From NCBI GenBank assembly GCA_938014335.1, contig CALLRP010000006.1, positions 14,226-78,225 on the forward strand: 64,000 nucleotides of DNA, given 5' to 3'. The position numbers and the translations under genes were made by a program. The notes under the pieces are model-generated. The model worked only from the letters and a program-made list of their open reading frames with translations. It was not told the origin of the DNA and did not search any database. Of this stretch, positions 1 through 64,000 are shown piece after piece. Every line of letters begins with the position of its first letter. Position 1 is the first letter of the stretch. The DNA comes from an uncultured bacterium. Its GTDB lineage: Bacteria; Hydrogenedentota; Hydrogenedentia; Hydrogenedentales; Hydrogenedentaceae.

Positions 1-309
1 CAATCTCTCCGAGATTCTATTGAAAGAGGGGGAGGGTTAGAAGTTCCATTGCGAGCATCTGCCGATGTGATTCCTCCGGTTGTTGCAGATATGTTAATAA
101 CAGGGGAAGAGTCAGGAAGTATAGATAAAATAGCTGAACAAATCGCTGAAATATATGATAATGAGGTTCAAGTGGCTGTTAATACCTTAGGTGAAGCACT
201 ACAACCTATTTTTACAGTTATTGTAGGTATTATTGTTGTAACCTTATTTGTTTCTTTGTTCTATCCGATGATTAGCATGATAGAACAGATAACAAATGCC
301 AGCGTCTAA
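1..309 (+). CDS. Type II secretion / type IV pilus platform protein (GspF/PilC family), C-terminal fragment; 5' end lies outside the window
   Basis: The frame is open from base 1. The translation QSLRDSIERGGGLEVPLRASADVIPPVVADMLITGEESGSIDKIAEQIAEIYDNEVQ is followed by a terminal TM helix (IFTVIVGIIVVTLFVSLFYPMI). This matches the conserved C-terminal repeat of GspF/PilC proteins (GE.SG motif). Confidence 0.75.
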   Translation, partial: QSLRDSIERGGGLEVPLRASADVIPPVVADMLITGEESGSIDKIAEQIAEIYDNEVQVAVNTLGEALQPIFTVIVGIIVVTLFVSLFYPMISMIEQITNASV

Positions 310-331
310 CAAATTCATACATTACATGAAC

Positions 332-369
332 GAAACGGGGCAAACATAATAAAATGTTTGCCCCGTTTC
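332..369. terminator. Putative bidirectional intrinsic terminator hairpin between convergent genes
   Basis: Perfect 16-bp inverted repeat gaaacggggcaaacat (332-347) / atgtttgccccgtttc (354-369) with a 6-nt loop. It lies between the stop codons at 309 (+) and 390 (-). The U-tracts are short on both strands. Confidence 0.55.
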
Positions 370-389
370 TATTGGAAAGTTCACATAAT

Positions 390-1619
390 TTATTTGGTTT
401 CAAAAATATTCTGAATCGTTTGCAAATCCACTCCCAATACTTTTTCTGCGAGATAATTTAATTCTTTTTCACTTCCTACAAAGTGGAAAGTCCGATGCGT
501 ATGTTCAACATATTCTCCTTTCTTTAATTCCTCCGCAGGAGAAGAAGTTTCTAATTCATAGAAAGGACCCAGAGGTTTTTTCCCGGGACCTAACGGGCCA
601 TCGTTATAAGAATTAATTACATCACCGCCATACGGGTCTTTTTGCATTTCCCACATCGAATTAACATAGGGTTTAAGCATGGTAGGCTTACTGTATTCCA
701 CAATGGTCAATACTTTATTCTTTGCATCATAGCTTCCACATACAGATAATGCTCGTTTTGGGGAAACTCCTATTTTGCTGCGATATTGCCCATCTCCACG
801 GAAGAATACCGCATTTTCTTTTACAACCAGACGGTCTGGAGGAACCTTGCCGAAATAAGCATCATTTACTTTGGGACCTAAAACCTCTTCCGGACCGGGT
901 AGGAACGGAATGACAATAGTGGTTTCTGAAGAAGGGTTAAACATTCCTAATATCCAGATAGACAATAGCCCTTTTTCTTTACTCCAATCTTCTGCCCCAG
1001 TATTTGTTATTTTATTTTTTGATTCAGCTCCTATGTATTTAATATTGGAAGGAATGGTCACTCCTAAAGCACCTGCTATTTGTTCTTTGGATAAAATGCT
1101 GACCGTTCGTTCTATTAATATTTGGAAATCGGTTCCTGACCAGTTTTTTAATTTTGCCTCCTTTTTGAAAGATACTTGCCTTTCGTTTTGTGAAATAACT
1201 TCATACGGTTCTGTATCTATAACCGCGGGGGTTTGCCAGTGTTCCAAATCGAAAGGAGCATTGATGGGGAAGAAAATACCATACTGTCCCCCTTCAGGAC
1301 CAATCCAGAAACGATCTTCACCTCCGAACACATTAATATGGGGTTCAAATTTTTTTGAGGAAATTAATTCACGATTAATCCATCCAAAACTTAATCCTTC
1401 TGCTCCTTCTGCGGTACTTGTCATGATACGTCCCTGATACTCGGGGACAATTGCAATTTCGCCATCAGATTCTGCATCTTTCAATACAATAACAGTTACA
1501 TACTGTTTTAAAAATTCCACATCATCTTTGAAACGAGAATCTGAGTATGCGGTATTGTAAGAAGAACAGAGGACAAACATTAGTAAAGATAATCCAATAA
1601 TAAACATAACCTTTGTCAT
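390..1619 (-). CDS. Secreted hypothetical protein (family not recognised)
   Basis: 409-aa ORF with a signal-like N-terminus (MFIIGLSLLMFVLCSS). No catalytic motif that I can name. The 188-aa and 63-aa ORFs on the opposite strand look like shadow ORFs. Confidence 0.6.
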   Translation of the reverse strand: MTKVMFIIGLSLLMFVLCSSYNTAYSDSRFKDDVEFLKQYVTVIVLKDAESDGEIAIVPEYQGRIMTSTAEGAEGLSFGWINRELISSKKFEPHINVFGGEDRFWIGPEGGQYGIFFPINAPFDLEHWQTPAVIDTEPYEVISQNERQVSFKKEAKLKNWSGTDFQILIERTVSILSKEQIAGALGVTIPSNIKYIGAESKNKITNTGAEDWSKEKGLLSIWILGMFNPSSETTIVIPFLPGPEEVLGPKVNDAYFGKVPPDRLVVKENAVFFRGDGQYRSKIGVSPKRALSVCGSYDAKNKVLTIVEYSKPTMLKPYVNSMWEMQKDPYGGDVINSYNDGPLGPGKKPLGPFYELETSSPAEELKKGEYVEHTHRTFHFVGSEKELNYLAEKVLGVDLQTIQNIFETK

Positions 1620-1759
1620 ACATTATCTCCTTTTAATTAATTATTTTTAAAGTAAATGTTAACTTATTTTTGTTTCGGAAAGTTAAACCAAAAGTATTAT
1701 AATATAACATCTAATAAGAAACTTATTAATTTTAATATATTTTAGGAAAAATTTTCGCT

Positions 1760-3892
1760 ATGAAGTTGCTTGCTTACAAAAAAACACGTGAGAAAAGAGT
1801 AAAAATCCTTTATATTCTTCCCTCTCATTATGATGATGACGGTTATCCGTATCGTTTCTGGAAAGGATTACTGCCATCAAACACACTCGTGTGTATGAGA
1901 GCATTAACAGAAAAGTTAATTAGAGATAATAAAATAGACCCTGCATTCGAGGTTCGAGTAGAGATAATAGATGAGTTTGTTCATGGAATCAATGTTGAAA
2001 AAATAGTTAAAGAGAGCAGGAAACAAAAAGAAAAATTAATTGTGGGGTTGGTGGGGGTGCAAACGAATATGTTTGCTCGGGCAACTGACATAGCCAGGAT
2101 GTTTCGTAAGCATGATATACCAGTAATGATGGGTGGATTCCATGTGAGTGGTGTTATAAAGTTATTCGGTCCACATACTTCGCACTTAAAATTCCTTATG
2201 GATAATGGTGTGAGTCTGGTTTGTGGAGAGGTGGAGGGGGAGGAAGTACTTGCTCGGATATTAAATGATGCTATTCATAATAATTTACAACCCTGTTACA
2301 TTATTCAAGAATCTCCTAATATTGATGAGGCTCCTATTCCTGAAGCAGATCCTGAATACTTAAAACATTTCATGCAACCCATGTGTACCATAGATACAAG
2401 TCGTGGATGTCCATTTAATTGCTCTTTTTGCACCATAATCAATGTCCAAGGGCGTAAAATAAGATGTCGTTCTGCGGAAAGAATTTTAGAGGTTATCGAG
2501 AGGAACTACGATAATGGGTTTTATAGTTATTTCTTTACTGATGATAATATGTCTCGTTCCCCTATTTGGAAAGAATTATTTACAGGGCTTATTGATTTGA
2601 AGCACCAAGGGAAGAAGATTCGATTCATGATGCAGATTGATACACAAGCATGGAAAATCCCTGATTTTGTTCGGATGGCTTCAGAAGCAGGATGTTATCT
2701 TGTATTTATTGGAATGGAAAGTATCAATCCGCAAAATCTAATTATGATGAAAAAGACACAAAATAAAACTTCTGAGTATGCTGAAATGGTGGAAGCATGG
2801 CATAAAGCGGGGGTTCTTGTTCATGTAGGGTATATTGTGGGGATGCCCTGTGATACCCCCAAAAGTATTATCTATGATGTTAAATTATTAAAAAGTGAAG
2901 TAAAAGTTGATGAGGCTTCCTTTTTTATCATGACCCCACTTCCGGGTTCAAGAGACCATAAAGAGCGTCTTGAAAAAGGAGAAAAAATATCAGAGGATTA
3001 TAATTATTATGATAGTTGCCACGAAACTTTCCTTCATCCTAATTTTAAATCTGGAGAATTAAAGAAATCCTGGCTAAAAGCATGGTCGCTGTTTTATTCT
3101 AAAGACAACATTATTGATATATTACTTCGTTGTCCACCCGAACAATATTGGAATGCTTTCTGGCTAACTTTATGGAACCGATATTCAACTTTATTGAGTA
3201 ATCATCCCATGAGTATGGGATTTTTGAGAAGAAAAAAACGCAAAGAACGTTGTCCAATGATGAGTGTTGAAAGTCGAGGAGAATTCCTAAGGAGAAGAAT
3301 TAAGGATTTTGCCAATCAAATCAGGGTAATTATACAGGTATTTTATGAATATCAAGAAATCTGGTTACTAACACGGAAACAATTAAAAGAAAAGAGAGAA
3401 TCCTTATCTTTTGCTTATTCATATCTTCAAGAAGTTCGTGTTCGATTGATACAAATGGTTCAATCTAACCAATACACTCAGTTTGTTTCCCAGGAGTATG
3501 ATCAACTTCTTCAAAAAGCAAACGAGTTAATCCTTCAACTGTCTCAAACTTCAGGACAGATAAATAAAAAAATCCAAAGGAAATTAGAACAACAATTAAG
3601 TGGATTTCGGGAACAGTTAAACAATTTAATACAAAAATCTTGTGCCCCTAATTTTGATAATTTAATTTGGCTGGATGCACTTGTGAAAAATAGAATCATC
3701 TCCAGCTATGAAGAGATAATGATAAAATCAGTTGCACATCGAAGAAAAATCAATCGCTGGTGGTTAGGAATAAAACATGATTTGTCTCATGGAACATTTC
3801 GACTACGAAACATGTTTTATATACCAGAAGTGTTATTATATGAAATTTCCACTGGATTAAGATTTGCTATTTCAGCAGTTCGGATGAAGTAA
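1760..3892 (+). CDS. Class-B (cobalamin-binding-domain) radical SAM enzyme with long C-terminal helical extension
   Basis: 710 aa. B12-binding-type segment (LIVGLVGVQTNMFARATDIARMFRKHDIPVMMGGFHVSG), then the rSAM cluster motif SRGCPFNCSFC (C217-x3-C221-x2-C224). The last ~230 aa are Q/K/E/L-rich and look helical or coiled-coil. Confidence 0.8.
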   Translation: MKLLAYKKTREKRVKILYILPSHYDDDGYPYRFWKGLLPSNTLVCMRALTEKLIRDNKIDPAFEVRVEIIDEFVHGINVEKIVKESRKQKEKLIVGLVGVQTNMFARATDIARMFRKHDIPVMMGGFHVSGVIKLFGPHTSHLKFLMDNGVSLVCGEVEGEEVLARILNDAIHNNLQPCYIIQESPNIDEAPIPEADPEYLKHFMQPMCTIDTSRGCPFNCSFCTIINVQGRKIRCRSAERILEVIERNYDNGFYSYFFTDDNMSRSPIWKELFTGLIDLKHQGKKIRFMMQIDTQAWKIPDFVRMASEAGCYLVFIGMESINPQNLIMMKKTQNKTSEYAEMVEAWHKAGVLVHVGYIVGMPCDTPKSIIYDVKLLKSEVKVDEASFFIMTPLPGSRDHKERLEKGEKISEDYNYYDSCHETFLHPNFKSGELKKSWLKAWSLFYSKDNIIDILLRCPPEQYWNAFWLTLWNRYSTLLSNHPMSMGFLRRKKRKERCPMMSVESRGEFLRRRIKDFANQIRVIIQVFYEYQEIWLLTRKQLKEKRESLSFAYSYLQEVRVRLIQMVQSNQYTQFVSQEYDQLLQKANELILQLSQTSGQINKKIQRKLEQQLSGFREQLNNLIQKSCAPNFDNLIWLDALVKNRIISSYEEIMIKSVAHRRKINRWWLGIKHDLSHGTFRLRNMFYIPEVLLYEISTGLRFAISAVRMK

Positions 3893-3895
3893 AAA

Positions 3896-4684
3896 ATGCC
3901 AGATATAGACATACAACATCGCAGGGTAGGGGTTATTATGCTTCATGGTTCCTGTTCCATGAGTTGTCTATTTTGTATTACAGAGAATAGCATTACAGAA
4001 ATGTCTCCAGAACAGGTAAAAACCATTTTAAAGCTTATGAAAGAGCAAGAAATGGAAAGTGTTGTTTTTGGAGGAGGCGAGCCACTACAATGGAATCATT
4101 CCTTATCGGATTCCATAAAATTAGCGAAATCTATGAGACTTCACACACAGGTAGGCACAAACGGTGTGGGATTAAATCCAGATGTAATTCAGAATTTAAA
4201 TGCAGACCGATATGTGCTTCCTATGGATTCTATCAATCCGCAAATTCATAATTATCTCAGAGGAGGATTCCGAAAACATTACGATATAATAAAAAAAAGA
4301 TTGAGATATTTAACAGAAATAGGGGTGCCTTTTACTATTTCCACAGTTGTTTGTAGGATTAATTTAGATATGTTAAATGAAATAACAGCTTTTCTATTAC
4401 ATTTGTGGGAAAAAGGAGCTCGAATCCATGCCTGGCATTTATATCGTTTTCTACCCATGGGTAGGGGTGGATTGAAAAACGCCAGCATGCTTCATATTAC
4501 CAAAGATGAATATTTTGAGAAAACGGAAGAGATAAAGCAACGTGGAATGCCTTTCCTCGTGTATCGTCGACCTAATATGCAGTTGTCAAAAGAAGTAGAT
4601 TTTTTTTGGGCGGAAGCAGGAGAAGTCAAAGTCGGCAGTCAGGTATGGGAAAAGAAGAATTCTACTTATTGTCTGTGTGAATAA
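3896..4684 (+). CDS. Small radical SAM enzyme (activase-sized)
   Basis: 262 aa. CX3CX2C sits very near the N-terminus (HGSCSMSCLFC; C20/C24/C27), with a GGGEP SAM-binding motif (VVFGGGEPLQW). Its ATG is 4 nt after the stop of the preceding rSAM gene. Confidence 0.75.
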   Translation: MPDIDIQHRRVGVIMLHGSCSMSCLFCITENSITEMSPEQVKTILKLMKEQEMESVVFGGGEPLQWNHSLSDSIKLAKSMRLHTQVGTNGVGLNPDVIQNLNADRYVLPMDSINPQIHNYLRGGFRKHYDIIKKRLRYLTEIGVPFTISTVVCRINLDMLNEITAFLLHLWEKGARIHAWHLYRFLPMGRGGLKNASMLHITKDEYFEKTEEIKQRGMPFLVYRRPNMQLSKEVDFFWAEAGEVKVGSQVWEKKNSTYCLCE

Positions 4685-4692
4685 TGTATTCA

Positions 4693-6465
4693 CTATTTTT
4701 TAGGGGGAACAATGGAGATATGGAGTTCTTGAAGTTGTTTCGGTGTAACTTCACTGGGAGCGCCCATAAGTAGGTCACGTGCTTTCTGGTTTAGTGGAAA
4801 TGCGATGACTTCGCGGATATTAGGAGAATCCGTGAGCAACATTAGTATTCGGTCGAAGCCGGGAGCAATTCCTCCGTGAGGTGGGGCTCCGTAATGAAAG
4901 GCTTTCCACAAAGCAGGAAATTTATTTTTAACAACTTCAGGGGGATAGCCAACAATTTCAAAGGCTTTAAGCATGATTTCAGGCTTATGATTACGAATCG
5001 CTCCGGAGGAAAGTTCTACACCATTACATACAATATCATACTGATACGCCAGGATATCCAACGGGTCTTTGTTTAATAATGCATCCATTCCCCCCTGAGG
5101 CATCGAAAAAGGATTGTGTGAAAAATCGTAGTGTTTTTCTTCTTCATTCCACTCAAACATGGGGAAGTCAACAATCCAGCAAAAGGCGACCTGGTTGGGG
5201 TCTATCATGTTTAACTGACGGGCAAGGTAAGTCCGAACCTTGCCCATAAGAGTGTTGGTTTCATTCCTTGCACCGGCTCCGAAGAAAATTGCATCGCCTT
5301 CTTTCATCTGAAGTTTCTGAATGAGTGCTTGTTTTTCTTCCTCTTTCATAAATTTTGCTATAGGACCTTTAAAATCCCCTTCTTTCAATATGAGCCACGC
5401 TAATCCCTTAGCTCCTTCACTTTTTGCATATTCTTCTGCATCATCAAAAAATTTGCGGGGTTGCTGGTCTGCACCAGGGAGATGAATAACTTTAATAACT
5501 CCACCTGTTTTTATCTGTGCACTGAAAACTTTCAGTTCGGAGTTAGCAAATATATCAGTACAATCATGCATTTCAAGTCCATAGCGGAGGTCAGGCTTAT
5601 CGGTTCCGTATTTTTCCATAGCTTCCCGATAGGGGATGCGGGGAAATTTTTCCCAGATGATATTTTTAGTGGACAGTTCTTTGAATATACGAACCATCAA
5701 TAATTCGAGTTCATAAAATATATCTTCTTGTGTTACAAAGGACATTTCTATATCAATTTGATAAAATTCTCCGGGACTACGGTCTGCGCGTGAATCTTCA
5801 TCACGAAAACAGGGTGCTATCTGGAAGTACTTATCGAAGCCAGAAATCATCAGTAATTGTTTAAACTGTTGGGGAGCCTGGGGAAGAGCATAAAATTGCC
5901 CGGGATAGATTCGACTGGGAACCAGAAAATCACGAGCCCCTTCCGGCGAAGAACTTGTGAGTATGGGAGTATGAAATTCATTAAATCCACGAGAGATTAA
6001 ATGTTCTCGGACAAGTTTCGCTAATTTTGCTCGTAACATAATGTTTTTATGAAGCGTATTTCGCCTAAGGTCTAAAAATCGATATTCCAGTCTCAGTTCT
6101 TCGGGTGCTTCTATTTCTTTATTAACAGGAAAAGGTAATTGTTCACAGGCGGATTCGAGAAGAAAACTATTGGCGATCACTTCTATTTCACCCGTTTCAA
6201 TATTGGGATTAATCGTTTCGGGTGTTCGCGCAACAACTTCTCCCTCAATAGTTATTACACTTTCGTTTCGTACACTTTCTACTTCGGAGAAAAAAGGACG
6301 GTCAGGATTGACTACAATTTGTGTCATTCCGTAATGGTCGCGCAAATCTATGAAAATCACTCCACCGTGGTCTCGTTTTGTATGTACCCAGCCGGAAAGT
6401 TTGACAGTTTTACCTACATCAGGTTTTCTTAACTGATTGCAGTGATAGGTTCGGAAAGGGTGCAT
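4693..6465 (-). CDS. aspS: Aspartyl-tRNA synthetase (bacterial type)
   Basis: 590 aa. Class II motifs are present: FRDEDSRADRSPGEFYQID (motif 2) and GGIAPGFDRILML (motif 3). There is an N-terminal OB-fold anticodon-binding region, and the length fits the bacterial insertion domain. Confidence 0.95.
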   Translation of the reverse strand: MHPFRTYHCNQLRKPDVGKTVKLSGWVHTKRDHGGVIFIDLRDHYGMTQIVVNPDRPFFSEVESVRNESVITIEGEVVARTPETINPNIETGEIEVIANSFLLESACEQLPFPVNKEIEAPEELRLEYRFLDLRRNTLHKNIMLRAKLAKLVREHLISRGFNEFHTPILTSSSPEGARDFLVPSRIYPGQFYALPQAPQQFKQLLMISGFDKYFQIAPCFRDEDSRADRSPGEFYQIDIEMSFVTQEDIFYELELLMVRIFKELSTKNIIWEKFPRIPYREAMEKYGTDKPDLRYGLEMHDCTDIFANSELKVFSAQIKTGGVIKVIHLPGADQQPRKFFDDAEEYAKSEGAKGLAWLILKEGDFKGPIAKFMKEEEKQALIQKLQMKEGDAIFFGAGARNETNTLMGKVRTYLARQLNMIDPNQVAFCWIVDFPMFEWNEEEKHYDFSHNPFSMPQGGMDALLNKDPLDILAYQYDIVCNGVELSSGAIRNHKPEIMLKAFEIVGYPPEVVKNKFPALWKAFHYGAPPHGGIAPGFDRILMLLTDSPNIREVIAFPLNQKARDLLMGAPSEVTPKQLQELHISIVPPKK

Positions 6466-6682
6466 TTACTTTTCTCCTATTATGGTATTTAGTAAGGCTA
6501 TATATTTTTGAATTAACAAATATTCGTGTATAAAGACAATATTTTAAAAAAAAAGGTAATTAAGAGTATAATATCCACTTAATCCCCCAAATAAGTATAT
6601 ATTAGCGTAATAGTTTAAATGAATTGAGGGAACTTTTTCAATGTAGAAACTCATATAATTATTAACTTTTTAGGAGTAAAAA

Positions 6683-7693
6683 ATGATAAGAGTAGGAATA
6701 GTTGGTGCCATAGGTTATGCGGGACGAGAGTTTATTCGTCTGATAATAGGACATCCACAGGCGCAGTTGGTTTGTGCTATAGAAATGGAGGCAGGTAAAA
6801 AACTACAGGATGTTCTTCCTAATCTCCGTAAGTTAGTTGATATTGAATTAGAAACATTTAACCCAGATGTAGTAGCCCAAAAATGTGATGTGGTGTTTTT
6901 TGCATTGCCTGCGGGCAAATCGATGCCATTAATAGCGGAGTTAGATAAGAAAGGTGTTGTAGTGATGGATTTGGGCTCTGATTTGCGAATTAAAGATGCA
7001 AATGCTTATGAAAAATTTTATAAAATACAATATACTCATCCCGAATTCGTGGCCCGTTCGGTTTATGGATTAGTGCCGTGGTATCGTGAACAAATTAAGA
7101 AGGCTGATTTTGTGGCCGTTCCGGGTTGTTTCCCTATCAGTGCTATTTTACCATTGCGTCCTTTGGTTGAGCATGCAAAACCGGATATACCCATAGTTAT
7201 TGATTCTGTTTCAGGGGTTTCTGGAGCAGGGCGTAGTTTGAACGAATTATTCCATTTCCCAAATATGAATGAAAACATGCGTGCATATCGTATTGGAAAT
7301 CATCAACATGTTCCCGAAATAGAACAAGAAATAGGTGGAAAATATCAGGTCCAGTTTACACCTCATGTGGCACCACTTACGCGTGGAATTCTTTCTACAA
7401 TTACACTAAGACCTACAAAAGGTGTAAATCCCGCAGATATATATAAATGCTATGAAAAGGAACCTTTTGTACGCGTTCTACCTGAAGGACAATTCCCAGA
7501 AATAAATTTTGTTCGTAATTCCAATTTCTGCGATATAGGTTGGACTTATGATAGACGGACAGGAAATATTGTAATTATTAGTGCTATTGATAATCTCGTT
7601 GGAGGTACCGCGGGCATGGGTGTTCAGTGTTTAAATGTCCGATTTGGATTTCCAGAAGACACAGGGCTTCGTTTCCCGGGAATGATGCCATAA
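6683..7693 (+). CDS. argC: N-acetyl-gamma-glutamyl-phosphate reductase
   Basis: 336 aa. Rossmann motif GIVGAIGYAGRE, catalytic Cys context VPGCFPIS, and the SGVSGAGR motif. The gene is followed by argJ and argB. Confidence 0.93.
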   Translation: MIRVGIVGAIGYAGREFIRLIIGHPQAQLVCAIEMEAGKKLQDVLPNLRKLVDIELETFNPDVVAQKCDVVFFALPAGKSMPLIAELDKKGVVVMDLGSDLRIKDANAYEKFYKIQYTHPEFVARSVYGLVPWYREQIKKADFVAVPGCFPISAILPLRPLVEHAKPDIPIVIDSVSGVSGAGRSLNELFHFPNMNENMRAYRIGNHQHVPEIEQEIGGKYQVQFTPHVAPLTRGILSTITLRPTKGVNPADIYKCYEKEPFVRVLPEGQFPEINFVRNSNFCDIGWTYDRRTGNIVIISAIDNLVGGTAGMGVQCLNVRFGFPEDTGLRFPGMMP

Positions 7694-7726
7694 TAAATAA
7701 ATTAATAATAGATAAAGGAAATAAAA

Positions 7727-8938
7727 ATGAGTATAGTTCCTATTGATGGTGGAGTTTGTGCAAGTTTAGGTTTTGAATCCGCTTCTGCTTCCGCAGGGAT
7801 AAAGAATCCTGAAAATAAAAGATTGGATTGTGCTTTAGTGGTATCAAGAAATAAAGCAAATGTAGCAGGGACTTTTACCACAAATCGGGTGAAAGCAGCT
7901 CCTGTATGGTGGTGCCAGCAAATTTGTGAGAGAGGGGAAGCTCAGGCTGTATTTATAAATAGTGGTAATGCGAATGCATGCACGGGGGAGCAAGGGAAAA
8001 AGGATGTAGAACAGACTGCGGAAGAATTAGCATCATTATTGAAGATAGGAAAAGAATGTGTGTTGGTTATGAGTACCGGTGTAATTGGGGTTCCTTTACC
8101 AATGGATAGAATAAAAAAAGGAATACAGGAATGCTTAAAATCTTTGTCTTCTGAGAATCATTTAAACTCGGCGAGAGCCATTATGACCACAGATACAGTC
8201 CCGAAGGAATATGCTGTAGCAGTGCAATTATCCAACGGGATTGTTCGCATTGGTGGAATGGCAAAAGGAGCCGGTATGATTTGCCCTAATATGGCAACCA
8301 TGTTATGTGTTTTGACAACAGATGCTTGGATTGATAAAGGGCAACTTAAAAGACTGCTTTTAAATGCGGTTCAAAAATCATTTAATTGTATTGCCGTTGA
8401 TAATGATATGAGCACAAATGATTCGGTAATTTTAATGGCAAATGGAGCCTCAGAAATAACAATTCAACCTGGTTCTGAAGATGAAAAATTATTTTTTGAA
8501 GGATTACAACAGGTATGTATTCGATTGGCACGAAATATCGTTTCAGATGGCGAAGGTGCGACCAAATTAGTAGAAATTAGAATCACTGGGGCAGATACAG
8601 AAGATAATGCGAAGAAAATAGCAAAATCTATTGCAGTGTCCCAGTTATGCAAAACAGCATTTTTTGGGGGGGACCCAAATTGGGGTAGAATTTTGTGTGC
8701 TATAGGATACAGTGGAGTTCCTGTAGAGTCCGAAAGAATAAAACTTTGGATAGGGGATATACTCGTTTTTGAGGAAGGACTGCCTGCTCGATATGATGAA
8801 AAAGAAGTAGCAGAGGTAATGAGAAATAAAGAATTTACAATTCAAGCCTTTTTAGGTATGGGTTCAGAAGAAATATATTATTGGACTTCTGATTTAAGTT
8901 ATGATTATGTGAAAATAAATGCAGATTATAGAACGTAA
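7727..8938 (+). CDS. argJ: Bifunctional ornithine acetyltransferase / N-acetylglutamate synthase
   Basis: 403 aa. Autoproteolytic ATML site (PNMATMLCVLTTDA) and overall ArgJ-like sequence, flanked by argC and argB. Confidence 0.93.
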   Translation: MSIVPIDGGVCASLGFESASASAGIKNPENKRLDCALVVSRNKANVAGTFTTNRVKAAPVWWCQQICERGEAQAVFINSGNANACTGEQGKKDVEQTAEELASLLKIGKECVLVMSTGVIGVPLPMDRIKKGIQECLKSLSSENHLNSARAIMTTDTVPKEYAVAVQLSNGIVRIGGMAKGAGMICPNMATMLCVLTTDAWIDKGQLKRLLLNAVQKSFNCIAVDNDMSTNDSVILMANGASEITIQPGSEDEKLFFEGLQQVCIRLARNIVSDGEGATKLVEIRITGADTEDNAKKIAKSIAVSQLCKTAFFGGDPNWGRILCAIGYSGVPVESERIKLWIGDILVFEEGLPARYDEKEVAEVMRNKEFTIQAFLGMGSEEIYYWTSDLSYDYVKINADYRT

Positions 8939-8955
8939 TTTTGCAAGGAAGATTT

Positions 8956-9825
8956 ATGAATAAATTGATAGAAAAAGCCAATGTTCTGATTGAAGCATTG
9001 CCGTATATCCGTGAGTTCTGGGGTAAAACAGTGGTTATAAAATACGGGGGTGCGGCAATGATAGAGGAACGATTAAGACAAAGCACAGCAGAAGATATTG
9101 TATTGATGAAATATGTTGGAATGAATCCCATTGTTGTTCATGGAGGAGGGCCCTCCATAAATGAGATGTTAAAAAAATTAGGGATTACACCTCAGTTTAG
9201 CCCACAGGGACTTCGGATTACAGACGAAAAAACGATTTCTGTTGTAGAGATGGTTCTATCGGGTGTAGTAAACAAAGATATTGTCGCCTTAATAAATCGT
9301 GCTGGAGGCTCTGCGGTTGGTATTAGCGGTAAAGATGGTCGCTTACTTTATGCCGTCAAAAAATACGCAGAGGATGGGACAGATATTGGCCAGGTAGGAA
9401 GAATTACAAAGGTGGAAACAAAAGTGATTCAGGTTCTTTGTGAAGCGGGTTTTATACCTGTCGTTGCTCCGTTAGCAACGGACGAATTCGGTGGGGTATG
9501 GAATATAAATGCAGACACAGTAGCAGGAGATATTGCCTCTGCGATGAAAGCAGAAAAATTAGTATTTCTAACTGACACCCCCGGTTTATTGCGTGACCCT
9601 TCCAATCCTGAAACATTAATTCATCAACTGCCCTCGAATGAGATTCAGTATCTGAAAGATGAAAAAATAATAAGTGGAGGTATGATTCCTAAGATTGAAT
9701 CATGCTTAAAAGCATTGGACCATGGAGTCCGCAAAACCCACATTATTGATGGTCGTATTCCTCATAGTTTATTACTTGAAATCTTTACTCGTGAGGGACT
9801 GGGAACGCTTGTATATCTTTCTTAA
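8956..9825 (+). CDS. argB: Acetylglutamate kinase
   Basis: ATG at 8956 is preceded by AAGGAAG; the track's TTG at 8941 is less likely. Amino-acid-kinase motifs VIKYGGAAM and VVHGGGP are present. Confidence 0.93.
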   Translation: MNKLIEKANVLIEALPYIREFWGKTVVIKYGGAAMIEERLRQSTAEDIVLMKYVGMNPIVVHGGGPSINEMLKKLGITPQFSPQGLRITDEKTISVVEMVLSGVVNKDIVALINRAGGSAVGISGKDGRLLYAVKKYAEDGTDIGQVGRITKVETKVIQVLCEAGFIPVVAPLATDEFGGVWNINADTVAGDIASAMKAEKLVFLTDTPGLLRDPSNPETLIHQLPSNEIQYLKDEKIISGGMIPKIESCLKALDHGVRKTHIIDGRIPHSLLLEIFTREGLGTLVYLS

Positions 9826-9886
9826 TGAATTATCGTAATAAATAAAGATTATATAAATTTAATTCGTTTGAAAAGGAGATTATCTG

Positions 9887-10522
9887 ATGCCGATGGACCC
9901 CCTCGAGATTATGTTTAAAGGTGGAATTTTAATGTGGCCTATTATGCTCTGCTCTGTGATAGGCGTATGTATTATTATAGAGCGTTTTTGGTTTTTACGG
10001 AGGGCTGGGATTGATACAAGCGAGTTTATGGATACAATTCGCCAGGTCCTTCGACAAAATCGTATACAAGATGCAGTTGATATTTGTAATCGTGTGGATG
10101 CTCCCGTAGCACGGATATTAAAAGCAGGAATTCTAAAGTATAAAAAATCGAAGGAAGAAATTCGTGAATCTATAGAAGATGCCGGACAGATGGAAATCCC
10201 TCGTTTGGAGAGGTATTTGTCTGCATTAGCCACATGTGCTAGTATTGCCCCTTTATTAGGGCTTCTTGGGACTGTTCAGGGTATGATAAAATGTTTTGCG
10301 GCGATTCAAAATAAGAGAGGACAAGTTAATCCATCGGATCTCGCGGAAGGTATTTCCAACGCATTAATTACTACTGCTGCTGGACTAACTGTAGCTATAC
10401 CTCTTCTGGTGTTCTATAACTATTTTGTATCCAGAGTGGATAATATGATTGTAGAGATGGAAATAAGTTCTTCAGAATTAGTGGATTTACTTACACGACA
10501 TCAGGGAGACAAGGAGATTTAA
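9887..10522 (+). CDS. MotA/TolQ/ExbB-family proton channel
   Basis: 211 aa with three TM helices. Conserved C-terminal channel region (APLLGLLGTVQGMI ... ALITTAAGLTVAIP). AAGGAG lies upstream of the ATG. Confidence 0.85.
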   Translation: MPMDPLEIMFKGGILMWPIMLCSVIGVCIIIERFWFLRRAGIDTSEFMDTIRQVLRQNRIQDAVDICNRVDAPVARILKAGILKYKKSKEEIRESIEDAGQMEIPRLERYLSALATCASIAPLLGLLGTVQGMIKCFAAIQNKRGQVNPSDLAEGISNALITTAAGLTVAIPLLVFYNYFVSRVDNMIVEMEISSSELVDLLTRHQGDKEI

Positions 10523-10523
10523 C

Positions 10524-10988
10524 ATGAAATTTAATCGGAAAAAGAATCATAGTAAGTTGGTTAAGGCAACCATAGATTTGACCCCTCTCATTGATGTTGT
10601 ATTCCAATTACTTCTCTTTTTCATGTTAACATCCACTTTTGTGGTTCAGGCATCAATTCCTGTTGAATTATCAAAAAGCGATTCTTCGGAGCAGTTAGAA
10701 CAAAAAGATGCAACCGTAACATTAGCCTATGGTGAAGGTGGACCCGATAATCAGGGTGAGATTTATTATACAGAAGATAATGAAGTCCCTATTAAAAGCT
10801 GGTACGAATTAACGAGGGCAATGGAAAGTTTTTATGAGAGAAGACCCGAAGGACTTTTACTAATTCGTCCTGATCGTCGGGTTCCTACAGAAAGATTAGT
10901 TAAAGTACTTGGAATTGCCAATTCTGTCGGAATTAAGCATTACGGAATTGCAGCAATTCCTTCAACTACTGAAGAAACAACTCAATAA
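10524..10988 (+). CDS. ExbD/TolR-family biopolymer transport protein
   Basis: 154 aa. N-terminal TM with the family signature IDLTPLIDVVFQLLLFFM. The start is 1 nt after the stop of the preceding gene. Confidence 0.85.
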   Translation: MKFNRKKNHSKLVKATIDLTPLIDVVFQLLLFFMLTSTFVVQASIPVELSKSDSSEQLEQKDATVTLAYGEGGPDNQGEIYYTEDNEVPIKSWYELTRAMESFYERRPEGLLLIRPDRRVPTERLVKVLGIANSVGIKHYGIAAIPSTTEETTQ

Positions 10989-11004
10989 CAAACGGATTAA
11001 GAAA

Positions 11005-11988
11005 ATGAAAAGGCGCACGCGGAAATCCGTGCGCAAGCACGCCAAAAATTATGAGATGGAAAAAGATATTCAGGAGCCCCCTGATTTTTCTAAAATCTCG
11101 GAAGCTTTATCTTTGCCCCAAATGGGAGAAGAATCCTTTCAATATGCTATTTCTACAAGTCCCCAAGGGGATTTGCTAGTCCAATTAAAGAAGGACCGCA
11201 ATCGTTTTTTTAAAACAATCATTTTTGCTCTTCTTCTTCACCTTTCTGCAGTTACTCTTTTCAAAATTGTAGTTTATATTCCTCGTTCTGACCTCCAATA
11301 TCTCGATATTCGCGTTGTTCAAGCAGATATAGATGAAAGTTATAGGCCTACTTTAATCTCGCGATTAAGATTATCAGAAAATTTAGGAAGTGATGATGTC
11401 CTTAATATAAATGAATTAAAACAATCAAGCAGTTTTGAGCTCCCTAAAATCGAGTTTGAAGAATTAGAAAAGTTGAGACTTCGTAGAACATTGGTTGAAG
11501 AAGAAACGATTCCTACTCCTTTATCGGAAGAATACAAGGATAGTTGGGCACAGTTCGGTGCAGGTATTAATCGAATTAGAGAATCTATAAGCGCATTAAG
11601 TCCTTTTGCACCAGCAACAGGAATAAAAGAGAAACAGTCAAACGATAATTCGGGTGCTCCACTGATAAAACAAAACATTGGAAATGGTATAGAAATTATT
11701 TTCCGTTGGATAAATCCTCCGTATGACAGGACCGTTTTGTTTTTCCCAGGTCTATTAGAAATGTCAAGGAAGTCTATGGTAGATGAAGATAAAGATTATG
11801 ATTTTATGTTAACAGTATTATCTGATGGGACTGTTACAAGAGTAATAGACTTGAATATAATTGAGGATGAAATATCAAAGTATATAGAAGAAGAAATGAG
11901 TAAAATTCGATTTGAACCCTTGATCAATCCTGATATTGGGGAACAACAAGTAACAATTCGCTATCGCATATCAAAGGCTTTGTTATGA
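11005..11988 (+). CDS. TonB/TolA-like energy-transducer candidate
   Basis: ATG at 11005; the track start at 10909 would overlap the ExbD gene by 80 nt. It has a basic N-terminus, one TM (IIFALLLHLSAVTLFKIVVYI), a long polar linker and a beta-rich C-terminal ~80 aa. Its position after ExbB-ExbD fits a TonB/TolA role, but the sequence-level match to TonB_C is weak. Confidence 0.5.
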   Translation: MKRRTRKSVRKHAKNYEMEKDIQEPPDFSKISEALSLPQMGEESFQYAISTSPQGDLLVQLKKDRNRFFKTIIFALLLHLSAVTLFKIVVYIPRSDLQYLDIRVVQADIDESYRPTLISRLRLSENLGSDDVLNINELKQSSSFELPKIEFEELEKLRLRRTLVEEETIPTPLSEEYKDSWAQFGAGINRIRESISALSPFAPATGIKEKQSNDNSGAPLIKQNIGNGIEIIFRWINPPYDRTVLFFPGLLEMSRKSMVDEDKDYDFMLTVLSDGTVTRVIDLNIIEDEISKYIEEEMSKIRFEPLINPDIGEQQVTIRYRISKALL

Positions 11989-12326
11989 TCGAAATATCCA
12001 TAACAGAAGCATTCGTTATTTATTCGTTTATAATTGCGCTTTCTGGTATTATTCTGTGGGGATTATCTGAAGTGGGGACACGACGAATCTATACCGCATT
12101 TAAAAACCAAAATGTTTGGGAGTGTAAATATTGTGCTTTTGTATATCTTGACACAGAAGCAGAAGAAATATCTCAATGTCCTCGTTGTTATAGTTTTAAT
12201 ATTATTTCGACTGCTAATAATATTATGCAAGATGAAAGCAAAGAGGAAAATATAGAACCTCGTCGAAATCCCTCCCACAAAAAACACCCACATGCACGCC
12301 ATCGGGGTCCCCGGAAAAGAAGGTAA
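11985..12326 (+). CDS. Membrane-anchored zinc-ribbon protein with basic tail
   Basis: 113 aa. ATGA overlap with the preceding gene. N-terminal TM, a CKYC-x14-CPRC zinc ribbon and a highly basic C-terminus (HKKHPHARHRGPRKRR). Confidence 0.55.
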   Translation: MIEISITEAFVIYSFIIALSGIILWGLSEVGTRRIYTAFKNQNVWECKYCAFVYLDTEAEEISQCPRCYSFNIISTANNIMQDESKEENIEPRRNPSHKKHPHARHRGPRKRR

Positions 12327-12337
12327 AGGTTTTATTT

Positions 12338-13303
12338 TTATTTAGATGAGAAAAAATTAATTAGTTTTTGCAACAGTGAAAATTTCTTTTCGGGAGATAC
12401 AATTATCATTCTTTCGTGATGAAGCATGTCTTTATGCTCTAATTCCCCAATGATTCGAATGGCAACAGCAGTAATATTGTCAGGGGCTCCCTCTTCAATG
12501 GCCTTATCGACAAGGAAATTTAATCCCTCAGTCAGTTTTTGAGATGATAGTCCTTGTTGGATTTGTTCATCTGTTATCATATTACTCAAGCCATCTGAGC
12601 AGAGAAGAAGGGTATCACCTGTTTTTATTGAAAAAGCATATAAATCGGTCTCAACGATTTCTTTAATTCCTAAAGCTCTTGTTATAAGATTTTTTAACAT
12701 GTGGTTTCGAGCTTCTTCCTCATTAATTAAACCTTCTTTTAACTGCTCTGCCACAATTGAGTGGTCCTCGGTTACTTGTTTTACAGGATAATCATTTCTG
12801 TAAAGGTAAATGCGACTGTCTCCAACCTGAGCGACATATCCAACATCTCCATGAATAACTAATGCAGACAAAGTTGTCCCCATTCCAAAATAAGAGGGAT
12901 CATTTTCACTCAAATTAAAAATATCACTATTAATTTTTTGGATAGCATTTAGTAATATATCTGGAATATGGTTCCCTTCCGATTGAAAATAATAATCAGT
13001 TAGATATGATACAGCCATTTTACTAGCATGTTCTCCAGCTACAGCACCACCCATCCCATCCGCAACAGCAGTTAATATCCCTAATCGTTCCTGATAATTA
13101 TTATCTCTCGCCTTTGAGAAAAGACAATGATCCTCATTATTTGTTCTACGATTCCCAATATCGGAAATCATGCAGACTTCGATAATTTCATTTGTATAAT
13201 CATAGATATATCTTTTTTCACTTTGGGGACCAATTTCTTTCAGAATATTTGTCTGGGGTTCACACACAGGTTTTTCCTTGTTTCTTCTTCTTTTCATATC
13301 CAT
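12338..13303 (-). CDS. PP2C-family (PPM) serine/threonine protein phosphatase
   Basis: 321 aa. PPM motifs RTNNEDH, ADGMGGAVAGEHAS, GDSRIYL, LLLCSDGL and DNITAV. Confidence 0.88.
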   Translation of the reverse strand: MDMKRRRNKEKPVCEPQTNILKEIGPQSEKRYIYDYTNEIIEVCMISDIGNRRTNNEDHCLFSKARDNNYQERLGILTAVADGMGGAVAGEHASKMAVSYLTDYYFQSEGNHIPDILLNAIQKINSDIFNLSENDPSYFGMGTTLSALVIHGDVGYVAQVGDSRIYLYRNDYPVKQVTEDHSIVAEQLKEGLINEEEARNHMLKNLITRALGIKEIVETDLYAFSIKTGDTLLLCSDGLSNMITDEQIQQGLSSQKLTEGLNFLVDKAIEEGAPDNITAVAIRIIGELEHKDMLHHERMIIVSPEKKFSLLQKLINFFSSK

Positions 13304-13317
13304 ATTTTATCATGATT

Positions 13318-14307
13318 TTAACTATTCCGACTATTAAATTTTGTCCTATTTTCATCAGGGAAACCCGAAGTCCGTGCACAAATATATAAAGGTCGCTGCT
13401 TCACTTCATCATAAATTCGGGCAATATATTCACCTAAAAGAGCTATCCCTACTAAATTTATCCCCCCAAAAAAAGAAATGGAAATAAGTTGAGATGCCCA
13501 TGCTGTTACTGCAAGTCCCGTTATCCATTTATGATAAAGGGCAAATATAATTAATCCGAAACAGAGTAATAAACTCCCTATGCCGGCAAATCGGAAGAAA
13601 AATAAGGGTACATAGGAAAAGGAAAAAAACGCATTCATGGCAAGTGTCCATAAACCGCGGAATCCCACGCGAGGTTTTGAATCATAACGAGCTCTTCTTT
13701 CAACCACAACGCCTGTTTGTTTAAAACCGACCCATCCTCGAAGTCCTGGAATGTAACGGTTTCGTTCCGGGCATGATTTAATGGCTTCAATTACCTTTCG
13801 GTCAATCAAAGCAAAATTCCCAGCATCGAGTGGGAGTGATATTTGAGCACTAAATGATAATAGACGATAAAAAAACCATGAACAAAAACGAAAAAGAAAA
13901 CCTTCTTTTCGTTGAGCTCTGGTTGCGAAAATTACATCATATCCATTTTCCCATAGTTCCATAAATTTAGAAAAACATCGAGGGTCATCTTGACCATCGG
14001 AATCCATAATTATTGCACAATTTCCAGAAGCAAAATGTAAACCGGCAGTTATGGCAGATGCTTGGCCAAAATTTCTGGCTAAATGAACAGCGAAAATAAG
14101 ACCGGGGTATGTCTCTGTTAAATAATCCAAATGCTTTTCGGTCTCATCTGTACTCCCATCATTTACAAGGATTATTTCACTCCTTTTTGTTATGCCTAAT
14201 TCACTTAAAACTTCGATAATCTCCGATACAAAATCTTTAATATACGAACCTTCATTAAATACAGGGGCTATAATGGATAATTTGAAATTTAAAGGTCTGG
14301 TTTCCAT
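13318..14307 (-). CDS. Family 2 glycosyltransferase, polyprenyl-phosphate sugar synthase type (DPM1/ArnC/GtrB-like)
   Basis: 329 aa. GT-A motifs SIIAPVFNE, LVNDGSTDET and DSDGQDDP (DxD), plus two C-terminal TM helices. Confidence 0.85.
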   Translation of the reverse strand: METRPLNFKLSIIAPVFNEGSYIKDFVSEIIEVLSELGITKRSEIILVNDGSTDETEKHLDYLTETYPGLIFAVHLARNFGQASAITAGLHFASGNCAIIMDSDGQDDPRCFSKFMELWENGYDVIFATRAQRKEGFLFRFCSWFFYRLLSFSAQISLPLDAGNFALIDRKVIEAIKSCPERNRYIPGLRGWVGFKQTGVVVERRARYDSKPRVGFRGLWTLAMNAFFSFSYVPLFFFRFAGIGSLLLCFGLIIFALYHKWITGLAVTAWASQLISISFFGGINLVGIALLGEYIARIYDEVKQRPLYICARTSGFPDENRTKFNSRNS

Positions 14308-14309
14308 TT

Positions 14310-15161
14310 TTATGTAATAGATGGTGTATTCACAAATATTTTTATTATCATTTCGACAGGATTTATTCCTATTAGCAGCTGAATACCTATTATAATGGTT
14401 AATATCATGATAACAAAATTAAAGGTATGTTCTGAAATTTTATTATGAAGCCAAACCCCCAAAAAAGAGCCTATAGGAATAAAAGGAATTAAAAAAACAT
14501 CCAACTTAAGCACAGACCAATCTACTAATCCGACACCAATATAAAAAGGCAACTTTGTAATATTAATGAGTGTAAAAGTCCAAGCTACAGTTCCAACAAA
14601 CATGGTTTTGCCTAAATTTTTAGAAAAAAGGAACAAACTTACAATGGGACCTGCAGCATGAGCAAGGGTTGAGGTAATCCCTGCTAAAATACCTGCAACA
14701 ATTCCAACTCGCATACCAAAACTTTTGTTTTCCACCCATTTCATAGAAAACTCTTTGAGCCAGATATATAATGCAAAGATGATAGCAAAGACTCCAACAA
14801 ATTGCTTCAATGGTTTTTCGTATTCTTTGACTCCATTTTCTCCCATGTACCACCACATGAGTGAACCTATAAGAATTCCAATAATTGCAGGAATATAAAT
14901 TTCCATTATAGGTTTCCATATTTTATTTTTTCTATGAATATATACAGCATTCAAATCACATAAAATTAATATAGGAAGTAGCGTTGCTGCGACCTTATCC
15001 GGTGGCATAACTAACATCATGAGAGGTACAGAAATAATTCCCGCCCCCCCTGCAAAACCTGATTTGCTAATTCCTTGAATCAAAACACCGATTGCAACAA
15101 AAATCCAGAACAAAACCACAGGAATATCAGGAAGAGCATAAGAAGCCCCAATATTTGTCAT
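14310..15161 (-). CDS. TauE/SafE (DUF81) family anion exporter-like membrane protein
   Basis: 283 aa, about 8 TM helices in a two-repeat arrangement, with a Gly-rich helix (GFAGGAGIISVPLMM). The stop is 2 nt upstream of the downstream GT2 start on the same strand. Confidence 0.8.
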   Translation of the reverse strand: MTNIGASYALPDIPVVLFWIFVAIGVLIQGISKSGFAGGAGIISVPLMMLVMPPDKVAATLLPILILCDLNAVYIHRKNKIWKPIMEIYIPAIIGILIGSLMWWYMGENGVKEYEKPLKQFVGVFAIIFALYIWLKEFSMKWVENKSFGMRVGIVAGILAGITSTLAHAAGPIVSLFLFSKNLGKTMFVGTVAWTFTLINITKLPFYIGVGLVDWSVLKLDVFLIPFIPIGSFLGVWLHNKISEHTFNFVIMILTIIIGIQLLIGINPVEMIIKIFVNTPSIT

Positions 15162-15366
15162 AGTTAGATATAAGTCCTATTAAAATTCAAGTTTTTAGTC
15201 TCAAATATGGTGACAAATAATTAATAATAAAGCATGATTATATAACATTCATGAAAATAAATTAACAAAATATGGTGAGTCGGATTCGAACATCAATTTG
15301 CTTATAGCATTATTTTTCAGTATTATGTTTTTAACATAATTATAGAATTTAATAAGGAGATGTTCT

Positions 15367-16899
15367 ATGCTTAACTTGGGTTATGTCTTGGAAGAAACCG
15401 CAAAAACATATCCAAATATTACAGCTATTATTTTAGATGCGATAAAAATGAGTTATGAACAATTGAATAAATACTCCAATAGAATAGCAAATATTTTGAA
15501 GAAAAAAGGGCTGAAAAAAGGAGATAAAGTTGCAGTAATGATTCCAAATGTTCCCTATTTTCCTATGGTATATTATGGAATTTTGAAAGCAGGAGGGGTA
15601 GTGGTTCCTGTAAATGTGTTATATCAAAAGATGGAAATCGAACATTATATCCGAGATTCCGAAGCCGTTGTTTTTTTTGTTTATCATGGTTGTTCTGAAG
15701 AGGCAGTTAAGGCTTTTCAATCCGTAGATTCATGCAAGCATCTTATCATAATACCTCCTATGGATAATCTGGGAGACTTAGAAGTGGGTGAGAATTTTAA
15801 TAAATTAGTTATGGAATCCAGCGATGAATTTGATGTGGTGCAAACCATGCCCGATGATACAGCCGTTATTTTATACACATCAGGCACAACAGGAGCACCT
15901 AAAGGGGCAGAATTAACACACTTCAATATGTTTTTCAATGCTTATTATGCATCTCATGAAATTGTCCGTGTAAAGCCGGGCATGGTCGCATTAGTAGTTT
16001 TACCTTTATTCCATTCTTTTGGGCAAACTTGTGTAATGAATGCTTGCATTATGCGAGGGGGAACAATGTCAATGTTACCCCGTTTTGAAACCCAAAAAGC
16101 AATGGAAGTTATATCACGAGATCGTGTTAATGTCCTTGCAATGGTTCCGACTATGTATGCATTTATTTTAAATGCTCCTAACTGGCCAGATTACGATTTT
16201 TCCTGTGTAACTCTGGCGGTATCTGGGGGCGCCGCTTTGCCCGCGGATATACATCAAAGATTTCAAGAGAGATATGGTATTACAATTCTTGAAGGCTACG
16301 GTCTATCCGAAACAAGTCCTGTTGCATCTTTTACGGTGTTAGGAGAAGAAGTTCGCATAGGTTCTATTGGTAAACCTATCTGGGGAGTAGATATGCGTAT
16401 TATGAGAGATGATGGAACATTTGCTGAACCAGATGAAATAGGAGAAATTGTAATCCGTGGACATAATGTTATGAAAGGATATTATAAACGTCCTGAAGCC
16501 ACTGCGGAAGTAATGCTTAATGATTGGTTCCATACAGGAGATATGGGACGAATAGATAAAGATGGATATTTCTATATAGTTGACCGCAAAAAAGAACTGA
16601 TTATTCGTGGAGGTATGAATATATATCCAAGAGAGATTGAAGAAGTTTTGTATACACATCCCAAAGTTTTGGAGGCGGCTGTAGTTGGCATACCGGATAA
16701 ATTGCGGGGAGAAGAAGTTCGTGTTTATGTAGCACCCAAAGAAGGCGAAGAAATTCATCCTGAAGAAATTATGCAGTTTTTACAAGAAAAAATCGCCAAG
16801 TTCAAATGGCCTAAAGATGTAGTTGTATTACCTCAATTACCTAAAGGTCCCACCGGTAAAATCTTAAAACGACAATTGAGAAGTATGCCCATCGTTTAA
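15367..16899 (+). CDS. AMP-dependent acyl-CoA ligase (long/medium-chain fatty acid-CoA ligase type)
   Basis: 510 aa. Motifs YTSGTTGAPKGA, GYGLSET, TGDMGRIDKDGYFYIVDRKKELI and a C-terminal PKGPTGKILKR. AAGGAG lies upstream. Confidence 0.9.
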   Translation: MLNLGYVLEETAKTYPNITAIILDAIKMSYEQLNKYSNRIANILKKKGLKKGDKVAVMIPNVPYFPMVYYGILKAGGVVVPVNVLYQKMEIEHYIRDSEAVVFFVYHGCSEEAVKAFQSVDSCKHLIIIPPMDNLGDLEVGENFNKLVMESSDEFDVVQTMPDDTAVILYTSGTTGAPKGAELTHFNMFFNAYYASHEIVRVKPGMVALVVLPLFHSFGQTCVMNACIMRGGTMSMLPRFETQKAMEVISRDRVNVLAMVPTMYAFILNAPNWPDYDFSCVTLAVSGGAALPADIHQRFQERYGITILEGYGLSETSPVASFTVLGEEVRIGSIGKPIWGVDMRIMRDDGTFAEPDEIGEIVIRGHNVMKGYYKRPEATAEVMLNDWFHTGDMGRIDKDGYFYIVDRKKELIIRGGMNIYPREIEEVLYTHPKVLEAAVVGIPDKLRGEEVRVYVAPKEGEEIHPEEIMQFLQEKIAKFKWPKDVVVLPQLPKGPTGKILKRQLRSMPIV

Positions 16900-17191
16900 G
16901 AATTTAAAAAAAATTCTACAGAAATATTAATCGTATTATTTTTTGTTTCTATATGTTTATATATATAATTTTATCTTATATCTTCCATAAGTTTTTCTTA
17001 TATTTACTTTTATACAAATTTGCGAAAATTAATGATTATTTGTAATAAAAGCGTATTTTTCATAACTCATTAAATTTCAAACACATAAAAAGAATGAGTT
17101 ATCTTTTGTTGAATTAATGAAAAAAATGAATATAAATAAAATAATAATTTTATATGTAAATAAAAATATTCAATGAAAAGTATAAATTATG

Positions 17192-17221
17192 TTGACAAAT
17201 AGTATCTATATGTAGTATAAA
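17192..17221 (+). promoter_or_regulatory. Sigma-70-like promoter for the 31-codon Lys/Ala-rich gene
   Basis: TTGACA (17192-17197), an 18-nt spacer, then TATAAA (17216-21). It lies about 85 nt upstream of the ATG at 17306, in a very AT-rich region. Confidence 0.45.
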
Positions 17222-17305
17222 TATTATTGGTATACCACAATATAAAAGTTGTGTATGCCCTGTGTATCTTACAACTTATGTAAACTAATAAAAAGGAGAA
17301 TGGAA

Positions 17306-17401
17306 ATGGCTACAGCAAAAAAGGCCGCTGCAAAGAAGGCTCCTGCGAAGAAAGCCGCCGCAAAGAAGGCTCCTGCAAAGAAAACAGCAGGCAAAAAGTA
17401 A
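17306..17401 (+). CDS. 31-aa Lys/Ala/Pro-rich basic peptide (histone H1-like repeat type), not in the ORF track
   Basis: The ATG is preceded by AAAAGGAGA. Translation: MATAKKAAAKKAPAKKAAAKKAPAKKTAGKK. It contains two tandem 30-nt units (17324-17353 and 17354-17383, 28/30 identical). It has its own promoter-like element and a strong terminator. Confidence 0.6.
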   Translation: MATAKKAAAKKAPAKKAAAKKAPAKKTAGKK

Positions 17402-17430
17402 AGTAGGACAATAATTGCCACTCTTTTCAA

Positions 17431-17467
17431 GTACAGGTCACATTTTTATGTGACCTGTACTTTTTTT
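17431..17467 (+). terminator. Rho-independent terminator
   Basis: 12-bp stem gtacaggtcaca (17431-17442) / tgtgacctgtac (17449-17460), a 6-nt loop, then a T7 run (17461-17467). Confidence 0.75.
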
Positions 17468-17564
17468 GTATGTAGTCATTTTTTGATTGAAATTTGAGTC
17501 AATAAAAAGTCTTTTCGTAAGATTAAGAGTATTTTCGATAATATTTAATAAAAAGGAAAATTTT

Positions 17565-18428
17565 ATGAAACATTCCCTTTGTCTTTTTATGTGTTTAATA
17601 ATTGCTTCTAATATTATTTTAATCTCTAAGCCAGGTTATGCCGAAGACACTATTAAAGTAATGACTTTTAATCTCCGATATGGAACTGCTATGGATGGTC
17701 CTAATCATTGGAATAAGAGAAAAGATATTCTTGTAGAAGTTATAAAGATGTATGACCCTGATTTATTAGGGACTCAAGAATGTCTTGATTTCCAAGCCCG
17801 ATATATAGCAGAACAAATCCCGTCTTATTCTTATGTGGGAAGAGGGAGAGAAAAAGATGGTTCCAGTGAACAGACCGCCGTATTTTATAAGAAAGATTTA
17901 TGGGAAGTTTTAGATACAAAATATTTCTGGATTTCAGAAACCCCCGAAGAACCGGGCTCCAAATCATGGGATACTGTTTGCACGAGAATTGTCACATGGT
18001 TGAAATTAAAATATAAACCATCAGGTAAAGAGGTTCTTTATATTAACACGCATTTAGACCATAAAGGTGAAATTGCCCGTCAAAAAGGGGCGGAGATGAT
18101 ATGTGAAAGAATTAAAAAAGATGGAGACAACGTACCTGTTATCATCACAGGCGATTTTAATGCTGTAGGTGAGAAATCAGAAGCATGGAAAATTTTTATA
18201 AATAATGGTTTTAATGATTCATGGTTAAAAGCAAATGAAAAAGTAGGTCCACTAACGACATGGTGTGGATTTAAAGACCCCGATATGAGTTCAGATACTC
18301 GTATAGATTGGATTTTATATCAAGGACCTTTACATCCGTTAAAATCGGAGACTATTATTTACAATAAAGAAGGAAAATATCCTTCTGACCATTTCCCCGT
18401 AATAACTGTTTTCAAATGGGGCTTATAG
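17565..18428 (+). CDS. Secreted endonuclease/exonuclease/phosphatase (EEP) family protein
   Basis: ATG at 17565 yields a signal peptide (MKHSLCLFMCLIIASNIILISKPGYA). EEP motifs VMTFNLRYG, GTQE, NTHLDH, GDFN and SDHFPV. Confidence 0.85.
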   Translation: MKHSLCLFMCLIIASNIILISKPGYAEDTIKVMTFNLRYGTAMDGPNHWNKRKDILVEVIKMYDPDLLGTQECLDFQARYIAEQIPSYSYVGRGREKDGSSEQTAVFYKKDLWEVLDTKYFWISETPEEPGSKSWDTVCTRIVTWLKLKYKPSGKEVLYINTHLDHKGEIARQKGAEMICERIKKDGDNVPVIITGDFNAVGEKSEAWKIFINNGFNDSWLKANEKVGPLTTWCGFKDPDMSSDTRIDWILYQGPLHPLKSETIIYNKEGKYPSDHFPVITVFKWGL

Positions 18429-18499
18429 TTGTTATATAATTACACATCTTTTCTACCCTTCTATATTTATACACTAAATTAAACTTTTAAAAATATTTT

Positions 18500-19297
18500 T
18501 TGGGAGAAAAAGTTGTGCCAATAGTTAAAGTAGTTACATTTGATTTATGGGATTGTCTTTTTATTGATGACAGCGATGAACCCAAACGAGCAAAGGCAGG
18601 ATTACCCAGTAAAAAAGTTGCACGACGAGAAATTCTTCATAAAGCATTATCAAAAATATCACCTATTGACCGTGCAATTGTTGATATTGCTTTTGATGTA
18701 GTTGATGCTGCCTTTCGGAAGGTATGGCATGACCAACTCATGACCTGGATAGTGGCAGAAAGGCTCTCTGTTTTATTAGAAGGGTTGGGTCGTTCCCTTC
18801 CAAAAGAAGTTTTTGATGAGATAGTCAAATCATACGAGGATATGGAAATTCAATATATGCCTGACCCTGTTCCTGGTGCGGTAGATGCATTAAAAGAATT
18901 GAGTAAACAATATAAGTTAGCCATTATTTCCGATGCTATTTTTACACCGGGAAGGAATTTGAGAATCCTATTAAAAGAAGCAGGAATGTATCCTTACTTT
19001 GATTACTTTGTTTTTTCAGATGAAATAGGAGTGTCCAAACCCCATCCTGCAGTTTTTGAATCAGTTGCCCGATATTTCAATATTGAACTCCAAAATATCG
19101 TCCATGTAGGAGATCGTCCACATAATGATATATTAGGTCCACAGGCTGTAGGGGCAAGAGCTGTACTTTTAACCACAGCAAAAGAAAGGCCGTTAGATGG
19201 GACCTGTCCAGATGCAATTTGCAAAAAATATGAAGATTTACCACGAATTATTCAAGAATTAGATACAGAAAATGAATCTGTGTTTTATAGTAAATAA
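18500..19297 (+). CDS. HAD-superfamily hydrolase
   Basis: 265 aa. Motif I VVTFDLWDCLF and motif IV HVGDRPHNDILG. The start is uncertain (TTG 18500 or GTG 18515). Confidence 0.82.
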   Translation: MGEKVVPIVKVVTFDLWDCLFIDDSDEPKRAKAGLPSKKVARREILHKALSKISPIDRAIVDIAFDVVDAAFRKVWHDQLMTWIVAERLSVLLEGLGRSLPKEVFDEIVKSYEDMEIQYMPDPVPGAVDALKELSKQYKLAIISDAIFTPGRNLRILLKEAGMYPYFDYFVFSDEIGVSKPHPAVFESVARYFNIELQNIVHVGDRPHNDILGPQAVGARAVLLTTAKERPLDGTCPDAICKKYEDLPRIIQELDTENESVFYSK

Positions 19298-19331
19298 TTA
19301 CAAATAATCAAGTAGTAAAGGAGTATCATAT

Positions 19332-20192
19332 ATGAGTAAAGCCCCACGATTTCTCATAGTGGATGGTTATCCCCTCAAAAGTCGCGAACAGTTTAACCAA
19401 GTAGGGATGAAACTTGCGGGTGTTCTATATGCTGACTTACTGGTAAAATATTTGCCCGAAGCAGAGTATGATATTTGGTATAGCAGTGATGAGGGGGCTG
19501 TCCCTCCGACAGATGAACAACTAAGTCAATATACGGGCGTAATCTGGCCTGGGTGTAACTTAACAATATATCATGACGACCCACGTGTCCACGCTCATAT
19601 TCGTTTGTGCCAGCGCTGTTATGAAGCAGGTATTCCTCAGATTGGAAGTTGCTGGGGCATTCAATTAGCTAATTATTCTGCAGGGGGGAAAGTTGAACCT
19701 CATCCCAAAGGACGCGAGATGGGAATTGCTACAAAAATTAGATTGACAGAAGAAGGTAAAAAGCACCCCATGTTTAAGGAAAAACCTGAAGTATACTCCC
19801 ACTTTGTCAGTCATGATGACCAAGTAACAAAATTGGCAGATGGTGCTATTCTTTTAGCAGGAAATGATTGGAGTCCCGTTCAGGCATGTGAAGTTCACTA
19901 CAAAAAAGGAATTTTCTGGGCAACTCAATATCATCCTGAATATAATCTACACGAAGTCGCAAGGTTAATTATTGCACGCGAACCTAAACTTATCCAACAG
20001 GGAATGTTTCGCGACCACGAAGACCTGATGATATATGTAACACGACTCGAAATGGTTTACGAAAATCCTTCATTAAAATATATCCGCTGGCAGTATAAAA
20101 TTGACGATGATTTAATTGATGATAAAATCCGTGAATGCGAATTTATCAACTGGATAGAACATATCATCAAACCCCGCATTGCAGGAAAATAA
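19332..20192 (+). CDS. Class I glutamine amidotransferase-like protein
   Basis: 286 aa. Nucleophile elbow GSCWGIQL and the His-Glu pair in QYHPE. AAGGAG lies upstream. Confidence 0.8.
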   Translation: MSKAPRFLIVDGYPLKSREQFNQVGMKLAGVLYADLLVKYLPEAEYDIWYSSDEGAVPPTDEQLSQYTGVIWPGCNLTIYHDDPRVHAHIRLCQRCYEAGIPQIGSCWGIQLANYSAGGKVEPHPKGREMGIATKIRLTEEGKKHPMFKEKPEVYSHFVSHDDQVTKLADGAILLAGNDWSPVQACEVHYKKGIFWATQYHPEYNLHEVARLIIAREPKLIQQGMFRDHEDLMIYVTRLEMVYENPSLKYIRWQYKIDDDLIDDKIRECEFINWIEHIIKPRIAGK

Positions 20193-20278
20193 TTTTTTAT
20201 ATCAGAACACAGGCCTTGATTGAAAAACACAAAGTAGAACCCCTTTCGGAAAGAACGAACAATAAATGACTTTATTAT

Positions 20279-22450
20279 CTAATAACCACGGGGAATATTA
20301 TTTAAATACTCGCTGTACCGGCAAAGGTGGACTATAGCTTTTGCCATCTGAGTAGGATTCTGGAAAACGTAAATATTTAATTCCTCAAGTTTTTCTAAAA
20401 CAGGATTGGTATTTTTCCCATGCGAAATGATTGTTGTATCCGAGGCGACAACAATAGGTTTCTGATAAGTATTCATTAATTTTGCAATTGTTTCCGCATC
20501 TTTTAGCTCAAATTGTGTTCCAATTTCTGATAATTTATCCAGACCTAAATTCTTTGCCCGTTCGGAATTTTGAAATCGCACATACGCACTTGCGATATAA
20601 CCTATTCCTAAAATGACGAGAATATCAATCTCATCATCCTGTATTAGGATCTCCATAGATTTTTTGAATAATTCCACATCTGTTCCTGCCACCATATCTA
20701 CGGGATTAGTTCGATTCCACCATTTAGGCATGATTTGGTCTAATTTCTGAAGTATGTTTTCAGATAAGGGAATCACATTCAATCCCGCCTTGCTACAGAC
20801 ATCAGCGGTAATAACCCCCCACCCTCCTCCTTGTGAAAGAATCCCCACATTTCGCCCCCTGGGAAGTGGGACATTAAAAAGTAAATGGGCTGTTTCTACC
20901 GCTTCATAAACATCCTCAGTCAAAATAGCACCCTGTTGAACACATACTCCTTGAAATAGGCGATAATCGGTTGCTAATGCCCCTGTATGTGAAGATGCAG
21001 CACGAGACCCTGCCTGAGTTTTGCCTCCTTTTAATAGGATAACAGGTTTTTTCTTCGTTACTTTTTTTAATTCATTGAAAAATAGACGTATATTTTTGGC
21101 ACTTTCAATATATGAAAAAACTACTTTTGTTTTGAGGTCGTTACCTAAAAAGTTTAGATAATGATAATTTTTTATCACTGCTTCATTTCCGGTGCTTATA
21201 AATCGTGATACTCCTAATTTATGTTGCATTGCCCAACTCATTACAGTGTTCCCAATATTCCCACTTTGAGAAAGTATTCCTAATCCACCGGCTTGAGGGT
21301 ATCTTCCTATCATAGAGCAATATAGTTTCATTGGGTCAGGACTTACTACACCGGCACAATTAGGACCAATTAAGTATAAATTATTTTCTTTTGCCATCTT
21401 TTCCAGTTCTTCCTGTGCAGATTGAGCTTCTTTATCTGCTAACTCTCCGAAACCTGCTGTAATGACTAAGACAACTTGAATTCCCTTTTCAATACACTCT
21501 CGAACGCAGGGCTGAACAGATTGTGGAGGGACAATAATAACCGCTAAGTCCACTTTTTCGGGTAAAGATGAAATAGAAGGATAGCAAGGAATATTTAGGA
21601 CTTCACTTCGTTTTGGGTTAACACCATATATTTTCCCTGTATATCCACCTTCTAAAGTATTGAATAGAACACGAAATCCCCATTTTAGTGACTTGTCTGT
21701 TATTCCCACAATGGCAATACTTTGGGGTTCAAATAATTTTAATAATTTATTGAAATCAATAGATGTATCTTCTGCTTCCAAGTTGTTTGTTGAATCGCTC
21801 CCTGTTATTGCAAGAGCATCTACTGCGATAGCTGTATTGTGATGTATTAAGATGGGATTTAATTCAAATTGTGTAATTTCTGTTTCATTCGATAAAAGAT
21901 TTTCAATAGATTTTATTACTTGAAAAAGTTTTTGTATATCAACAGGAGGGTCACCTCGAAAAGAATAAAAGATTTTATTGCAGCGTAGTTCGTTAATCAT
22001 TTCCTGCAAGTCAATTTCATTTATGGGTGCACAACGAAAGGATACATCTTCAAGAACTTCTACGAGAATACCTCCTATTCCAATATAGACACATATACCA
22101 TATTCGTTATGTTTCATTCCCCCCATGATGAGTTCTCGTTTCCCGTAAATATGTTTTTGTAATAAAAATCCCGATAATTTAAAGTTTTTTGAATTGTCCT
22201 GGATTTCATCAATTGCTTTTAATAAGTGTTCTTTCGATTTAATATCTGTCTTTACTAACCCAAAATCACTTTTGTGACCTATTCCTTCTACAATCCCTTT
22301 TAAGGTTATGGGGTAACCTAATGTTTTTGCAGAGGAAATAATTTCGTTAGTATCACTACACACATGAAAATCAGCCATTGGTATCTTATATTTTTCTAAC
22401 AAAGATAATGTCTGCACTTCAGATAATATTTGAGACAAATTCTCACTCAT
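20279..22450 (-). CDS. ADP-forming acyl-CoA synthetase (ACD family) with ATP-grasp domain placed N-terminally
   Basis: 723 aa. N-terminal ATP-grasp-like region (LEKYKIPMADFHV...GYPITLKG...HKSDFGLV). Then a CoA-binding Rossmann region (PQSIAIVGITDKSLKWG...GKIYGVNPK) and a ligase domain with the phospho-His loop (AASSHTGALA). Confidence 0.85.
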   Translation of the reverse strand: MSENLSQILSEVQTLSLLEKYKIPMADFHVCSDTNEIISSAKTLGYPITLKGIVEGIGHKSDFGLVKTDIKSKEHLLKAIDEIQDNSKNFKLSGFLLQKHIYGKRELIMGGMKHNEYGICVYIGIGGILVEVLEDVSFRCAPINEIDLQEMINELRCNKIFYSFRGDPPVDIQKLFQVIKSIENLLSNETEITQFELNPILIHHNTAIAVDALAITGSDSTNNLEAEDTSIDFNKLLKLFEPQSIAIVGITDKSLKWGFRVLFNTLEGGYTGKIYGVNPKRSEVLNIPCYPSISSLPEKVDLAVIIVPPQSVQPCVRECIEKGIQVVLVITAGFGELADKEAQSAQEELEKMAKENNLYLIGPNCAGVVSPDPMKLYCSMIGRYPQAGGLGILSQSGNIGNTVMSWAMQHKLGVSRFISTGNEAVIKNYHYLNFLGNDLKTKVVFSYIESAKNIRLFFNELKKVTKKKPVILLKGGKTQAGSRAASSHTGALATDYRLFQGVCVQQGAILTEDVYEAVETAHLLFNVPLPRGRNVGILSQGGGWGVITADVCSKAGLNVIPLSENILQKLDQIMPKWWNRTNPVDMVAGTDVELFKKSMEILIQDDEIDILVILGIGYIASAYVRFQNSERAKNLGLDKLSEIGTQFELKDAETIAKLMNTYQKPIVVASDTTIISHGKNTNPVLEKLEELNIYVFQNPTQMAKAIVHLCRYSEYLNNIPRGY

Positions 22451-22701
22451 TACAAAACTCCCACTACAATTTTTTCTAATTTGGTCTTTATGTTAACAAA
22501 TTTTTGTTAAGAAATTATATTTATTAAACATAAAAAGCACAGAAAACCTATAAAAACGCAAAAAATTTTTAATCACGAATGACACGAATGAGAATGAATA
22601 AAAAAACTTTTTTCTCATTCAAAAATGGGTATCGAAGAGCAGAAAAGTTCAGTATAGCAGAGCCATATTGTCTGTAGATATCTTGCAGAAAAACACTCAA
22701 A

Positions 22702-23007
22702 CTAATGTCTACTTCGTCGTTGACGCCTACGAATTTGCTGTTGTTTATTTTGATTTTGTCCTTTGTTTTCTTCTCCATCTCCTATCTTTTGATAAAATAA
22801 GGCTTCTTTATCGGAAAGTTTTTTGTTTTGTATCATGTTTTTAATCTTTTCAATGTCAGTTACTGTTCCCGTCGTTTTTATGTCTGTAGAAACTGAAGAT
22901 ATTTCTGTTTCTGGTTTTCCCGGTAAAGTCTGATAAATGAAAATAGCCACAAATATAATAGTGTAAAGTATTGAGACTGTTAAGAATATAGCATCATTTT
23001 TTTTCAT
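22702..23007 (-). CDS. Small single-pass membrane protein, last gene of the AmmeMemoRadiSam-linked operon
   Basis: 101 aa. N-terminal TM (IFLTVSILYTIIFVAIFIY) and a basic Q/R-rich tail. The start overlaps the stop of the upstream 1187-aa gene by 14 nt (ATGaaaaaaaaTGA). No clear SD. Confidence 0.5.
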   Translation of the reverse strand: MKKNDAIFLTVSILYTIIFVAIFIYQTLPGKPETEISSVSTDIKTTGTVTDIEKIKNMIQNKKLSDKEALFYQKIGDGEENKGQNQNKQQQIRRRQRRSRH

Positions 23008-26000
23008 GTTTATAGCACCGATTACATTGAATACAATCTATTTCTTCTATTTTTGAAATTCCGAGGTCACAGTGGTTTGGAAAAGTTCTCTGCCAGAAGA
23101 AAGAAAATATTCGTAGTGATTGAATTAAACTTAAAAATGCCCCTGTGGGACACAGCACCCGGCACCAGAAGCGGTTATATAAAAGGCTTCCGAACAAAAC
23201 AAAAATTCCAAAAATAGTTACGGTATTCGACATATCCAGCGTGAAAAAAGTAAGTAGTGGGTCAATACTTGCCATATTTGTCTCACGCAAAAAGAAATAA
23301 ACTAAAAAGAAAATAAATGCAAATATATACTTAAACTGCCTTGTCGTGTACCACATCTGCTTCGAAGGGGTAATTTTATTATTTATCCAGTTAAACTTAC
23401 TCATTAATTCTGACATGGCACCAAAGGGGCATAAATAACCGCAATATATATTCCCATTTATAAGAACCAGCAGAGGAATCCCTATGGTAAGTATGCAAGA
23501 AATAGATAAAGTAAACCGGAATTTATCAATAGATATTAGTTGAATAATGGAATAAATCCCGTATTGGATATTTAACCAAAAACCCAATACCAACATAACA
23601 GCAATTAACCAGATGATTCGAAGTACATCGTTGTGAAAGAAACGAAACACAATAGATAGGAGAATAAATATGATGAAGATGTAAACAGAATAAGTGGTTT
23701 GTGTGTGGTTTGCATGTGCAAGTTGTTGTATCTCAGAATAGCCCGTGCTTTTATCTTGAATTAATTTAGCAAACTCTTTCCCAGCAAATTGCACAGCCCT
23801 TTTTACTGCATCCGCTGTTGTTGTGGCACCGCTAACGGTATCTATTTCTGCAATCGTTTCGGGTTGAAATATATTTTTCCCTTTATAAAGAAAAAAATAG
23901 TCTTCTACCCGTGACAAATAGTCGGGTGTTTCATTAGATTGAATAACCCTGATATTTTCTATTCTACCTTCTTTGGAAACTTTAACGGCTATATCTATTT
24001 CACCACCGTATCCGATAACCTTAAATAACGAGGCAGTGGAAAAAATATAAAAAGTGTTCTCATTTTGATTTTCATCTTTTTTTGTAAACGAATAAAATCG
24101 TATTTTACGATTATCGGGAAGAGTCAATATCTCAGGTTTAATTTCCTCCCTTTCTGCGAGTTGTTGAGCAATTTGTGTGAAAACATCTTCGGGGAGAGGT
24201 ATTGTAGAACGATAATATATTTCTGTAGAGATAAAGGTTAGTATAAGAATAGGAACCAATGTATATCCAAGTGTTCTACCCCAAAGTGATGAAACACAAA
24301 ACAAAGTTTTTTGGAGTAATGGAATAAATAAAAGGACAAGAATTAGATAGAAAAAAACAATTCCTGCTGAATATTGAAGTCCCCACAGAGGGAGCAATAA
24401 CAATGGAAATACAAAGGCACCTATACCGGCTCCCAAATGATCGCATCCCTCTAAATATACTGCTAAACGAGAGGTGGTTAATTCTTTATCAGAGATTTCG
24501 AGGAATACAGAAAGCAAGAAACCTAACACAAAACCCCATAGAAAGAAAATAGCAAGATATGTGTAAAAATGAATAGATGGTATTTGAAATATGATGATTG
24601 TAAAAAATGCACATGTACAAGACAGGCAAAAGGCAATGAAAAAAGGCAATCGGCTTTTTTTGTTTACATAAAAAAGATTAAAAAAAATGGGACTTATTGA
24701 AAGTCCCAGCATAAAAAGTGAGGATAAAAGCCCCAAATAAGTGGATAATGAGCCATAAGTATATTGAAATTGAATAAAGAGCAGAAGAGAAACTCCCATG
24801 CCCACAAGTCCAATGATAAAAATGGCAAAGCAAGTTTCAGCAATCGAATAAGTGTATTTTTGTATTCTTTTTCGGAGCGACCTCTTTTTATATATCCATC
24901 GAAATAGGATAAAACTCAATGGGAAGCATATAAAAAGAAAAAGAATTATTCTTTTAATGATTATAATTTTTTCTAATAATCCTGAATACCCATGTTTCCA
25001 GAGATAAAAGAGATTACTGTATAAAAATCCAAGATATTTATTTTCAGAATTGATGAGGTAATTGCTGTCGGTAACTTTTTTAATTTCTTCATACCGATTT
25101 TTTTGAAAAATGATTCTATCCGGTGGATACAAGTCTCTCACAAGATTGGGTCTAATTTCGGGCAATTGTTGTGCAATCGTAGTTAGTCGCTGTTCCAGAG
25201 TGGGGACATGCTCACTCAAAGGATGTGTTAAAGAACCCAATAACCATGTTTCCTCCCCGGGTTTCAGCACAGTAACTTTAAATACTTGATGAAAAGTGAA
25301 AAATATAGAGGCTCCAAGGGTTGCAATTTCCCCCCCTAAAAAATTTTCACCTCCTGACATACGAATACCCACTATTCCTCTATCCGCGAGGCAATTCTTC
25401 AACAAGTTAAAAAAACTATCGGTGAGATATTGATTTGAATTTATCGTTTGAGGGTCACCTGTATACACCAAAATAATATCGAATTTTTCATTTGTAGTTG
25501 TTAAAAATAATCGAGGTTCCGTTTGTGGAAATATCAATTTGTTTGAAGTATTTAAAGATTTTTCTTGTAGTAGCGGGATAATTTTTTGGGATAATTCAAA
25601 ATCAAAAGGTATCCACAAAATTTTCTCTATTTCCTTAATTTTTATGAGGTAGGGTAATATATAAATAAAAGGTTCACCAATTAATAGAAAATTTTTTGCA
25701 TCATTTTTTTGAGCAAGGAAGGTGGACAAGAAACGCAAACCATATTCCTGATTTGGGAAATTTAAGGCAGGTTTAAGATTTCTCAACAAAATAAACTGGG
25801 TATTATCAAATCCATATAAATATTCCCCCTTCTGGGTGATAATTTTACCACCTAAATTTTCACTTTTAGTAAGATTTTCCCAGTGTGTTTTATTTTCCCA
25901 TGATTCTAATGTAAATGCTAAAAACAGAAACAATGGCAAAAGAAAAACAACAATAACTTTTTTAAATAAAACATAGTGAGATAGGGAAAAAGAGGAAGTA

Positions 26001-26557
26001 ATTAAAAAAAAGGAAACGAGACAGAAAGGAATCCAGTGAGAAAGACCGAAATATATGCACAATGAGGTAATAAGTCCACCTAACACAGCCCCGAAAGCCT
26101 CATAAGCGTATATAGAGCGAACAATTGTAGAAGGGGTAGGAATATTTTGTGAGTTCGATGTTAAATTTTGCTCCCACCAAAGTGTGCAGTGGGTAAATAA
26201 GAAACCTGTAAGAAAACTTAATCCTGCAGTTGTCAAAGAAGAATACAATACGAGGGTAGGAATATCAAATATTTCATAAGAAGGAATACCAGAAATATAT
26301 CGAGCACTGCGGATAAAAAAATGTGCACATAACCAGGCAGGAATATAAATAAGAGATGTTATTGTTAAGTATTTAAACTGTTTATAAAAAAGACGCCCTA
26401 CAAGGGTTCCGGGGATAATCCAGATAAACCAGAAAAAATAAAGAATACCCAGGGCAAATTCATTTTCTTCAATACAATGAAGGAAATCACGCACAAGGAG
26501 GGCTTGTGCGGTAATCGAAAACGCTCCTAATGCAATGGGTAATAGAAACTTTTTCAC
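22994..26557 (-). CDS. 1187-aa polytopic chimera: spermidine-synthase-like module + FMN-binding domain + NapH/NosR-like CX3CP iron-sulfur membrane module
   Basis: The GTG start shares GTGA with the upstream stop.
- Residues 1-215: TM bundle.
- About 285-445: SpeE-like fold (FDIILVYTGDPQTINSNQYLTDSFFNLLKNCLADRGIV) with a degenerate Gly motif (LLIGEPFIY).
- About 530-780: second TM bundle.
- About 830-925: FMN_bind domain with the flavinylation-type motif DTVSGAT (nt 23822-23842).
- About 955-1150: TM helices carrying CGYLCP (nt 23426-23443) and CRVLCP.
- C-terminus: C-x11-CIQCNRC. Confidence 0.8.
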   Translation of the reverse strand: MKKFLLPIALGAFSITAQALLVRDFLHCIEENEFALGILYFFWFIWIIPGTLVGRLFYKQFKYLTITSLIYIPAWLCAHFFIRSARYISGIPSYEIFDIPTLVLYSSLTTAGLSFLTGFLFTHCTLWWEQNLTSNSQNIPTPSTIVRSIYAYEAFGAVLGGLITSLCIYFGLSHWIPFCLVSFFLITSSFSLSHYVLFKKVIVVFLLPLFLFLAFTLESWENKTHWENLTKSENLGGKIITQKGEYLYGFDNTQFILLRNLKPALNFPNQEYGLRFLSTFLAQKNDAKNFLLIGEPFIYILPYLIKIKEIEKILWIPFDFELSQKIIPLLQEKSLNTSNKLIFPQTEPRLFLTTTNEKFDIILVYTGDPQTINSNQYLTDSFFNLLKNCLADRGIVGIRMSGGENFLGGEIATLGASIFFTFHQVFKVTVLKPGEETWLLGSLTHPLSEHVPTLEQRLTTIAQQLPEIRPNLVRDLYPPDRIIFQKNRYEEIKKVTDSNYLINSENKYLGFLYSNLFYLWKHGYSGLLEKIIIIKRIILFLFICFPLSFILFRWIYKKRSLRKRIQKYTYSIAETCFAIFIIGLVGMGVSLLLFIQFQYTYGSLSTYLGLLSSLFMLGLSISPIFFNLFYVNKKSRLPFFIAFCLSCTCAFFTIIIFQIPSIHFYTYLAIFFLWGFVLGFLLSVFLEISDKELTTSRLAVYLEGCDHLGAGIGAFVFPLLLLPLWGLQYSAGIVFFYLILVLLFIPLLQKTLFCVSSLWGRTLGYTLVPILILTFISTEIYYRSTIPLPEDVFTQIAQQLAEREEIKPEILTLPDNRKIRFYSFTKKDENQNENTFYIFSTASLFKVIGYGGEIDIAVKVSKEGRIENIRVIQSNETPDYLSRVEDYFFLYKGKNIFQPETIAEIDTVSGATTTADAVKRAVQFAGKEFAKLIQDKSTGYSEIQQLAHANHTQTTYSVYIFIIFILLSIVFRFFHNDVLRIIWLIAVMLVLGFWLNIQYGIYSIIQLISIDKFRFTLSISCILTIGIPLLVLINGNIYCGYLCPFGAMSELMSKFNWINNKITPSKQMWYTTRQFKYIFAFIFFLVYFFLRETNMASIDPLLTFFTLDMSNTVTIFGIFVLFGSLLYNRFWCRVLCPTGAFLSLIQSLRIFSFFWQRTFPNHCDLGISKIEEIDCIQCNRCYKHEKK

Positions 26558-28119
26558 AATTGCTCTTCGTGGAACACTTCTGCTTCAAAAACTTCAAATT
26601 CTGCACCTTCTTTATAGCCATCCGGAGATAATCCTGCTTTCATTGAAAGGTGTTCTAATGTCTGTTGTAAATTCCAATTTTGTTCTGGGGCTACCTGTGG
26701 TAAAAACAAAGCTTGATAATATCCTTTTTTCATAATTATCCCGTGTTTACCCAATTCAATTTCATTATAATGGTTTATCTTTCGTGGATGTGTAAGGAGG
26801 GATATGTCAATCTTAATCTTAGGCAACTCATCTTTTGTGATAGGGTAGAATCGTGGGTCCTTAAATCCAGCATTATACGCATTTTGTAAAACGGATTTAT
26901 ACATTGGCTTTGTTGCGAAAATTTCACCAATACATCCCCGCAAATCGTCATTTATTTTTAAGGTAACAAATGCGGCGCGAGGTGTTTTCATCGTCTCTGT
27001 TATTGTAATAGGTATTTCATTATCCAAAGGTAATTTGTTATGTTCCAGCACATATTCAAGTGTCCATCGTGCTAATTTTAATAAATCCTTTTTCTCTTCA
27101 GGTGTTAATGTCGTTGAAATATTCATAGATTTCTTTTCTCCTTTCTGCCATATTCCCGTAAAGGCAATACTAAAATAACTTACCGAATTCCGATAATCAT
27201 TTACAATCTCGCCGGATTGTTTATATTCAATAAGTTTGGTTTGTGTATTTTCGGGTAATAAATACATTAAAACTCCAATACCATAAGGACCACAAATAGT
27301 AATCCCTGTTTTTTCAATATAATCATAAAATCCCTTTACATCTCGTTTTTCAATATATTGATAAGCGACCATATCCAATTTTTTAAGATTTTCGGGTATA
27401 TTTTCATTAAAAGGTGTGTAATTGTAATTCGGTCCATAATGAGTAAAATCACTACTGGCAATTACCAATGTCTTCTCATCAATGTAGTTTTTTAATATTC
27501 GAGCTACCCTTTCTGTGGTTTCGATATCCAATCTGCCACAAATTAGAGGAATTAATTTAAATTCTCCTTTAAAATATTGTAACAGTGGTAATTCTATTTC
27601 AACGCTATGTTCTCCTTGTTGTGCTAAAGGAACTTCCTTGAAATATGGATATTTTTTTAATTCTTGTATTGTTTCTGTATCAAGAGGTATCTCGCCCATA
27701 GGTGTTTCATAACAATCAACGGAAGGGAGACTTATGAGATTTTCCAAAGATGCTCTATGGCTTGTCCCTAAAATGATTATCCGAGAATATGTCCCTTTCT
27801 CTGTTGTTTTAATTCCTCTGCATGCAGTTAAACCTGAATACATATAACCCGCATGAGGTAAAATAAGTCCGATTACATGTTCAATAAGCTCCCCATCTGC
27901 TTTATTAAACATTTCTGAGATTTGTTGTTTTAATTTTTCTGGATTTGCATCATACCATTGACCTGCAATTAAAGATTGATAAACTTTTTTAGACTCCCTA
28001 TGATTTTCTTGACTTAAAGATAAATTATCCCCACATGCAAATGGAAGAGTGACGATAAACAATAGAAAAAGAGTAATATTTGAATAATTTCTCATCCAAT
28101 AACCCCTTCTTTTTTTCAT
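26554..28119 (-). CDS. Fused AmmeMemoRadiSam system protein B (Memo) :: protein A (AMMECR1) with N-terminal signal/anchor-like segment
   Basis: 521 aa.
- Memo part, about 48-322: AGQWYDANPEKL, LPHAGYMYSG, SSDFTHYGPNY.
- AMMECR1 part, about 338-521: DLRGCIGE.
- N-terminus: MKKRRGYWMRNYSNITLFLLFIVTLPFAC(29)G, i.e. basic, then hydrophobic, then Cys.
- An alternative start at M9 is preceded by GAAGGGG. Confidence 0.88.
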   Translation of the reverse strand: MKKRRGYWMRNYSNITLFLLFIVTLPFACGDNLSLSQENHRESKKVYQSLIAGQWYDANPEKLKQQISEMFNKADGELIEHVIGLILPHAGYMYSGLTACRGIKTTEKGTYSRIIILGTSHRASLENLISLPSVDCYETPMGEIPLDTETIQELKKYPYFKEVPLAQQGEHSVEIELPLLQYFKGEFKLIPLICGRLDIETTERVARILKNYIDEKTLVIASSDFTHYGPNYNYTPFNENIPENLKKLDMVAYQYIEKRDVKGFYDYIEKTGITICGPYGIGVLMYLLPENTQTKLIEYKQSGEIVNDYRNSVSYFSIAFTGIWQKGEKKSMNISTTLTPEEKKDLLKLARWTLEYVLEHNKLPLDNEIPITITETMKTPRAAFVTLKINDDLRGCIGEIFATKPMYKSVLQNAYNAGFKDPRFYPITKDELPKIKIDISLLTHPRKINHYNEIELGKHGIIMKKGYYQALFLPQVAPEQNWNLQQTLEHLSMKAGLSPDGYKEGAEFEVFEAEVFHEEQL

Positions 28120-28314
28120 AACATCATTATATTAAATTTTAACCTGCCCATGGAGAGGATTTCGTTTGAGAAAGGCCGAAATTGTTTTTGTTTTTTGGCA
28201 ATTTTTTTTTGTGTAATAACGGTATTGCATAAGTCTGCCGAACCAAGGATGGTTTTTTTATGCCATATTTGGCAACTACCACGGCCAGAATAGATGATAA
28301 AAATTTTCTCCGAT

Positions 28315-29292
28315 TTATTGCCATATCCCGTATATCTCCTTGTTACATTTGGGACATTTTCCATTTGAAATATTGTTTTGGAGAATGTTATATCCATATC
28401 TTTCAATCAATAAAATTTTACAGAATGGACAGTAAGTATTTGAACTTTCACGGTGTATAATATTGCCAATATATACGAATTGCAATCCCTCATTTTGTGC
28501 AATTTGGCGAGCTTTCAGAAGCGTCTCTAAAGGAGTAGGGAAGAGGTGGGTCATTTTATAACGGGGATAAAACTGGGAAAAATGGAGTGGAGTATCCTTC
28601 CCCAAATTTTTCGCTATCCATGCAGATAATTGTTGTAAGTCTTCATCTTTATCATTCAAGGTGGGAATGACTAAATTCGTGACTTCAAGTTCAACGCCTG
28701 CATTTTTAGTCAGTTCTAAAGTTTTTAAAACAGGTTTTAACGAGCCATCACATACGGTTCTGTAAAATTCCTCTGAAAAACCTTTTAGGTCTATATTAGC
28801 GGAGTGAACAAAAGGTAGCAACCTTTTGTAGGGTTCTTCATTAATATATCCTGCGGTAACAAGAACATTTTTTAGTCCTTTTCCCGCGGATATTTTACAA
28901 CACTCATAAGTATACTCATAATAAGCCAATGGTTCGGTGTAGGTATAAGCGATAGAATGGCTCTTGTACTGAATTGCTAATGCTGTAATCTTTTCAGGGG
29001 CTATAAATTCAGTTTCATATTGATAAGGCTCCGCCTGTGATATTTCCCAATTCTGGCAATTTTTGCAGTGGAGATTACAGCCCACAGTAGCGAGGGATAA
29101 AATAGGTGTTCCAGGCAAAAAATGATAAAGCGGTTTTTTTTCAACGGGGTCAATATGAATAGAACAAGGATAACCATAAGTTACTGCATATAATTTTCCA
29201 TCTATATTAACCCGAATACGACACTCCCCTTTTTGTCCGTTCTCCAGCACACAATAACGGGGACAAAGTTCACATTTGACTAATGTAGTCAT
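28315..29292 (-). CDS. AmmeMemoRadiSam system radical SAM enzyme (PflA-like activase family)
   Basis: 325 aa. N-terminal Cys knuckle (CELCPRYC), rSAM motif GCNLHCKNCQNWEIS and a C-terminal zinc-knuckle (CPFC...CPKC). It lies adjacent to Memo::AMMECR1 on the same strand. Confidence 0.9.
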   Translation of the reverse strand: MTTLVKCELCPRYCVLENGQKGECRIRVNIDGKLYAVTYGYPCSIHIDPVEKKPLYHFLPGTPILSLATVGCNLHCKNCQNWEISQAEPYQYETEFIAPEKITALAIQYKSHSIAYTYTEPLAYYEYTYECCKISAGKGLKNVLVTAGYINEEPYKRLLPFVHSANIDLKGFSEEFYRTVCDGSLKPVLKTLELTKNAGVELEVTNLVIPTLNDKDEDLQQLSAWIAKNLGKDTPLHFSQFYPRYKMTHLFPTPLETLLKARQIAQNEGLQFVYIGNIIHRESSNTYCPFCKILLIERYGYNILQNNISNGKCPKCNKEIYGIWQ

Positions 29293-29509
29293 TGGTATTC
29301 TACCATTGGTGTTTGTCTTTCAATAGTATTATAACGAGAAAAATACAAACAAAGGGAACTTTTTAATTAATTTTGGTGTTAATTAATGAAAATATAAAAA
29401 AATTAAAATATAAAACATTAAATATTAAAAATAATTTGATATATAAATAATTTTATGATAAAATTGTTTATAATTATTAAATAACGATACATTTATAAAG
29501 GGTTTATTG

Positions 29510-29980
29510 ATGAAAGATTACTCATCTGAAGCAAATGAAATTTTTAATACGATTCAGGTGATTCAACGCTGGATGCATGACCGTTTTCACTGCAATTTTG
29601 ATGAAGAGAGAAGGATGAAGATAGGACATGACCTCACAATGCCTCAATTTCATATGTTAGTCACAATTAAACAATTTGAGCCACTGAAATTGAAAGAATT
29701 AGCAGAATATCTTCATGTCTCTCCGCCTGCTGCAAGTTTAATGTTAGACCGCTTGGTTGAATTAGGTTTGGTAATTCGAGAACAATCTGCAGAAGACCGT
29801 CGAGAAATTCAGATACGACTAACTCCAGAGGCGAGTGAAACTTTAAAGTGGCATGAGAGGCAGATTTTATCGGGAATAAAAAAATTATTGCAAGGATTAG
29901 GAGATGAAACCGCCTCTCAATGGGTTGATGTGTACAAAAAGATAAGACAATATATAATTTCTGTTCAGAATAATAAATGA
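29510..29980 (+). CDS. MarR-family transcriptional regulator
   Basis: ATG at 29510. Winged-helix region LTMPQFHMLVTIKQFEPLKLKELAEYLHVSPPAASLMLDRLVELGLVIRE. It sits first in the efflux operon. Confidence 0.85.
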   Translation: MKDYSSEANEIFNTIQVIQRWMHDRFHCNFDEERRMKIGHDLTMPQFHMLVTIKQFEPLKLKELAEYLHVSPPAASLMLDRLVELGLVIREQSAEDRREIQIRLTPEASETLKWHERQILSGIKKLLQGLGDETASQWVDVYKKIRQYIISVQNNK

Positions 29981-29998
29981 ATTCAACGAGGAGGTTTT

Positions 29999-31348
29999 AT
30001 GAGTGATAATGAGATAAAGAGATATATAACAATTACAAAATTAGCATCTTTTTTTGTTGCTATTCTGGTTTTACTATCGGGAGTGATTCTTTTTATTTTC
30101 TTTTCATCGTTTCGAAAACCTCCAGCTCAAGCGGAACAAGAAGAAAGGCCTATACCTGTTGAAGTGATACAAGTCCAGCCCGAAGATATCCCGATTGTTT
30201 TAACTGGTTTTGGTGAAGTCCGAACATTGGCGACAGTCCCTATATCCTCAGAAATTTCAGGTCGTATAATTCGCATCCATCCAAGACTTGAGGCAGGGGA
30301 AGTGATTTCTGCGGGAGAAGTCCTTTTTGAAATTGACCCCAGCGATTATCAGGTGAAACTTCAATCTGCACAAGCAGGGTTAGAACAGGCAAAACATGTA
30401 TTAAAAAGGCTACAAGAACAATTTGCCTCTGACCAGGGAAGGCTTAAGACTTTAGAAAGGACAAAAGACCTTGCCTATTCAGAATTTCAACGAGTGAAAC
30501 AATTGTTTGAAAAAGAGAAGGTGGGAACACAATCTAATGTTGAACAAACAGAGCGAACATACAATCAAACATTAGATGCTTTTAATCAATTAGCCCAGTC
30601 AGTAGAATTATATCCGCTACGAATTAAAGAAGCAGAAGAATCTGTGAAGACAGCAGAAGCACAATTAGCACAAGCAGAAATTAATTTAACACGGACACAG
30701 GTAAAAGCACTTTTTCATGCGAGAATAAAATCGGTTAATTTGGAAGTAGGACAATATGTAAATCCCGGGATGGTCGTGATGACACTTTCCGATGATTCTA
30801 TTTTAGAAATATCCATTCCACTCGATGCTAAACAGGCAATACAATGGCTCCCATTTCAGAAAGATGATATGAATATTGATTCTGCATGGTTCCCTCCCTT
30901 AGAACCTAAAGAATGTGAAATTCTGTGGACTGAAGATAAAGAAAATCATAAGTGGAAGGGAGTACTTCATCGTATTGAAAGATATGACGAAAAAACAAGA
31001 ACAATCTATGCAGTTGTTCGAGTAGAAAAGGGAAATATTTATTCCCAGTCAGAAGACAAGATACCATTAGTTCAAGGTATGTTTTGTCAGGTAAAAATTC
31101 CAGGAAAAACACTAATAGGTATCTATCGTTTACCTGATACTGCAGTAAGTTTTGAAGGGACTGTTTATGTTGCAGAAGATAATCGTCTACGTTCCATTCA
31201 AGTAGAAAGGTTATATATTCAAGGTGATGAGGTTTTTGTTAGTGGGTTAAATCCAGGAACTATAGTTATTACGACACGGTTGATTAATCCAATGGGAAAT
31301 TCATTGTTGGAAATTAAAAAAAGGGGCGATAAGGAAACTGTTTTATGA
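29999..31348 (+). CDS. RND efflux periplasmic adaptor (HlyD/AcrA family)
   Basis: 449 aa. N-terminal TM anchor, an A/Q/E-rich coiled-coil hairpin (about 115-235) and beta-barrel segments. GAGGAGG lies upstream. ATGA overlap with the RND pump gene. Confidence 0.88.
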   Translation: MSDNEIKRYITITKLASFFVAILVLLSGVILFIFFSSFRKPPAQAEQEERPIPVEVIQVQPEDIPIVLTGFGEVRTLATVPISSEISGRIIRIHPRLEAGEVISAGEVLFEIDPSDYQVKLQSAQAGLEQAKHVLKRLQEQFASDQGRLKTLERTKDLAYSEFQRVKQLFEKEKVGTQSNVEQTERTYNQTLDAFNQLAQSVELYPLRIKEAEESVKTAEAQLAQAEINLTRTQVKALFHARIKSVNLEVGQYVNPGMVVMTLSDDSILEISIPLDAKQAIQWLPFQKDDMNIDSAWFPPLEPKECEILWTEDKENHKWKGVLHRIERYDEKTRTIYAVVRVEKGNIYSQSEDKIPLVQGMFCQVKIPGKTLIGIYRLPDTAVSFEGTVYVAEDNRLRSIQVERLYIQGDEVFVSGLNPGTIVITTRLINPMGNSLLEIKKRGDKETVL

Positions 31349-34300
31349 ATCAGTTTTTAGGATATTTCGTGGGAAACCGTGTTTTTGCGAATATATTAAC
31401 GGCTGTCATACTTATTGCGGGACTCATTTCGCTAATGTTAATGCGAAGAGAACTCTTCCCTGAGTTTTCGTTAGATATGATAACTGTCCAAGTATTCTAT
31501 CCTGGTACTGACCCTGAAGAAGTAGAAGAAGGGATATGCCGAAAGATTGAAGAGGCTTTAGATACTGTTGAAGGGATAAAACGCTATACGACAGTCGCTT
31601 CTGAAAACATGGGAATGGCAAGTATTGAGGTAATGGATGGTTATGATTTGAATAAAGTCTATGACAAAGTTCGCAACGCTATAGATTCCATTTCTACATT
31701 TCCTAAAGATGCAGAAAAACCGATAACAAATGAGGTAACTATCCGTCGAGAAGTTATTCAAGTGGCATTATCCGGAAATTTGCCTGATAGAACTTTGAAA
31801 GAATGGGCAGAACAGGTAAAAGATGAATTACAAGCATTACCTGAGATATCACAAGTGTTTATTTTTGGTGCAAAACAATATGAGATAGGTATAGAAATTT
31901 CTGAAGAAAGACTCCAGAAATTAGGGTTAACTTTTTCTCAAGTAGCATCAGCAGTTCGTTCCGGAAATTTAAACATTTCGGGTGGACTTATTCGTTCCAA
32001 AGGAGCTGAAATACGAGTTAGAACTATAGGTAGGAAATACTATGCAGATGAATTAGCAAAGATAGTAGTCCTTGCAAAACCCACAGGTGAAGTAATTACA
32101 TTAGATCAGGTAGCAGAAATACGCGATGATTTTAATGAAGACCCATTAGAAGCAGATTACAATGGTGAAAAATCAGTTCTAATTGCATGTTTTAAGACTC
32201 AGGAAGAAGACGATATTGCAATATCTGATGCAGTTCATAAGTATGTAAAAGCGAAACAAAAGCAGTTGCCACCGGGAGTGAAAATTTCTTTGTGGAACGA
32301 TAGAGCTCGACTAATCCGTGCACGATTAAATCTGCTTGAAGTTAATGGGATTCAAGGATTGATCATCGTTATTACACTCTTATTATTGTTGATGAATGCT
32401 CGTTTATCATTTTTCGTTACTTTAGGTATTCCTATATCTTTTGCAGGTGCCCTATGTATTTTATATCTTAACGGAAACACATTAAATATGATGTCGTTAT
32501 TTGGGTTGATTATGGTGTTGGGAATGTTGGTTGATGACGCTATTGTAGTGGGCGAAGCCATATATTACCATCGCCAACGCGGTTTACCCCCTATGAAGGC
32601 AGCTTTAGCAGGAGTTGAAGAAGTGGGTCTCCCTGTAATTGGTGCTGTTACTACAACTATTGCCGCATTTCTACCTTTAATGTTTGTCAGTGGGATAATG
32701 GGAAAATTTATTCGTATTCTACCTATTGTTGTTATTTCTGCTTTATCTGTTTCTTTATATGAATCTCTCTTCCTTCTACCCGCACATCTTAATGACCTCC
32801 CCGATTTATCTCATACTATTTCAAATTCAGATAATCGAAGACATCCTCTGAAAAAATTAAGATGGTTTTTTAGTGATTTCCTTGATTCCTTCATAAACAA
32901 AGTATACCTTCCGTTCTTAAATAATATGTTGAAACATAGATATATTTCGTTAAGTGCATTTATTGCTGTATTATTAACAGTCTTTGGACTTGTCCGTGGA
33001 CAGATTATTAAATTTGAGGTCTTCTCTGAAGTAGATGGGGATTATCTAATGGCACAGGTAGAATTCCCAGCGGGGACACCCTTTCATGTCACAAAAGAGG
33101 CAGTAAAGAAAATGGAAGAGGCACTTACAAGATTGACAGAAAAAACGACTACTATGAGTGGTGAACCTATGGTTCAAAATGTGTATAGCGTTGTTGGACA
33201 GAGTAGCAGTGGTTTTTCTGCTCAAGGAGGTAGTAATGTTGGTGAAATAAGAGTAGAATTATTACCCACAGAGCGGAGGGGAATTCATGCCAAAAAGATA
33301 AGTTCCATGTGGGCAAAAGAAACAGGCGAAATTCCAGGAGCATTAAGACAGAAATATGATATCAGTGGAGGAGGTCCCCGAGGAACAGGCATTGAACTTT
33401 GGTTGAGGAGTGAAAACCTCAACGATGTGGTTCAGGCAAGTCAAGAAATAAAGGAAAAACTTCGGACCTATGACGGCGTATACCAGATTGAAGATGATTA
33501 TAGACCTGCAAAGATTGAAGCACGGTTTTACTTAAAGCCCGAAGCTCAAACATTGGGGATTACTCTTGATTCTTTAGGTAGACAATTAGCAAGTGGTTTT
33601 TTCGGCGAAGAGGCAGTCCGAATTCAAAGAGGTAGAGATGATATTCGTATCCGAGTTCGTTATCCGCGTGAAGAACGTAGTTATCTTTCTATACTAAATC
33701 AAGTTCGTATTCGAACAAATCAGGGGTATGAAGTTCCTTTATTTGCAGTAGCAGATGTAGATTATTCCCCGGGTTTCGCATCTATAACCCGCGTAGATGG
33801 TATGAGAAGAGTAGTTGTAACCGCAGATATTGATTCCTCAAAAGCCAATTCACAGGAGATTATTGGAGATTTAACAAATACATTCTTGCCTTCTCTTCAA
33901 AAGAAATATCCGGGATTAATCTGGTCATTTGAAGGACCTCAACAGAGTAGTAGAGATGCTCTTAATTCATTAAAAGTGGGTTTCCCAATTGCACTATTAG
34001 TGATATTTTTAATCATATCATCCATTTTTCATTCCTATTCCCAACCTATATTGATTATGCTTACAATACCTTTTGGTGTAGTAGGAGCCTTAATAGGACA
34101 TTTAATCTTTGGTCAAATTGTAACGCTTATGAGTTTATTTGGTATTGTAGCACTTGCTGGGGTTGTTGTTAATGATGCCATTGTGTTTATAGATTGTTTC
34201 AATGCTAACCTCGGAGCGGGTAGTGATTTTATTTCTGCTATTATTCAAGCAGGGAAGAGAAGATTCCGTGCTATATTTTTAACTTCAACTACCACTTTTG

Positions 34301-34557
34301 GCGGTTTGATTGGGTTACTTTTTACACGTGATATGCAAGCACAGTTTTTAAAACCGATGGCTATTTCTTTAGCAATAGGCTTGATATTTTCCACAACAGT
34401 AACTCTATTATTTATACCCACCATTATTGGAGTATTAAATGATATTCGTAGAGTATTGTATATAATACGGAAACGAAGAATTCCCAAACCTGAAGAGGTA
34501 GAGCCTGTATTTGCAATGTTAGAACAAAAACGACAATTAGAAAACGGTTCTTTATAA
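31345..34557 (+). CDS. RND efflux transporter permease (AcrB/HAE family)
   Basis: 1070 aa. 12-TM architecture with two large periplasmic loops. Conserved proton-relay helices GLIMVLGMLVDDAIVVGEAI and GIVALAGVVVNDAIVFID. Confidence 0.93.
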   Translation: MNQFLGYFVGNRVFANILTAVILIAGLISLMLMRRELFPEFSLDMITVQVFYPGTDPEEVEEGICRKIEEALDTVEGIKRYTTVASENMGMASIEVMDGYDLNKVYDKVRNAIDSISTFPKDAEKPITNEVTIRREVIQVALSGNLPDRTLKEWAEQVKDELQALPEISQVFIFGAKQYEIGIEISEERLQKLGLTFSQVASAVRSGNLNISGGLIRSKGAEIRVRTIGRKYYADELAKIVVLAKPTGEVITLDQVAEIRDDFNEDPLEADYNGEKSVLIACFKTQEEDDIAISDAVHKYVKAKQKQLPPGVKISLWNDRARLIRARLNLLEVNGIQGLIIVITLLLLLMNARLSFFVTLGIPISFAGALCILYLNGNTLNMMSLFGLIMVLGMLVDDAIVVGEAIYYHRQRGLPPMKAALAGVEEVGLPVIGAVTTTIAAFLPLMFVSGIMGKFIRILPIVVISALSVSLYESLFLLPAHLNDLPDLSHTISNSDNRRHPLKKLRWFFSDFLDSFINKVYLPFLNNMLKHRYISLSAFIAVLLTVFGLVRGQIIKFEVFSEVDGDYLMAQVEFPAGTPFHVTKEAVKKMEEALTRLTEKTTTMSGEPMVQNVYSVVGQSSSGFSAQGGSNVGEIRVELLPTERRGIHAKKISSMWAKETGEIPGALRQKYDISGGGPRGTGIELWLRSENLNDVVQASQEIKEKLRTYDGVYQIEDDYRPAKIEARFYLKPEAQTLGITLDSLGRQLASGFFGEEAVRIQRGRDDIRIRVRYPREERSYLSILNQVRIRTNQGYEVPLFAVADVDYSPGFASITRVDGMRRVVVTADIDSSKANSQEIIGDLTNTFLPSLQKKYPGLIWSFEGPQQSSRDALNSLKVGFPIALLVIFLIISSIFHSYSQPILIMLTIPFGVVGALIGHLIFGQIVTLMSLFGIVALAGVVVNDAIVFIDCFNANLGAGSDFISAIIQAGKRRFRAIFLTSTTTFGGLIGLLFTRDMQAQFLKPMAISLAIGLIFSTTVTLLFIPTIIGVLNDIRRVLYIIRKRRIPKPEEVEPVFAMLEQKRQLENGSL

Positions 34558-34585
34558 CATATAGATTTTGGAGGAAAAGTGAAAA

Positions 34586-35185
34586 ATGTTTGAACCTTTT
34601 TTAATTCGATGGCGAAGTTTCTATCATGGATTGAAATTTGCTCAAAAAGGCAAAAAATGTCGTATCCAAGGTAAGCATTTTACAATCGAGGGACATGTAG
34701 AATGCGGGGATTATTGTAGATTCCGTGATTATATAATACTCCGTACACATAAAAATGGAAAAATTATAATGGGGACGCACTCTGTTTTAAGTTATTATAC
34801 AATTTTAGAATCTACTACATTAATCCAGATTGGAAGTAACACTGCTGTGGCAGAGTTTACGGTAATTCGTGACACACATCATGTGTTTTGGGGAACCAAA
34901 GAACATTTTGCCCTAACTCCACATATTGCGAAACCGATCATAATAGGAGATAATGTCCTTATTGGTAGTCGCTGTTATATCCATCCGGGTGTAGAAATTG
35001 GAGATGGTGCGATAATCGGTGTAGGAAGTGTTCTTACTGAAGATACAAAAGTAGGACCTTTGGAGATCTGGGCAGGAGTCCCTGCAAGAAAAGTAGGACA
35101 TCGATTAGAAAATGTCCCACCTAAAAAATTACAACAAACAGAGGAGTTAATAAAACAATATGGAATACGCAAATTCCGATATTAA
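34586..35185 (+). CDS. Hexapeptide-repeat (LbH) acetyl/acyltransferase embedded in the efflux operon
   Basis: 199 aa. Left-handed beta-helix repeats (IIIGDNVLIGSRCYIHPGVEIGDGAIIGVGSVLTEDTKVGPLEIWAGVPARKV). GGAGGA lies upstream. Confidence 0.8.
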   Translation: MFEPFLIRWRSFYHGLKFAQKGKKCRIQGKHFTIEGHVECGDYCRFRDYIILRTHKNGKIIMGTHSVLSYYTILESTTLIQIGSNTAVAEFTVIRDTHHVFWGTKEHFALTPHIAKPIIIGDNVLIGSRCYIHPGVEIGDGAIIGVGSVLTEDTKVGPLEIWAGVPARKVGHRLENVPPKKLQQTEELIKQYGIRKFRY

Positions 35186-36707
35186 ATATAATATTTGTAT
35201 TATGTGGGCTTTTGTAATATGCGGTTTGATAGTTTTCTCTGCTCATCCACAAGATAATGATTCAGATTCGTTTCCTTTAAAATTAGAAAATACAGAGTTT
35301 ACCCATCAACTCCCTGAATATTTAGATTTACAAACTGCGCAAAAAATAGCATTGGAACAAAATCCATCATTAAAGGCGGTAACAGAACGAATAGAACAAG
35401 CCCGACAGAGAGTAAAACAAGCATTAGCACAATACTATCCGCAAATTATTGCTAATTATACTGCTTCACATACAGAGCTATCCGATTCGGCTATTCGTCG
35501 TTCACAAAATGCGGTATGGCAGCAAAGTTCCAATGCGATTTCTCAGTCTGTATTTAGGGGAACGGGAGGAACAAGTACAGACATATTATCTTCTATTCCA
35601 TGGGAAAATGTTTTAAGTTCCTGGATTTCTGCCTACCAGGCAAGCAATAGTATTCCAGAATCTCAAAACAATTATGCTCTTAATTTTATCATTCGTTATA
35701 CCTTATTTGATGGTTTTGCCCGTAAATATTCTATTGCCCTCGTTAAATTGGGCGAACAAGCAACACAAGAATCCCGACAGGAAGCCATTCGGATGTTATT
35801 ATCTGCTGTTGCGAATAGTTTTTATGCAGTTCAGTTGGCGGAAGAGAATTTACGCATAGCAGAAGCGGATAAATCTTTCAACGAAAGATTGCTGTATGAG
35901 GCACGAGTAAAACAAGAATTAGGGGCAGGCTCATTAAGTGATGTATTAAACTTTGAAGTGCGGTTAAGAACTGCTGAATCGCTGATAATTAATGCTCGAC
36001 AAAATCGTGAAATTGCCCGTATCTCGTTAGCCGGAGTAATGGGATTAAATGCAGGAGTACTCCCTGATTATGTTAAATTAACACCCCTTCAAACAGAAGA
36101 AGAAGGTGATTTGCATGGTCCGGATGTTGATAATTTGTTAGCTTATGCTCTTCAGAATAGACCTGATTTGAGAATTTTAACTTTAGTTGTTCAGCAGTCC
36201 AAAGCACAGGTGGGACAAAGTCGTTCAACTCTATACCCAGAGGTAGGGGTATCTTTATCTCGTTCTGCAACAAGGACAATAGATAGTGAATTCAATGCAG
36301 ATGATTTTGCAACTACTGTGAGTGTAGATATCTCTTACCACCTTTTTTCAGGAGGTAGAAATCGAGCATTGCGAGCGGAGGCGAGAGCTAAACTTAGAGA
36401 AGCAGAACAAAACTATTATGAAGGAAGAATTAATGTAATAACAAATGTGCAAAGTGCTATTCAGGATTTGAAATCTGCTCAAGAACAATTAAGACTTCAA
36501 AGGGAAACCGCTGAATATGTAAAGAAAAACAGAGATTTGGTTGAGCAGGAATATAAAGCCGGTCAAACTTCTTTAGTTCGGTTGAATGAAGCTCAAAGGG
36601 ATTTGATTGAAGCGGAGGGAAGACTGGCTTCTGCACGCGTTGCTTTACTTCGTGCCTGGTATCAATTAAAGACCGTTACTGCACAGTCTCTTGAAGAAAT
36701 AAAATAA
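35160..36707 (+). CDS. TolC-family outer membrane efflux protein
   Basis: 515 aa. Signal-like N-terminus. Two tandem OEP repeats with long coiled-coil segments. The start may be the internal Met (IMWAF...). Confidence 0.88.
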   Translation: MEYANSDIKYNICIMWAFVICGLIVFSAHPQDNDSDSFPLKLENTEFTHQLPEYLDLQTAQKIALEQNPSLKAVTERIEQARQRVKQALAQYYPQIIANYTASHTELSDSAIRRSQNAVWQQSSNAISQSVFRGTGGTSTDILSSIPWENVLSSWISAYQASNSIPESQNNYALNFIIRYTLFDGFARKYSIALVKLGEQATQESRQEAIRMLLSAVANSFYAVQLAEENLRIAEADKSFNERLLYEARVKQELGAGSLSDVLNFEVRLRTAESLIINARQNREIARISLAGVMGLNAGVLPDYVKLTPLQTEEEGDLHGPDVDNLLAYALQNRPDLRILTLVVQQSKAQVGQSRSTLYPEVGVSLSRSATRTIDSEFNADDFATTVSVDISYHLFSGGRNRALRAEARAKLREAEQNYYEGRINVITNVQSAIQDLKSAQEQLRLQRETAEYVKKNRDLVEQEYKAGQTSLVRLNEAQRDLIEAEGRLASARVALLRAWYQLKTVTAQSLEEIK

Positions 36708-36893
36708 AAAATTATTTATTTCAGCTGTTTATTTCAGCTTTTTGAGGAGAGGATTTTAATACTTTTTATTTATTAACAGAGACAAAATTTTCTATTTTAT
36801 TTACACATCTTGTTTGAATTAAAATTCTGTATATGTCTAAGTGATAAATATTATATTTATAAATTACTTTTTAGTAAATAACATCTAATTGGA

Positions 36894-38231
36894 GTGTATA
36901 TTATGAATAAACCGAATTCTTATTCTCGAAGGGCATTTGTAAAAAATGTTCTTATGGGAACTGCAGGAATGGCTATTGCCCCTACAATTATTCCTTCTTA
37001 TGTCTGGGGTGCGGAACCTTCTACTTTGCCAAATGAAAGAATTACAGTTGCTTGTATTGGTGTAGGAGGTCAGGGCAAGTATGATATGAAAGCTTTTTTG
37101 AGCCTGCCTGAGGTTCAAGTTGTCGCTGTTTGCGATGTAGATGATACCCATGCACGGGAAGCCCAAAAAATTGTAAATGATTTCTATGCTCAAAAAAAAG
37201 ATATACCTTCCTATAAGGGTTGTGATACATATCATGATTTTCGAGATGTAATTGCCCGTAAGGATGTTGATGCAGTGATGATAGCGACACCTGACCATTG
37301 GCACCCGATCATATCTGTTATGTCTGCAAAAGAGGGAAAAGATATTTATTGTGAAAAACCATTGTCGAACTCTATTCCAGAGGGTAAAGCCGTAGTAGAG
37401 GCTATTCGTAAATATCGTAGAGTGTTCCAGACGGGGAGTCATGAGCGTTCTCGTGATAATGCAAGATATGCGTGTGAGTTAGTGCGGAATGGAAGAATAG
37501 GAAAATTACATACTATACGGGTAAATATGCCTGTGGACAACCATACTCCTATTCCTCCTCAACCCGAAATGCCTGTTCCCCCCGGGTTTGACTATGATTT
37601 CTGGTTGGGTCCTGCTCCCAAAGAACCCTATACAGAAAAAAGATGTCATTTCTGGTTCCGTTATATACTGGATTACAGTGGTGGGGAAATGACTGACCGT
37701 GGAGCTCACATTATTGATTTAGGACAATTAGGTAATGGAACGGATAATACTTTCCCCATCTCCGTAGAGGGAAAAGGTTTTTTCCCGAAGGAAGGTTTAT
37801 TTAATACTGCAATGAGTTATGAATTCCGCTTTGAATACGCAAATGGGGTGGAATTATTAGGGAAAAGTATAGGACCACGCGGGATTAAATTTGAAGGAGA
37901 TAAAGGATGGATTTTTATTTACATCCATGGAGGAGACCTACGAGCGAGTCCTTCTTCTTTACTTCAGGAAACCATAGGACCAAATGAAATTCATTTGGGA
38001 CGGAGTAAAGGACATCACAAAAACTTTATTGAGTGTGTGAAATCCCGCAAAGACCCAATGGCTCCTGTTGAGGTAGGTTATCACACTGCAACAATGTGCC
38101 ACATGGCTAATATTTCTATGAGACTTGGAAGAAAACTAAATTGGGACCCCGAAAAAGAAATGTTTATCAATGATGATGAAGCCAACCGTATGATGCAACC
38201 TTCAATGAGAGCCCCCTGGACATTAGGCTAA
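36894..38231 (+). CDS. Tat-signal Gfo/Idh/MocA-family oxidoreductase
   Basis: 445 aa. Twin-arginine signal SRRAFVKNVLMGTAGMAIAP, Rossmann motif VACIGVGGQGKYD and the EKP motif (IYCEKPL). Confidence 0.9.
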   Translation: MYIMNKPNSYSRRAFVKNVLMGTAGMAIAPTIIPSYVWGAEPSTLPNERITVACIGVGGQGKYDMKAFLSLPEVQVVAVCDVDDTHAREAQKIVNDFYAQKKDIPSYKGCDTYHDFRDVIARKDVDAVMIATPDHWHPIISVMSAKEGKDIYCEKPLSNSIPEGKAVVEAIRKYRRVFQTGSHERSRDNARYACELVRNGRIGKLHTIRVNMPVDNHTPIPPQPEMPVPPGFDYDFWLGPAPKEPYTEKRCHFWFRYILDYSGGEMTDRGAHIIDLGQLGNGTDNTFPISVEGKGFFPKEGLFNTAMSYEFRFEYANGVELLGKSIGPRGIKFEGDKGWIFIYIHGGDLRASPSSLLQETIGPNEIHLGRSKGHHKNFIECVKSRKDPMAPVEVGYHTATMCHMANISMRLGRKLNWDPEKEMFINDDEANRMMQPSMRAPWTLG

Positions 38232-38249
38232 ACAAAAAGGAGATGAAAC

Positions 38250-40790
38250 ATGAAAAATTATTTTTTTACAAATATATTCCTTCCATTAATTGTTTTGACA
38301 ACAGTAGTCTTTGCTCAAGAAGTTACAGATATAGAAAGGGCTCTGGATTACCTAAAAACTTACAAGTTTGGAATGAACCGTGAACCTTTGGAACCTATTT
38401 TAGAAGCAATAACAACAACGCAAAACAATCCCGCCAAACAGGAAAAATTGTCAAAACAACTTATTGGAATTTTGCCTCAATGTTCAATAGATGGTAAAAG
38501 GTTTATTGCTCGCCAATTAGTTGTAATTGCAACTCCCTCTGTTATTTCAGGAATTGAGCCTTTATTAAAGGATAAGGAAACAATAGATTTGGGTTGTCGT
38601 ATTTTGGAACAAATTCCTGAAAAAGAGGCGACGCAAGCACTTCTGAATGCTTTGAAACGAGACGGAATAACAGAAGATGATAAAATTAGTTTTATTAATT
38701 CATTAGGAAGAAGAAAAGATAACTTAGCGATAGGTGAATTATCAAAATATCTTGATGATTCCTCATCGAAAGTTCAGAATTCGGCAATAATTGCTTTGGG
38801 TTCTATTGGGGGAAAAGAAGCGGGCAATATTCTGTGGAACTGGGCAAAAAATAAATCCATGACTGACAATTCTGAAGTCCAATCGGCATTGCTAAAAATA
38901 GCAAGCCGATTAGTTGAAGACTCACAGGGGAAAGATACTGCATTGGAGATTTACTCTTCTTTATTCAGTGATGATAAAACAACATCTATAAATAAAGGAT
39001 ATGCTCTAAGAGGATTGGTTCAGTTAAAAGGGAAAGATGCTCTCAATGAAGTCTGGCAGAGCGTTTATAGTGAAGATACAATACTTTCTTCCACAGGGAT
39101 AGACCTATTAAAGGACCCAACCTTTTCAGAGGATTTAATTTTGGAGAAATGTGTAAATTCCTTGAAAATAGCCAGTCCGAGAATTCAATTAGGGTTATTA
39201 GAAGTAATTGCTTCCCGTAAAATGAAAGAGGCTGTTTTGCAGGTATTAGCACTTGTAGAAAAATCAGAAGGTGAAGTAAAAACATCTGCTATTCAGTGTT
39301 TAGGGCAGATGGGAGATAATAGGGCTATAGAACCATTGATAAACATCGTATTAAATAACTCTCGTGAAATTAGGGAAATAGCAAAAGATGCATTAATTAA
39401 ATTAGATAGTCCAGACGGGAATAAGTACTTAATGGAGAAAATTCAAAAAGGAAGTCCCGAGGTAAAGAAATTGGCAGTTGAATTAATTACAGAACGCAGA
39501 GCTATTGAAGCAAAAGGAATTATGAAAGATGCTATAGCAAAGAATGACAAAGATATAATAGAGGGTGCACTCAATTATCTTGCTGTTTTGGGAAATGAAG
39601 AGGATTTACCTTTCCTATTTGATAAACTTATGTCTAATGCTGAAAATGGTTCTATATACATTCCGGCTATCTCTTTGATTATGGATAGGACAGGTGATGA
39701 AGGTCGTAAAGTAATGTTAATAACAGAACAGTGGCAATTATGTAAAAATGATGTACAGAAGAAATTGATAATTACATTACTGGGAAATGTTAAAAGTCCA
39801 GAAGCATGTGCAATGCTTGAAATTCTGTTGGCAAGCGAGCCGAACTTGAAAACCAGTATTTTGCAAGTTATGGGGCAATGTGATGATGCAAACACTTTGC
39901 AAAAGATAGTAAATGGAATTGCGCAGGAAACAGATGAAGAAGTTAAGAATGTGGGTATTTTAAGTTCCTTAAATATACTGAGAACGCTTAATTTAACGGA
40001 TAAACAAAAATATGATTATTATGTAAGCCTTTGGAAGATGGCAGGCAACAAACCTAATCTCCAAAAAAATATATTGGGGGGTCTTGCGAAATTAAGTCTG
40101 TTAGAAGTATTAGATTTCATAAATGGAGTGAATATCAATGACGCAATAAAAGCGGATTGGGCAAATGCTAGATTTAGTATTGCTCGAAATATTAGTTTTT
40201 CATATCCTTCAAAAACTATACCTATTTTGGAAGAAACACTTCCCAATTTGAAGGATAATCAGGCGAAAGAGGTAGGGAACTTACTAAATGGTCTTAAAAA
40301 TAAAGGTGATTTTCTATGTTCCTGGAGTGTAAGTGGACCCTACCGTATTGAAGATTATAGTGCAAGAAGGTTGTTTGACGAGGTATCTTTACCACCAGAG
40401 ACAGATGTGAATTCTGTCCAGGACTGGCGCATTTTACCTATGAAAGTGCGCGAAGATGGCTTGATTTATGCCGATTTAGCCGATTTTTTGGGAGGAGAGG
40501 TAGAATGTGTAGCCTATGTGCTATGTAAACTGAAACTTCCTGAACCTTCTAATGCAAAACTTTTATTGGGAAGTAATGATGGAGTTAAAGTGTGGCTGAA
40601 TGGCAAATTGATACACTCATATCCCGAAGGAAGGACGATGACACCTGATCAAGATCAAATTCCTGTTACATTACAAAATGAAAATGTATTACTTATGGCT
40701 GTATATAATCAAGGTGCAGCATGGGAATTTACTGTTAAACTTCAAGGAGTTCCAGTAGATAAAATATCCGTAGAACCCTATTTACCATGA
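38250..40790 (+). CDS. Secreted HEAT/PBS-lyase-repeat protein with C-terminal beta-sandwich-like domain
   Basis: 846 aa. Signal peptide (IFLPLIVLTTVVFAQE). Many ~30-aa HEAT-like units (VQNSAIIALGSIGGKEA, VKTSAIQCLGQMGDNRAIEPL, IREIAKDALIKLDSP). C-terminal ~150 aa contain LLLGSNDGVKVWLNGKLI. AAGGAG lies upstream. Confidence 0.75.
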   Translation: MKNYFFTNIFLPLIVLTTVVFAQEVTDIERALDYLKTYKFGMNREPLEPILEAITTTQNNPAKQEKLSKQLIGILPQCSIDGKRFIARQLVVIATPSVISGIEPLLKDKETIDLGCRILEQIPEKEATQALLNALKRDGITEDDKISFINSLGRRKDNLAIGELSKYLDDSSSKVQNSAIIALGSIGGKEAGNILWNWAKNKSMTDNSEVQSALLKIASRLVEDSQGKDTALEIYSSLFSDDKTTSINKGYALRGLVQLKGKDALNEVWQSVYSEDTILSSTGIDLLKDPTFSEDLILEKCVNSLKIASPRIQLGLLEVIASRKMKEAVLQVLALVEKSEGEVKTSAIQCLGQMGDNRAIEPLINIVLNNSREIREIAKDALIKLDSPDGNKYLMEKIQKGSPEVKKLAVELITERRAIEAKGIMKDAIAKNDKDIIEGALNYLAVLGNEEDLPFLFDKLMSNAENGSIYIPAISLIMDRTGDEGRKVMLITEQWQLCKNDVQKKLIITLLGNVKSPEACAMLEILLASEPNLKTSILQVMGQCDDANTLQKIVNGIAQETDEEVKNVGILSSLNILRTLNLTDKQKYDYYVSLWKMAGNKPNLQKNILGGLAKLSLLEVLDFINGVNINDAIKADWANARFSIARNISFSYPSKTIPILEETLPNLKDNQAKEVGNLLNGLKNKGDFLCSWSVSGPYRIEDYSARRLFDEVSLPPETDVNSVQDWRILPMKVREDGLIYADLADFLGGEVECVAYVLCKLKLPEPSNAKLLLGSNDGVKVWLNGKLIHSYPEGRTMTPDQDQIPVTLQNENVLLMAVYNQGAAWEFTVKLQGVPVDKISVEPYLP

Positions 40791-40869
40791 GTTAAAAGGC
40801 AAGACTTTTATAGTAAAATAAGTATCAAGGAGTGTTGTATATATACAGTTCAAAAGGAGTTGATGCGTT

Positions 40870-42510
40870 GTGCCTTTATTGATTGTTGAACAACAAGGAG
40901 TTTCTACTCAGACTATTCCTATTGGAGACAAAGAAATAATATTAGGACGTTCTACGGATTGTGATGTGATGTTGACCGCAGATGAAATTTCTCGTCATCA
41001 TGCGAAGATTTTTATTAAAGATGGGACCTATATGATTGCAGACTTAAAAAGTTTGAATGGTACCTATGTTAACCGCCAAAGGATTGTAGAACATAAACTT
41101 AAACATTTAGATGAGATATGGTTGGGGAGTAAATGTAGGATTATATTCAGAGAGGATGTCTCTCAAAAGGAACCGGGCACAATACGTGAAAAGGATAAGC
41201 ATGAGAGTAAATATCATAGTCATATGGAGCAAATTCGTGAAGAAATAGAGGAGGTCAGAAACACCTTATTTAAAATATCGAAAGAACAAGTGGGTATATC
41301 TCAACAGAAGACGATAGAAGAATCCGCTCCCTCACTTGATATTAGAAAATTAAGTCGTGCTTATCGTCGTTTAGATGCTTTGTATAAAGCAACACAAATT
41401 ATGGGTTCTACTAATAATTTGGATTCAAAACTTCTACAATTATTAGACTTGGTTATTGAAATTCTTGGAGCAGAACGAGGCTTTATTCTTCTTAAAGATG
41501 AAGATAGAAATACTTTGATTACAAAAGTTGCACGGGCGATGAGTTCCGAGTTAGAAGCATCCTCCCCAAGCATGGGAATTGCCAGTCGGTCAGCTATTGA
41601 TGGTGAACCTGTACTTATGATGGACCGTTCTGCGAATGCGGAGTTTGGTAATAGAGAAAGTGTTATCGCCCGAAAAATAACAAGTGCCATGTGTGTTCCA
41701 CTGCGAATTGAAGATAGAATATTAGGTTCGATTTATATTGACACGATCAAGAAAAAAGCCTTTTTTGATGAAGAAGATTTAGAACTATTTTGCTCTATGG
41801 GCAATCAGATTGCACTTGCAATAGAAAATGCCCGCCTAAACCAAAAAATGATAGAGGAAGAGCGCAAAAAGGATAACTTCAGAAGATTTCTTGCTGATGT
41901 TGTGGTAGAAAGGATTATGAGTGAAGGTTCTGCTTTAAAGTTAGGGGGAGAAAAGAAAAGAGTAACCACAATGTTTTGTGACATTCGAGGGTCGTCTCAA
42001 TTAGCCGAAAAACTTTCTCCTCAAGAATTGTTACATCTATTAAACGAACATTTTACTGCAATGACAGAAATTATCTTTACATGGAATGGGACATTGGATA
42101 AATATATAGGTGATGAAATTATGGCGGTATTCGGTGCCCCTATTCCTACGGGTGATGATGCGTATGCAGCGGTATGTTCTGCATTAGATATATTAAAAAA
42201 GAATGAAGAATTAAATGTGTTAAGAATTTCTGAAGGAAAACCTGCCTTCCAGTTGGGGATTGGAATTGAAACAGGTGATGTAATAGCAGGTTTTATCGGC
42301 TCACCAAAAAGAATGGAATATACCGTCGTAGGGGATAGAGTAAATTCGGCAAAGAGATTATGTGACATGGCGAATCCGGGGACAATTGTTGTTGGCAGTG
42401 AAACCTGGGGAGAGTTAAAAGGAAGAGTTAGAGGATCACCTATAGGAACATTCAAAGTGAAGAATAAAGAGCAATTTATTGTCGCTTATGAAGTGAAAGG
42501 GCTGATATGA
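40870..42510 (+). CDS. FHA-GAF-class III adenylate/guanylate cyclase
   Basis: GTG start.
- FHA: IILGRSTDCDVMLTADEISRHHAKI...LNGTYVNRQRI.
- GAF: about residues 175-320.
- Cyclase: VTTMFCDIRGSSQL, YIGDEIMAVFGAP, GIETGDVIAGFIGS, YTVVGDRVNSAKRL. Confidence 0.88.
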   Translation: MPLLIVEQQGVSTQTIPIGDKEIILGRSTDCDVMLTADEISRHHAKIFIKDGTYMIADLKSLNGTYVNRQRIVEHKLKHLDEIWLGSKCRIIFREDVSQKEPGTIREKDKHESKYHSHMEQIREEIEEVRNTLFKISKEQVGISQQKTIEESAPSLDIRKLSRAYRRLDALYKATQIMGSTNNLDSKLLQLLDLVIEILGAERGFILLKDEDRNTLITKVARAMSSELEASSPSMGIASRSAIDGEPVLMMDRSANAEFGNRESVIARKITSAMCVPLRIEDRILGSIYIDTIKKKAFFDEEDLELFCSMGNQIALAIENARLNQKMIEEERKKDNFRRFLADVVVERIMSEGSALKLGGEKKRVTTMFCDIRGSSQLAEKLSPQELLHLLNEHFTAMTEIIFTWNGTLDKYIGDEIMAVFGAPIPTGDDAYAAVCSALDILKKNEELNVLRISEGKPAFQLGIGIETGDVIAGFIGSPKRMEYTVVGDRVNSAKRLCDMANPGTIVVGSETWGELKGRVRGSPIGTFKVKNKEQFIVAYEVKGLI

Positions 42511-42528
42511 GTTTGGTCTAATAATACT

Positions 42529-43131
42529 TTACGGTGAATGCTGTGTCAAAAGGAACTTCCAAATAACAAATGATAAACATAAAACCCCTGTAAACACTAT
42601 GATGATATGAAAAATCCATTGTTTTATAAAAGTATTTTTATTTGTGTCGGGATTTAATTCAACTCCAATTGGACTATACAATAATTCGGGAGGGCGATTT
42701 TGACTATATACAGATTGAGCCATTTCTATCGCCTTTAATGCCTGTTTATAAATAGTTTCTTTAATTACCTTTTTCCCTTGAGGACTATCCCAAAAAATAT
42801 ACCCTGCTTTTTTCCAGCCTTCTTCAAGTCTTTTTTTGCGTAATACGGGAGCTTCGTATGAAAGTTCTAAACGATGTCCAAGTTCCCTGCGATGAATTTG
42901 GGGTGTTTCCCATGGAGTGTCTATAACAATTTCAACAGACTTACTTTTTAATTCTGGGAGAGAAGCATTATCCACCCACTGCCCTTGTAGAATAAGTCCA
43001 CCATAAAACTCATTTTGTTCTCTTTGAATTTTAATTAAGAATGTTGGGATATTTTCTGGAATTTCACCATAAAAGGATTGTGCTCCATAAGATAAACAAC
43101 AGAGTATAATGTAAATAGATGTCTGTAACAT
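42529..43131 (-). CDS. Hypothetical protein with signal peptide and C-terminal TM anchor
   Basis: 200-aa ORF. N-terminal hydrophobic segment (IYIILCCLSYGAQS) and a C-terminal TM (IFHIIIVFTGVLCLSFVIW). No recognisable family. Confidence 0.5.
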   Translation of the reverse strand: MLQTSIYIILCCLSYGAQSFYGEIPENIPTFLIKIQREQNEFYGGLILQGQWVDNASLPELKSKSVEIVIDTPWETPQIHRRELGHRLELSYEAPVLRKKRLEEGWKKAGYIFWDSPQGKKVIKETIYKQALKAIEMAQSVYSQNRPPELLYSPIGVELNPDTNKNTFIKQWIFHIIIVFTGVLCLSFVIWKFLLTQHSP

Positions 43132-43243
43132 AATCTTTTATAAACAATTTTTAATTTTTTTCGTTATATGATATAACGATTGTAAGATATTTAACCTTCA
43201 ATTACATAATTATAAACAATTGTTACTATTTTGGGGTGAATTT

Positions 43244-44260
43244 ATGAAAAGGAAAAAATTGAGTTTTATTGCTATCTGGCTTCTTGTTTTAGTTGCTGGT
43301 TTTTCTTGTAAATCTACAAACAAAGAAGAAAAAAATAATATTCAGACCGAAATCACAAAAGAAGAAAGTATTTTCGACCTTGTCAGAGAGTCAGCTTTAT
43401 TAAATGTGATCGTGAGAAAGTTAGGTCATGAGTTCCCTGTATCTATTTCAGTAGTCAACGGTGCTGAAATACGATGGGTTCAAATTGATAAACCCGAAAA
43501 AGATGTCTCCGATTTAATTCGGCAAATATCTGAAAATACCAATATGGCTTTACAAGAAATAAACGATTATTATTTTTTATATCCGTTAGAACAATCTATA
43601 TATGAAAATCTAACGAAACTTTCACTAACAGAACTACCACAAAAATATTCTAATATAAAAATAACTGCAGGATTTGGTGCAGGGACAAAACTATTTAATG
43701 TCTTTAATAGCCTTAATTTTACTTATGGTTGTAATATTGTTGCAGATAACAGCCTTGCAGAATTACCTATTGGTGAACTGGTAGTTTTTCAAAAGCCTTT
43801 AAGTGTGGCATTAGAAATGATATTAAAAAGTGCCCGTATAGTTCCTCAAAGTATTCGTTGGTGCGCAAAAGATGATTTTATATTTTTTTATACTCCATTA
43901 AATATGAGAGTAGATCAACTTACTGGATGTAAGGTTTTTGATAACGAAGGGAAACAATCTATATTGGACAAAGAAGTAATCATTTCTCTACCAAAATCTG
44001 TTCCATTAAATAAAAAAGGTTCTCTTCCTTTTTATGATGGGGCAATGCCATTATCTAAAATTGCTCCTGTTCTTGCAAATCAAACAGGTCTTACAATAGA
44101 AATGATGGTCGGGACTGAAAACCTACCTATAAATCCATGTTATTTGAATAAAATAAAACTTAAATTAGCCCTTGATTTGTTAACTTTTCAGTGGTTAGAT
44201 ACATCGTATACATATTCTATTGAGAATGAAAAAATCGTTTTTATTAAATTGGGTAACTAA
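43244..44260 (+). CDS. Putative lipoprotein of unknown function, first gene of second Ton-like cluster
   Basis: ATG at 43244 gives MKRKKLSFIAIWLLVLVAGFSC (lipobox-like AGFSC). No family recognised. It is followed on the same strand by a TonB-like gene and an ExbB-like gene. Confidence 0.55.
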   Translation: MKRKKLSFIAIWLLVLVAGFSCKSTNKEEKNNIQTEITKEESIFDLVRESALLNVIVRKLGHEFPVSISVVNGAEIRWVQIDKPEKDVSDLIRQISENTNMALQEINDYYFLYPLEQSIYENLTKLSLTELPQKYSNIKITAGFGAGTKLFNVFNSLNFTYGCNIVADNSLAELPIGELVVFQKPLSVALEMILKSARIVPQSIRWCAKDDFIFFYTPLNMRVDQLTGCKVFDNEGKQSILDKEVIISLPKSVPLNKKGSLPFYDGAMPLSKIAPVLANQTGLTIEMMVGTENLPINPCYLNKIKLKLALDLLTFQWLDTSYTYSIENEKIVFIKLGN

Positions 44261-45254
44261 CTGGCAAAACAAATCATTGATGAATCTACACTATTTTATA
44301 ACTCAAAATAAAAGACAGATGTCCTATACTCAAAAAATATCTTTTTTTATATGGGTATCATTTATTGCTCATTTATGTGTATTGAGTATTTTTACAAAAA
44401 TCCCAACTTATAAAGGAATAATCTCCTCCATTCCGAAAGCAAAAACGATAAATATAGAATTTGTAAAACAAGAACCACAAAAATCTACAAAAAAGTTAGT
44501 AGAGGTAGTGGAACCTACAGATGAAATCCCTTCAAAAACAGAAAATATTGGAGAATTTAATTCTATATCTTCTGGTCCTATTAAAAAAGATGGAGATACT
44601 CACGGACCTCCTTTGATAGAAAATGAAAAAATTGAGACATTAGGTTCAGAGCATCAAAAAATACAGATTGCTAATGTTATACCGACTCCTGAAAAACAAT
44701 CGAAAACAAAATCTGTAGATTCTATTAGGAAGAGGAAAGAATCCTCCCATATAGATGTAATCCAAAAAGGACAGTTAAAAACAACACCCCCAAAACAAGA
44801 AGAGCCTCCAAAAGAGAGAGATACACTTATAAATAAAGAAAGCCCAGAAAAAATTGTAGCGCCCGAATATTTACCAAATACATTTACTAAACCGCAGGGG
44901 AAAATATATAATCAGGTTAAAAAGGAAGGAATACTTGGATTTGAGGCACTTCAAGACCAGTTAGCACCTTATTTGAAAGAAATCCAACGAAAAGTAGAAA
45001 AATACTGGATACATTATTTGTTAACACGATATTCTGGGACAAAACCTACAGAGGTTCTCATTGATTGTGAGATAAGTTCTGAAGGTAATATTGTTAAATT
45101 AGATATAATAGGGAACCCTGAAGACCCCCTGTTTGCAGGTATTTGTAAACAAGCCTTACAAAAATCTGCACCTTTTTCACCTTTTCCATTTCAGGTTCCC
45201 GATATATATCAAAATAAAAATCTACAAATACGGTGGACATTTAGTTTCATGTAA
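44220..45254 (+). CDS. TonB-like protein (start uncertain)
   Basis: One TM (ISFFIWVSFIAHLCVLSIF) and a long K/E/P-rich linker (PPKQEEPPKE). The C-terminal domain resembles TonB_C (EVLIDCEISSEGNIVKLDIIGNPEDPLFAGICKQALQKSAPFSPFP). Candidate starts are 44220 (TTG), 44226, 44280 and 44319. Confidence 0.6.
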   Translation: MRMKKSFLLNWVTNWQNKSLMNLHYFITQNKRQMSYTQKISFFIWVSFIAHLCVLSIFTKIPTYKGIISSIPKAKTINIEFVKQEPQKSTKKLVEVVEPTDEIPSKTENIGEFNSISSGPIKKDGDTHGPPLIENEKIETLGSEHQKIQIANVIPTPEKQSKTKSVDSIRKRKESSHIDVIQKGQLKTTPPKQEEPPKERDTLINKESPEKIVAPEYLPNTFTKPQGKIYNQVKKEGILGFEALQDQLAPYLKEIQRKVEKYWIHYLLTRYSGTKPTEVLIDCEISSEGNIVKLDIIGNPEDPLFAGICKQALQKSAPFSPFPFQVPDIYQNKNLQIRWTFSFM

Positions 45255-45274
45255 AGATAAAAGGAGTTTTTAAT

Positions 45275-45889
45275 ATGAACTGGATAAATATGCTTTATCA
45301 AGGGGGATGGGTTATGTTCCCTTTAGGTATATGTTCTGTGATTGCATTGGCAATTATATTAGAGCGTTTGTTTGCACTGAGGATAACGAGAAATGTTCCA
45401 GAAAATCTTGTTCAATTACTTTCTCATCCTAATATGTTAAAAGAACTGGAAACTATTCGTTCTATCGCACACCGTAATAATTCCCTCCTTGGGACACTTG
45501 TTCTTGAAATTATCAATCTTCGTAATGAACCCAAAGAGGTTTTAGTAGAACATATAAATACATTAGGGAGAACACAGTTATCTTATTTGGAACGAGGACT
45601 CACAGTATTGCAAATTATAGCAGTTATAAGTCCATTATTAGGGTTACTGGGAACTGTTTTAGGAATGGTAGATATATTTAATGTAATTACTATAGGAGGT
45701 ATAGGTAATGCGCAAATGCTGGCACAAGGTATTTCAAAAGCATTAATAACCACAGTAGTCGGCTTAATTGTTGCTATCCCTTCATTAGTCGCTTATCATT
45801 TATATTGGAGAAGAGTGGAAGAAATAGGAATAAAAATTCAAGAACTTATTATGCCCTTTTTAATGAAGGTTAAAAGTATCGAAAAATAA
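45275..45889 (+). CDS. MotA/TolQ/ExbB-family proton channel (second copy, no adjacent ExbD)
   Basis: 204 aa. Channel motif SPLLGLLGTVLGMV ... ALITTVVGLIVAIP. AAGGAG lies upstream. Confidence 0.85.
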   Translation: MNWINMLYQGGWVMFPLGICSVIALAIILERLFALRITRNVPENLVQLLSHPNMLKELETIRSIAHRNNSLLGTLVLEIINLRNEPKEVLVEHINTLGRTQLSYLERGLTVLQIIAVISPLLGLLGTVLGMVDIFNVITIGGIGNAQMLAQGISKALITTVVGLIVAIPSLVAYHLYWRRVEEIGIKIQELIMPFLMKVKSIEK

Positions 45890-45976
45890 TTTTCTTTTGT
45901 TTCATTTTACTTCTTTCCTATTAAACCATAAATTTTTGTATAATAATTATGAAAATAAGATATGGAGGCATTTTTC

Positions 45977-46129
45977 ATGAAAGAATTATTAAAGGAGTTT
46001 TGGGATTTCCTGAAAGTGAGAAAAAAGTATTGGCTGGCTCCTATTATTATTACGCTTTTATTATTGGCTGCTTTATTTATCTTTGCAGGAAATGCTGGCG
46101 TAATTTCCCCCTTTATCTATGCTTTATAA
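45977..46129 (+). CDS. 50-aa DUF5989-like small membrane protein (absent from the ORF track)
   Basis: The ATG at 45977 is preceded by GGAGG (45963-45967) and a TATAAT at 45939-45944. Translation: MKELLKEFWDFLKVRKKYWLAPIIITLLLLAALFIFAGNAGVISPFIYAL. From memory this closely matches the DUF5989 consensus (..EFW.FL..RKK.WL.PII..LLLL..L......S...PFIY). The 78-aa track ORF 45949-46185 is in another frame. Confidence 0.65.
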   Translation: MKELLKEFWDFLKVRKKYWLAPIIITLLLLAALFIFAGNAGVISPFIYAL

Positions 46130-46141
46130 GACAACCCTTAT

Positions 46142-49100
46142 GTGGGTTGCGCACTCTTTTTAGATTATTCATCATTTCTCCATAAAATACATAAGGAAAA
46201 ATGTGTGAAGGGAAGACAAGTTAGGTGTGCTTTATTCTTTATTCTTCTCATTGCTATTATTTTAAGAGTATGGTATCTTTATGAAGTATATAAATATGCC
46301 CCTGATTATTCAGCACTCCAGCAGGACCCGGAAGTTCAAGATTATTTTGCTCGTGCCATTGTAACAGGTGATTGGAGTGTCCCTGAAGGGGTTACCGACC
46401 CCGAGATGCGAACAACCCCTTTTTTCCGTCCACCAGGGCATGGTTATTTTTTAAGTTTTCTGTATCGATTCATTTCGGACAGTTATCTAACACCACGAAT
46501 TGTTAATTCTATCGCTGGCATTTTAACCGTTCTATTAGCATTTTATCTGGGTCGGGCGATTTTCAATGAATATGTGGGATTAATATTCAGTTTTTTAGTG
46601 GCTACCTACAGTGTATTTATATATTGGGAGGGGGAAGTAAATGATCCATCTCTATTTGTCTTTTTTGTTGTTCTCATGTTTTATATTTTGTATCGTTGGA
46701 GTATATACAAAAAATGGTATGAGTGTATTCTTTTGGGCTTGGTAATAGGTGCTTATGCAACTATGAGACCAAACATACTTTCATTTGGTCCTTTTATAGC
46801 CTTATGGATGGCATGGATTGTATTTAAAGAAAAGAAATATTTTGCGTTTATTCCTTCCTGGATTGTTCTCCTTGTTTTTACCTTTGTTCCCATTATACCA
46901 ATCACAGTGAGAAATTATATTGCTTCAGGGGAATGGGTATTCATCTCGACTTATTTTGGTGAAAATTTATTTATAGGGAACAATCCGGAAGCCGATGGAA
47001 CAACCCCATGGAACCAATACTTACAGAAATTAGAAGGAACAGGCAACTGGACTGCTCGCGATTATGTGAATGTGGTAAAAGGGTTGGGTAAAGAATTAGG
47101 AATAAAAGACCTGAAACATGCAGATGCATCAAAAATATTTGCAGAAAAAGCACTGGAATATATCAAAACACATCCTAAAGAAACACTTATACAAGTTTTG
47201 AAAAAAGCAGTTCTTCTTTGGTGTCCTATTGAAATTACATGCAACAAAGTGGTGTATTATGAATTAAAACATTACTCTCCGTTAAAATATCTTCCTACTT
47301 TTCCATGGGCGGGTGGCCTTTTCATTACAGGGACAATTTTGCTTGTTTCTAATATAAAATCTATCTGGAAAAAGAAAAAAATTGTTCCGTTTCTTTTCTC
47401 CTCAAATGGGACATATTCTACAGAGTTATTATTATTAATATACTTGTTTATTGCTACCTATTTAGGTAGTTTTCTCATTTTCTTTGTGAATGGAAGGGCA
47501 CGAGTCCCTGTTATTCCTTTATTTTTTTTAATAGGAGCCAATTTCCTTTATTTTTTGTGGCTATGTATTAAAAACAAAAATCATGTATCTTTAGTAAACT
47601 GGTTATCAGTTCTTTTTATTAGTTTTATTGTAATATCTGTGAAATGGATTCCTTTTGAGCCTGATTTAGCTCGATGGCATTATCAACGAGCAGATTCTTA
47701 TTTAAGAAGAGGAGAAATCCAAAAGGCATTAGAAGAAGCACAAACATTGGTTTATATGCCACAAAGTTTACCTTATATGCATCATCGTTTGGGAAAAGAC
47801 CTATTTAAAGCAGGTTACTTTGTAGAAGCTAAAGAGCAGTTTGAAAAAGGTATTCGATTAGACCCTACTTATCAAGATATGTTTTATTATCTCGGTAAAA
47901 CCTATCTTGTAATGAAAGATGAGACAAAGGCAGAAGAATATTTTAGAAAAGCACTTGAATTAAATCCAAATGATGCCCGTTCTCACAATGAAATTGGGGA
48001 AATTCTTGAGCATCAGGGAAATTGGAAAGAGGCTCTTACTCATTACGAAAAAGCTTTACAAATAGTCCCAGATTTTACTTATGTTTTAGATAAATACGGT
48101 AGAATATTATCTTCACAAGGACGCTCTGAAGATGCGTTGGCTTTTTATAGAAAGGCTTTAGAGACAGACCCTTCCTATCAGGATGTATATTACCTTATTG
48201 GAAGAGAGTTAAGAAGTTTAGGGCGAATTGAAGAGGCGCAAGATACACTCCAAAAAGCGGTAGAATTAAATCCAAAGGATGCAAGGGCACTGTGTGAATT
48301 AGGAAATATTTGTGCAGATGAGGGGGATTGGGATAGTGCAGAGGCGTATTATCGCAAAGCTGTCTCTGCGGTACCTGATTTTGCTTATGCTTATGAACGA
48401 TTAGGAAGAATCTTATTTGCAAAAGATAATTTGAAAGAATCTGAAAAGAATTTAAAAAAAGCGATTGAGTTGAATCCTGAATATCAGGATGGTATTTATC
48501 TTTTAGGTTGTGTTCTGAAAAAGGAAGGACGATTGGAAGAGGCAGAAACATATTTTCGGAGGGCATTAGAATTAAATGTTCGCGATGCACGAGCTTGGAA
48601 TGAATTAGGCGAGATTATGGAAACGAAAAAAGATTATGAGCAAGCACTTAACTGTTATGAAAAAGCATTGGAGGCATATCCTCAATTTGCTTATGTTATT
48701 GCAAAAATGGGTGCAATTTATGCTAACAGGGGAGAATATGAAAAATCGTTGGAAAAACTCAAATTAGCTTTGAACATTGACCCCAATTTCCAGAATGTCT
48801 GTTATATGACAGGGCAGGTACTATCCCGAATGGGACAAAAAGAGGAAGCGAAAGTATACTTTAATAAAGCCATAGAGATGAACCCCGAAGATGCAAGAGC
48901 TCATAGGGAATTAGCCTTGTTAATACAAGAAGATAATCCTGAAAAGGCAATAGAGCATTTCAAAAAGGCATTGGAAATCGTGCCCGATTTCACATTGATA
49001 TTGAATAATTGGGGTAGTCTTCTGGTTAAACAAAATCGTTGGGATGAAGCAGAAAATAAATTTTATGAGGCGTTGAAAATAAGACCCCATGATGAATTAG

Positions 49101-49975
49101 CGTACTACAATCTGGCACAGTTAGCAGAGAAAAAAGGGAATACAGAACAGGCGATTGAACTGTATAAAAAGGCAATGGTGAACAGTCCTGATAATTCGTA
49201 TATTCCGTATGATTTAGGTGTTTTATACGACCGTATGGGTAAAACACAAGAAGCAGAAGCAATGTATTACAAAGCACTAGAAGTAGATGATAAAAATCCA
49301 TTGGCATATAACAATTTAGGTTATCATGCCTTTCTATCAGGAGAAATAGATAAAGCGATAGAACTCTACCAAAAATCCTTATCTATCAAACCTGATTTAA
49401 TAAATGCTCTTTACAATCTTGCAGATGCATTTTTTTCAAAAGAGGAGTTAGAAAAAGTTATTCCTTATTTTGAGAAAGCATTAGAGATTCAACCTAAAGA
49501 CCATAATCTCCATAACGCCTTAGGTTTTTATGCCCTTCAAGTAGGCAAATTCGATTTAGCAGAGAAACACTTAAAGGAAGCAGTAAATTTACAACATGAA
49601 TTCCCACTTGCATGGAAAAATTTAGGGGATTTATATAAAGTTCAAAAAAGATATAGTGAAGCAGAACAAGCGTACAAAAAGGCAATAGAAATTTATCCCA
49701 GTGACGGAGAAGGTTGGGCAAGATATGCTATATTAAAGAAGGAAAAGGGTGATTATCAGGAATCTTTAGAATTATTTCAAGAAGCTTTAAAAAGATTGAA
49801 AGAAAGAGAAAGTCCACCAGAGCTAATTACAGAAGTTTTATTTGAAATAGGAGAAATATACCTTAAATGGGGTGATCAGGAAAATGTGAAGAAAATAATT
49901 ACAGAAATTACAAGATTGAACCCTGAAAATGATGAGATAAAACAAAGAATGAAACAAAAGGGATTCCCTGAATAA
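46142..49975 (+). CDS. GT-C glycosyltransferase (family 39 / ArnT / PMT_2-like membrane domain) fused to a long TPR array
   Basis: 1277 aa. The N-terminal ~500 aa are polytopic (FFRPPGHGYFLSFLYRF..., AGILTVLLAFYLGRAIF). From about residue 520 there are more than 20 tandem 34-aa TPR units (A..Y..AL.L.P....A...LG). The start is uncertain (GTG 46142 or GTG 46204). Confidence 0.85.
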   Translation: MGCALFLDYSSFLHKIHKEKCVKGRQVRCALFFILLIAIILRVWYLYEVYKYAPDYSALQQDPEVQDYFARAIVTGDWSVPEGVTDPEMRTTPFFRPPGHGYFLSFLYRFISDSYLTPRIVNSIAGILTVLLAFYLGRAIFNEYVGLIFSFLVATYSVFIYWEGEVNDPSLFVFFVVLMFYILYRWSIYKKWYECILLGLVIGAYATMRPNILSFGPFIALWMAWIVFKEKKYFAFIPSWIVLLVFTFVPIIPITVRNYIASGEWVFISTYFGENLFIGNNPEADGTTPWNQYLQKLEGTGNWTARDYVNVVKGLGKELGIKDLKHADASKIFAEKALEYIKTHPKETLIQVLKKAVLLWCPIEITCNKVVYYELKHYSPLKYLPTFPWAGGLFITGTILLVSNIKSIWKKKKIVPFLFSSNGTYSTELLLLIYLFIATYLGSFLIFFVNGRARVPVIPLFFLIGANFLYFLWLCIKNKNHVSLVNWLSVLFISFIVISVKWIPFEPDLARWHYQRADSYLRRGEIQKALEEAQTLVYMPQSLPYMHHRLGKDLFKAGYFVEAKEQFEKGIRLDPTYQDMFYYLGKTYLVMKDETKAEEYFRKALELNPNDARSHNEIGEILEHQGNWKEALTHYEKALQIVPDFTYVLDKYGRILSSQGRSEDALAFYRKALETDPSYQDVYYLIGRELRSLGRIEEAQDTLQKAVELNPKDARALCELGNICADEGDWDSAEAYYRKAVSAVPDFAYAYERLGRILFAKDNLKESEKNLKKAIELNPEYQDGIYLLGCVLKKEGRLEEAETYFRRALELNVRDARAWNELGEIMETKKDYEQALNCYEKALEAYPQFAYVIAKMGAIYANRGEYEKSLEKLKLALNIDPNFQNVCYMTGQVLSRMGQKEEAKVYFNKAIEMNPEDARAHRELALLIQEDNPEKAIEHFKKALEIVPDFTLILNNWGSLLVKQNRWDEAENKFYEALKIRPHDELAYYNLAQLAEKKGNTEQAIELYKKAMVNSPDNSYIPYDLGVLYDRMGKTQEAEAMYYKALEVDDKNPLAYNNLGYHAFLSGEIDKAIELYQKSLSIKPDLINALYNLADAFFSKEELEKVIPYFEKALEIQPKDHNLHNALGFYALQVGKFDLAEKHLKEAVNLQHEFPLAWKNLGDLYKVQKRYSEAEQAYKKAIEIYPSDGEGWARYAILKKEKGDYQESLELFQEALKRLKERESPPELITEVLFEIGEIYLKWGDQENVKKIITEITRLNPENDEIKQRMKQKGFPE

Positions 49976-49985
49976 CCTAAATTTA

Positions 49986-51182
49986 CTATTCAACGAGCTT
50001 ATTTAGATGATTACATACATATTTAACAGTATCTTCGGAAATTCCATCATAGAAAGGTAGGGCAAGCAATCGTGGATAAACATTATTTGCATTGGGACAG
50101 TTTGAATTTTCTATAAATACGGATACATTATCAATTACTTCTTCCCTCAATGCCGTATCAATTCCTCTAAAAAGAAGAGAACGACACATGTTTCGAGAAT
50201 CCATAGGGAGAATAACTACAAACATGTAATAAGATGGAGTACAATCGGGATGTACATAGGGAATATCAATTCTATCTGATAGAAATTTTCGATATAAACC
50301 GGCTATTTCATTCCGGTGCTCTACTCGTGAAGTAAGAAAGGGTAACTTTTCGATACCAATACTTGCTTGAAGAGGAGTAAACCGAATATTTTCAGGTGGA
50401 ACACTCTGAATCTTACGATATATAAACTCAAGTGATTTAAAAAAGAAAGGGAACAATCTAAAGAAAAGTATAGGATACATTAATCGTGAATTATAAAGAG
50501 TTTGTTCTAATTTTATCGATTTCGCTTTTTTAGTTATCTCCTTTGTGGTTAAAATTAATTTTTGGTTGTATTCCCCTACAAAATCAATAAGGGATGAATC
50601 CTTACTTACCAACATCCCCCCGCCATAAGTATTAATGGGTTTGGATATATCAAAACTAAAGAACCCCGCATATCCGAATGTCCCAGCATGCTGATTATTA
50701 ATTTTAGCCCCACATGCATGAGCGGTGTCTTCTATTACGGGAATATTATGTTCTTGTCCTATTTTACATAATTCTTCGATGTAGCAAGGATTTCCAAAAG
50801 TATGTAACGCGATAATGGCTTTGGTCTTTGAAGTTATAGAGTCTTGAACCAATTCAGGGTCAATATTTAATGTTTTGGGATTTATATCCACACAGATAGG
50901 TTTTAATCCCAATGACTGGATGATATTTACAAGTGCCTTTAATGTGAACGAAGGAATGATTACCTCATCATTCTTATGAAGCTTTAAATGTTGCAAAATG
51001 AGTTTGAGAGCCATCCGCCCCGATGGGAGAGCCACTGTGTATGGAGAGCCCAAAAAATCGCCAAACTCCCTTTCCCATCGAGAAACAATCCTATCATTGG
51101 ATAGTAAATCCAGAGAGGGATTTAGAACTTCTTTATATTCAGCAGGTAAAATATGTATCCATCTTCGTGGTATCATATACAC
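49986..51182 (-). CDS. DegT/DnrJ/EryC1/StrS-family (ArnB-like) PLP-dependent sugar aminotransferase
   Basis: 398 aa. PLP-lysine region FFSFDISKPINTYGGGMLV with the upstream motif IEDTAHACGA. Confidence 0.88.
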   Translation of the reverse strand: MYMIPRRWIHILPAEYKEVLNPSLDLLSNDRIVSRWEREFGDFLGSPYTVALPSGRMALKLILQHLKLHKNDEVIIPSFTLKALVNIIQSLGLKPICVDINPKTLNIDPELVQDSITSKTKAIIALHTFGNPCYIEELCKIGQEHNIPVIEDTAHACGAKINNQHAGTFGYAGFFSFDISKPINTYGGGMLVSKDSSLIDFVGEYNQKLILTTKEITKKAKSIKLEQTLYNSRLMYPILFFRLFPFFFKSLEFIYRKIQSVPPENIRFTPLQASIGIEKLPFLTSRVEHRNEIAGLYRKFLSDRIDIPYVHPDCTPSYYMFVVILPMDSRNMCRSLLFRGIDTALREEVIDNVSVFIENSNCPNANNVYPRLLALPFYDGISEDTVKYVCNHLNKLVE

Positions 51183-51205
51183 TCCAACTCTTAAAAGATA
51201 TAGTA

Positions 51206-52138
51206 ATGATTAATTTTATAAAAAGCAAAGACAAAATATTAAATGTTCTTCATATATCTGGTTTTGTCATTTTGATATTATTAACCTGTTTTGGAGTATA
51301 TCAGATACGAGAAGAAAATTTTGAAAATATAAAACATGTAATTGTAAATAGATGGGAACTATTCTTTTTAGCGTGTGTATTACGATTATTTGACTGGATT
51401 TTAGACTACTATTTGTGGCGATGTATGTTTAAAAATTTTTCTATCTCTTTCCCTTTTATAAAATCTATTTGGGTCTATCTCACTCAGGGTGCTGGAATTG
51501 TATTGCCGGCACAATTAGGCAGAGCATTAAGAGGATATATAATCACAAAAACAGTGAGCACACCCATCTCAAAAGCCATGACTGCGGAATTTTTGTTTTT
51601 ATTATGTGTTTTGGAAGGAGCATTTTTAGTTTTAATACTCTCATTAGCTATTTATACCAACACATTTGTATTGCCAATAATCCTTTCATTACTTTCATTA
51701 TTACTCTTCCCCTTTTTATTAAAATTCTTTAAACCTTTTCTGGCAAAGTTAAAAATAGGATTAACGGACAATGTAATTCGTCCTCCTTTTTTGATTTTAT
51801 TCTGCATAGGCTGTTCTATTGGGTGGGCAGTTAATGGCTTAATATTTTATCTTTTATTGGGAGGGAAAGAATCGGGACTATATTTAAGTCAAGTTGAAAT
51901 GATTGTTTTAGGAAACTTATTTTTAGCAATATGTAGTGGGATTCCTGGCGGAGTGGGAATTGTAGAAGCAACTATGAGTGTTTCATTACATTGGCTTCAG
52001 GTTCAATTACCCGAAATAATCCTTGTTATAGGGTTGTTCCGTATAATAACATTCTGGATTTGGATACCTTTAGGTTGGCTGGGTTTATTCCGTTTAAAAT
52101 TATATAAAAGTGTGGATTTAAAAGTAGATGTAGAATGA
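51206..52138 (+). CDS. Polytopic flippase-like membrane protein (UPF0104 / LPG-synthase-TM-like)
   Basis: ATG at 51206; the track start at 51023 would run antisense through the DegT 5' end. About 8 TM helices. The assignment rests on overall pattern only. ATGA overlap with the next gene. Confidence 0.6.
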   Translation: MINFIKSKDKILNVLHISGFVILILLTCFGVYQIREENFENIKHVIVNRWELFFLACVLRLFDWILDYYLWRCMFKNFSISFPFIKSIWVYLTQGAGIVLPAQLGRALRGYIITKTVSTPISKAMTAEFLFLLCVLEGAFLVLILSLAIYTNTFVLPIILSLLSLLLFPFLLKFFKPFLAKLKIGLTDNVIRPPFLILFCIGCSIGWAVNGLIFYLLLGGKESGLYLSQVEMIVLGNLFLAICSGIPGGVGIVEATMSVSLHWLQVQLPEIILVIGLFRIITFWIWIPLGWLGLFRLKLYKSVDLKVDVE

Positions 52139-53130
52139 AACAGAAAATAAAAAGTATTCCAATACTGTTGAAATCATGGGTAAAAACAAAAATTTTAGGA
52201 ATAAATGCGCCTTTATTTGTTGAGTGGAACCTAACTTTCCGATGCCCATATCAGTGCCTTTATTGTGGCTCTCGGGAAGTGACTGTTAATGAGTTAGATA
52301 CAAATGAAATATTGGAGCGGTTGAATATTTTACAAAAAATAGGTGTTAGATGGATTACCTTTGGTGGGGGAGAACCTTTAATTAAAAAAGACATAATAAA
52401 AATTCTTGAACATGCGAAATCGTTAGGGCTGAATGTTTTTTTAAGTTCCACAGGTGTCAATATAGAAAAGTACAATGGAATTGAAAAGTATGTTGACCAT
52501 ATAAATCTGAGTTTTGATGGGCCACAAGAAATACATGATAAAATTAGGGGTGAGAGGACTTATAATCGGTTATTTCAAGTAGTTGATTTTTGCAAGTCGA
52601 AGAATATTTCGGTGTCCTTTTTATGTGTTATATCCAAGTTAAATATTAATAAATTAGACTATGTTTTAGATAAGGCTAAAGAAGAAAATATAAAGGTAAT
52701 GTTTCAGCCAGCAACTTTACATTTAGATTCCTCTTTAACTCCAAATCCAATTGCTCCTGATAAAGACACATATGATAATGCGCTACAATATATTATGAAC
52801 AAGAAAAAACAAGGCTACCCTGTTCGTAATTCATTTGCAGGGTTAGAATATCTTAGGAACTGGCCGAACCCGTCAAGAATATGGTGTTCTGCTGGAAGAT
52901 TAACATGTACTATTGAACCGGATGGTACAATACTTTCCTGTCATTTATTTGAAACTCGTGAACTATATAAAAAGAAAGAAAACAAAGGAGATAATGAAGA
53001 ATTTGAAAAGATAATAAATCAGTTAAAAGTACCAAAAGGTTGCTCTACTTGCTGGTGTGCCCCTGTTGTTGAACTTGCTTTAATATGGAATTTAAATCCT
53101 TCTGCTATATGGAATGCACTCGGGATATAA
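52135..53130 (+). CDS. Radical SAM enzyme with Cys-rich (SPASM/twitch-like) C-terminus
   Basis: 331 aa. LTFRCPYQCLYC (CX3CX2C) and FGGGEPL. C-terminal cysteines CSAGRLTC...SCH...GCSTCWC. Confidence 0.8.
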   Translation: MKQKIKSIPILLKSWVKTKILGINAPLFVEWNLTFRCPYQCLYCGSREVTVNELDTNEILERLNILQKIGVRWITFGGGEPLIKKDIIKILEHAKSLGLNVFLSSTGVNIEKYNGIEKYVDHINLSFDGPQEIHDKIRGERTYNRLFQVVDFCKSKNISVSFLCVISKLNINKLDYVLDKAKEENIKVMFQPATLHLDSSLTPNPIAPDKDTYDNALQYIMNKKKQGYPVRNSFAGLEYLRNWPNPSRIWCSAGRLTCTIEPDGTILSCHLFETRELYKKKENKGDNEEFEKIINQLKVPKGCSTCWCAPVVELALIWNLNPSAIWNALGI

Positions 53131-53158
53131 AATGGTTTCTTTTTAGGATTAATTATTA

Positions 53159-54910
53159 ATGATAATATTAGGAATTAGTGAAGACTTTTTTGATGCAGGG
53201 GTTACCCTTTGTGATGATGAGTGGATATTATTCATGTCGAACGAGGAGCGATATACCCGCCAAAAAAATGAAGGTGGATTTCCACATTTATCATTAGAAA
53301 ATGCATTAAAACAAACAGGAATAACATGGAAAGATATACAGGCAGTATGTGTTTCTGGTTTTGTAACACCCTTCCCTTTTTTCCGATTATTTCCTAATTT
53401 ACAGAAAAAAGCATTTTGTTCAAAGAGAAAGAAAAATCAGAGTGACAAAAAATCGAACTACTGGGATAACATTACAGAATGGGCAGTCTCATATAATCCC
53501 ATAAGTTATATGAATCCTTCAGAGACGATGAAAAAAAGTTTATCTGTTATTTTAAGAAAAATAATACGAAAAAGATTACCCTTTCTTAATTCTGATGTTC
53601 CTATTCATTTCATCGAACACCATGAAGCCCATGCATGGGGAAGTTATTTCTGTTCTGGTTTTGATGAGGCACTTATTGTTACTGCAGATGGAATGGGGGA
53701 TGGCTTATCGTTGACTATTTCGAAAGGAGAAGGGAACTCGATAACCCGATTATGGAAATCCTCTGCTAAGAGTTCTTTTGGATTATTTTTTGAGAATCTG
53801 GCGGAAGTGTTAGGATTTGTCCCTTGTAGAGATGAAGGGAAACTTACAGGTTTATCAGCTCATGGAGATGCAAATAGAATTCAGTATGAAAATCCATTTT
53901 CATGGAATAATGATGTCCTCTTATACAAAGGACCCTACGGCAAAAAATTAAGAGAATGGCTTCTACAGTTATTACATGAATATTCGCGAGAAGACCTTTG
54001 TGCCTGGTCACAAAATATTTTAGAACAAATGCTATGTTCTTTAATTGAATATTGGTTAGATAGAACAGGGCTTAAAAAAATTGCTGTGGCTGGGGGAGTT
54101 TTTGCGAATGTGCTGTTAAACCAGAAAATACACGAATTGGAAAAGGTCGAAGAACTCTTTGTGTATCCGAATATGGGTGATGGAGGGTTGAGTTTAGGGG
54201 CTATCAGTGCACAACTCCGTTTTTATCCAAAACCTCTTCCGCATGCTTTCTGGGGGGATGGTTTTAGTAAAAAAGAAATAACGGGTGCAATTTCTAAATA
54301 TAAACTTCCATTTAAAGAATTCGATGAACAGGAAATACCCCAACTTGTTGCAAAGTGTTTGTATAACAAGAGAATTATTGCAAGATTTCATGGTAAAATG
54401 GAATGGGGACCTCGTGCTTTGGGAAATCGTTCTATTTTGTGTGATTCTACCATGAAAGATGTAACAGAAAAATTGAATAATATGTTAAAACGAAGTGATT
54501 TCATGCCGTTTGCACCTGCTTTATTAGATGAGGATGCAGGGCAATTTTTGATAGGATATGAAAAGGCAAGGCATGCAGGTGAATTTATGACATGCTGTTT
54601 TCAGAGTACTCCTAAAATGAAAGACCAACACGGTGCAGTTGTTCATATTGATGGAACAACACGAGCCCAACTTGTAAAAAAAGAGAATAACCCAACCTTT
54701 TATGAAATTTTAAAGGAATATAAAAAACTTTCAGGAACAAGTGTGGTTTTAAATACAAGTTTTAATATGCATGAATCGCCAATAATACGAACTCCTGAAG
54801 AAGCCTTACAAACATTTAAAGAGACTGATGTAGATTTTCTATTTTTAGAAAACTTTGTTATAGCAAAAACTCCGGATTTATGGAATGACTTTAGACAAAA
54901 TAGCAAATAA
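53159..54910 (+). CDS. NodU/CmcH-family carbamoyltransferase
   Basis: 583 aa. N-terminal ILGISEDFFDAGVTL, the metal-binding EHHEAHAWGS and a C-terminal catalytic region GPRALGNRSIL...VLNTSFNMHESPII. Confidence 0.9.
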   Translation: MIILGISEDFFDAGVTLCDDEWILFMSNEERYTRQKNEGGFPHLSLENALKQTGITWKDIQAVCVSGFVTPFPFFRLFPNLQKKAFCSKRKKNQSDKKSNYWDNITEWAVSYNPISYMNPSETMKKSLSVILRKIIRKRLPFLNSDVPIHFIEHHEAHAWGSYFCSGFDEALIVTADGMGDGLSLTISKGEGNSITRLWKSSAKSSFGLFFENLAEVLGFVPCRDEGKLTGLSAHGDANRIQYENPFSWNNDVLLYKGPYGKKLREWLLQLLHEYSREDLCAWSQNILEQMLCSLIEYWLDRTGLKKIAVAGGVFANVLLNQKIHELEKVEELFVYPNMGDGGLSLGAISAQLRFYPKPLPHAFWGDGFSKKEITGAISKYKLPFKEFDEQEIPQLVAKCLYNKRIIARFHGKMEWGPRALGNRSILCDSTMKDVTEKLNNMLKRSDFMPFAPALLDEDAGQFLIGYEKARHAGEFMTCCFQSTPKMKDQHGAVVHIDGTTRAQLVKKENNPTFYEILKEYKKLSGTSVVLNTSFNMHESPIIRTPEEALQTFKETDVDFLFLENFVIAKTPDLWNDFRQNSK

Positions 54911-55559
54911 TAAAAATGAAAGATTAAAAATTGCCATTATTGATTATTCCGCAGGGAATATCCATTCTGTATATCGTGCTTTTTCGAAGACAGGTGTCAT
55001 GATTGAGGTTATAAATAAGGAAACGGAGTTAGACCTATTTGATGCGGTTGTTTTGCCAGGGGTAGGTGCCTGTGCCAGTGCTATGGACTTTTTATCAAAG
55101 GTAGGACTTATAAAGAGATTAAACCACTATGTTTTAGAATTGAAAAAGCCTATTTTAGGGATTTGTTTAGGTTTTCAAATAATGGCAGAATTTAGTGAGG
55201 AAGGCGAAGCAAAAGGATTAGGTTGGATACCGGGACATGTCCGTTATATACGGAATGTTGTTCAAAATTTCATTCGCGTTCCACATATTGGCTGGAATGA
55301 TGTGAAAACTTACAAAGGAAGTTTATCTCTTCTGTCAGGGATGATAGATAATCCTAATTTTTATTTTGCTCATTCATACTTTATCCCAGCCAATAAAATC
55401 GAAGGAAACATTGGAATAACCGAATATGGAACGCCCTTTATTTCTTTATATCAAAATAAAAATATTTACGGCACTCAATTTCATCCCGAAAAAAGTTATA
55501 TTGGTGGTGCTATCTTAATCCAAAATTTTTTAAATGAGGTATGTAATGCTAAAAGTTAG
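54885..55559 (+). CDS. HisH-like glutamine amidotransferase subunit (glycan-cluster paralog, WbuY/HisH2 type)
   Basis: 224 aa. Motifs IAIIDYSAGN, the nucleophile GICLGFQ and QFHPEKS. It is paired with a HisF-like gene and an amidotransferase rather than with his genes. Confidence 0.88.
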   Translation: MTLDKIANNKNERLKIAIIDYSAGNIHSVYRAFSKTGVMIEVINKETELDLFDAVVLPGVGACASAMDFLSKVGLIKRLNHYVLELKKPILGICLGFQIMAEFSEEGEAKGLGWIPGHVRYIRNVVQNFIRVPHIGWNDVKTYKGSLSLLSGMIDNPNFYFAHSYFIPANKIEGNIGITEYGTPFISLYQNKNIYGTQFHPEKSYIGGAILIQNFLNEVCNAKS

Positions 55560-56364
55560 AGTAATACCGGTATTATTACTAAGACATTGGGGTCTGGAGA
55601 AGACCATCCAATTTACAAATCCTAAATATGTGGGGTGTCCAATTAATGCGGCTCGAGTTTTTAACCAGCATAATGTGGATGAACTTATATTGCTTGACAT
55701 AGTCGCGACACTTGAAAATCGTCCTCCGGAAATTGATGTTGTGAGGCAAATATCCGCAGAGACTTCAATGCCCTTCACAGTAGGAGGAGGAATTCGGGAT
55801 GTAGGCATTATACGAGAGTTATTAAAAGCGGGGGCAGATAAAGTAGTTTTAAATACCTCCGTTGTTGAAGTCCCCGGTTTGTTGGAAAAATCCGCAGAAC
55901 AATTTGGGCGACAATGTATTGTAGTATCCATAGATGTGAAAAAAGTTAATGGGACTTATGAGGTATTTACGCATGGAGGGAGGAAACCCGCAGGATTAAA
56001 CCCTGTAGAGTTGGCAATGAAGGCAGAGAAAGAAGGAGCCGGGGAAATATTAATTACAAGTATAGATAGAGATGGAACGCTCGAAGGTTATGACTTAGAT
56101 TTAATAAAAATGATTACAGAATCAGTTCAGATTCCTGTTATTGCTTGTGGTGGGGCTGGTTCTGTAAAAAATTTAGCAGATGCATACTATAAATCAGGGG
56201 CTTCTGCTGTAGCGTGTGGTGCATTTTTTCTCTTTTATGGTACTCGAAGGACAGTACTAATAACTTACCCATCCGAAGAACAATTGTTAGAGTATTTTGA
56301 GCCTCAACATGTTCGAAAAAGAGATCCCAAGAAACCTATTGATTTAGAATTAGCACGGTTATAA
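55546..56364 (+). CDS. HisF-like cyclase/ammonia-channel subunit (WbuZ/HisF2 type)
   Basis: ATG at 55546 is preceded by GAGG (55537-55540). Motifs RVIPVLLL, DELILLDI, TVGGGI and ACGGAGS fit a (beta/alpha)8 HisF family protein. Confidence 0.88.
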   Translation: MLKVRVIPVLLLRHWGLEKTIQFTNPKYVGCPINAARVFNQHNVDELILLDIVATLENRPPEIDVVRQISAETSMPFTVGGGIRDVGIIRELLKAGADKVVLNTSVVEVPGLLEKSAEQFGRQCIVVSIDVKKVNGTYEVFTHGGRKPAGLNPVELAMKAEKEGAGEILITSIDRDGTLEGYDLDLIKMITESVQIPVIACGGAGSVKNLADAYYKSGASAVACGAFFLFYGTRRTVLITYPSEEQLLEYFEPQHVRKRDPKKPIDLELARL

Positions 56365-56381
56365 CGGATATAGGTGGTGTT

Positions 56382-57533
56382 ATGATTCAGCAAAATGAAG
56401 AAAAAGTTTTATGTAAACGGTGTGTGATGGATACTTCTATTCCAGGCGTTCGTTTAGACAAACAGGGAATATGTAACTTTTGCCACATGCATAATAATTT
56501 AGATAAACGATTCCCTGTGGGAGAAGAAGGAGCAAAAATATTACAAAAGATTGCTAATAAAATAAGAAAAGATGGCAAAGGGAAAAGATACGATTGTGTC
56601 GTTGGAGTAAGTGGGGGAAGAGATACATCTTATTGTTTATATTATGTGAAAGAAGTTATGAATCTACGTCCTCTGGCTGTTCATTTTGACAACGGTTGGG
56701 ATTCCGAAATTGCAAAGAGTAATCTTGCTAAATTATGTGATAAATTAGATGTAGAATTGCACACGATAATTATGGACTGGCCTGAATCCCGCGAACTAAC
56801 AAATGCAACTATTAGAGCATGTGTACCTTATATAGACTTAACGGACGATATCGGAATTGCGAGTAGTTTATACCGAACCGCTGTCGAAGAAAATGTCCGC
56901 TATATCATTCTAAGTCATTCTTTTCGTGAAGAAGGGATAACCCCACTGAAATGGAATTACATAGATGGAAAATATACCCGTGCTATTGTAGACCAGTTTT
57001 GTACAATTCCATTAATACATTTTGAGAATGTAGAACTCTGGGATATGATTTACTGGATATTGTGGAGGGGAATTCGTGTAATTAATATAACAAATTATTA
57101 TGACGATACAGGGGAAAAAATAGAGACATTTCTTAAAGAAAAGTTTGATTGGCAGGATACAGGACAACACCATTTGGATAATGAATTATTTACATTAGTT
57201 TATTATTATGCAAGAAGAAAATTTGGTTTCGATTGGCGCGTAGTTGAATTATCCGCAAAAGTTAGAACCGGTGTAATTTCTCGAGAGTCTGCTTTGAAAG
57301 CGTTACAAGAAATTCCTTTTTTTGAGGATGAAGAAAGGATAGAACATTGTTTAAGAAAACAAGGTATAAGTCGAGAAGAATTTGAGATGATAGTTAAATC
57401 ACCCAATAAATATTTTACAGATTATCCGTCTTACTATCCCTTGCTACGAAAGTTTAAATGGTTTATATGGATTTTATGTAAACTTCATGCTATACCAGCA
57501 CATACTTATGAAAAATATTTTCATGCTATCTGA
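56382..57533 (+). CDS. N-acetyl sugar amidotransferase (PP-loop ATPase, WbuX/WbpG/PseA-like)
   Basis: 383 aa. N-terminal zinc ribbon CKRC...CNFC and the PP-loop VGVSGGRDTSY. It lies immediately downstream of the HisH/HisF-like pair. Confidence 0.8.
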   Translation: MIQQNEEKVLCKRCVMDTSIPGVRLDKQGICNFCHMHNNLDKRFPVGEEGAKILQKIANKIRKDGKGKRYDCVVGVSGGRDTSYCLYYVKEVMNLRPLAVHFDNGWDSEIAKSNLAKLCDKLDVELHTIIMDWPESRELTNATIRACVPYIDLTDDIGIASSLYRTAVEENVRYIILSHSFREEGITPLKWNYIDGKYTRAIVDQFCTIPLIHFENVELWDMIYWILWRGIRVINITNYYDDTGEKIETFLKEKFDWQDTGQHHLDNELFTLVYYYARRKFGFDWRVVELSAKVRTGVISRESALKALQEIPFFEDEERIEHCLRKQGISREEFEMIVKSPNKYFTDYPSYYPLLRKFKWFIWILCKLHAIPAHTYEKYFHAI

Positions 57534-57583
57534 AATTAAACTTAAATCGGTATATAATTTTATTTTAATTAGGTATACGGTAA

Positions 57584-59023
57584 ATGAAGAAAAAAAGATT
57601 ATTTTTAGTTAATCTGGGTTTGAGAAGACCACTATATCCATTAGCCACTCCTCCGATGGGGCTTTTGTATCTTTCGGCGTATCTACGCCGTGAATTGAAA
57701 GACATTGAAATAGGTATAATAAACCAGAGGTTGGAAAATTGTAATATTGAAGAATTATGTGAAAGAATCAAGACTTTTGAACCCGACATTATTGGTATAT
57801 CTACTTTTACCACTTTTGCTTATTTACTTCCTTTGTTAGTCCCAATGCTTCGAAGTGCTTGTCCCAAAGCATGGATTATTGTTGGAGGACCCCATGCTTC
57901 AGCTGTGCGTAAAGGTGTATTTGATGATGTAGATATAGATATTTTAGTGCCAGGTGAGGGCGAAATTGCTTTAAAACAAATAATAGAAAGTTTTCCAGAA
58001 AGGGAATCGTTACAAAATATAAACGGGATTTACTGGAAAGATAAATCAGGAGAGGTAATTCAGAACCCAGGATTATTGCCTATGATTGAGAATTTAGATG
58101 AATTGCCTTTTCCCGCTTATGATTTAATTGATTTGCCCCGTTATTGGAAACATCAGTCTATTGCCCCTATAGTAAGAAGGAAATATGCCTCACTTGTAAG
58201 TAGTCGGGGGTGTCCTTATCAATGTATGTGGTGTCATTCTATTTTTGGAAGACGAATCCGAATGCATTCTGCTGAACGAGTTGTAGATGAAATCGAATAT
58301 TTGGGAAAAGAATACAATATCACCGATTTTGAGTTTTTAGATGATAACTTTAATTTTAACTCGAAGCGAGTAATAGAGATTGCAGAACTTATTCATAAAC
58401 GAGGCTTAAAAACAGAAATTGCTTTTCCCACCGCAATTCGAGGAGATTTAGCAACTCAGGAAGTTATAGATGCGATGCATTCTATAGGTACATATCTTTG
58501 TGGCTACTCATTAGAGACAGGGTCTCCTCGGCTACAAAAATTTACCTGTAAAAGACTGGATATTCCCAAATTTTTAAATGCGGTAGAAATGACAGCCAAA
58601 AAGAACATCTACATTACAGGTTTCTGTATGATGGGATTTCCTACTGAGACCGAAGAAGAACTACAACAAACTATAGATGTAGCATGTAAATCTCGTTTTC
58701 ATACCGCTAGTTTCTTTACAGTAACCCCATTCCCCGGAACCCCTCTCTTTGAATGGGTAAAAGAAAATCGTCCTGAAAAATTATCACAATTGAATTATAA
58801 CAACATGGATTTCTCAGCAATGAATGTAAATTTAACAGACTTGCCTGACGAAGTCCTTTTTGCCTATCAGCGTAAAGCTATGAAAAAGTTTTATACCGAC
58901 CCCATTCGTATTTATCGACTATTGAGAAGTTATCCCAAACCCCTGCTATTGCCCTATTATCTCCCCATCTTTATCCATCGAGCCACCAAAGGACTATGGA
59001 AATCTCAAACAATTAATTGTTAA
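57584..59023 (+). CDS. Class-B (cobalamin-binding-domain) radical SAM enzyme
   Basis: 479 aa. B12-binding-like region (DIIGISTFTTFAYLL...AWIIVGGPHAS) and the rSAM motif SSRGCPYQCMWC. Confidence 0.85.
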   Translation: MKKKRLFLVNLGLRRPLYPLATPPMGLLYLSAYLRRELKDIEIGIINQRLENCNIEELCERIKTFEPDIIGISTFTTFAYLLPLLVPMLRSACPKAWIIVGGPHASAVRKGVFDDVDIDILVPGEGEIALKQIIESFPERESLQNINGIYWKDKSGEVIQNPGLLPMIENLDELPFPAYDLIDLPRYWKHQSIAPIVRRKYASLVSSRGCPYQCMWCHSIFGRRIRMHSAERVVDEIEYLGKEYNITDFEFLDDNFNFNSKRVIEIAELIHKRGLKTEIAFPTAIRGDLATQEVIDAMHSIGTYLCGYSLETGSPRLQKFTCKRLDIPKFLNAVEMTAKKNIYITGFCMMGFPTETEEELQQTIDVACKSRFHTASFFTVTPFPGTPLFEWVKENRPEKLSQLNYNNMDFSAMNVNLTDLPDEVLFAYQRKAMKKFYTDPIRIYRLLRSYPKPLLLPYYLPIFIHRATKGLWKSQTINC

Positions 59024-61272
59024 ACTGTGAATGGTATCCTTATAAGATTATAATTCTTAAACAGGGCTTTTTGGTGGGAAACAATAAAGAAAAAAAATAT
59101 AATATTCAAGTCTTATTGAGTTGTTTCCTTATCATTTTATTAGCTTTCATCATCCGAATTTACAAAATTTCCGATGAATCGATATGGTGGGATGAGTATT
59201 CCAGTCTGGCTCACATAAATGCAGACTCTTTATCAGAGTTCCTTTTTTTAAATCCTCTTTATGACCCCGCCACCATGCCAGCCTATTATATTATAGAATA
59301 CCTTTTCTGGCACTATATATCTCCTTCTGTTTTAGGTTTGCGGTTCTTTTCTGTCTTATTGAGTATAATGACCATCCCTATTTTATTTCTCATCGGTAGA
59401 AAATTAGGTTCCTATAAAATAGGATTAATAGCGGGTCTATTTTTCGCTCTCTCACCGATACATCGTTTTTTTGGACAGGGGATACGAATGTATGTTTTAT
59501 TAACTTTACTTTTTACTTTGTCAGTATATTATTTACTTTCATATCTCGAAGAGAACAAAAAGAAAAACGGGATTATTCTGACTATAGTAAACTTTATCCT
59601 TTTGTGGACTCATCCCTTTGCAATTCTGATTATTGGTATAGAAATGTTTTGTTTTCTCATTGCTCATAAAGTAAGAGGATATAAAAAATATATCTTGTTT
59701 TTTTCTCAAACAATTATAAGTATCCCTCCTTTATTTTATATGTTGAATATAAAATATTATTCAACAGAGAAATCTTTCTGGTTCAAAATACCAAGTCTAT
59801 ATGAGTTTATTGGGGATTTATTTGCTGATGATGCGGTAGGTTTGACATATCAGGTACGAATTATTAATGAAATTATCCCTGATTATTTGAGAACAATACA
59901 TCCTTTTATGGACTTATCTTTATTAGTCATAAATGTTGGAATAATTCTATTTAGTTTAGGGTATGTTTTGAAAAACCTAAAAGATGAAAACGAATTAAAG
60001 GGCAAAATCACTTTTCTTATTTTGATGTTTTTAATCCCACCTATGTTTTTATATGTCATTTCAATTCTATGGAGGCCTTGTATATTCCCAAGATACACAC
60101 TTTATAGTAGTCTCGCTATATATTTGCTTTATGGATGTTTTATACATATAATAAATAATAAATATCTAAAAAAATCAATATTATTTTTGTTAATAGCTAT
60201 TTTTGGTTATCAGTTATTTATTACAATTCCGTTACCTCAACGTACAAATTGGCAAGAAACTTCTCGTTTTATTGAACAATCCTTTCCACCAGAGGGAGAG
60301 AAATCCCCCGTGTTTGTATATCAAGCCATTAATAAAGATGTTTTTTCTTTTAATTTAAAAGATAAAACAATCCCTGTTTCCTTTGTAGAAAAAGTTGATA
60401 CTCTTATCCCTATTTTTCAAGAACTGTTTCAAAAGGATACCAATTGTTTTTGTTCTGAAGTATGGTTTGTGCATGTTTCTTTCTATTTTGCTGAATACGG
60501 CTCTCCGGAGTTAGAACGATTGTTGGACGAGAATAAAATGGCTTATAAATATTACGACTTCTACGGAATAGAACCTATTCGATTATACAGAATTACACCT
60601 ATGGAAGGTGTTGCATATCCTAATTTGAATCTGAAAGCCTTATCTGATGAGATGTTGAAATTTACAATTTCGGATTTAGCCCTTTCTTATGTTGAGACTG
60701 GGTATAAAGAATGTGCGATATATTTACTTGAAAAATTAATGAATGACCCTCTCCAAAGATTACAGTATAAAAATTTATATAATGCACAAAAAAATGATAA
60801 GAATGTCTACAATCTTGCAAATGCCTTACGGTATTACCAGATAAGCCAGAGAAGTATAGACCCAAAGTATAAGGAATACTTCTTAAATAAGGCTATTGAA
60901 CGGGATGCAGATTTGAAACTGGCTTATTTATGTTTTGACGCGATTATGACTTCAATAGAAGGAGATATCAATACCACTCATGAAAAACTTTACCGTATTA
61001 TTGACATGGCTCCTGACCTTGCTCTTCCAAGAATTGCTCTGGGAGTGATTGCCTTATCGCAGAACAGGGAAGAAGATGCCAAAAAATGGCTTTATTCCGC
61101 TATAGAGTGTGAAAAGGGACATTACAAAAGTTGGGAAAATCTATTAAATTTCATTTTTATAGAGAAAAATTACTCCAAGGCATTGGAAGAATATCATGCC
61201 CTTCAAGATAAAGGTATATTTGTAGAAACTTATTTTGAAGAATACTTAACCGAAAAGATACAAAATAAATAA
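59017..61272 (+). CDS. GT-C glycosyltransferase-like polytopic protein (family 39/PMT_2-like) with C-terminal TPR-like helical domain
   Basis: 751 aa. Early periplasmic-loop acidic motif (DESIWWDEYSS) and about 11 TM helices. The C-terminal ~200 aa are helical repeats. The start is uncertain (TTG/GTG around 59071-59076 is possible). Confidence 0.72.
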   Translation: MLNCEWYPYKIIILKQGFLVGNNKEKKYNIQVLLSCFLIILLAFIIRIYKISDESIWWDEYSSLAHINADSLSEFLFLNPLYDPATMPAYYIIEYLFWHYISPSVLGLRFFSVLLSIMTIPILFLIGRKLGSYKIGLIAGLFFALSPIHRFFGQGIRMYVLLTLLFTLSVYYLLSYLEENKKKNGIILTIVNFILLWTHPFAILIIGIEMFCFLIAHKVRGYKKYILFFSQTIISIPPLFYMLNIKYYSTEKSFWFKIPSLYEFIGDLFADDAVGLTYQVRIINEIIPDYLRTIHPFMDLSLLVINVGIILFSLGYVLKNLKDENELKGKITFLILMFLIPPMFLYVISILWRPCIFPRYTLYSSLAIYLLYGCFIHIINNKYLKKSILFLLIAIFGYQLFITIPLPQRTNWQETSRFIEQSFPPEGEKSPVFVYQAINKDVFSFNLKDKTIPVSFVEKVDTLIPIFQELFQKDTNCFCSEVWFVHVSFYFAEYGSPELERLLDENKMAYKYYDFYGIEPIRLYRITPMEGVAYPNLNLKALSDEMLKFTISDLALSYVETGYKECAIYLLEKLMNDPLQRLQYKNLYNAQKNDKNVYNLANALRYYQISQRSIDPKYKEYFLNKAIERDADLKLAYLCFDAIMTSIEGDINTTHEKLYRIIDMAPDLALPRIALGVIALSQNREEDAKKWLYSAIECEKGHYKSWENLLNFIFIEKNYSKALEEYHALQDKGIFVETYFEEYLTEKIQNK

Positions 61273-61277
61273 TTCAA

Positions 61278-62384
61278 TCATTTAGTTTGCCAACCTAAAT
61301 ATTTATCCAAAAAACGATAGGCTTCTTCTCGTATTTCAGGAGGGAAATCGTGCCCGCAGTCAGGATGGACTACTTTTAAATTTTCTTCAGTTTTATAAAG
61401 TGCATAGACCTTCTTTGCGGATTGCACACAATCATCCACACCTGTTACCTCAAAATTATCATCATGTAGGGGAGCATTAATAAAAACCGGACGAGGTGCG
61501 AGAGTTCCCAGAATTTCAGTAAAATCAAAAGGGAGTAAATCGGGATTGCATTTATATATTTCTTTTATCCTCGGCATGTATCCCTTATGAGACCAGCCGT
61601 TTAGGTCACCGTTATAGTACTTTTTCATACTCGTGAATCCACAACTGGTTACCATAACTTTAATTCGTTCATCGAAAGCCCCTAAAAAGAGTGCGTTATG
61701 TCCCCCCAAGGAATGACCAATTGCTCCAATTTTTGTTGAGTCGACTTCATCCAGGGTTTCAAGGAGGTCAATACAACGTCGGTGATTTCCAATACCCTTG
61801 GCTGTGGCACTTGCATATCCCATAGCATAAACATCAATTTTATAATCACCAAACCCTGGGTAATCCGGAACAATAACAATATATCCCCTTTCCGCCAGTT
61901 CCTTAGCAATATGTCGGTTTTTTGCATCGCCGATGCCCACAGGGCTGGCTTTGCCTATGTCGATAGTTTGGTGTAAGCAAACAATTGCAGGCCTTTTCTC
62001 TTTAATATCTTTGGGTATCAAAAGGTAGGCAGGTAATCGGTCGTTTTGCTCTGCAACAAACGATAATTTTTTCCGCCAGTAGGTGCCCATATCTTCTATG
62101 GATTCCACTTTTGTGTCCAGTGCAGGTAATTGAGAGCGGTTAGGTAAAGGTCCCATAACGAGAAGCATGTTTTGCAATATGTGATTTTTTCGAATACTCC
62201 ATTCGCTTATATTTGTTATTTCACGAATCTCCTCATTGCTACCCAGATAGTAGAGTAAATTAAATTTATCCTTATAAAAAGGTGGTTCCCCTGATACAAC
62301 TATCGGACATAAACCCCAGAAAAGCGTTAGTACAGAAAGCATTCGCAACATACAATTACCCTTTTTAGTTAAACTGTATTGCAT
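61278..62384 (-). CDS. Secreted alpha/beta hydrolase (dienelactone hydrolase / esterase-like)
   Basis: Nucleophile elbow GHSLGG and a C-terminal His context (HPDCGHDFP). The likely real start is Met-12 (62351), which gives the signal peptide MLRMLSVLTLFWGLCPIVVSG and removes the overlap with the upstream gene. Confidence 0.8.
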   Translation of the reverse strand: MQYSLTKKGNCMLRMLSVLTLFWGLCPIVVSGEPPFYKDKFNLLYYLGSNEEIREITNISEWSIRKNHILQNMLLVMGPLPNRSQLPALDTKVESIEDMGTYWRKKLSFVAEQNDRLPAYLLIPKDIKEKRPAIVCLHQTIDIGKASPVGIGDAKNRHIAKELAERGYIVIVPDYPGFGDYKIDVYAMGYASATAKGIGNHRRCIDLLETLDEVDSTKIGAIGHSLGGHNALFLGAFDERIKVMVTSCGFTSMKKYYNGDLNGWSHKGYMPRIKEIYKCNPDLLPFDFTEILGTLAPRPVFINAPLHDDNFEVTGVDDCVQSAKKVYALYKTEENLKVVHPDCGHDFPPEIREEAYRFLDKYLGWQTK

Positions 62385-63840
62385 AAAGGTCAGCGTCTTT
62401 CATTTGAATGGATAGGCGTATTGGAATCCCTTGAAGTTGTGATAAATTATCGATACCTTTCCATGATGCTTTGAAATGAATTCGATTTCCTTTTAATAAA
62501 GTAAAATTCTTAAATTCATATCCCGGCAAAGGATTTCCGTCTTTATCTTGAATTTCGATGAGAATGTATCCGGTAGCCGATGTGGCAAAATTCAGGAACA
62601 GGTTATTACCGGTAAAAGTAATAGGAATCGTTGTCAATGAACCTTCATCATATCCAGCCGAAATACAGGAAAATCCGTCAATTCGAAGCAGGTACCGCTG
62701 AATATGAGCTGTATCTTGTGCGTAGTTTTTATGAACATAAAAAGCCATTTGATATTCATTAATAGGAACAATTCCACGGGCGGGATAATTTGTACGAGAG
62801 ACCCAGTTTTCGGGAGGATATTCCGGTTTAAGAAAAGCGTTCAAGAAAAATCGATTATATATGTTATTCGCTCGACTGCTCATAAATATGATATCTGAAC
62901 AATCATGACTATAATTTAGCTCGACCCCGATGGATTTGATTTCCTCATCCGATAAAACCTTGCATCCGGGCACAAAACGAGCACATATAGAGATATAAAT
63001 ATGAGGAGCATTGAAATAAGGAATGGTTTGATTTGTATAAATGTGTTCCCAGGGGGCGTTTCCTTTATCCATAACAACAGGTTTTTCCCAGTTAAAGAAA
63101 TCATTGCTCGTGGTTCGGCTTACCCAACGATATTCTCTATTAGGACCATTCCATGTTCGAAAGTACAGGACATATTTTTGCTCATAAGTAGACCAGAAAG
63201 CAGCATTGAGAGAGTCAAAAGCAAAATCCTCCCAGGACTCCCCTTTAAGAATAGGTTTATCTGAAAGTCTGCGCCAGTGAATACCATCGGGCGAAGCAAA
63301 TGGAAACAAACCACTATCAAATGTGCCTGCCACCGCTTTGTATCGTTCCTCGGGGGACACATCCGGTTTCTCATCTAAAAAAGGGGCAAAATTATGCGAA
63401 AATGGGGGGGCATTTGCAAGGATGATATTATTATCACGAGCCCCATTAACTTCAAAAAGCCCCAAGGAAGGTTTTACGAAATGAATGCCATCCTTACTCT
63501 CGGCGTAGCAGGTGGATTCTGAGGTTGAACCATCCGCTTTTGAAACGGGTAACCCCCTATAATAAAGTCGGTACATGTCCTTATCATGAATCAAAGTTAT
63601 ATACCCACTAAATTTTCCTTCCCAGGGTTTGTCAAAATATAAAACTTTTTCTGCAGGAATGGGTTCACATAGCCTGAATGTCAGGTTTTCCATATGACTT
63701 ATTAATTTATTATCAACAAAAATTTCCTTTCGATTTGCTAAGTGATAGAATTCCTCGCCCTCGATAGATTGAGAAATAAAAAGAGAAAAGAGGATACATA
63801 TTAGGATTAAGATACGGCTATTATGTTGGTTCATAGACAC
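62365..63840 (-). CDS. Secreted hypothetical protein, possibly beta-propeller glycoside-hydrolase-like plus C-terminal beta-sandwich
   Basis: 491 aa. Signal peptide (ILILICILFSLFISQSIEG). AAGGAG lies upstream. The Gly/Trp/Tyr/Asp-rich repeat pattern (YRLYYRG, AESKDGIHF, ASPDGIHW) is reminiscent of GH43/32/130-like propellers. No motif-level proof. Confidence 0.5.
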   Translation of the reverse strand: MSMNQHNSRILILICILFSLFISQSIEGEEFYHLANRKEIFVDNKLISHMENLTFRLCEPIPAEKVLYFDKPWEGKFSGYITLIHDKDMYRLYYRGLPVSKADGSTSESTCYAESKDGIHFVKPSLGLFEVNGARDNNIILANAPPFSHNFAPFLDEKPDVSPEERYKAVAGTFDSGLFPFASPDGIHWRRLSDKPILKGESWEDFAFDSLNAAFWSTYEQKYVLYFRTWNGPNREYRWVSRTTSNDFFNWEKPVVMDKGNAPWEHIYTNQTIPYFNAPHIYISICARFVPGCKVLSDEEIKSIGVELNYSHDCSDIIFMSSRANNIYNRFFLNAFLKPEYPPENWVSRTNYPARGIVPINEYQMAFYVHKNYAQDTAHIQRYLLRIDGFSCISAGYDEGSLTTIPITFTGNNLFLNFATSATGYILIEIQDKDGNPLPGYEFKNFTLLKGNRIHFKASWKGIDNLSQLQGIPIRLSIQMKDADLYAIQFN

Positions 63841-63846
63841 ATCTCC

Positions 63847-64000
63847 TTAATTTGTAGCATTTAGATTTTTATAATTTGTCCATTTTCTTAAGCTTAGTTT
63901 AAACCAATAATTAAATGCCCTTATTTGATTTTTCAAATGATGAGGACGGCGTATCGTTCTCACGATCGTTCTTGCAAAATAACGAGGTCTAAGATAATAT
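63847..64000 (-). CDS. Possible 3' end of an unidentified gene continuing beyond the window
   Basis: The minus-strand frame is open from the window edge and translates as ...RPRYFARTIVRTIRRPHHLKNQIRAFNYWFKLSLRKWTNYKNLNATN*. The stop at 63847-63849 abuts the SD of the next gene. Only 50 codons are visible. Confidence 0.3.
   Translation of the reverse strand, partial: YYLRPRYFARTIVRTIRRPHHLKNQIRAFNYWFKLSLRKWTNYKNLNATN

Follow-up and report, generated by a model that had tools for sequence, protein, structure and literature searches.

A widely conserved 1187-residue membrane protein, predicted to join a transporter bearing a degenerate SpeE domain to a flavin/iron-sulfur electron relay, is encoded with AmmeMemoRadiSam genes

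A 1187-residue membrane protein encoded in the 64,000-nt window (the whole stretch of DNA analyzed) is real and widely conserved, and is, as judged from its sequence, a transporter carrying a degenerate spermidine synthase (SpeE)-like domain joined to a flavin/iron-sulfur electron relay. Its gene is the fourth of a conserved five-gene operon, and we give a probability of roughly 55% to the reading in which the protein is a dedicated membrane subunit, combining a relay with transport or binding, of an extracytoplasmic AmmeMemoRadiSam system. No description of the protein was found in the searchable literature. Translation of the minus strand from a GTG start confirmed the 1187-aa ORF of the original prediction (Table 1); all of the motifs listed for it were found, at exactly the coordinates given, LLIGEPFIY lies at residues 291–299, and the domain inventory and order proved correct. 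The AF2 model of the protein has a pLDDT of 78.9 and a pTM of 0.74.

Table 1. Features of the 1187-aa protein and of the genes of its operon (window coordinates).
Feature	Coordinates	Strand	Basis or remarks
Whole ORF	22994..26557	(-)	1187 aa, GTG start, about 20 predicted TM helices
MFS N-lobe, TM1-6, residues 1-193	25979..26557	(-)	
TM7, residues 196-229, first of two extra central helices	25871..25972	(-)	Model, positive-inside counts
SpeE-fold domain, residues about 230-525	24983..25870	(-)	Predicted periplasmic, catalytically degenerate
TM8, residues 531-562, second extra central helix	24872..24967	(-)	Model, positive-inside counts
MFS C-lobe, TM9-14, residues 572-750	24308..24844	(-)	Matches TM part of NCBIfam PRK03612
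TM15 linker helix, residues 760-785	24203..24280	(-)	Model; comparison with standalone MFS-SpeE proteins
FMN_bind domain, residues about 800-934, predicted periplasmic	23756..24160	(-)	Pfam match 849-925
NapH/NosR-like five-TM module, residues 951-1147	23117..23707	(-)	Fer4_5 twice, NosR/NapH partial matches
Predicted cytoplasmic four-Cys tail C1163-x11-C1175-x2-C1178-x2-C1181	23015..23071	(-)	All four Cys invariant
AmmeMemoRadiSam radical SAM enzyme, 325 aa	28315..29292	(-)	TIGR04337 377.6 bits vs cutoff 220; conserved gene order
61-aa twin-arginine mini-protein MAINRRKFLSS...SSPWAG	28139..28324	(-)	10-nt overlap with radical SAM gene
Memo + AMMECR1 fusion (AmmeMemoRadiSam B + A)	26554..28119	(-)	TIGR04336 228.9 bits, TIGR04335 166.5 bits
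101-aa downstream protein	22702..23007	(-)	One TM helix + motif '...IEKIKNMIQNKKLSDKEALFYQ'

The fusion had been thought unusual, yet it defines a large family across six phyla. Full-length homologs were found in about 25 species-level MAGs, with identity down to 24–31%, and the fused architecture is present in 71 of the best 150 cluster representatives. It also occurs uninterrupted in NCBI, ENA, JGI and Logan assemblies, at 24–87% identity. An assembly chimera or a frameshift join of two genes, for which nothing was found in favor, is effectively ruled out by this shared architecture.

The operon runs from the radical SAM enzyme through the 61-aa twin-arginine mini-protein, the Memo-AMMECR1 fusion and the 1187-aa protein, whose ORF shares 4 nt at its 5′ end with the stop of the upstream gene, to a small TM protein. 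The three signature proteins of AmmeMemoRadiSam (TIGR04335/04336/04337) are encoded directly upstream and pass the curated cutoffs. This context was absent from the original prediction, and we regard the operon with its export signals as decisive. Radical SAM, Memo and AMMECR1 genes lie directly upstream on the same strand at 21 of 24 full-length loci. Among the de-duplicated fused loci from metagenomes, at least one AmmeMemoRadiSam gene was present in 17 of 21 and all three in 12 of 21, with none found within 7 kb at four of the 21 and none within 8 kb of locus L011. The two modules of the protein also partner separately with AmmeMemoRadiSam, in a Rosetta-stone pattern: standalone MFS-SpeE proteins adjoin a radical SAM gene together with one for AMMECR1 or Memo (L005 and L088; 9 of 17 loci), and standalone FMN_bind-NapH proteins with the same tail as the fused ones ('..C..CNRCYK') occur in radical SAM–mini-ORF–Memo-AMMECR1 operons (L033, L034). 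The usual AmmeMemoRadiSam system is a soluble trio for which, to our knowledge, a membrane partner has not been described. In the present operon, by contrast, A and B form a single signal-anchored protein, a Tat mini-protein has been inserted, and there are two additional membrane proteins, one a 20-TM redox/transport protein and the other a small TM protein.

In the reading that we prefer, the AmmeMemoRadiSam system would work on the outer surface of the cytoplasmic membrane or outside it, and the 1187-aa protein would combine two accessory modules that can each also partner with the system alone. Module 1 (residues 1–790) would be a 14-TM MFS transporter whose two extra central helices hold the SpeE-fold domain in the periplasm, where, given the loss of its dcSAM-binding and catalytic residues, it would act as a ligand-binding or docking pseudoenzyme and not as an aminopropyltransferase. 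The MFS part, with its invariant intramembrane acids E153 and D706, would move a small molecule, probably a cationic or amphipathic one, needed or produced by the exported enzymes. Module 2 (residues 760–1187) would be a NosR/NapH-type relay, in which the four-Cys cluster and the two CX3CP motifs would take up electrons, supplied on the cytoplasmic side or by quinol. These would pass the membrane to a periplasmic FMN attached covalently to T912 via ApbE and be handed to periplasmic partners. The partners would be Memo-AMMECR1, anchored in the membrane, and most plausibly also the radical SAM enzyme, the [4Fe-4S] cluster of which needs a flavodoxin-like low-potential donor. The signal-less radical SAM enzyme would leave with the co-translated mini-protein as a Tat hitchhiker.

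Two TM bundles had been predicted and both are present; structure comparison indicates, however, that they are not separate entities but an N-lobe and a C-lobe that together make up a single MFS fold, so that the N-terminal two thirds of the protein is a divergent relative of the NCBI class 'fused MFS/spermidine synthase'. The repeat signal between the C-lobe and the N-lobe is in register but weak. E153 sits in the motif-C-like 'EALGAxxGG' of TM5 and D706 within 'DHLGAAxGA' of the C-lobe. In the model, TM7 is predicted to take the chain outward and TM8 to bring it back inward, followed by a K/R-rich loop (residues 557–575) that is predicted to be cytoplasmic, and TM15, which is missing from the standalone MFS-SpeE proteins, is predicted to lead out to the FMN_bind domain. 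This putative topology is consistent with K+R counts on the short loops of 19 homologs (about 24 'in' versus about 4 'out'), with the same bias among 72 fused and 70 standalone representatives, and it agrees with the outward-facing FMN_bind domain proposed originally. A version in which a membrane lipid (isoprenoid, quinone or envelope lipid) is flipped or presented by the MFS part differs from the preferred reading in the identity of the cargo only: the periplasmic SpeE-like domain would hold the lipid by its head group, Memo, AMMECR1 and the radical SAM enzyme would modify it after their export, and the NosR-like module would feed in electrons. We consider it unlikely, though the least so of the alternatives, as the structural neighbors of the MFS part are not substrate-specific, with amine and drug exporters scoring highest, and the small number of lipid-related neighbors might be a matter of lineage synteny.

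The Memo-AMMECR1 protein has a signal anchor or lipobox at its N-terminus in every locus examined (here a signal anchor or lipobox-like sequence with ..LPFAC), while the radical SAM enzyme of the operon has no signal of its own. Loci without the mini-ORF have a Tat signal on the radical SAM enzyme itself (L005, L088, L131, L152, L160), and the mini-ORF occurs in 17 of 18 fused loci, in which the radical SAM enzyme is signal-less. This resembles Tat hitchhiker export, in which, for example, the hydrogenase small subunit pilots the large subunit, with a twin-arginine signal on one protein and a signal-less, cofactor-containing partner encoded adjacent to it; here, however, the putative pilot has a length of only about 60 aa and the relation is drawn from complementary distribution alone. 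The very basic tail of the mini-protein and its lack of a clear AxA cleavage site suggest that it may instead be a membrane-anchored subunit. On some partner radical SAM enzymes (L146, L150, L168) the signal is Sec-like or is a plain TM anchor, by which export of the enzyme as a folded Fe-S protein is hard to explain; such enzymes may be tethered to the membrane instead. The lack of a signal on the radical SAM enzyme here, together with the tail and missing cleavage site of the mini-protein, fits a quite unlikely alternative, in which the radical SAM enzyme stays in the cytoplasm, bound to the NapH-like module at its Cys-rich inner face. The relay would then link it in either direction to periplasmic Memo-AMMECR1 chemistry, and the mini-protein would be a small structural subunit of the membrane complex. 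The mini-ORF also tracks the NapH-like module into the split loci, and the eroded SAM-type site of the fused lineage would be sensible if periplasmic SAM were not needed. Against this, the radical SAM enzymes of sister systems themselves bear a bona fide Tat signal, the mini-protein has an invariant RRxF motif that indicates Tat recognition, and cytoplasmic radical SAM enzymes are normally paired with soluble flavodoxin or ferredoxin, without a dedicated membrane relay.

The SpeE-like fold, first placed at residues 285–445, is wider than this, comprising a beta N-domain and a Rossmann fold in the AF2 model. Although structure comparison shows the fold to be complete, Pfam and TIGR00417 scores are far under the cutoffs (Spermine_synth, residues 305–396: 17.9 bits versus 22.9), and identity to SpeE aminopropyltransferases (1uir, 3anx, 2o06, 3o4f) is 11–18%. 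Unlike in these enzymes, the Gly-rich GGGDGG is replaced by GEPFIY, the ribose-binding Glu by P317 and the catalytic Asp by Y365 (Asn in most fused relatives), and the dcSAM-specifying Asp is absent. With these canonical residues gone, the binding or scaffold role suggested originally is reasonable. The predicted periplasmic location by itself speaks against dcSAM-dependent catalysis; neither SAM nor dcSAM is known to be supplied there. In common with NF037959 'fused MFS/spermidine synthase' and the polytopic SpeE PRK03612, the protein has MFS-type TM helices and a SpeE fold, and its TM9–15 match the PRK03612 TM region; it differs in having the SpeE domain between the two MFS lobes, on the TM7/TM8 hairpin, and an additional NosR-like module. 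It gave no match to NF037959, whereas standalone relatives P0049, P0104, P0021 and P0022 exceed the cutoff (41–48 bits versus 40). Its nucleotide site is also more eroded than in standalone members, whose SAM-type site is intact (GGGAGG, ribose Glu); erosion exactly in the fused lineage weakens a role in handling an adenosyl cofactor. An active aminopropyl- or methyltransferase making a polyamine-like product for export by the MFS part, with the NosR-like part as an unrelated add-on, could draw on the complete fold, the retained D319, E347 and D368, the invariant family-specific motifs lining the equivalent of the active-site cleft (SGGENFLGGE, 400–410; KPGEETW, 432–438; YPPDR..FQ..RY, 477–489) and the amine transporters among the MFS neighbors. 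It is nevertheless improbable given the residue losses, scores and location above, and it leaves the operon linkage unexplained.

Domain scans and residue conservation bear out a NosR/NapH/RdhC-type C-terminal third. The FMN_bind match (E 9e-15, 55.5 bits versus a cutoff of 22) contains the ApbE-type motif D906-T-V-S-G-A-T912 (DTVSGAT, nt 23822–23842), and the closest solved sequences to this domain are RnfG and a flavinylated FMN domain. Fer4_5 matched two stretches (2.2e-12), and CGYLCP (residues 1039–1044, nt 23426–23443) and CRVLCP (residues 1132–1137, nt 23147–23164) both lie at helix ends predicted to be cytoplasmic. D906, G910, A911, T912, both CX3CP motifs and the four tail Cys are invariant in 19 full-length homologs, with identity down to 27%, so that neither chance nor an artefact accounts for them. 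We infer flavinylation at T912 and the direction of electron flow; no ApbE gene was seen among the sampled ORFs of the window. The layout is that of NosR/NirI, in which a TM helix leads to an FMN_bind domain in the periplasm that bears the ApbE motif, followed by five TM helices with two cytoplasmic CX3CP motifs and a Cys-rich tail. NosR and NapH are described with two ferredoxin-type clusters, whereas the C-x11-CxxCxxC tail here is a candidate site for one [4Fe-4S] cluster, which makes the electron path less certain. A further difference is the MFS-SpeE module of about 790 aa that is fused ahead of the FMN_bind-NapH part. The 1187-aa protein falls in the broad class of NapH-like flavinylated systems and RdhC/PceC (Meheust et al., 2021, PMC8238504; Buttet et al., 2018, PMC5928378), PF12801 membrane proteins whose FMN-binding domain is extracytosolic and which have been proposed to exchange electrons, in either direction across the membrane, with enzymes outside the cytosol. 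Neither spermidine synthase nor Memo, AMMECR1 or radical SAM partners are mentioned in the survey of Meheust et al. (2021; PMC8238504), and it is AmmeMemoRadiSam proteins that are the conserved partners here. A NosR/NapH/RdhC orthologue serving a periplasmic terminal reductase (for N2O, nitrate or organohalide) is disfavored as very improbable, since, despite the shared layout, the NosR, NapH and RnfG matches are all partial and sub-threshold (NosR 47.6 versus 1000; NapH 38.5 versus 213), nosZ, nap and rdhA are absent from the operon and the inspected neighboring gene calls, and the conserved neighbors are AmmeMemoRadiSam genes.

The 101-aa downstream protein, whose gene shares 14 nt with the 1187-aa ORF and which gave no match in a Pfam scan, is homologous to a region that, in other lineages, is fused to the C-terminus of the big protein as an extension.

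The gene for the window protein is the fourth in a tightly packed operon of five minus-strand genes, an assignment based on the gene overlaps and on the conservation of gene order. Upstream of it lie genes for the complete AmmeMemoRadiSam set (radical SAM enzyme, Memo and AMMECR1) and for a 61-aa mini-protein, and the last gene encodes a small transmembrane (TM) protein (see the table). Promoter and terminator scanning of positions 22300-29600 returned counts at the level of shuffled sequence and was uninformative. The same gene order is found in relatives in which the big protein is about 30% identical, and the radical SAM, Memo and AMMECR1 genes occur immediately upstream and on the same strand in 21 of 24 full-length loci. 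As for the other three, L037 has the trio 3 kb downstream, L004 has only the radical SAM gene and L011 has none. In a de-duplicated, independent sample of metagenome loci of the fused type, each with 4 kb or more of sequence upstream, at least one AmmeMemoRadiSam gene was present in 17/21 and all three in 12. Within this subtype the link between the big protein and the AmmeMemoRadiSam genes is strong.

Features of the window and of the window protein (nucleotide positions unless residues are stated)
Feature	Position	Strand	Remarks
Operon gene 1, AmmeMemoRadiSam radical SAM enzyme	28315-29292	-	TIGR04337, 377.6 bits (cutoff 220)
Operon gene 2, 61-aa mini-protein	28139-28324	-	10-nt overlap with gene 1
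Operon gene 3, Memo + AMMECR1 fusion	26554-28119	-	TIGR04336, 228.9 bits (cutoff 26); TIGR04335, 166.5 bits (cutoff 99)
Operon gene 4, window protein	22994-26557	-	4-nt overlap with gene 3
Operon gene 5, 101-aa TM protein	22702-23007	-	14-nt overlap with gene 4
ADP-forming acetyl-CoA synthetase-like gene	20279-22450	-	723 aa; ATP-grasp_5 + CoA_binding + Succ_CoA_lig
MarR-type regulator and RND efflux-like genes	29507-34557	+	MarR by L006 synteny; RND-like 449, 1070 aa
Second radical SAM protein	52135-53130	+	PF04055, 7e-22
Seven helices	residues 2-229		AlphaFold2 model
SpeE-like domain	residues 235-267, 289-442, to about 521		Beta N-domain, Rossmann fold, trailing helices; AlphaFold2 model
Single helix	residues 531-562		AlphaFold2 model
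Helices	residues 572-785		AlphaFold2 model; seven TM segments by hydropathy
Alpha/beta domain	residues 807-934		AlphaFold2 model
Five helices, then Cys-rich tail	residues 951-1126		AlphaFold2 model
FMN_bind (PF04205)	residues 849-925		E 9e-15
LLIGEPFIY	residues 291-299
DTVSGAT	residues 906-912; 23822-23842	-
CGYLCP	residues 1039-1044; 23426-23443	-
CRVLCP	residues 1132-1137
Tail cysteines	C1163-x11-C1175-x2-C1178-x2-C1181
GGGDGG dcSAM loop of canonical SpeE	G294-E-P-F-I-Y
Ribose-binding Glu (human E124)	P317
Catalytic Asp (human D173)	Y365
D126	D319		Retained
D155	E347		Acid kept
D176	D368		Retained

According to an AlphaFold2 model built on a 19-sequence alignment (mean pLDDT 78.9, pTM 0.74), the chain is laid out as an MFS N-lobe (TM1-6), TM7, the SpeE-like domain, TM8, an MFS C-lobe (TM9-14), TM15, the FMN_bind domain, five NapH-like TM helices and a four-Cys tail. 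The MFS assignment is backed, independently of the model, by a Pfam MFS_1 match in one homolog and by standalone relatives that exceed the NF037959 cutoff; in these standalone relatives the chain stops after TM14. Two intramembrane acids, E153 (in a motif-C-like 'EALGAxxGG') and D706 ('DHLGAAxGA'), are invariant in the alignment of homologs, as would be expected of a working ion-coupled MFS. With the N-terminus set inside and the helices taken from the model, the K+R residues of short loops number about 24 'in' versus about 4 'out' across the 19 homologs, and for the MFS part alone about 14 in versus 2-3 out across 72 fused and 70 standalone representatives. Helix parity and this positive-inside bias together put the FMN_bind domain and the SpeE-like domain on the outer side of the membrane and the Cys tail with the CX3CP motifs on the inner side, a predicted arrangement that agrees with the original claim of an outward-facing FMN_bind domain and with the known topology of NosR, NapH and PceC (PMC8238504, PMC5928378). 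In an alternative arrangement TM7 and TM8, both very hydrophobic, would not cross the membrane and the SpeE-like domain would be cytoplasmic.

The DTVSGAT and CGYLCP motifs lie exactly where the original prediction had put them, and the CRVLCP motif, the LLIGEPFIY segment and the C-x11-CxxCxxC tail that it described were likewise located; profile scanning also returned the domains that it had named, Spermine_synth weakly. DTVSGAT fits the flavinylation motif D-x-x-[ST]-G-A-[ST], with D906, G910, A911 and T912 invariant in 19 homologs. Fer4_5 (PF12801) matches twice (2.2e-12), and both CX3CP pairs (C1039/C1043-P and C1132/C1136-P) as well as all four tail cysteines are invariant in the homolog alignment.

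The partners of the fused protein are also found beside its separate halves. Standalone MFS-SpeE genes adjoin genes for an AMMECR1 lipoprotein and a radical SAM enzyme at locus L005 and for a radical SAM enzyme and a Memo-AMMECR1 protein at L088, and a radical SAM gene is nearby in 9 of 17 standalone MFS-SpeE metagenome loci. The standalone FMN_bind-NapH-like proteins closest to the C-terminal module are 406 aa long and end in '..ECIKCNRCYK', compared with 'DCIQCNRCYK' in the window protein. At two Thermodesulfovibrio-like loci (L033, L034) such a gene belongs to an operon with radical SAM, mini-ORF and Memo-AMMECR1 genes in that order, and there is no MFS-SpeE gene. The 101-aa downstream protein, with a single TM helix, the motif 'LSDKEALFY' and strongly basic C-terminal residues (RRRQRRSRH), is fused in many lineages to the C-terminus of the big protein, where it appears as a TM helix followed by '..VD..I..LI....LSDHEAxYY'. 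These patterns of fusion and fission argue that all the parts work together. A resemblance of the small protein to SHOCT domains was considered and found unsupported, a Pfam scan of it and five orthologs giving no match at E <= 10.

In every locus examined the Memo-AMMECR1 protein has an N-terminal signal anchor or lipobox-like sequence. The window's version, a fusion of Memo (B) and AMMECR1 (A) of 521 aa, starts with an anchor or lipobox-like '..TLPFAC', and its orthologs have either TM anchors with Pro/Glu-rich linkers or classical lipoboxes. In fused-type loci the radical SAM enzyme has no signal, and a mini-ORF is present in 17/18; it is likewise found in three more loci where the contig ends within the big gene. 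The mini-protein (MAINRRKFLSS...SSPWAG) combines a twin-arginine motif, RRxF, that is invariant with a hydrophobic stretch and a basic tail containing 'YPG', and its C-terminal residues are W-x-G. A profile search for its family found 68 clusters; all are 50-87 aa long, carry no annotation beyond 'hypothetical protein' and are in no case joined to another protein. A 96-aa ORF proposed by the ORF finder at 28116-28406 was judged spurious, and preference was given to the 61-aa ORF, which lies in a different frame and is conserved. No mini-ORF was found in standalone-type loci, and there an N-terminal sequence of the Tat (RR or KR), Sec-like or TM-anchor type is usually present on the radical SAM enzyme itself ('SRRGFLRAAGLAGAALAAPPAAA' at L005, 'SRRTFMHTVCLSALALPAAA' at L088). 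Since the mini-ORF and these signals are distributed in a complementary way, the simplest reading is that the mini-protein would supply a Tat signal in trans to the radical SAM enzyme. Alternatively it may be a retained membrane subunit; in favour of this, L033 and L034 have it together with the NapH-like module, and it shows no obvious cleavage site. At L146, L150 and L168, all beside standalone MFS-SpeE genes, the radical SAM enzyme has a Sec-like signal or plain TM anchor and not a Tat signal, which is odd if this Fe-S enzyme is indeed exported.

We give a probability of about 0.55 to the reading that the window protein serves an extracytoplasmic AmmeMemoRadiSam system as its membrane subunit, supplying it with an electron relay and with transport or binding of a small molecule. 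Electrons would enter the NosR-like module from the cytoplasmic face or from quinol, pass the CX3CP pairs and the four-Cys cluster to a covalent FMN on T912 outside, and from there reach the anchored Memo-AMMECR1 protein and, probably, an exported radical SAM enzyme, whose cluster would need a flavodoxin-like reductant. The MFS part would serve these enzymes by moving a small molecule, which the SpeE-derived domain may bind; alternatively that domain may dock the enzymes. The weaknesses of this reading are the single Cys cluster in the tail, the lack of an ApbE gene among the sampled ORFs of the window, the erosion of the SAM-type site specifically in the fused lineage, and the minority of fused loci without AmmeMemoRadiSam neighbours, two of which have LpxC upstream.

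A more specific and rather improbable proposal is that of periplasmic radical-SAM chemistry. The folded radical SAM enzyme would leave through Tat, piloted in trans by the mini-protein (in cis in sister systems), and would be re-reduced by the covalently flavinylated, flavodoxin-like FMN domain, which the NosR-like module would feed across the membrane. The MFS part would bring in SAM or remove 5'-deoxyadenosine and methionine, with the SpeE-derived domain as a receptor for an adenosyl ligand, intact (GGGAGG) in standalone proteins but remodelled in the fused lineage. If so, the trio would modify an envelope or extracytoplasmic substrate. It is also unlikely that the cargo of the MFS part is a lipid, and we think it quite unlikely that the radical SAM enzyme stays in the cytoplasm, docked on the Cys-rich face of the membrane subunit.

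The SpeE fold, an N-terminal beta domain with a Rossmann domain, is present in the window protein, with scores below cutoff for both Spermine_synth (PF01564, 17.9 vs 22.9 bits) and TIGR00417 (24.4 vs 249.55). Key positions were mapped by alignment to the human and Thermus enzymes. By this mapping the Gly-rich loop, ribose Glu and catalytic Asp are all replaced in the window protein, which makes an active transferase very unlikely even with three acidic positions kept, and the domain is judged on its sequence not to be an aminopropyltransferase. In standalone relatives the nucleotide site is still close to canonical, with the consensus GGGAGG, the ribose Glu in 56/70 and the adenine Asp in 68/70; in the fused lineage the loop reads roughly G-P-G-S-L-S and the ribose position is His or Asp. 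The Asp that specifies dcSAM occurs in 0 of 72 fused and 0 of 70 standalone relatives, and among the 150 representatives, fused and standalone alike, the catalytic position is almost always Asn or Gly (N in the fused family). Three family-specific invariant motifs, SGGENFLGGE, KPGEETW and YPPDR..FQ..RY, replace in the alignment the loops that line the SpeE cleft, so that a conserved binding function is likely. The loss of the Gly motif noted originally is borne out by the alignment, and the accompanying suggestion of a binding or scaffold module gains likelihood, as to binding, from the invariant motifs. Although the window protein combines an MFS fold and a SpeE-fold domain in one chain, it has no match to NF037959 ('fused MFS/spermidine synthase') and scores 32.6 bits against a cutoff of 472 for PRK03612; its N-terminal two thirds are a divergent relative of these families and not a scored member. 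Standalone relatives score 41-48 bits for NF037959 (cutoff 40), and one fused homolog (P0050) 39.6.

The C-terminal third may operate in the same way as NosR, NapH and RdhC, but by curated scores, cluster count and genomic partners the protein lies outside that family. It scores 47.6 for NosR (NF046105, cutoff 1000), 38.5 for NapH (TIGR02163, 213) and 24.9 for PRK09477 (234), and the matches to NosR, NapH, RnfG and SpeE models are all partial and far below threshold. The tail lacks the two ferredoxin-type CxxCxxCxxxCP clusters, having just four cysteines (C-x11-C-x2-C-x2-C) and no CxxxCP. By sequence, the only relatives of this part with solved structures are FMN_bind domains, namely RnfG and one flavinylated FMN domain. 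A respiratory role of the NosR/NapH kind is scarcely credible, as the conserved neighbours are AmmeMemoRadiSam genes and not terminal reductases: neither the window operon nor the adjacent gene calls that were inspected contain nosZ, napAB or rdhA. ApbE was not encountered among 10 sampled ORFs of the 64-kb window.

The gene itself is an uninterrupted ORF of 1187 codons with a GTG start. That it is an assembly artefact can be dismissed given its even base composition (GC 0.32-0.35 throughout, with no break) and the same architecture in homologs from NCBI, ENA, JGI and Logan assemblies. Among 5.8 billion proteins searched, 19 full-length homologs of 1181-1306 aa share this architecture, down to 27% identity. 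None of the findings that the original prediction had named as telling against it emerged: there is no trace of a chimera or frameshift join, homologous fusions exist, and FMN_bind is not cytoplasmic, the last point being a prediction. Scanning of one genome per species found the full-length gene in about 25 MAGs, from Hydrogenedentota, Planctomycetota (Pirellulales, Phycisphaerae, Sedimentisphaerales), Lentisphaerae, Kiritimatiellae, Thermodesulfobacteriota and Nitrospirota. The clade to which the window belongs bears the name Candidatus Hydrogenedens, and the protein is labelled at source 'FMN-binding protein', '4Fe-4S binding protein' or 'spermidine synthase'. When its first 790 residues were used for an exhaustive profile search, 4,972 cluster representatives came up at E <= 1e-30; the best 150 of these, all below 1e-161 and covering the whole profile, comprise 71 fused (at least 1130 aa), 70 standalone (at most 870 aa) and 9 intermediate proteins.

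Conservation of MEMO1 and AMMECR1 extends from archaea to humans, and both have links to disease. The AmmeMemoRadiSam system unites their relatives with a bacterial radical SAM partner, is classed in NCBIfam as a hypothetical equivalog only and, to our knowledge, has no known reaction. Burroughs et al. reportedly catalogued Memo gene contexts in 2019, and that work may already describe part of the association seen here. Otherwise the searchable literature yielded no membrane partner of AmmeMemoRadiSam, no paper on the fused architecture or the MFS-SpeE family and no precedent for an exported or periplasmic radical SAM enzyme. A survey of flavinylation (PMC8238504) does not mention spermidine synthase, Memo, AMMECR1 or radical SAM partners. 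The locus suggests that one widespread AmmeMemoRadiSam subtype is wired to the membrane by export or anchor signals, a transmembrane flavin/Fe-S relay and a transporter with a SpeE-derived domain, which would narrow the location of its substrate to the envelope or periplasm and points to a chemistry that depends on transport of a small molecule and on electrons of low potential. Two enigmatic, widely conserved protein sets would gain a membrane-redox context, the large, unstudied 'fused MFS/spermidine synthase' family would gain its first functional one, and the possibility is raised of radical SAM enzymes acting outside the cytoplasm. Concrete parts open to testing are T912 as flavinylation site, the four-Cys site, the Tat mini-protein, and E153 and D706 within the membrane.

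Several other genes were observed near these loci. An LpxC homolog (PF03331, about 1e-30) is the ORF directly upstream of the fused gene at L123 (5182-6270) and L127 (5057-6094), fused-type loci with no AmmeMemoRadiSam genes within 7 kb, and DUF6259 proteins are encoded near L127 and L001. On the Planctomycetota-like contig L004 (10660-18478) the fused and radical SAM genes adjoin a tetrapyrrole block (HemL, HemB, HemC/CobA/HemD, siroheme synthase-like, CbiK, NirD/L-like and radical SAM/SPASM), with UbiA and a MoeA-like gene upstream; no Memo or AMMECR1 gene was detected in this interval. In the window, the acetyl-CoA synthetase-like gene is the next one after the operon, shares its strand and is separated from it by 252 nt, an adjacency kept in the 70%-identical L006 and L007 and not in other phyla. 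The second radical SAM protein of the window is unrelated to that of the operon. The MarR-type and RND-like genes diverge from the operon start, and L006 is arranged alike.

Follow-up and report, generated by a model that had tools for sequence, protein, structure and literature searches.

Three-component periplasmic glycosylation, as in the GtrA/GtrB/Gtr* systems of Shigella and Salmonella and the Citrobacter GT136 system (PMC11127046), combines a polyprenyl-phosphate sugar synthase of the GT2 type, a dedicated membrane protein as the proposed donor flippase and one or more periplasmic GT-C glycosyltransferases, together with auxiliary donor-editing enzymes (epimerases in the pentofuranose systems). 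Protein O-mannosylation by GT-C enzymes, described for actinobacterial Ppm1/Pmt, fungal PMTs and animal TMTC1-4 (PMC7801869), also pairs a polyprenyl-phosphate sugar synthase with a PMT_2-type GT-C. The Arn pathway (PmrHFIJKLM), which serves aminoarabinose modification of lipid A, employs a DegT-family aminotransferase, a GT2 by which polyprenyl phosphate is charged with the sugar, and a GT-C transferase that acts on the periplasmic side. Three-subunit amidotransferases (WbuXYZ/AglXYZ/PseA/WbpG) are known from E. coli O145 (FucNAm) and from the archaellin N-glycan of Methanococcus maripaludis; in the archaeal Agl pathway a final GT-C (AglB) moves the lipid-linked glycan to protein. Here we analyzed a window of 64,000 nucleotides from Candidatus Hydrogenedens, an uncultivated member of the Hydrogenedentota, in which the genes at 45977-61272 are part of a larger locus that continues as a convergent operon off the window edge. 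The best explanation for the whole is an envelope-glycosylation locus of composite make-up that spans at least 25 kb, about 18 kb of it in the window, and we regard it as an elaborate variant of the known three-component scheme. The host has a diderm envelope: an AcrB/OEP efflux system is encoded in the window, and the Raetz pathway occurs in more than 94% of Hydrogenedentota genomes (PMC11406978).

Eleven genes were placed at 45977-61272 from the ORF list, and HMM annotation agrees with the coordinates and families given for them in the preliminary description. A DUF5989 peptide gene is followed after 12 nt by that of a first GT-C protein (GTC1), which converges across 10 nt with a DegT aminotransferase gene; this in turn diverges, across exactly the 23 nt first reported, from a flippase-like gene. 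From there to the gene of the second GT-C protein (GTC2), the plus-strand junctions are operon-like, overlapping or abutting as originally described (-4, +28, -26, -14, +17, +50 and +50 nt, in order). No GT-A/GT-B transferase, Wzx/Wzy/Wzz or dehydratase is encoded inside 45977-61272, where all other ORFs of at least 60 aa are nested in the listed genes. This absence, claimed from the start, holds within the block but not beyond it, as a GT2 gene lies just past the window end.

GTC1 (46142..49975, plus strand, 1277 aa) matches PMT_2 over its N-terminal 560 aa (37.8 bits, cutoff 26.1) and carries at least 16 TPR_1 stretches in a long periplasmic array. GTC2 (59074..61272, plus strand) is borderline for PMT_2 (25.0-25.9 bits against the same cutoff) and its Pfam TPR match is weak, yet its AlphaFold model (pLDDT 89.8) has a GT-C fold, then a periplasmic alpha/beta domain, then a helical-repeat C-terminus of about five to six TPR-like repeats. 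All Foldseek matches of GTC2 with E <= 0.001 are GT-C enzymes (STT3, Pmt4, ArnT, PglB and others). High-confidence models predict the GT-C fold for the large membrane proteins, and positive-inside topology is predicted to place the GT-C loops and TPR repeats in the periplasm. Periplasmic loops 1 and 4 contain invariant acidic residues; the catalytic acidic loop is kept on alignment in both proteins, with D62 invariant in the first loop of GTC1, and D40 invariant and E41 near-invariant in that of GTC2, where W38, D248, D252 and D253 are also invariant. Profiles, models and topology agree with the pair of GT-C/TPR proteins noted earlier, and the GT-C assignment stands: both are, as modeled, GT-C-fold enzymes with periplasmic TPR repeats. 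As in protein O-mannosylation, a Pmt-like D-E pair follows TM1 of GTC2, and the TMTCs resemble the present proteins in layout, with a GT-C domain followed by a lumenal TPR array. Unlike those systems, no MIR domain is present here and the donor would presumably be a heavily modified amino sugar rather than mannose.

The flippase-like protein (51206..52138, plus strand) belongs to the LPG_synthase_TM family (PF03706, E 2e-17) and scores 28 bits, under cutoff, against the TIGR00374 flippase-like domain. We know of no member of this family that has been demonstrated to flip polyprenyl-phosphate sugars, and we treat the protein as a putative flippase. Its family sets the locus apart from the three-component systems, in which the corresponding protein is GtrA, SMR or MATE. 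Other differences from those systems are the GT-C paralogues (up to four, all fused to TPRs and not to carbohydrate-binding modules), a far larger auxiliary set with three radical SAM enzymes, and the lack of an O-antigen backbone locus nearby.

Among the tailoring enzymes, rSAM1 (52135..53130, plus strand) has the radical SAM motif CPYQCLYC and an auxiliary-cluster, SPASM/twitch-like C-terminus with five invariant cysteines (C251, C269, C303, C306, C308); its top PDB matches by profile search are the SPASM/twitch enzymes CteB, PqqE, SkfB and anSME. The NodU/CmcH-family carbamoyltransferase (CmcH; 53159..54910, plus strand) exceeds the cutoffs of both Carbam_trans_N and Carbam_trans_C, with NovN (E 8e-62), TobZ and GdmN as PDB relatives. 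Three further plus-strand genes encode a HisH-type, WbuY-like glutaminase subunit (54885..55559; TIGR01855, 197.6 bits > 105.4), whose gene overlaps its neighbors on both sides, an AglZ/HisF2/WbuZ cyclase-like subunit of the acetamidino-forming amidotransferase (55546..56364; NF038364, 322.4 bits > 310; 285 bits against TIGR03572 WbuZ), and a WbuX-type PP-loop N-acetyl sugar amidotransferase (56382..57533; TIGR03573, 224.6 bits > 203.2) with the PP-loop variant SGGRDT and an N-terminal CxxC...CxxC. All three subunits thus exceed NCBIfam cutoffs, as expected of the WbuXYZ/AglXYZ group, but their genes run here with those of a carbamoyltransferase, radical SAM enzymes and PMT_2-type GT-Cs, and nonulosonic-acid and uronic-acid biosynthesis genes are absent from the locus. 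A B12-binding radical SAM enzyme (57584..59023, plus strand; B12-binding and Radical_SAM domains, motif CPYQCMWC) scores under every NCBIfam cutoff and has AprD4 and TokK as its closest PDB relatives; its gene is missing in L006 and L093-L095 and found in L008 and L100/L101.

The convergent operon starts 5 nt past 61272. It encodes an alpha/beta-hydrolase and an orphan protein, both secreted, then a second B12-radical-SAM enzyme (B12rSAM2), a GT2 and at least one further PMT_2-TPR protein, and leaves the window within B12rSAM2. The hydrolase (61278..62351, minus strand), encoded by the last gene, is glucuronoyl-esterase- or S9-like (GCE_fung and Peptidase_S9 matches), has a signal-peptide-like N-terminus and is syntenic in L006, L008, L084 and L093-L101. 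The orphan (62365..63834, minus strand, 489 aa), also with a signal-peptide-like N-terminus, has no match in Pfam, NCBIfam or PDB, and its gene always lies between those of B12rSAM2 and the hydrolase in the loci examined. The remaining 63841..64000 (minus strand) holds the 3' end of B12rSAM2, about 50 codons whose translation matches the C-terminal end of a B12-rSAM of 486 aa in L084. In L088, from the same sample, the order is GT2, B12rSAM2, orphan, hydrolase.

The adjacent GT2 has Pyrococcus DPMS, ArnC and GtrB as best PDB relatives and AglJ, PpgS, dolichyl-phosphate hexose transferase and ArnC as best NCBIfam matches, and is the likeliest donor-forming enzyme of the locus. The preliminary description had looked to the ArnC/PgfS-like GT2 at 13318-14307, but that gene is flanked by those of a PP2C phosphatase and a TauE exporter, and the adjacent GT2 is about 47 kb nearer. 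The aminotransferase (49986..51182, minus strand; DegT/DnrJ/EryC1 family, PF01041, E 6e-68) has scyllo-inosose, QdtB and WbpE aminotransferases as closest PDB relatives and falls under all NCBIfam equivalog cutoffs, including PseC (159 against 423); neither an enzyme forming its keto-sugar substrate nor an N-acetyltransferase is encoded in the locus. All three components shared with Arn score far under the cutoffs of their Arn equivalogs (ArnB 136.7 against 631, ArnC 45.9 against 529), ArnT has no TPR domain, and equivalents of ArnA (dehydrogenase/decarboxylase/formyltransferase), the deformylase ArnD and ArnE/F are absent. Of the Arn-like reading proposed earlier, the logic of a lipid-linked donor, flipping and periplasmic GT-C transfer is retained; membership in the Arn pathway is rejected, the kinship being at family level only.

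The gene content fits lipid-carrier-dependent periplasmic glycosylation, as first suggested, and a polyprenyl-phosphate-type GT2 is physically linked. We give roughly even chances to a composite locus that joins three-component glycosylation, sugar tailoring and two secreted proteins, and in which a decorated lipid-linked sugar is moved by periplasmic GT-C enzymes. Its extracytoplasmic set would consist of the GT2 outside the window, loading a sugar onto polyprenyl phosphate, the flippase-like protein and several GT-Cs (two in the window, at least one beyond). The cytoplasmic tailoring set would comprise the DegT aminotransferase, the WbuX/Y/Z-type amidotransferase converting N-acetyl to acetamidino, the carbamoyltransferase, one SPASM/twitch and two B12-radical-SAM enzymes, and the secreted set the hydrolase and the orphan. 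We infer the substrate and the order of steps as follows: an N-acetyl-hexosamine-type sugar, either as nucleotide sugar or already on the lipid carrier, would be aminated, amidinated, carbamoylated and radical-SAM-modified on the cytoplasmic side; the lipid-linked sugar would be flipped across the inner membrane; and the GT-C/TPR enzymes would transfer it in the periplasm to envelope acceptors (protein, LPS or other polymer) that the TPR arrays may select.

Gene order and orientation are kept in relatives at 38-100% protein identity (L004-L008, L093-L101), so the arrangement reflects more than chance, and synteny is full in close relatives (L004-L008, L084, L093-L101). Metagenome loci anchored on rSAM1 and at least 8 kb long numbered 41. 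The flippase-like gene lies directly 5' of rSAM1 in 16 of the 41, and a carbamoyltransferase gene adjoins rSAM1 in 27 of 38 loci. Only 9 of the 41 yielded GT-C genes, all of them closely related to the window (rSAM1 identity of 67% or more), in searches with family-specific HMMs that divergent GT-Cs may escape (only one of the two PMT_2 genes of L076 was found). Elsewhere the modules recur in other orders. In L010 and L104 the genes for the flippase-like protein, rSAM1, CmcH, HisH, HisF and WbuX face GT2 and B12rSAM2 in convergent orientation, and L106 adds DegT and two B12-rSAM genes to this set. In L076, CmcH and DegT are accompanied by an rSAM-SPASM gene, a pair of PMT_2 genes and a B12-rSAM, and the L090 locus reads GT2, B12-rSAM, GT2, rSAM-SPASM, three genes of the PMT_2 family, LPG_synthase_TM and a further B12-rSAM. 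Such re-association (L010, L076, L090, L106), judged from gene neighborhoods, points towards a functional link without proving it.

The same comparison bears on whether the genes belong to independent modules, with the tailoring genes (flippase-like, rSAM1, CmcH, HisH, HisF, WbuX, DegT) making a decorated nucleotide sugar, or modifying an LPS core or exopolysaccharide, by conventional cytoplasmic routes, and GT2/B12-rSAM/GT-C-TPR forming a separate periplasmic glycosylation kit with another, simpler donor. More distant Hydrogenedentota carry the flippase-like/rSAM1/CmcH trio, with or without WbuXYZ genes, where family-specific HMMs detect no GT-C (L010, L019, L109, L115, L116 and others): the trio is accompanied only by an MFS transporter in L115 and L109, forms an island in L116, and in L019 directly follows a GT9 gene of the cytoplasmic LPS-core type. 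The nearest carbamoyltransferase homologues outside the phylum, from Marinobacter (35% identity), sit in a Wzy-type exopolysaccharide cluster (Bac_transf/Wzy/GT2/GT4), and characterized WbuXYZ, PseA and WbpG relatives act in O-antigen or nonulosonic-acid pathways. Conversely, the GT2/B12-rSAM/PMT_2/LPG_synthase_TM kit of L090 lacks the carbamoyl and acetamidino genes (CmcH, WbuX). Against such a division, the window lineage has tailoring genes, B12-rSAM and GTC2 in one run with overlapping or short junctions, L076 combines CmcH, DegT and rSAM with two PMT_2 genes, and B12rSAM2 homologues accompany either type of module (L010/L104 and L106 on one side, L084, L089, L090 and L091 on the other); nor were nucleotide-sugar consumers (cytoplasmic GT-A/GT-B, Wzx, Wzy, ABC exporter) found within the window block. 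We consider such independence rather unlikely. The modules, whose separate conservation the preliminary description had raised, do come apart in distant relatives as far as GT-Cs are detectable, whereas linkage and synteny hold in close ones.

Like the composite locus, a membrane-lipid head-group modification would involve the GT2 and the B12-rSAM, here glycosylating a lipid and rearranging its sugar with no polyprenyl-phosphate carrier, by analogy with HpnI (GT2), HpnJ (B12-rSAM ring contraction), HpnK and HpnL. HpnL is in the same LPG_synthase_TM Pfam family as the flippase-like protein (bioRxiv 10.1101/2025.07.29.667474), GT2 is immediately 5' of B12rSAM2 in L006, L010, L084, L088 and L090, and the best NCBIfam match of B12rSAM2, near full length, is HpnJ. 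That match (189 bits) is, however, far under its cutoff of 577.6 and nearly equaled by BchE (186 bits, also under cutoff); the flippase-like protein has no HpnL model match and the GT2 no HpnI match, and we saw no gene for a squalene-hopene cyclase, HpnH or an HpnK-like protein in the window or any examined locus. The Hpn system has no counterpart to the GT-C enzymes, which, being defined by the use of lipid-phosphate-linked donors, would have no role in such a scheme, and we find it quite improbable. Resemblance to antibiotic pathways could also suggest a secondary-metabolite cluster, with a small molecule of aminoglycoside-like or aminocyclitol-like type as its product: the best solved relatives are scyllo-inosose aminotransferases such as BtrR for DegT, AprD4 for the B12-rSAM, and NovN and TobZ for the carbamoyltransferase, and the saxitoxin carbamoyltransferase is accompanied by short ORFs of unknown function (PMC2885083). 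These resemblances are at family level only, far under equivalog cutoffs, and the locus has no cyclitol synthase, soluble GT-B, resistance or export gene. As a chromosomal feature it is conserved in the lineage, membrane GT-C enzymes with periplasmic TPR domains dominate it, and its closest extra-phylum CmcH homologues belong to polysaccharide clusters, which makes a secondary metabolite highly improbable.

The small membrane peptide that opens the block (45977..46129, plus strand, 50 aa; DUF5989, PF19451, E 6e-20) is 92-100% conserved directly 5' of GTC1 in L004-L008. One of the short ORFs beside the saxitoxin carbamoyltransferase may be a DUF5989 relative, and in L116 and L117 a DUF5989 ORF lies between the carbamoyltransferase gene and the rSAM1 homologue.

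The gene block at 45977-61272 was charted with an ORF map and HMM scans (Pfam and NCBIfam), which recovered every gene of the preliminary description in its place and bore out the junctions, including the 23-nt divergent gap; the ORF map of 45977-61272 showed no further credible ORF hidden within the block. The block opens on the plus strand with a 50-aa DUF5989 peptide (45977-46129; PF19451, E = 6e-20) and GTC1, a 1277-aa protein with a PMT_2 domain at residues 96-247 (37.8 bits versus 26.1) and at least 16 TPR units (46142-49975). A DegT-family aminotransferase (49986-51182, minus strand; E = 6e-68) diverges from a plus-strand series that begins with a ‘flippase-like’ LPG_synthase_TM membrane protein (51206-52138; PF03706, E = 2e-17), followed by the radical SAM enzyme rSAM1 (52135-53130), which has a CPYQCLYC motif and five invariant C-terminal cysteines, and a carbamoyltransferase with both Pfam domains above cutoff (53159-54910). 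Next are a HisH-type glutaminase (54885-55559; TIGR01855, 197.6 > 105.4), an AglZ/HisF2/WbuZ protein (55546-56364; NF038364, 322.4 > 310) and a WbuX amidotransferase (56382-57533; TIGR03573, 224.6 bits > 203.2). The series ends with a radical SAM enzyme carrying B12-binding and Radical_SAM domains (57584-59023) and with GTC2, a 732-aa protein with a borderline PMT_2 match (25 bits) and weak Pfam TPR matches (59074-61272). A promoter and terminator scan of 45200-64000 gave counts not above those of shuffled sequence and is uninformative on operon structure. The preliminary description had not recognized this combination, and we found no description of it in the literature searched: no relevant paper places a carbamoyltransferase, an N-acetyl sugar amidotransferase and a radical SAM enzyme together.

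The locus continues beyond GTC2 as a convergent operon. The GTC2 stop codon lies 5 nt from that of an alpha/beta-hydrolase gene (61272-61278), so no terminator fits between the two. The hydrolase (61278-62351, minus strand) has a signal peptide, as does the adjacent orphan protein of 489 aa (62365-63834, minus strand), for which sequence search found no PDB match, and the last 160 nt of the window encode, also on the minus strand, the C-terminus of a second B12-radical-SAM enzyme (B12rSAM2). A contig from the same sample (L088) carries, in order, the C-terminus of a PMT_2-TPR protein, a glycosyltransferase (GT2), B12rSAM2, the orphan gene and the hydrolase gene. Since this contig is only 6.3 kb long, the far end of the operon is predicted here from locus L084; in L084/L085, where the orthologues are 59-86% identical to those of the window, the operon comes after a sigma-54 two-component system and two genes for PMT_2-TPR proteins of 730 and 881 aa. 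GT2 has 383 aa and a weak match to the membrane C-terminal domain GT2_TM_C. Its closest PDB relatives are Pyrococcus DPMS (5mlz), ArnC and GtrB, and its top NCBIfam models are AglJ, PpgS, dolichyl-P hexose transferase and ArnC, all below their equivalog cutoffs; by class it belongs with the GT2-type synthases of polyprenyl-phosphate monosaccharides in three-component systems, an activity that it would putatively share. The claim that the block lacks a GT-A or GT-B transferase therefore stands inside 45977-61272 but fails just beyond it, where GT2 is encoded next door. An ArnC-like GT2 at 13318-14307, 32 kb away, had been suggested as a possible source of the donor; the adjoining GT2 is the likelier source. 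The product of 13318-14307 is ArnC/PgfS-like and its gene is flanked by those of a PP2C phosphatase and a TauE exporter, and we rejected it as the best candidate for a dedicated donor synthase because it is distant and has unrelated neighbours.

PDB sequence searches with the GT-C domains of GTC1 and GTC2 returned nothing beyond designed TPRs, with no match to ArnT, and we therefore relied on homologue alignments, AlphaFold models (pLDDT 90.2 for GTC1 and 89.8 for GTC2) and fold search. The models match ArnT about as well as they match PMT, OST and ALG enzymes, so the predicted GT-C fold does not discriminate ArnT from PMT or OST. Source records of relatives carry the names ‘glycosyltransferase family 39’ or ‘ArnT family’. 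Each model has 11 TM helices, and Lys and Arg residues are concentrated on short loops predicted to be cytoplasmic, which would put both TPR regions on the periplasmic side, together with the catalytic loops and the alpha/beta domain in GTC2. Homologue alignments show that D62 of GTC1, at the start of the first periplasmic loop, is invariant. The first periplasmic loop of GTC2 has a ‘WWDE’ motif in which W38 and D40 are invariant and W39 and E41 near-invariant, and D248, D252 and D253 of its fourth loop are also invariant. Both proteins thus keep an acidic residue of the catalytic type in the first extracytoplasmic loop (D62 in GTC1, D40/E41 in GTC2), and the loss of this loop, which would have spoken against the preliminary reading, is not seen. 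Hydrogenedentota genomes encode several PMT_2-TPR paralogues each, and likewise several HpnJ/BchE-like B12-radical-SAM proteins (for example, a single 254-kb contig carries P0018 and P0049, and a single 5.1-Mb chromosome P0130 and P0189), which points to a lineage-specific expansion.

The tailoring enzymes belong to families with well-known chemistry. DegT enzymes aminate keto-sugars, WbuX/Y/Z-type complexes convert an N-acetyl group to an acetamidino group, NodU/CmcH enzymes carbamoylate hydroxyl groups with carbamoyl phosphate as donor, and B12-radical-SAM enzymes methylate or rearrange unactivated carbons. The PP-loop, HisH-like and HisF-like subunits are encoded by three contiguous genes, all above cutoffs, and judged by these profiles the locus contains a bona fide WbuXYZ/AglXYZ-type amidotransferase. 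We rejected an assignment of the HisH and HisF genes to histidine biosynthesis because the AglZ/HisF2 equivalog cutoff is exceeded and WbuX is encoded alongside. In the carbamoyltransferase, the Kae1-like N-terminal domain (PF02543, 102 bits) and the YrdC-like C-terminal domain (PF16861, 192 bits) both exceed their cutoffs, and PDB relatives include NovN, TobZ and GdmN (E = 1e-54 to 1e-62); by sequence it is a bona fide member of the NodU/CmcH family. SPASM/twitch enzymes include alcohol dehydrogenases such as anSME, and the profile search with rSAM1 returned SPASM/twitch enzymes in general (anSME, PqqE, CteB). A BtrN-like alcohol dehydrogenase feeding the DegT enzyme might at most be envisaged, as BtrN was not among the profile matches.

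Three-component extracytoplasmic glycosylation systems use a GT2 to make a polyprenyl-phosphate sugar, which is flipped and then transferred by a GT-C enzyme (PMC11127046). This logic, joined to an unusually rich tailoring set in one system, has the most support of the schemes considered, and we regard it as an evenly balanced call that the locus follows it. In such a system the adjacent GT2 would make the polyprenyl-phosphate sugar, the lipid-linked sugar would be flipped, and a periplasmic GT-C would transfer it to an acceptor. The sole candidate for the flippase is the LPG_synthase_TM protein, whose match to the TIGR00374 flippase-like domain (28 bits) is below cutoff and which is not of GtrA, SMR or MATE type. 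The locus has no enzyme for a keto-intermediate and no N-acetyltransferase, which makes UDP-HexNAc the simplest precursor to assume. The tight adjacency of GT2 and B12rSAM2, and the likeness of the latter to HpnJ, hint that tailoring would take place on the lipid-linked sugar rather than on a nucleotide sugar. Candidatus Hydrogenedens MAGs, among them Ca. H. terephthalaticus, supply the closest relatives of the carbamoyltransferase (76-82% identity), the window encodes an AcrB/HlyD/OEP efflux system, and more than 94% of genomes of the Hydrogenedentota phylum are reported to have the Raetz lipid A pathway (PMC11406978); periplasm and LPS can accordingly be assumed. The TPR arrays suggest, by analogy with TMTCs, protein or polymer acceptors (PMC7801869), while lipid A or LPS is equally available.

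The Arn-like reading holds as a working scheme, and the locus would work like Arn or Gtr without being an Arn pathway itself: it has no ArnA, ArnD or ArnE/F, and for the families in common the scores fall far short of the Arn equivalog cutoffs. Neither in the proteins encoded at 45977-64000 nor in the off-window genes of L084 and L088 did we find a domain of ArnA (UDP-GlcA decarboxylase/formyltransferase) or ArnD (deformylase), and the DegT protein matches the ArnB-type UDP-4-keto-pentose aminotransferase model NF008658 with 136.7 bits against 631, over residues 35-201 only. With PMT and ArnT-like enzymes the GT-Cs of the locus share the PMT_2 domain (PF13231 passes in GTC1 and is borderline in GTC2), but of the PMT loop-1 D-E motif GTC2 has the D40-E41 pair and GTC1 only D62, and neither has a lumenal MIR domain, with TPRs present instead. 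As in TMTCs, both proteins are predicted to carry an extracytoplasmic TPR array after the GT-C membrane domain; this likeness is one of architecture, and no TMTC structure was among the fold-search matches.

The main rival to a single system is a set of independent neighbouring modules, which we regard as distinctly less probable. Close relatives (genome loci L004-L008, L084 for the right-hand end, and metagenome loci L093-L101) keep the whole arrangement from ExbB/DUF5989 through the convergent operon, with the in-window B12-rSAM gene present in some and absent in others. Further out, however, the locus splits into modules, so that separate conservation, which would count against linkage, applies in part. 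We gathered 41 metagenome loci, each at least 8 kb long and with an rSAM1 homologue as anchor. Of these, 38 scored rSAM1-positive, with a carbamoyltransferase gene alongside in 27 of the 38, flippase-like and DegT genes in 16 each and WbuX in nine; only nine of the 41 loci showed a GT-C, every one a close relative. The trio of flippase-like, rSAM1 and CmcH genes lies behind an MFS transporter gene with no glycosyltransferase nearby in L115 and L109, and behind a GT9 gene in L019. In L116 and L117 (~6244-10900) a CmcH-DUF5989-rSAM1 island sits amid unrelated genes (sialidase-like, M19 dipeptidase, cytochrome c552), showing that DUF5989 accompanies the carbamoyltransferase/rSAM pair as well as GT-C genes. 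Conversely, L090 has GT2, B12-rSAM, a second GT2, rSAM-SPASM, three PMT_2, LPG_synthase_TM and another B12-rSAM, with carbamoyl and amidino genes absent, and in L089 and L091 a PMT_2 protein is encoded together with a homologue of B12rSAM2. A functional connection is argued for because the modules repeatedly re-associate in different orders. The trio and WbuXYZ are convergent with GT2-B12rSAM2 in L010/L104, and L106 adds DegT and two B12-rSAM genes to this set. L076 combines CmcH, DegT, rSAM-SPASM, a membrane sulfatase-family protein, two PMT_2 genes and a B12-rSAM. Common to both kinds of module is the B12rSAM2 family, and GT2 is directly followed by B12rSAM2 in five loci (L006, L010, L084, L088 and L090), which represent four lineages or more; around a B12-rSAM with 41% identity (L092) the context is unrelated, so the association fades at that identity.

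Two other explanations receive small weight. A lipid-head-group system of Hpn type would fit the family-level resemblance to HpnI/J/L, but TIGR03471 (HpnJ) scores only 188.9 bits against 577.6 in B12rSAM2 and 128.9 in the in-window B12-rSAM, and no hopanoid gene was found in any locus examined. The other is a small-molecule pathway. In the boldest reading, which we think rather unlikely, radical SAM chemistry would be an integral fourth component of a lineage-specific periplasmic glycosylation family in Hydrogenedentota. The GT2-B12rSAM pair is accompanied by an rSAM of SPASM type, an LPG_synthase_TM protein and several GT-Cs of the PMT_2(-TPR) kind. On this reading, a lipid-linked sugar would undergo C-methylation or skeletal rearrangement, and in this locus amidination and carbamoylation too, before flipping, and TPR-guided GT-Cs would attach it to envelope proteins or LPS, a decoration without described counterpart.

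If the linkage is functional, the Gtr/Arn/Pmt-type scheme would extend to donor sugars that are modified through radical SAM, amidino and carbamoyl chemistry, and bacterial GT-Cs would choose acceptors by long TPR arrays like animal TMTCs. It would also open a first view of envelope chemistry in a widespread uncultivated phylum, Hydrogenedentota, and offer the carbamoyltransferase, amidotransferase and B12-rSAMs, as enzymes that act on nucleotide sugars or lipid-linked ones, for glyco-engineering. Should the modules be independent, the locus is a dense but ordinary envelope-gene neighbourhood.

Several related loci have features of their own. In L019, on a complete Hydrogenedentes chromosome, three tandem copies of a pair of ORFs (366 and 165 aa) without Pfam match follow the HisF-like gene (14017-20323). 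The sulfatase-family protein of L076 (14246-16501, minus strand; 751 aa, domain at residues 311-615), encoded between rSAM-SPASM and the two PMT_2 genes, has a layout that we take to resemble EptA/LtaS-like enzymes, in which case it would add a further periplasm-facing transferase to those of the related loci. After WbuX, L004 (Ca. Hydrogenedens sp. KM4344-31) has only fragments of the B12-rSAM (32% of length) and GTC2 (14%) at 14414-15180, which suggests deletion, rearrangement or misassembly; elsewhere the contig carries a GTC2 homologue of 63% identity.

Directly upstream of the DUF5989 peptide, a family for which we found no mention in the literature searched, the window encodes a TonB_2-like protein (weak match) and a MotA/ExbB-family protein (43220-45889, plus strand), with no ExbD-like gene seen; all close relatives keep the ExbB-DUF5989-GTC1 order. 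Farther upstream, a few kb from the locus, are genes for an FHA-GAF-adenylate/guanylate cyclase protein (40870-42510, plus strand) and an 846-aa HEAT-repeat protein (38250-40790, plus strand). Elsewhere in the window, a Memo+AMMECR1 fusion protein (26554-28119, minus strand) is encoded between a radical SAM gene (28315-29292) and that of a 1187-aa FMN_bind/Fer4_5 membrane protein (22994-26557, minus strand), and this minus-strand group (22994-29292) resembles the ‘AmmeMemoRadiSam’ gene trio, with two members fused here.
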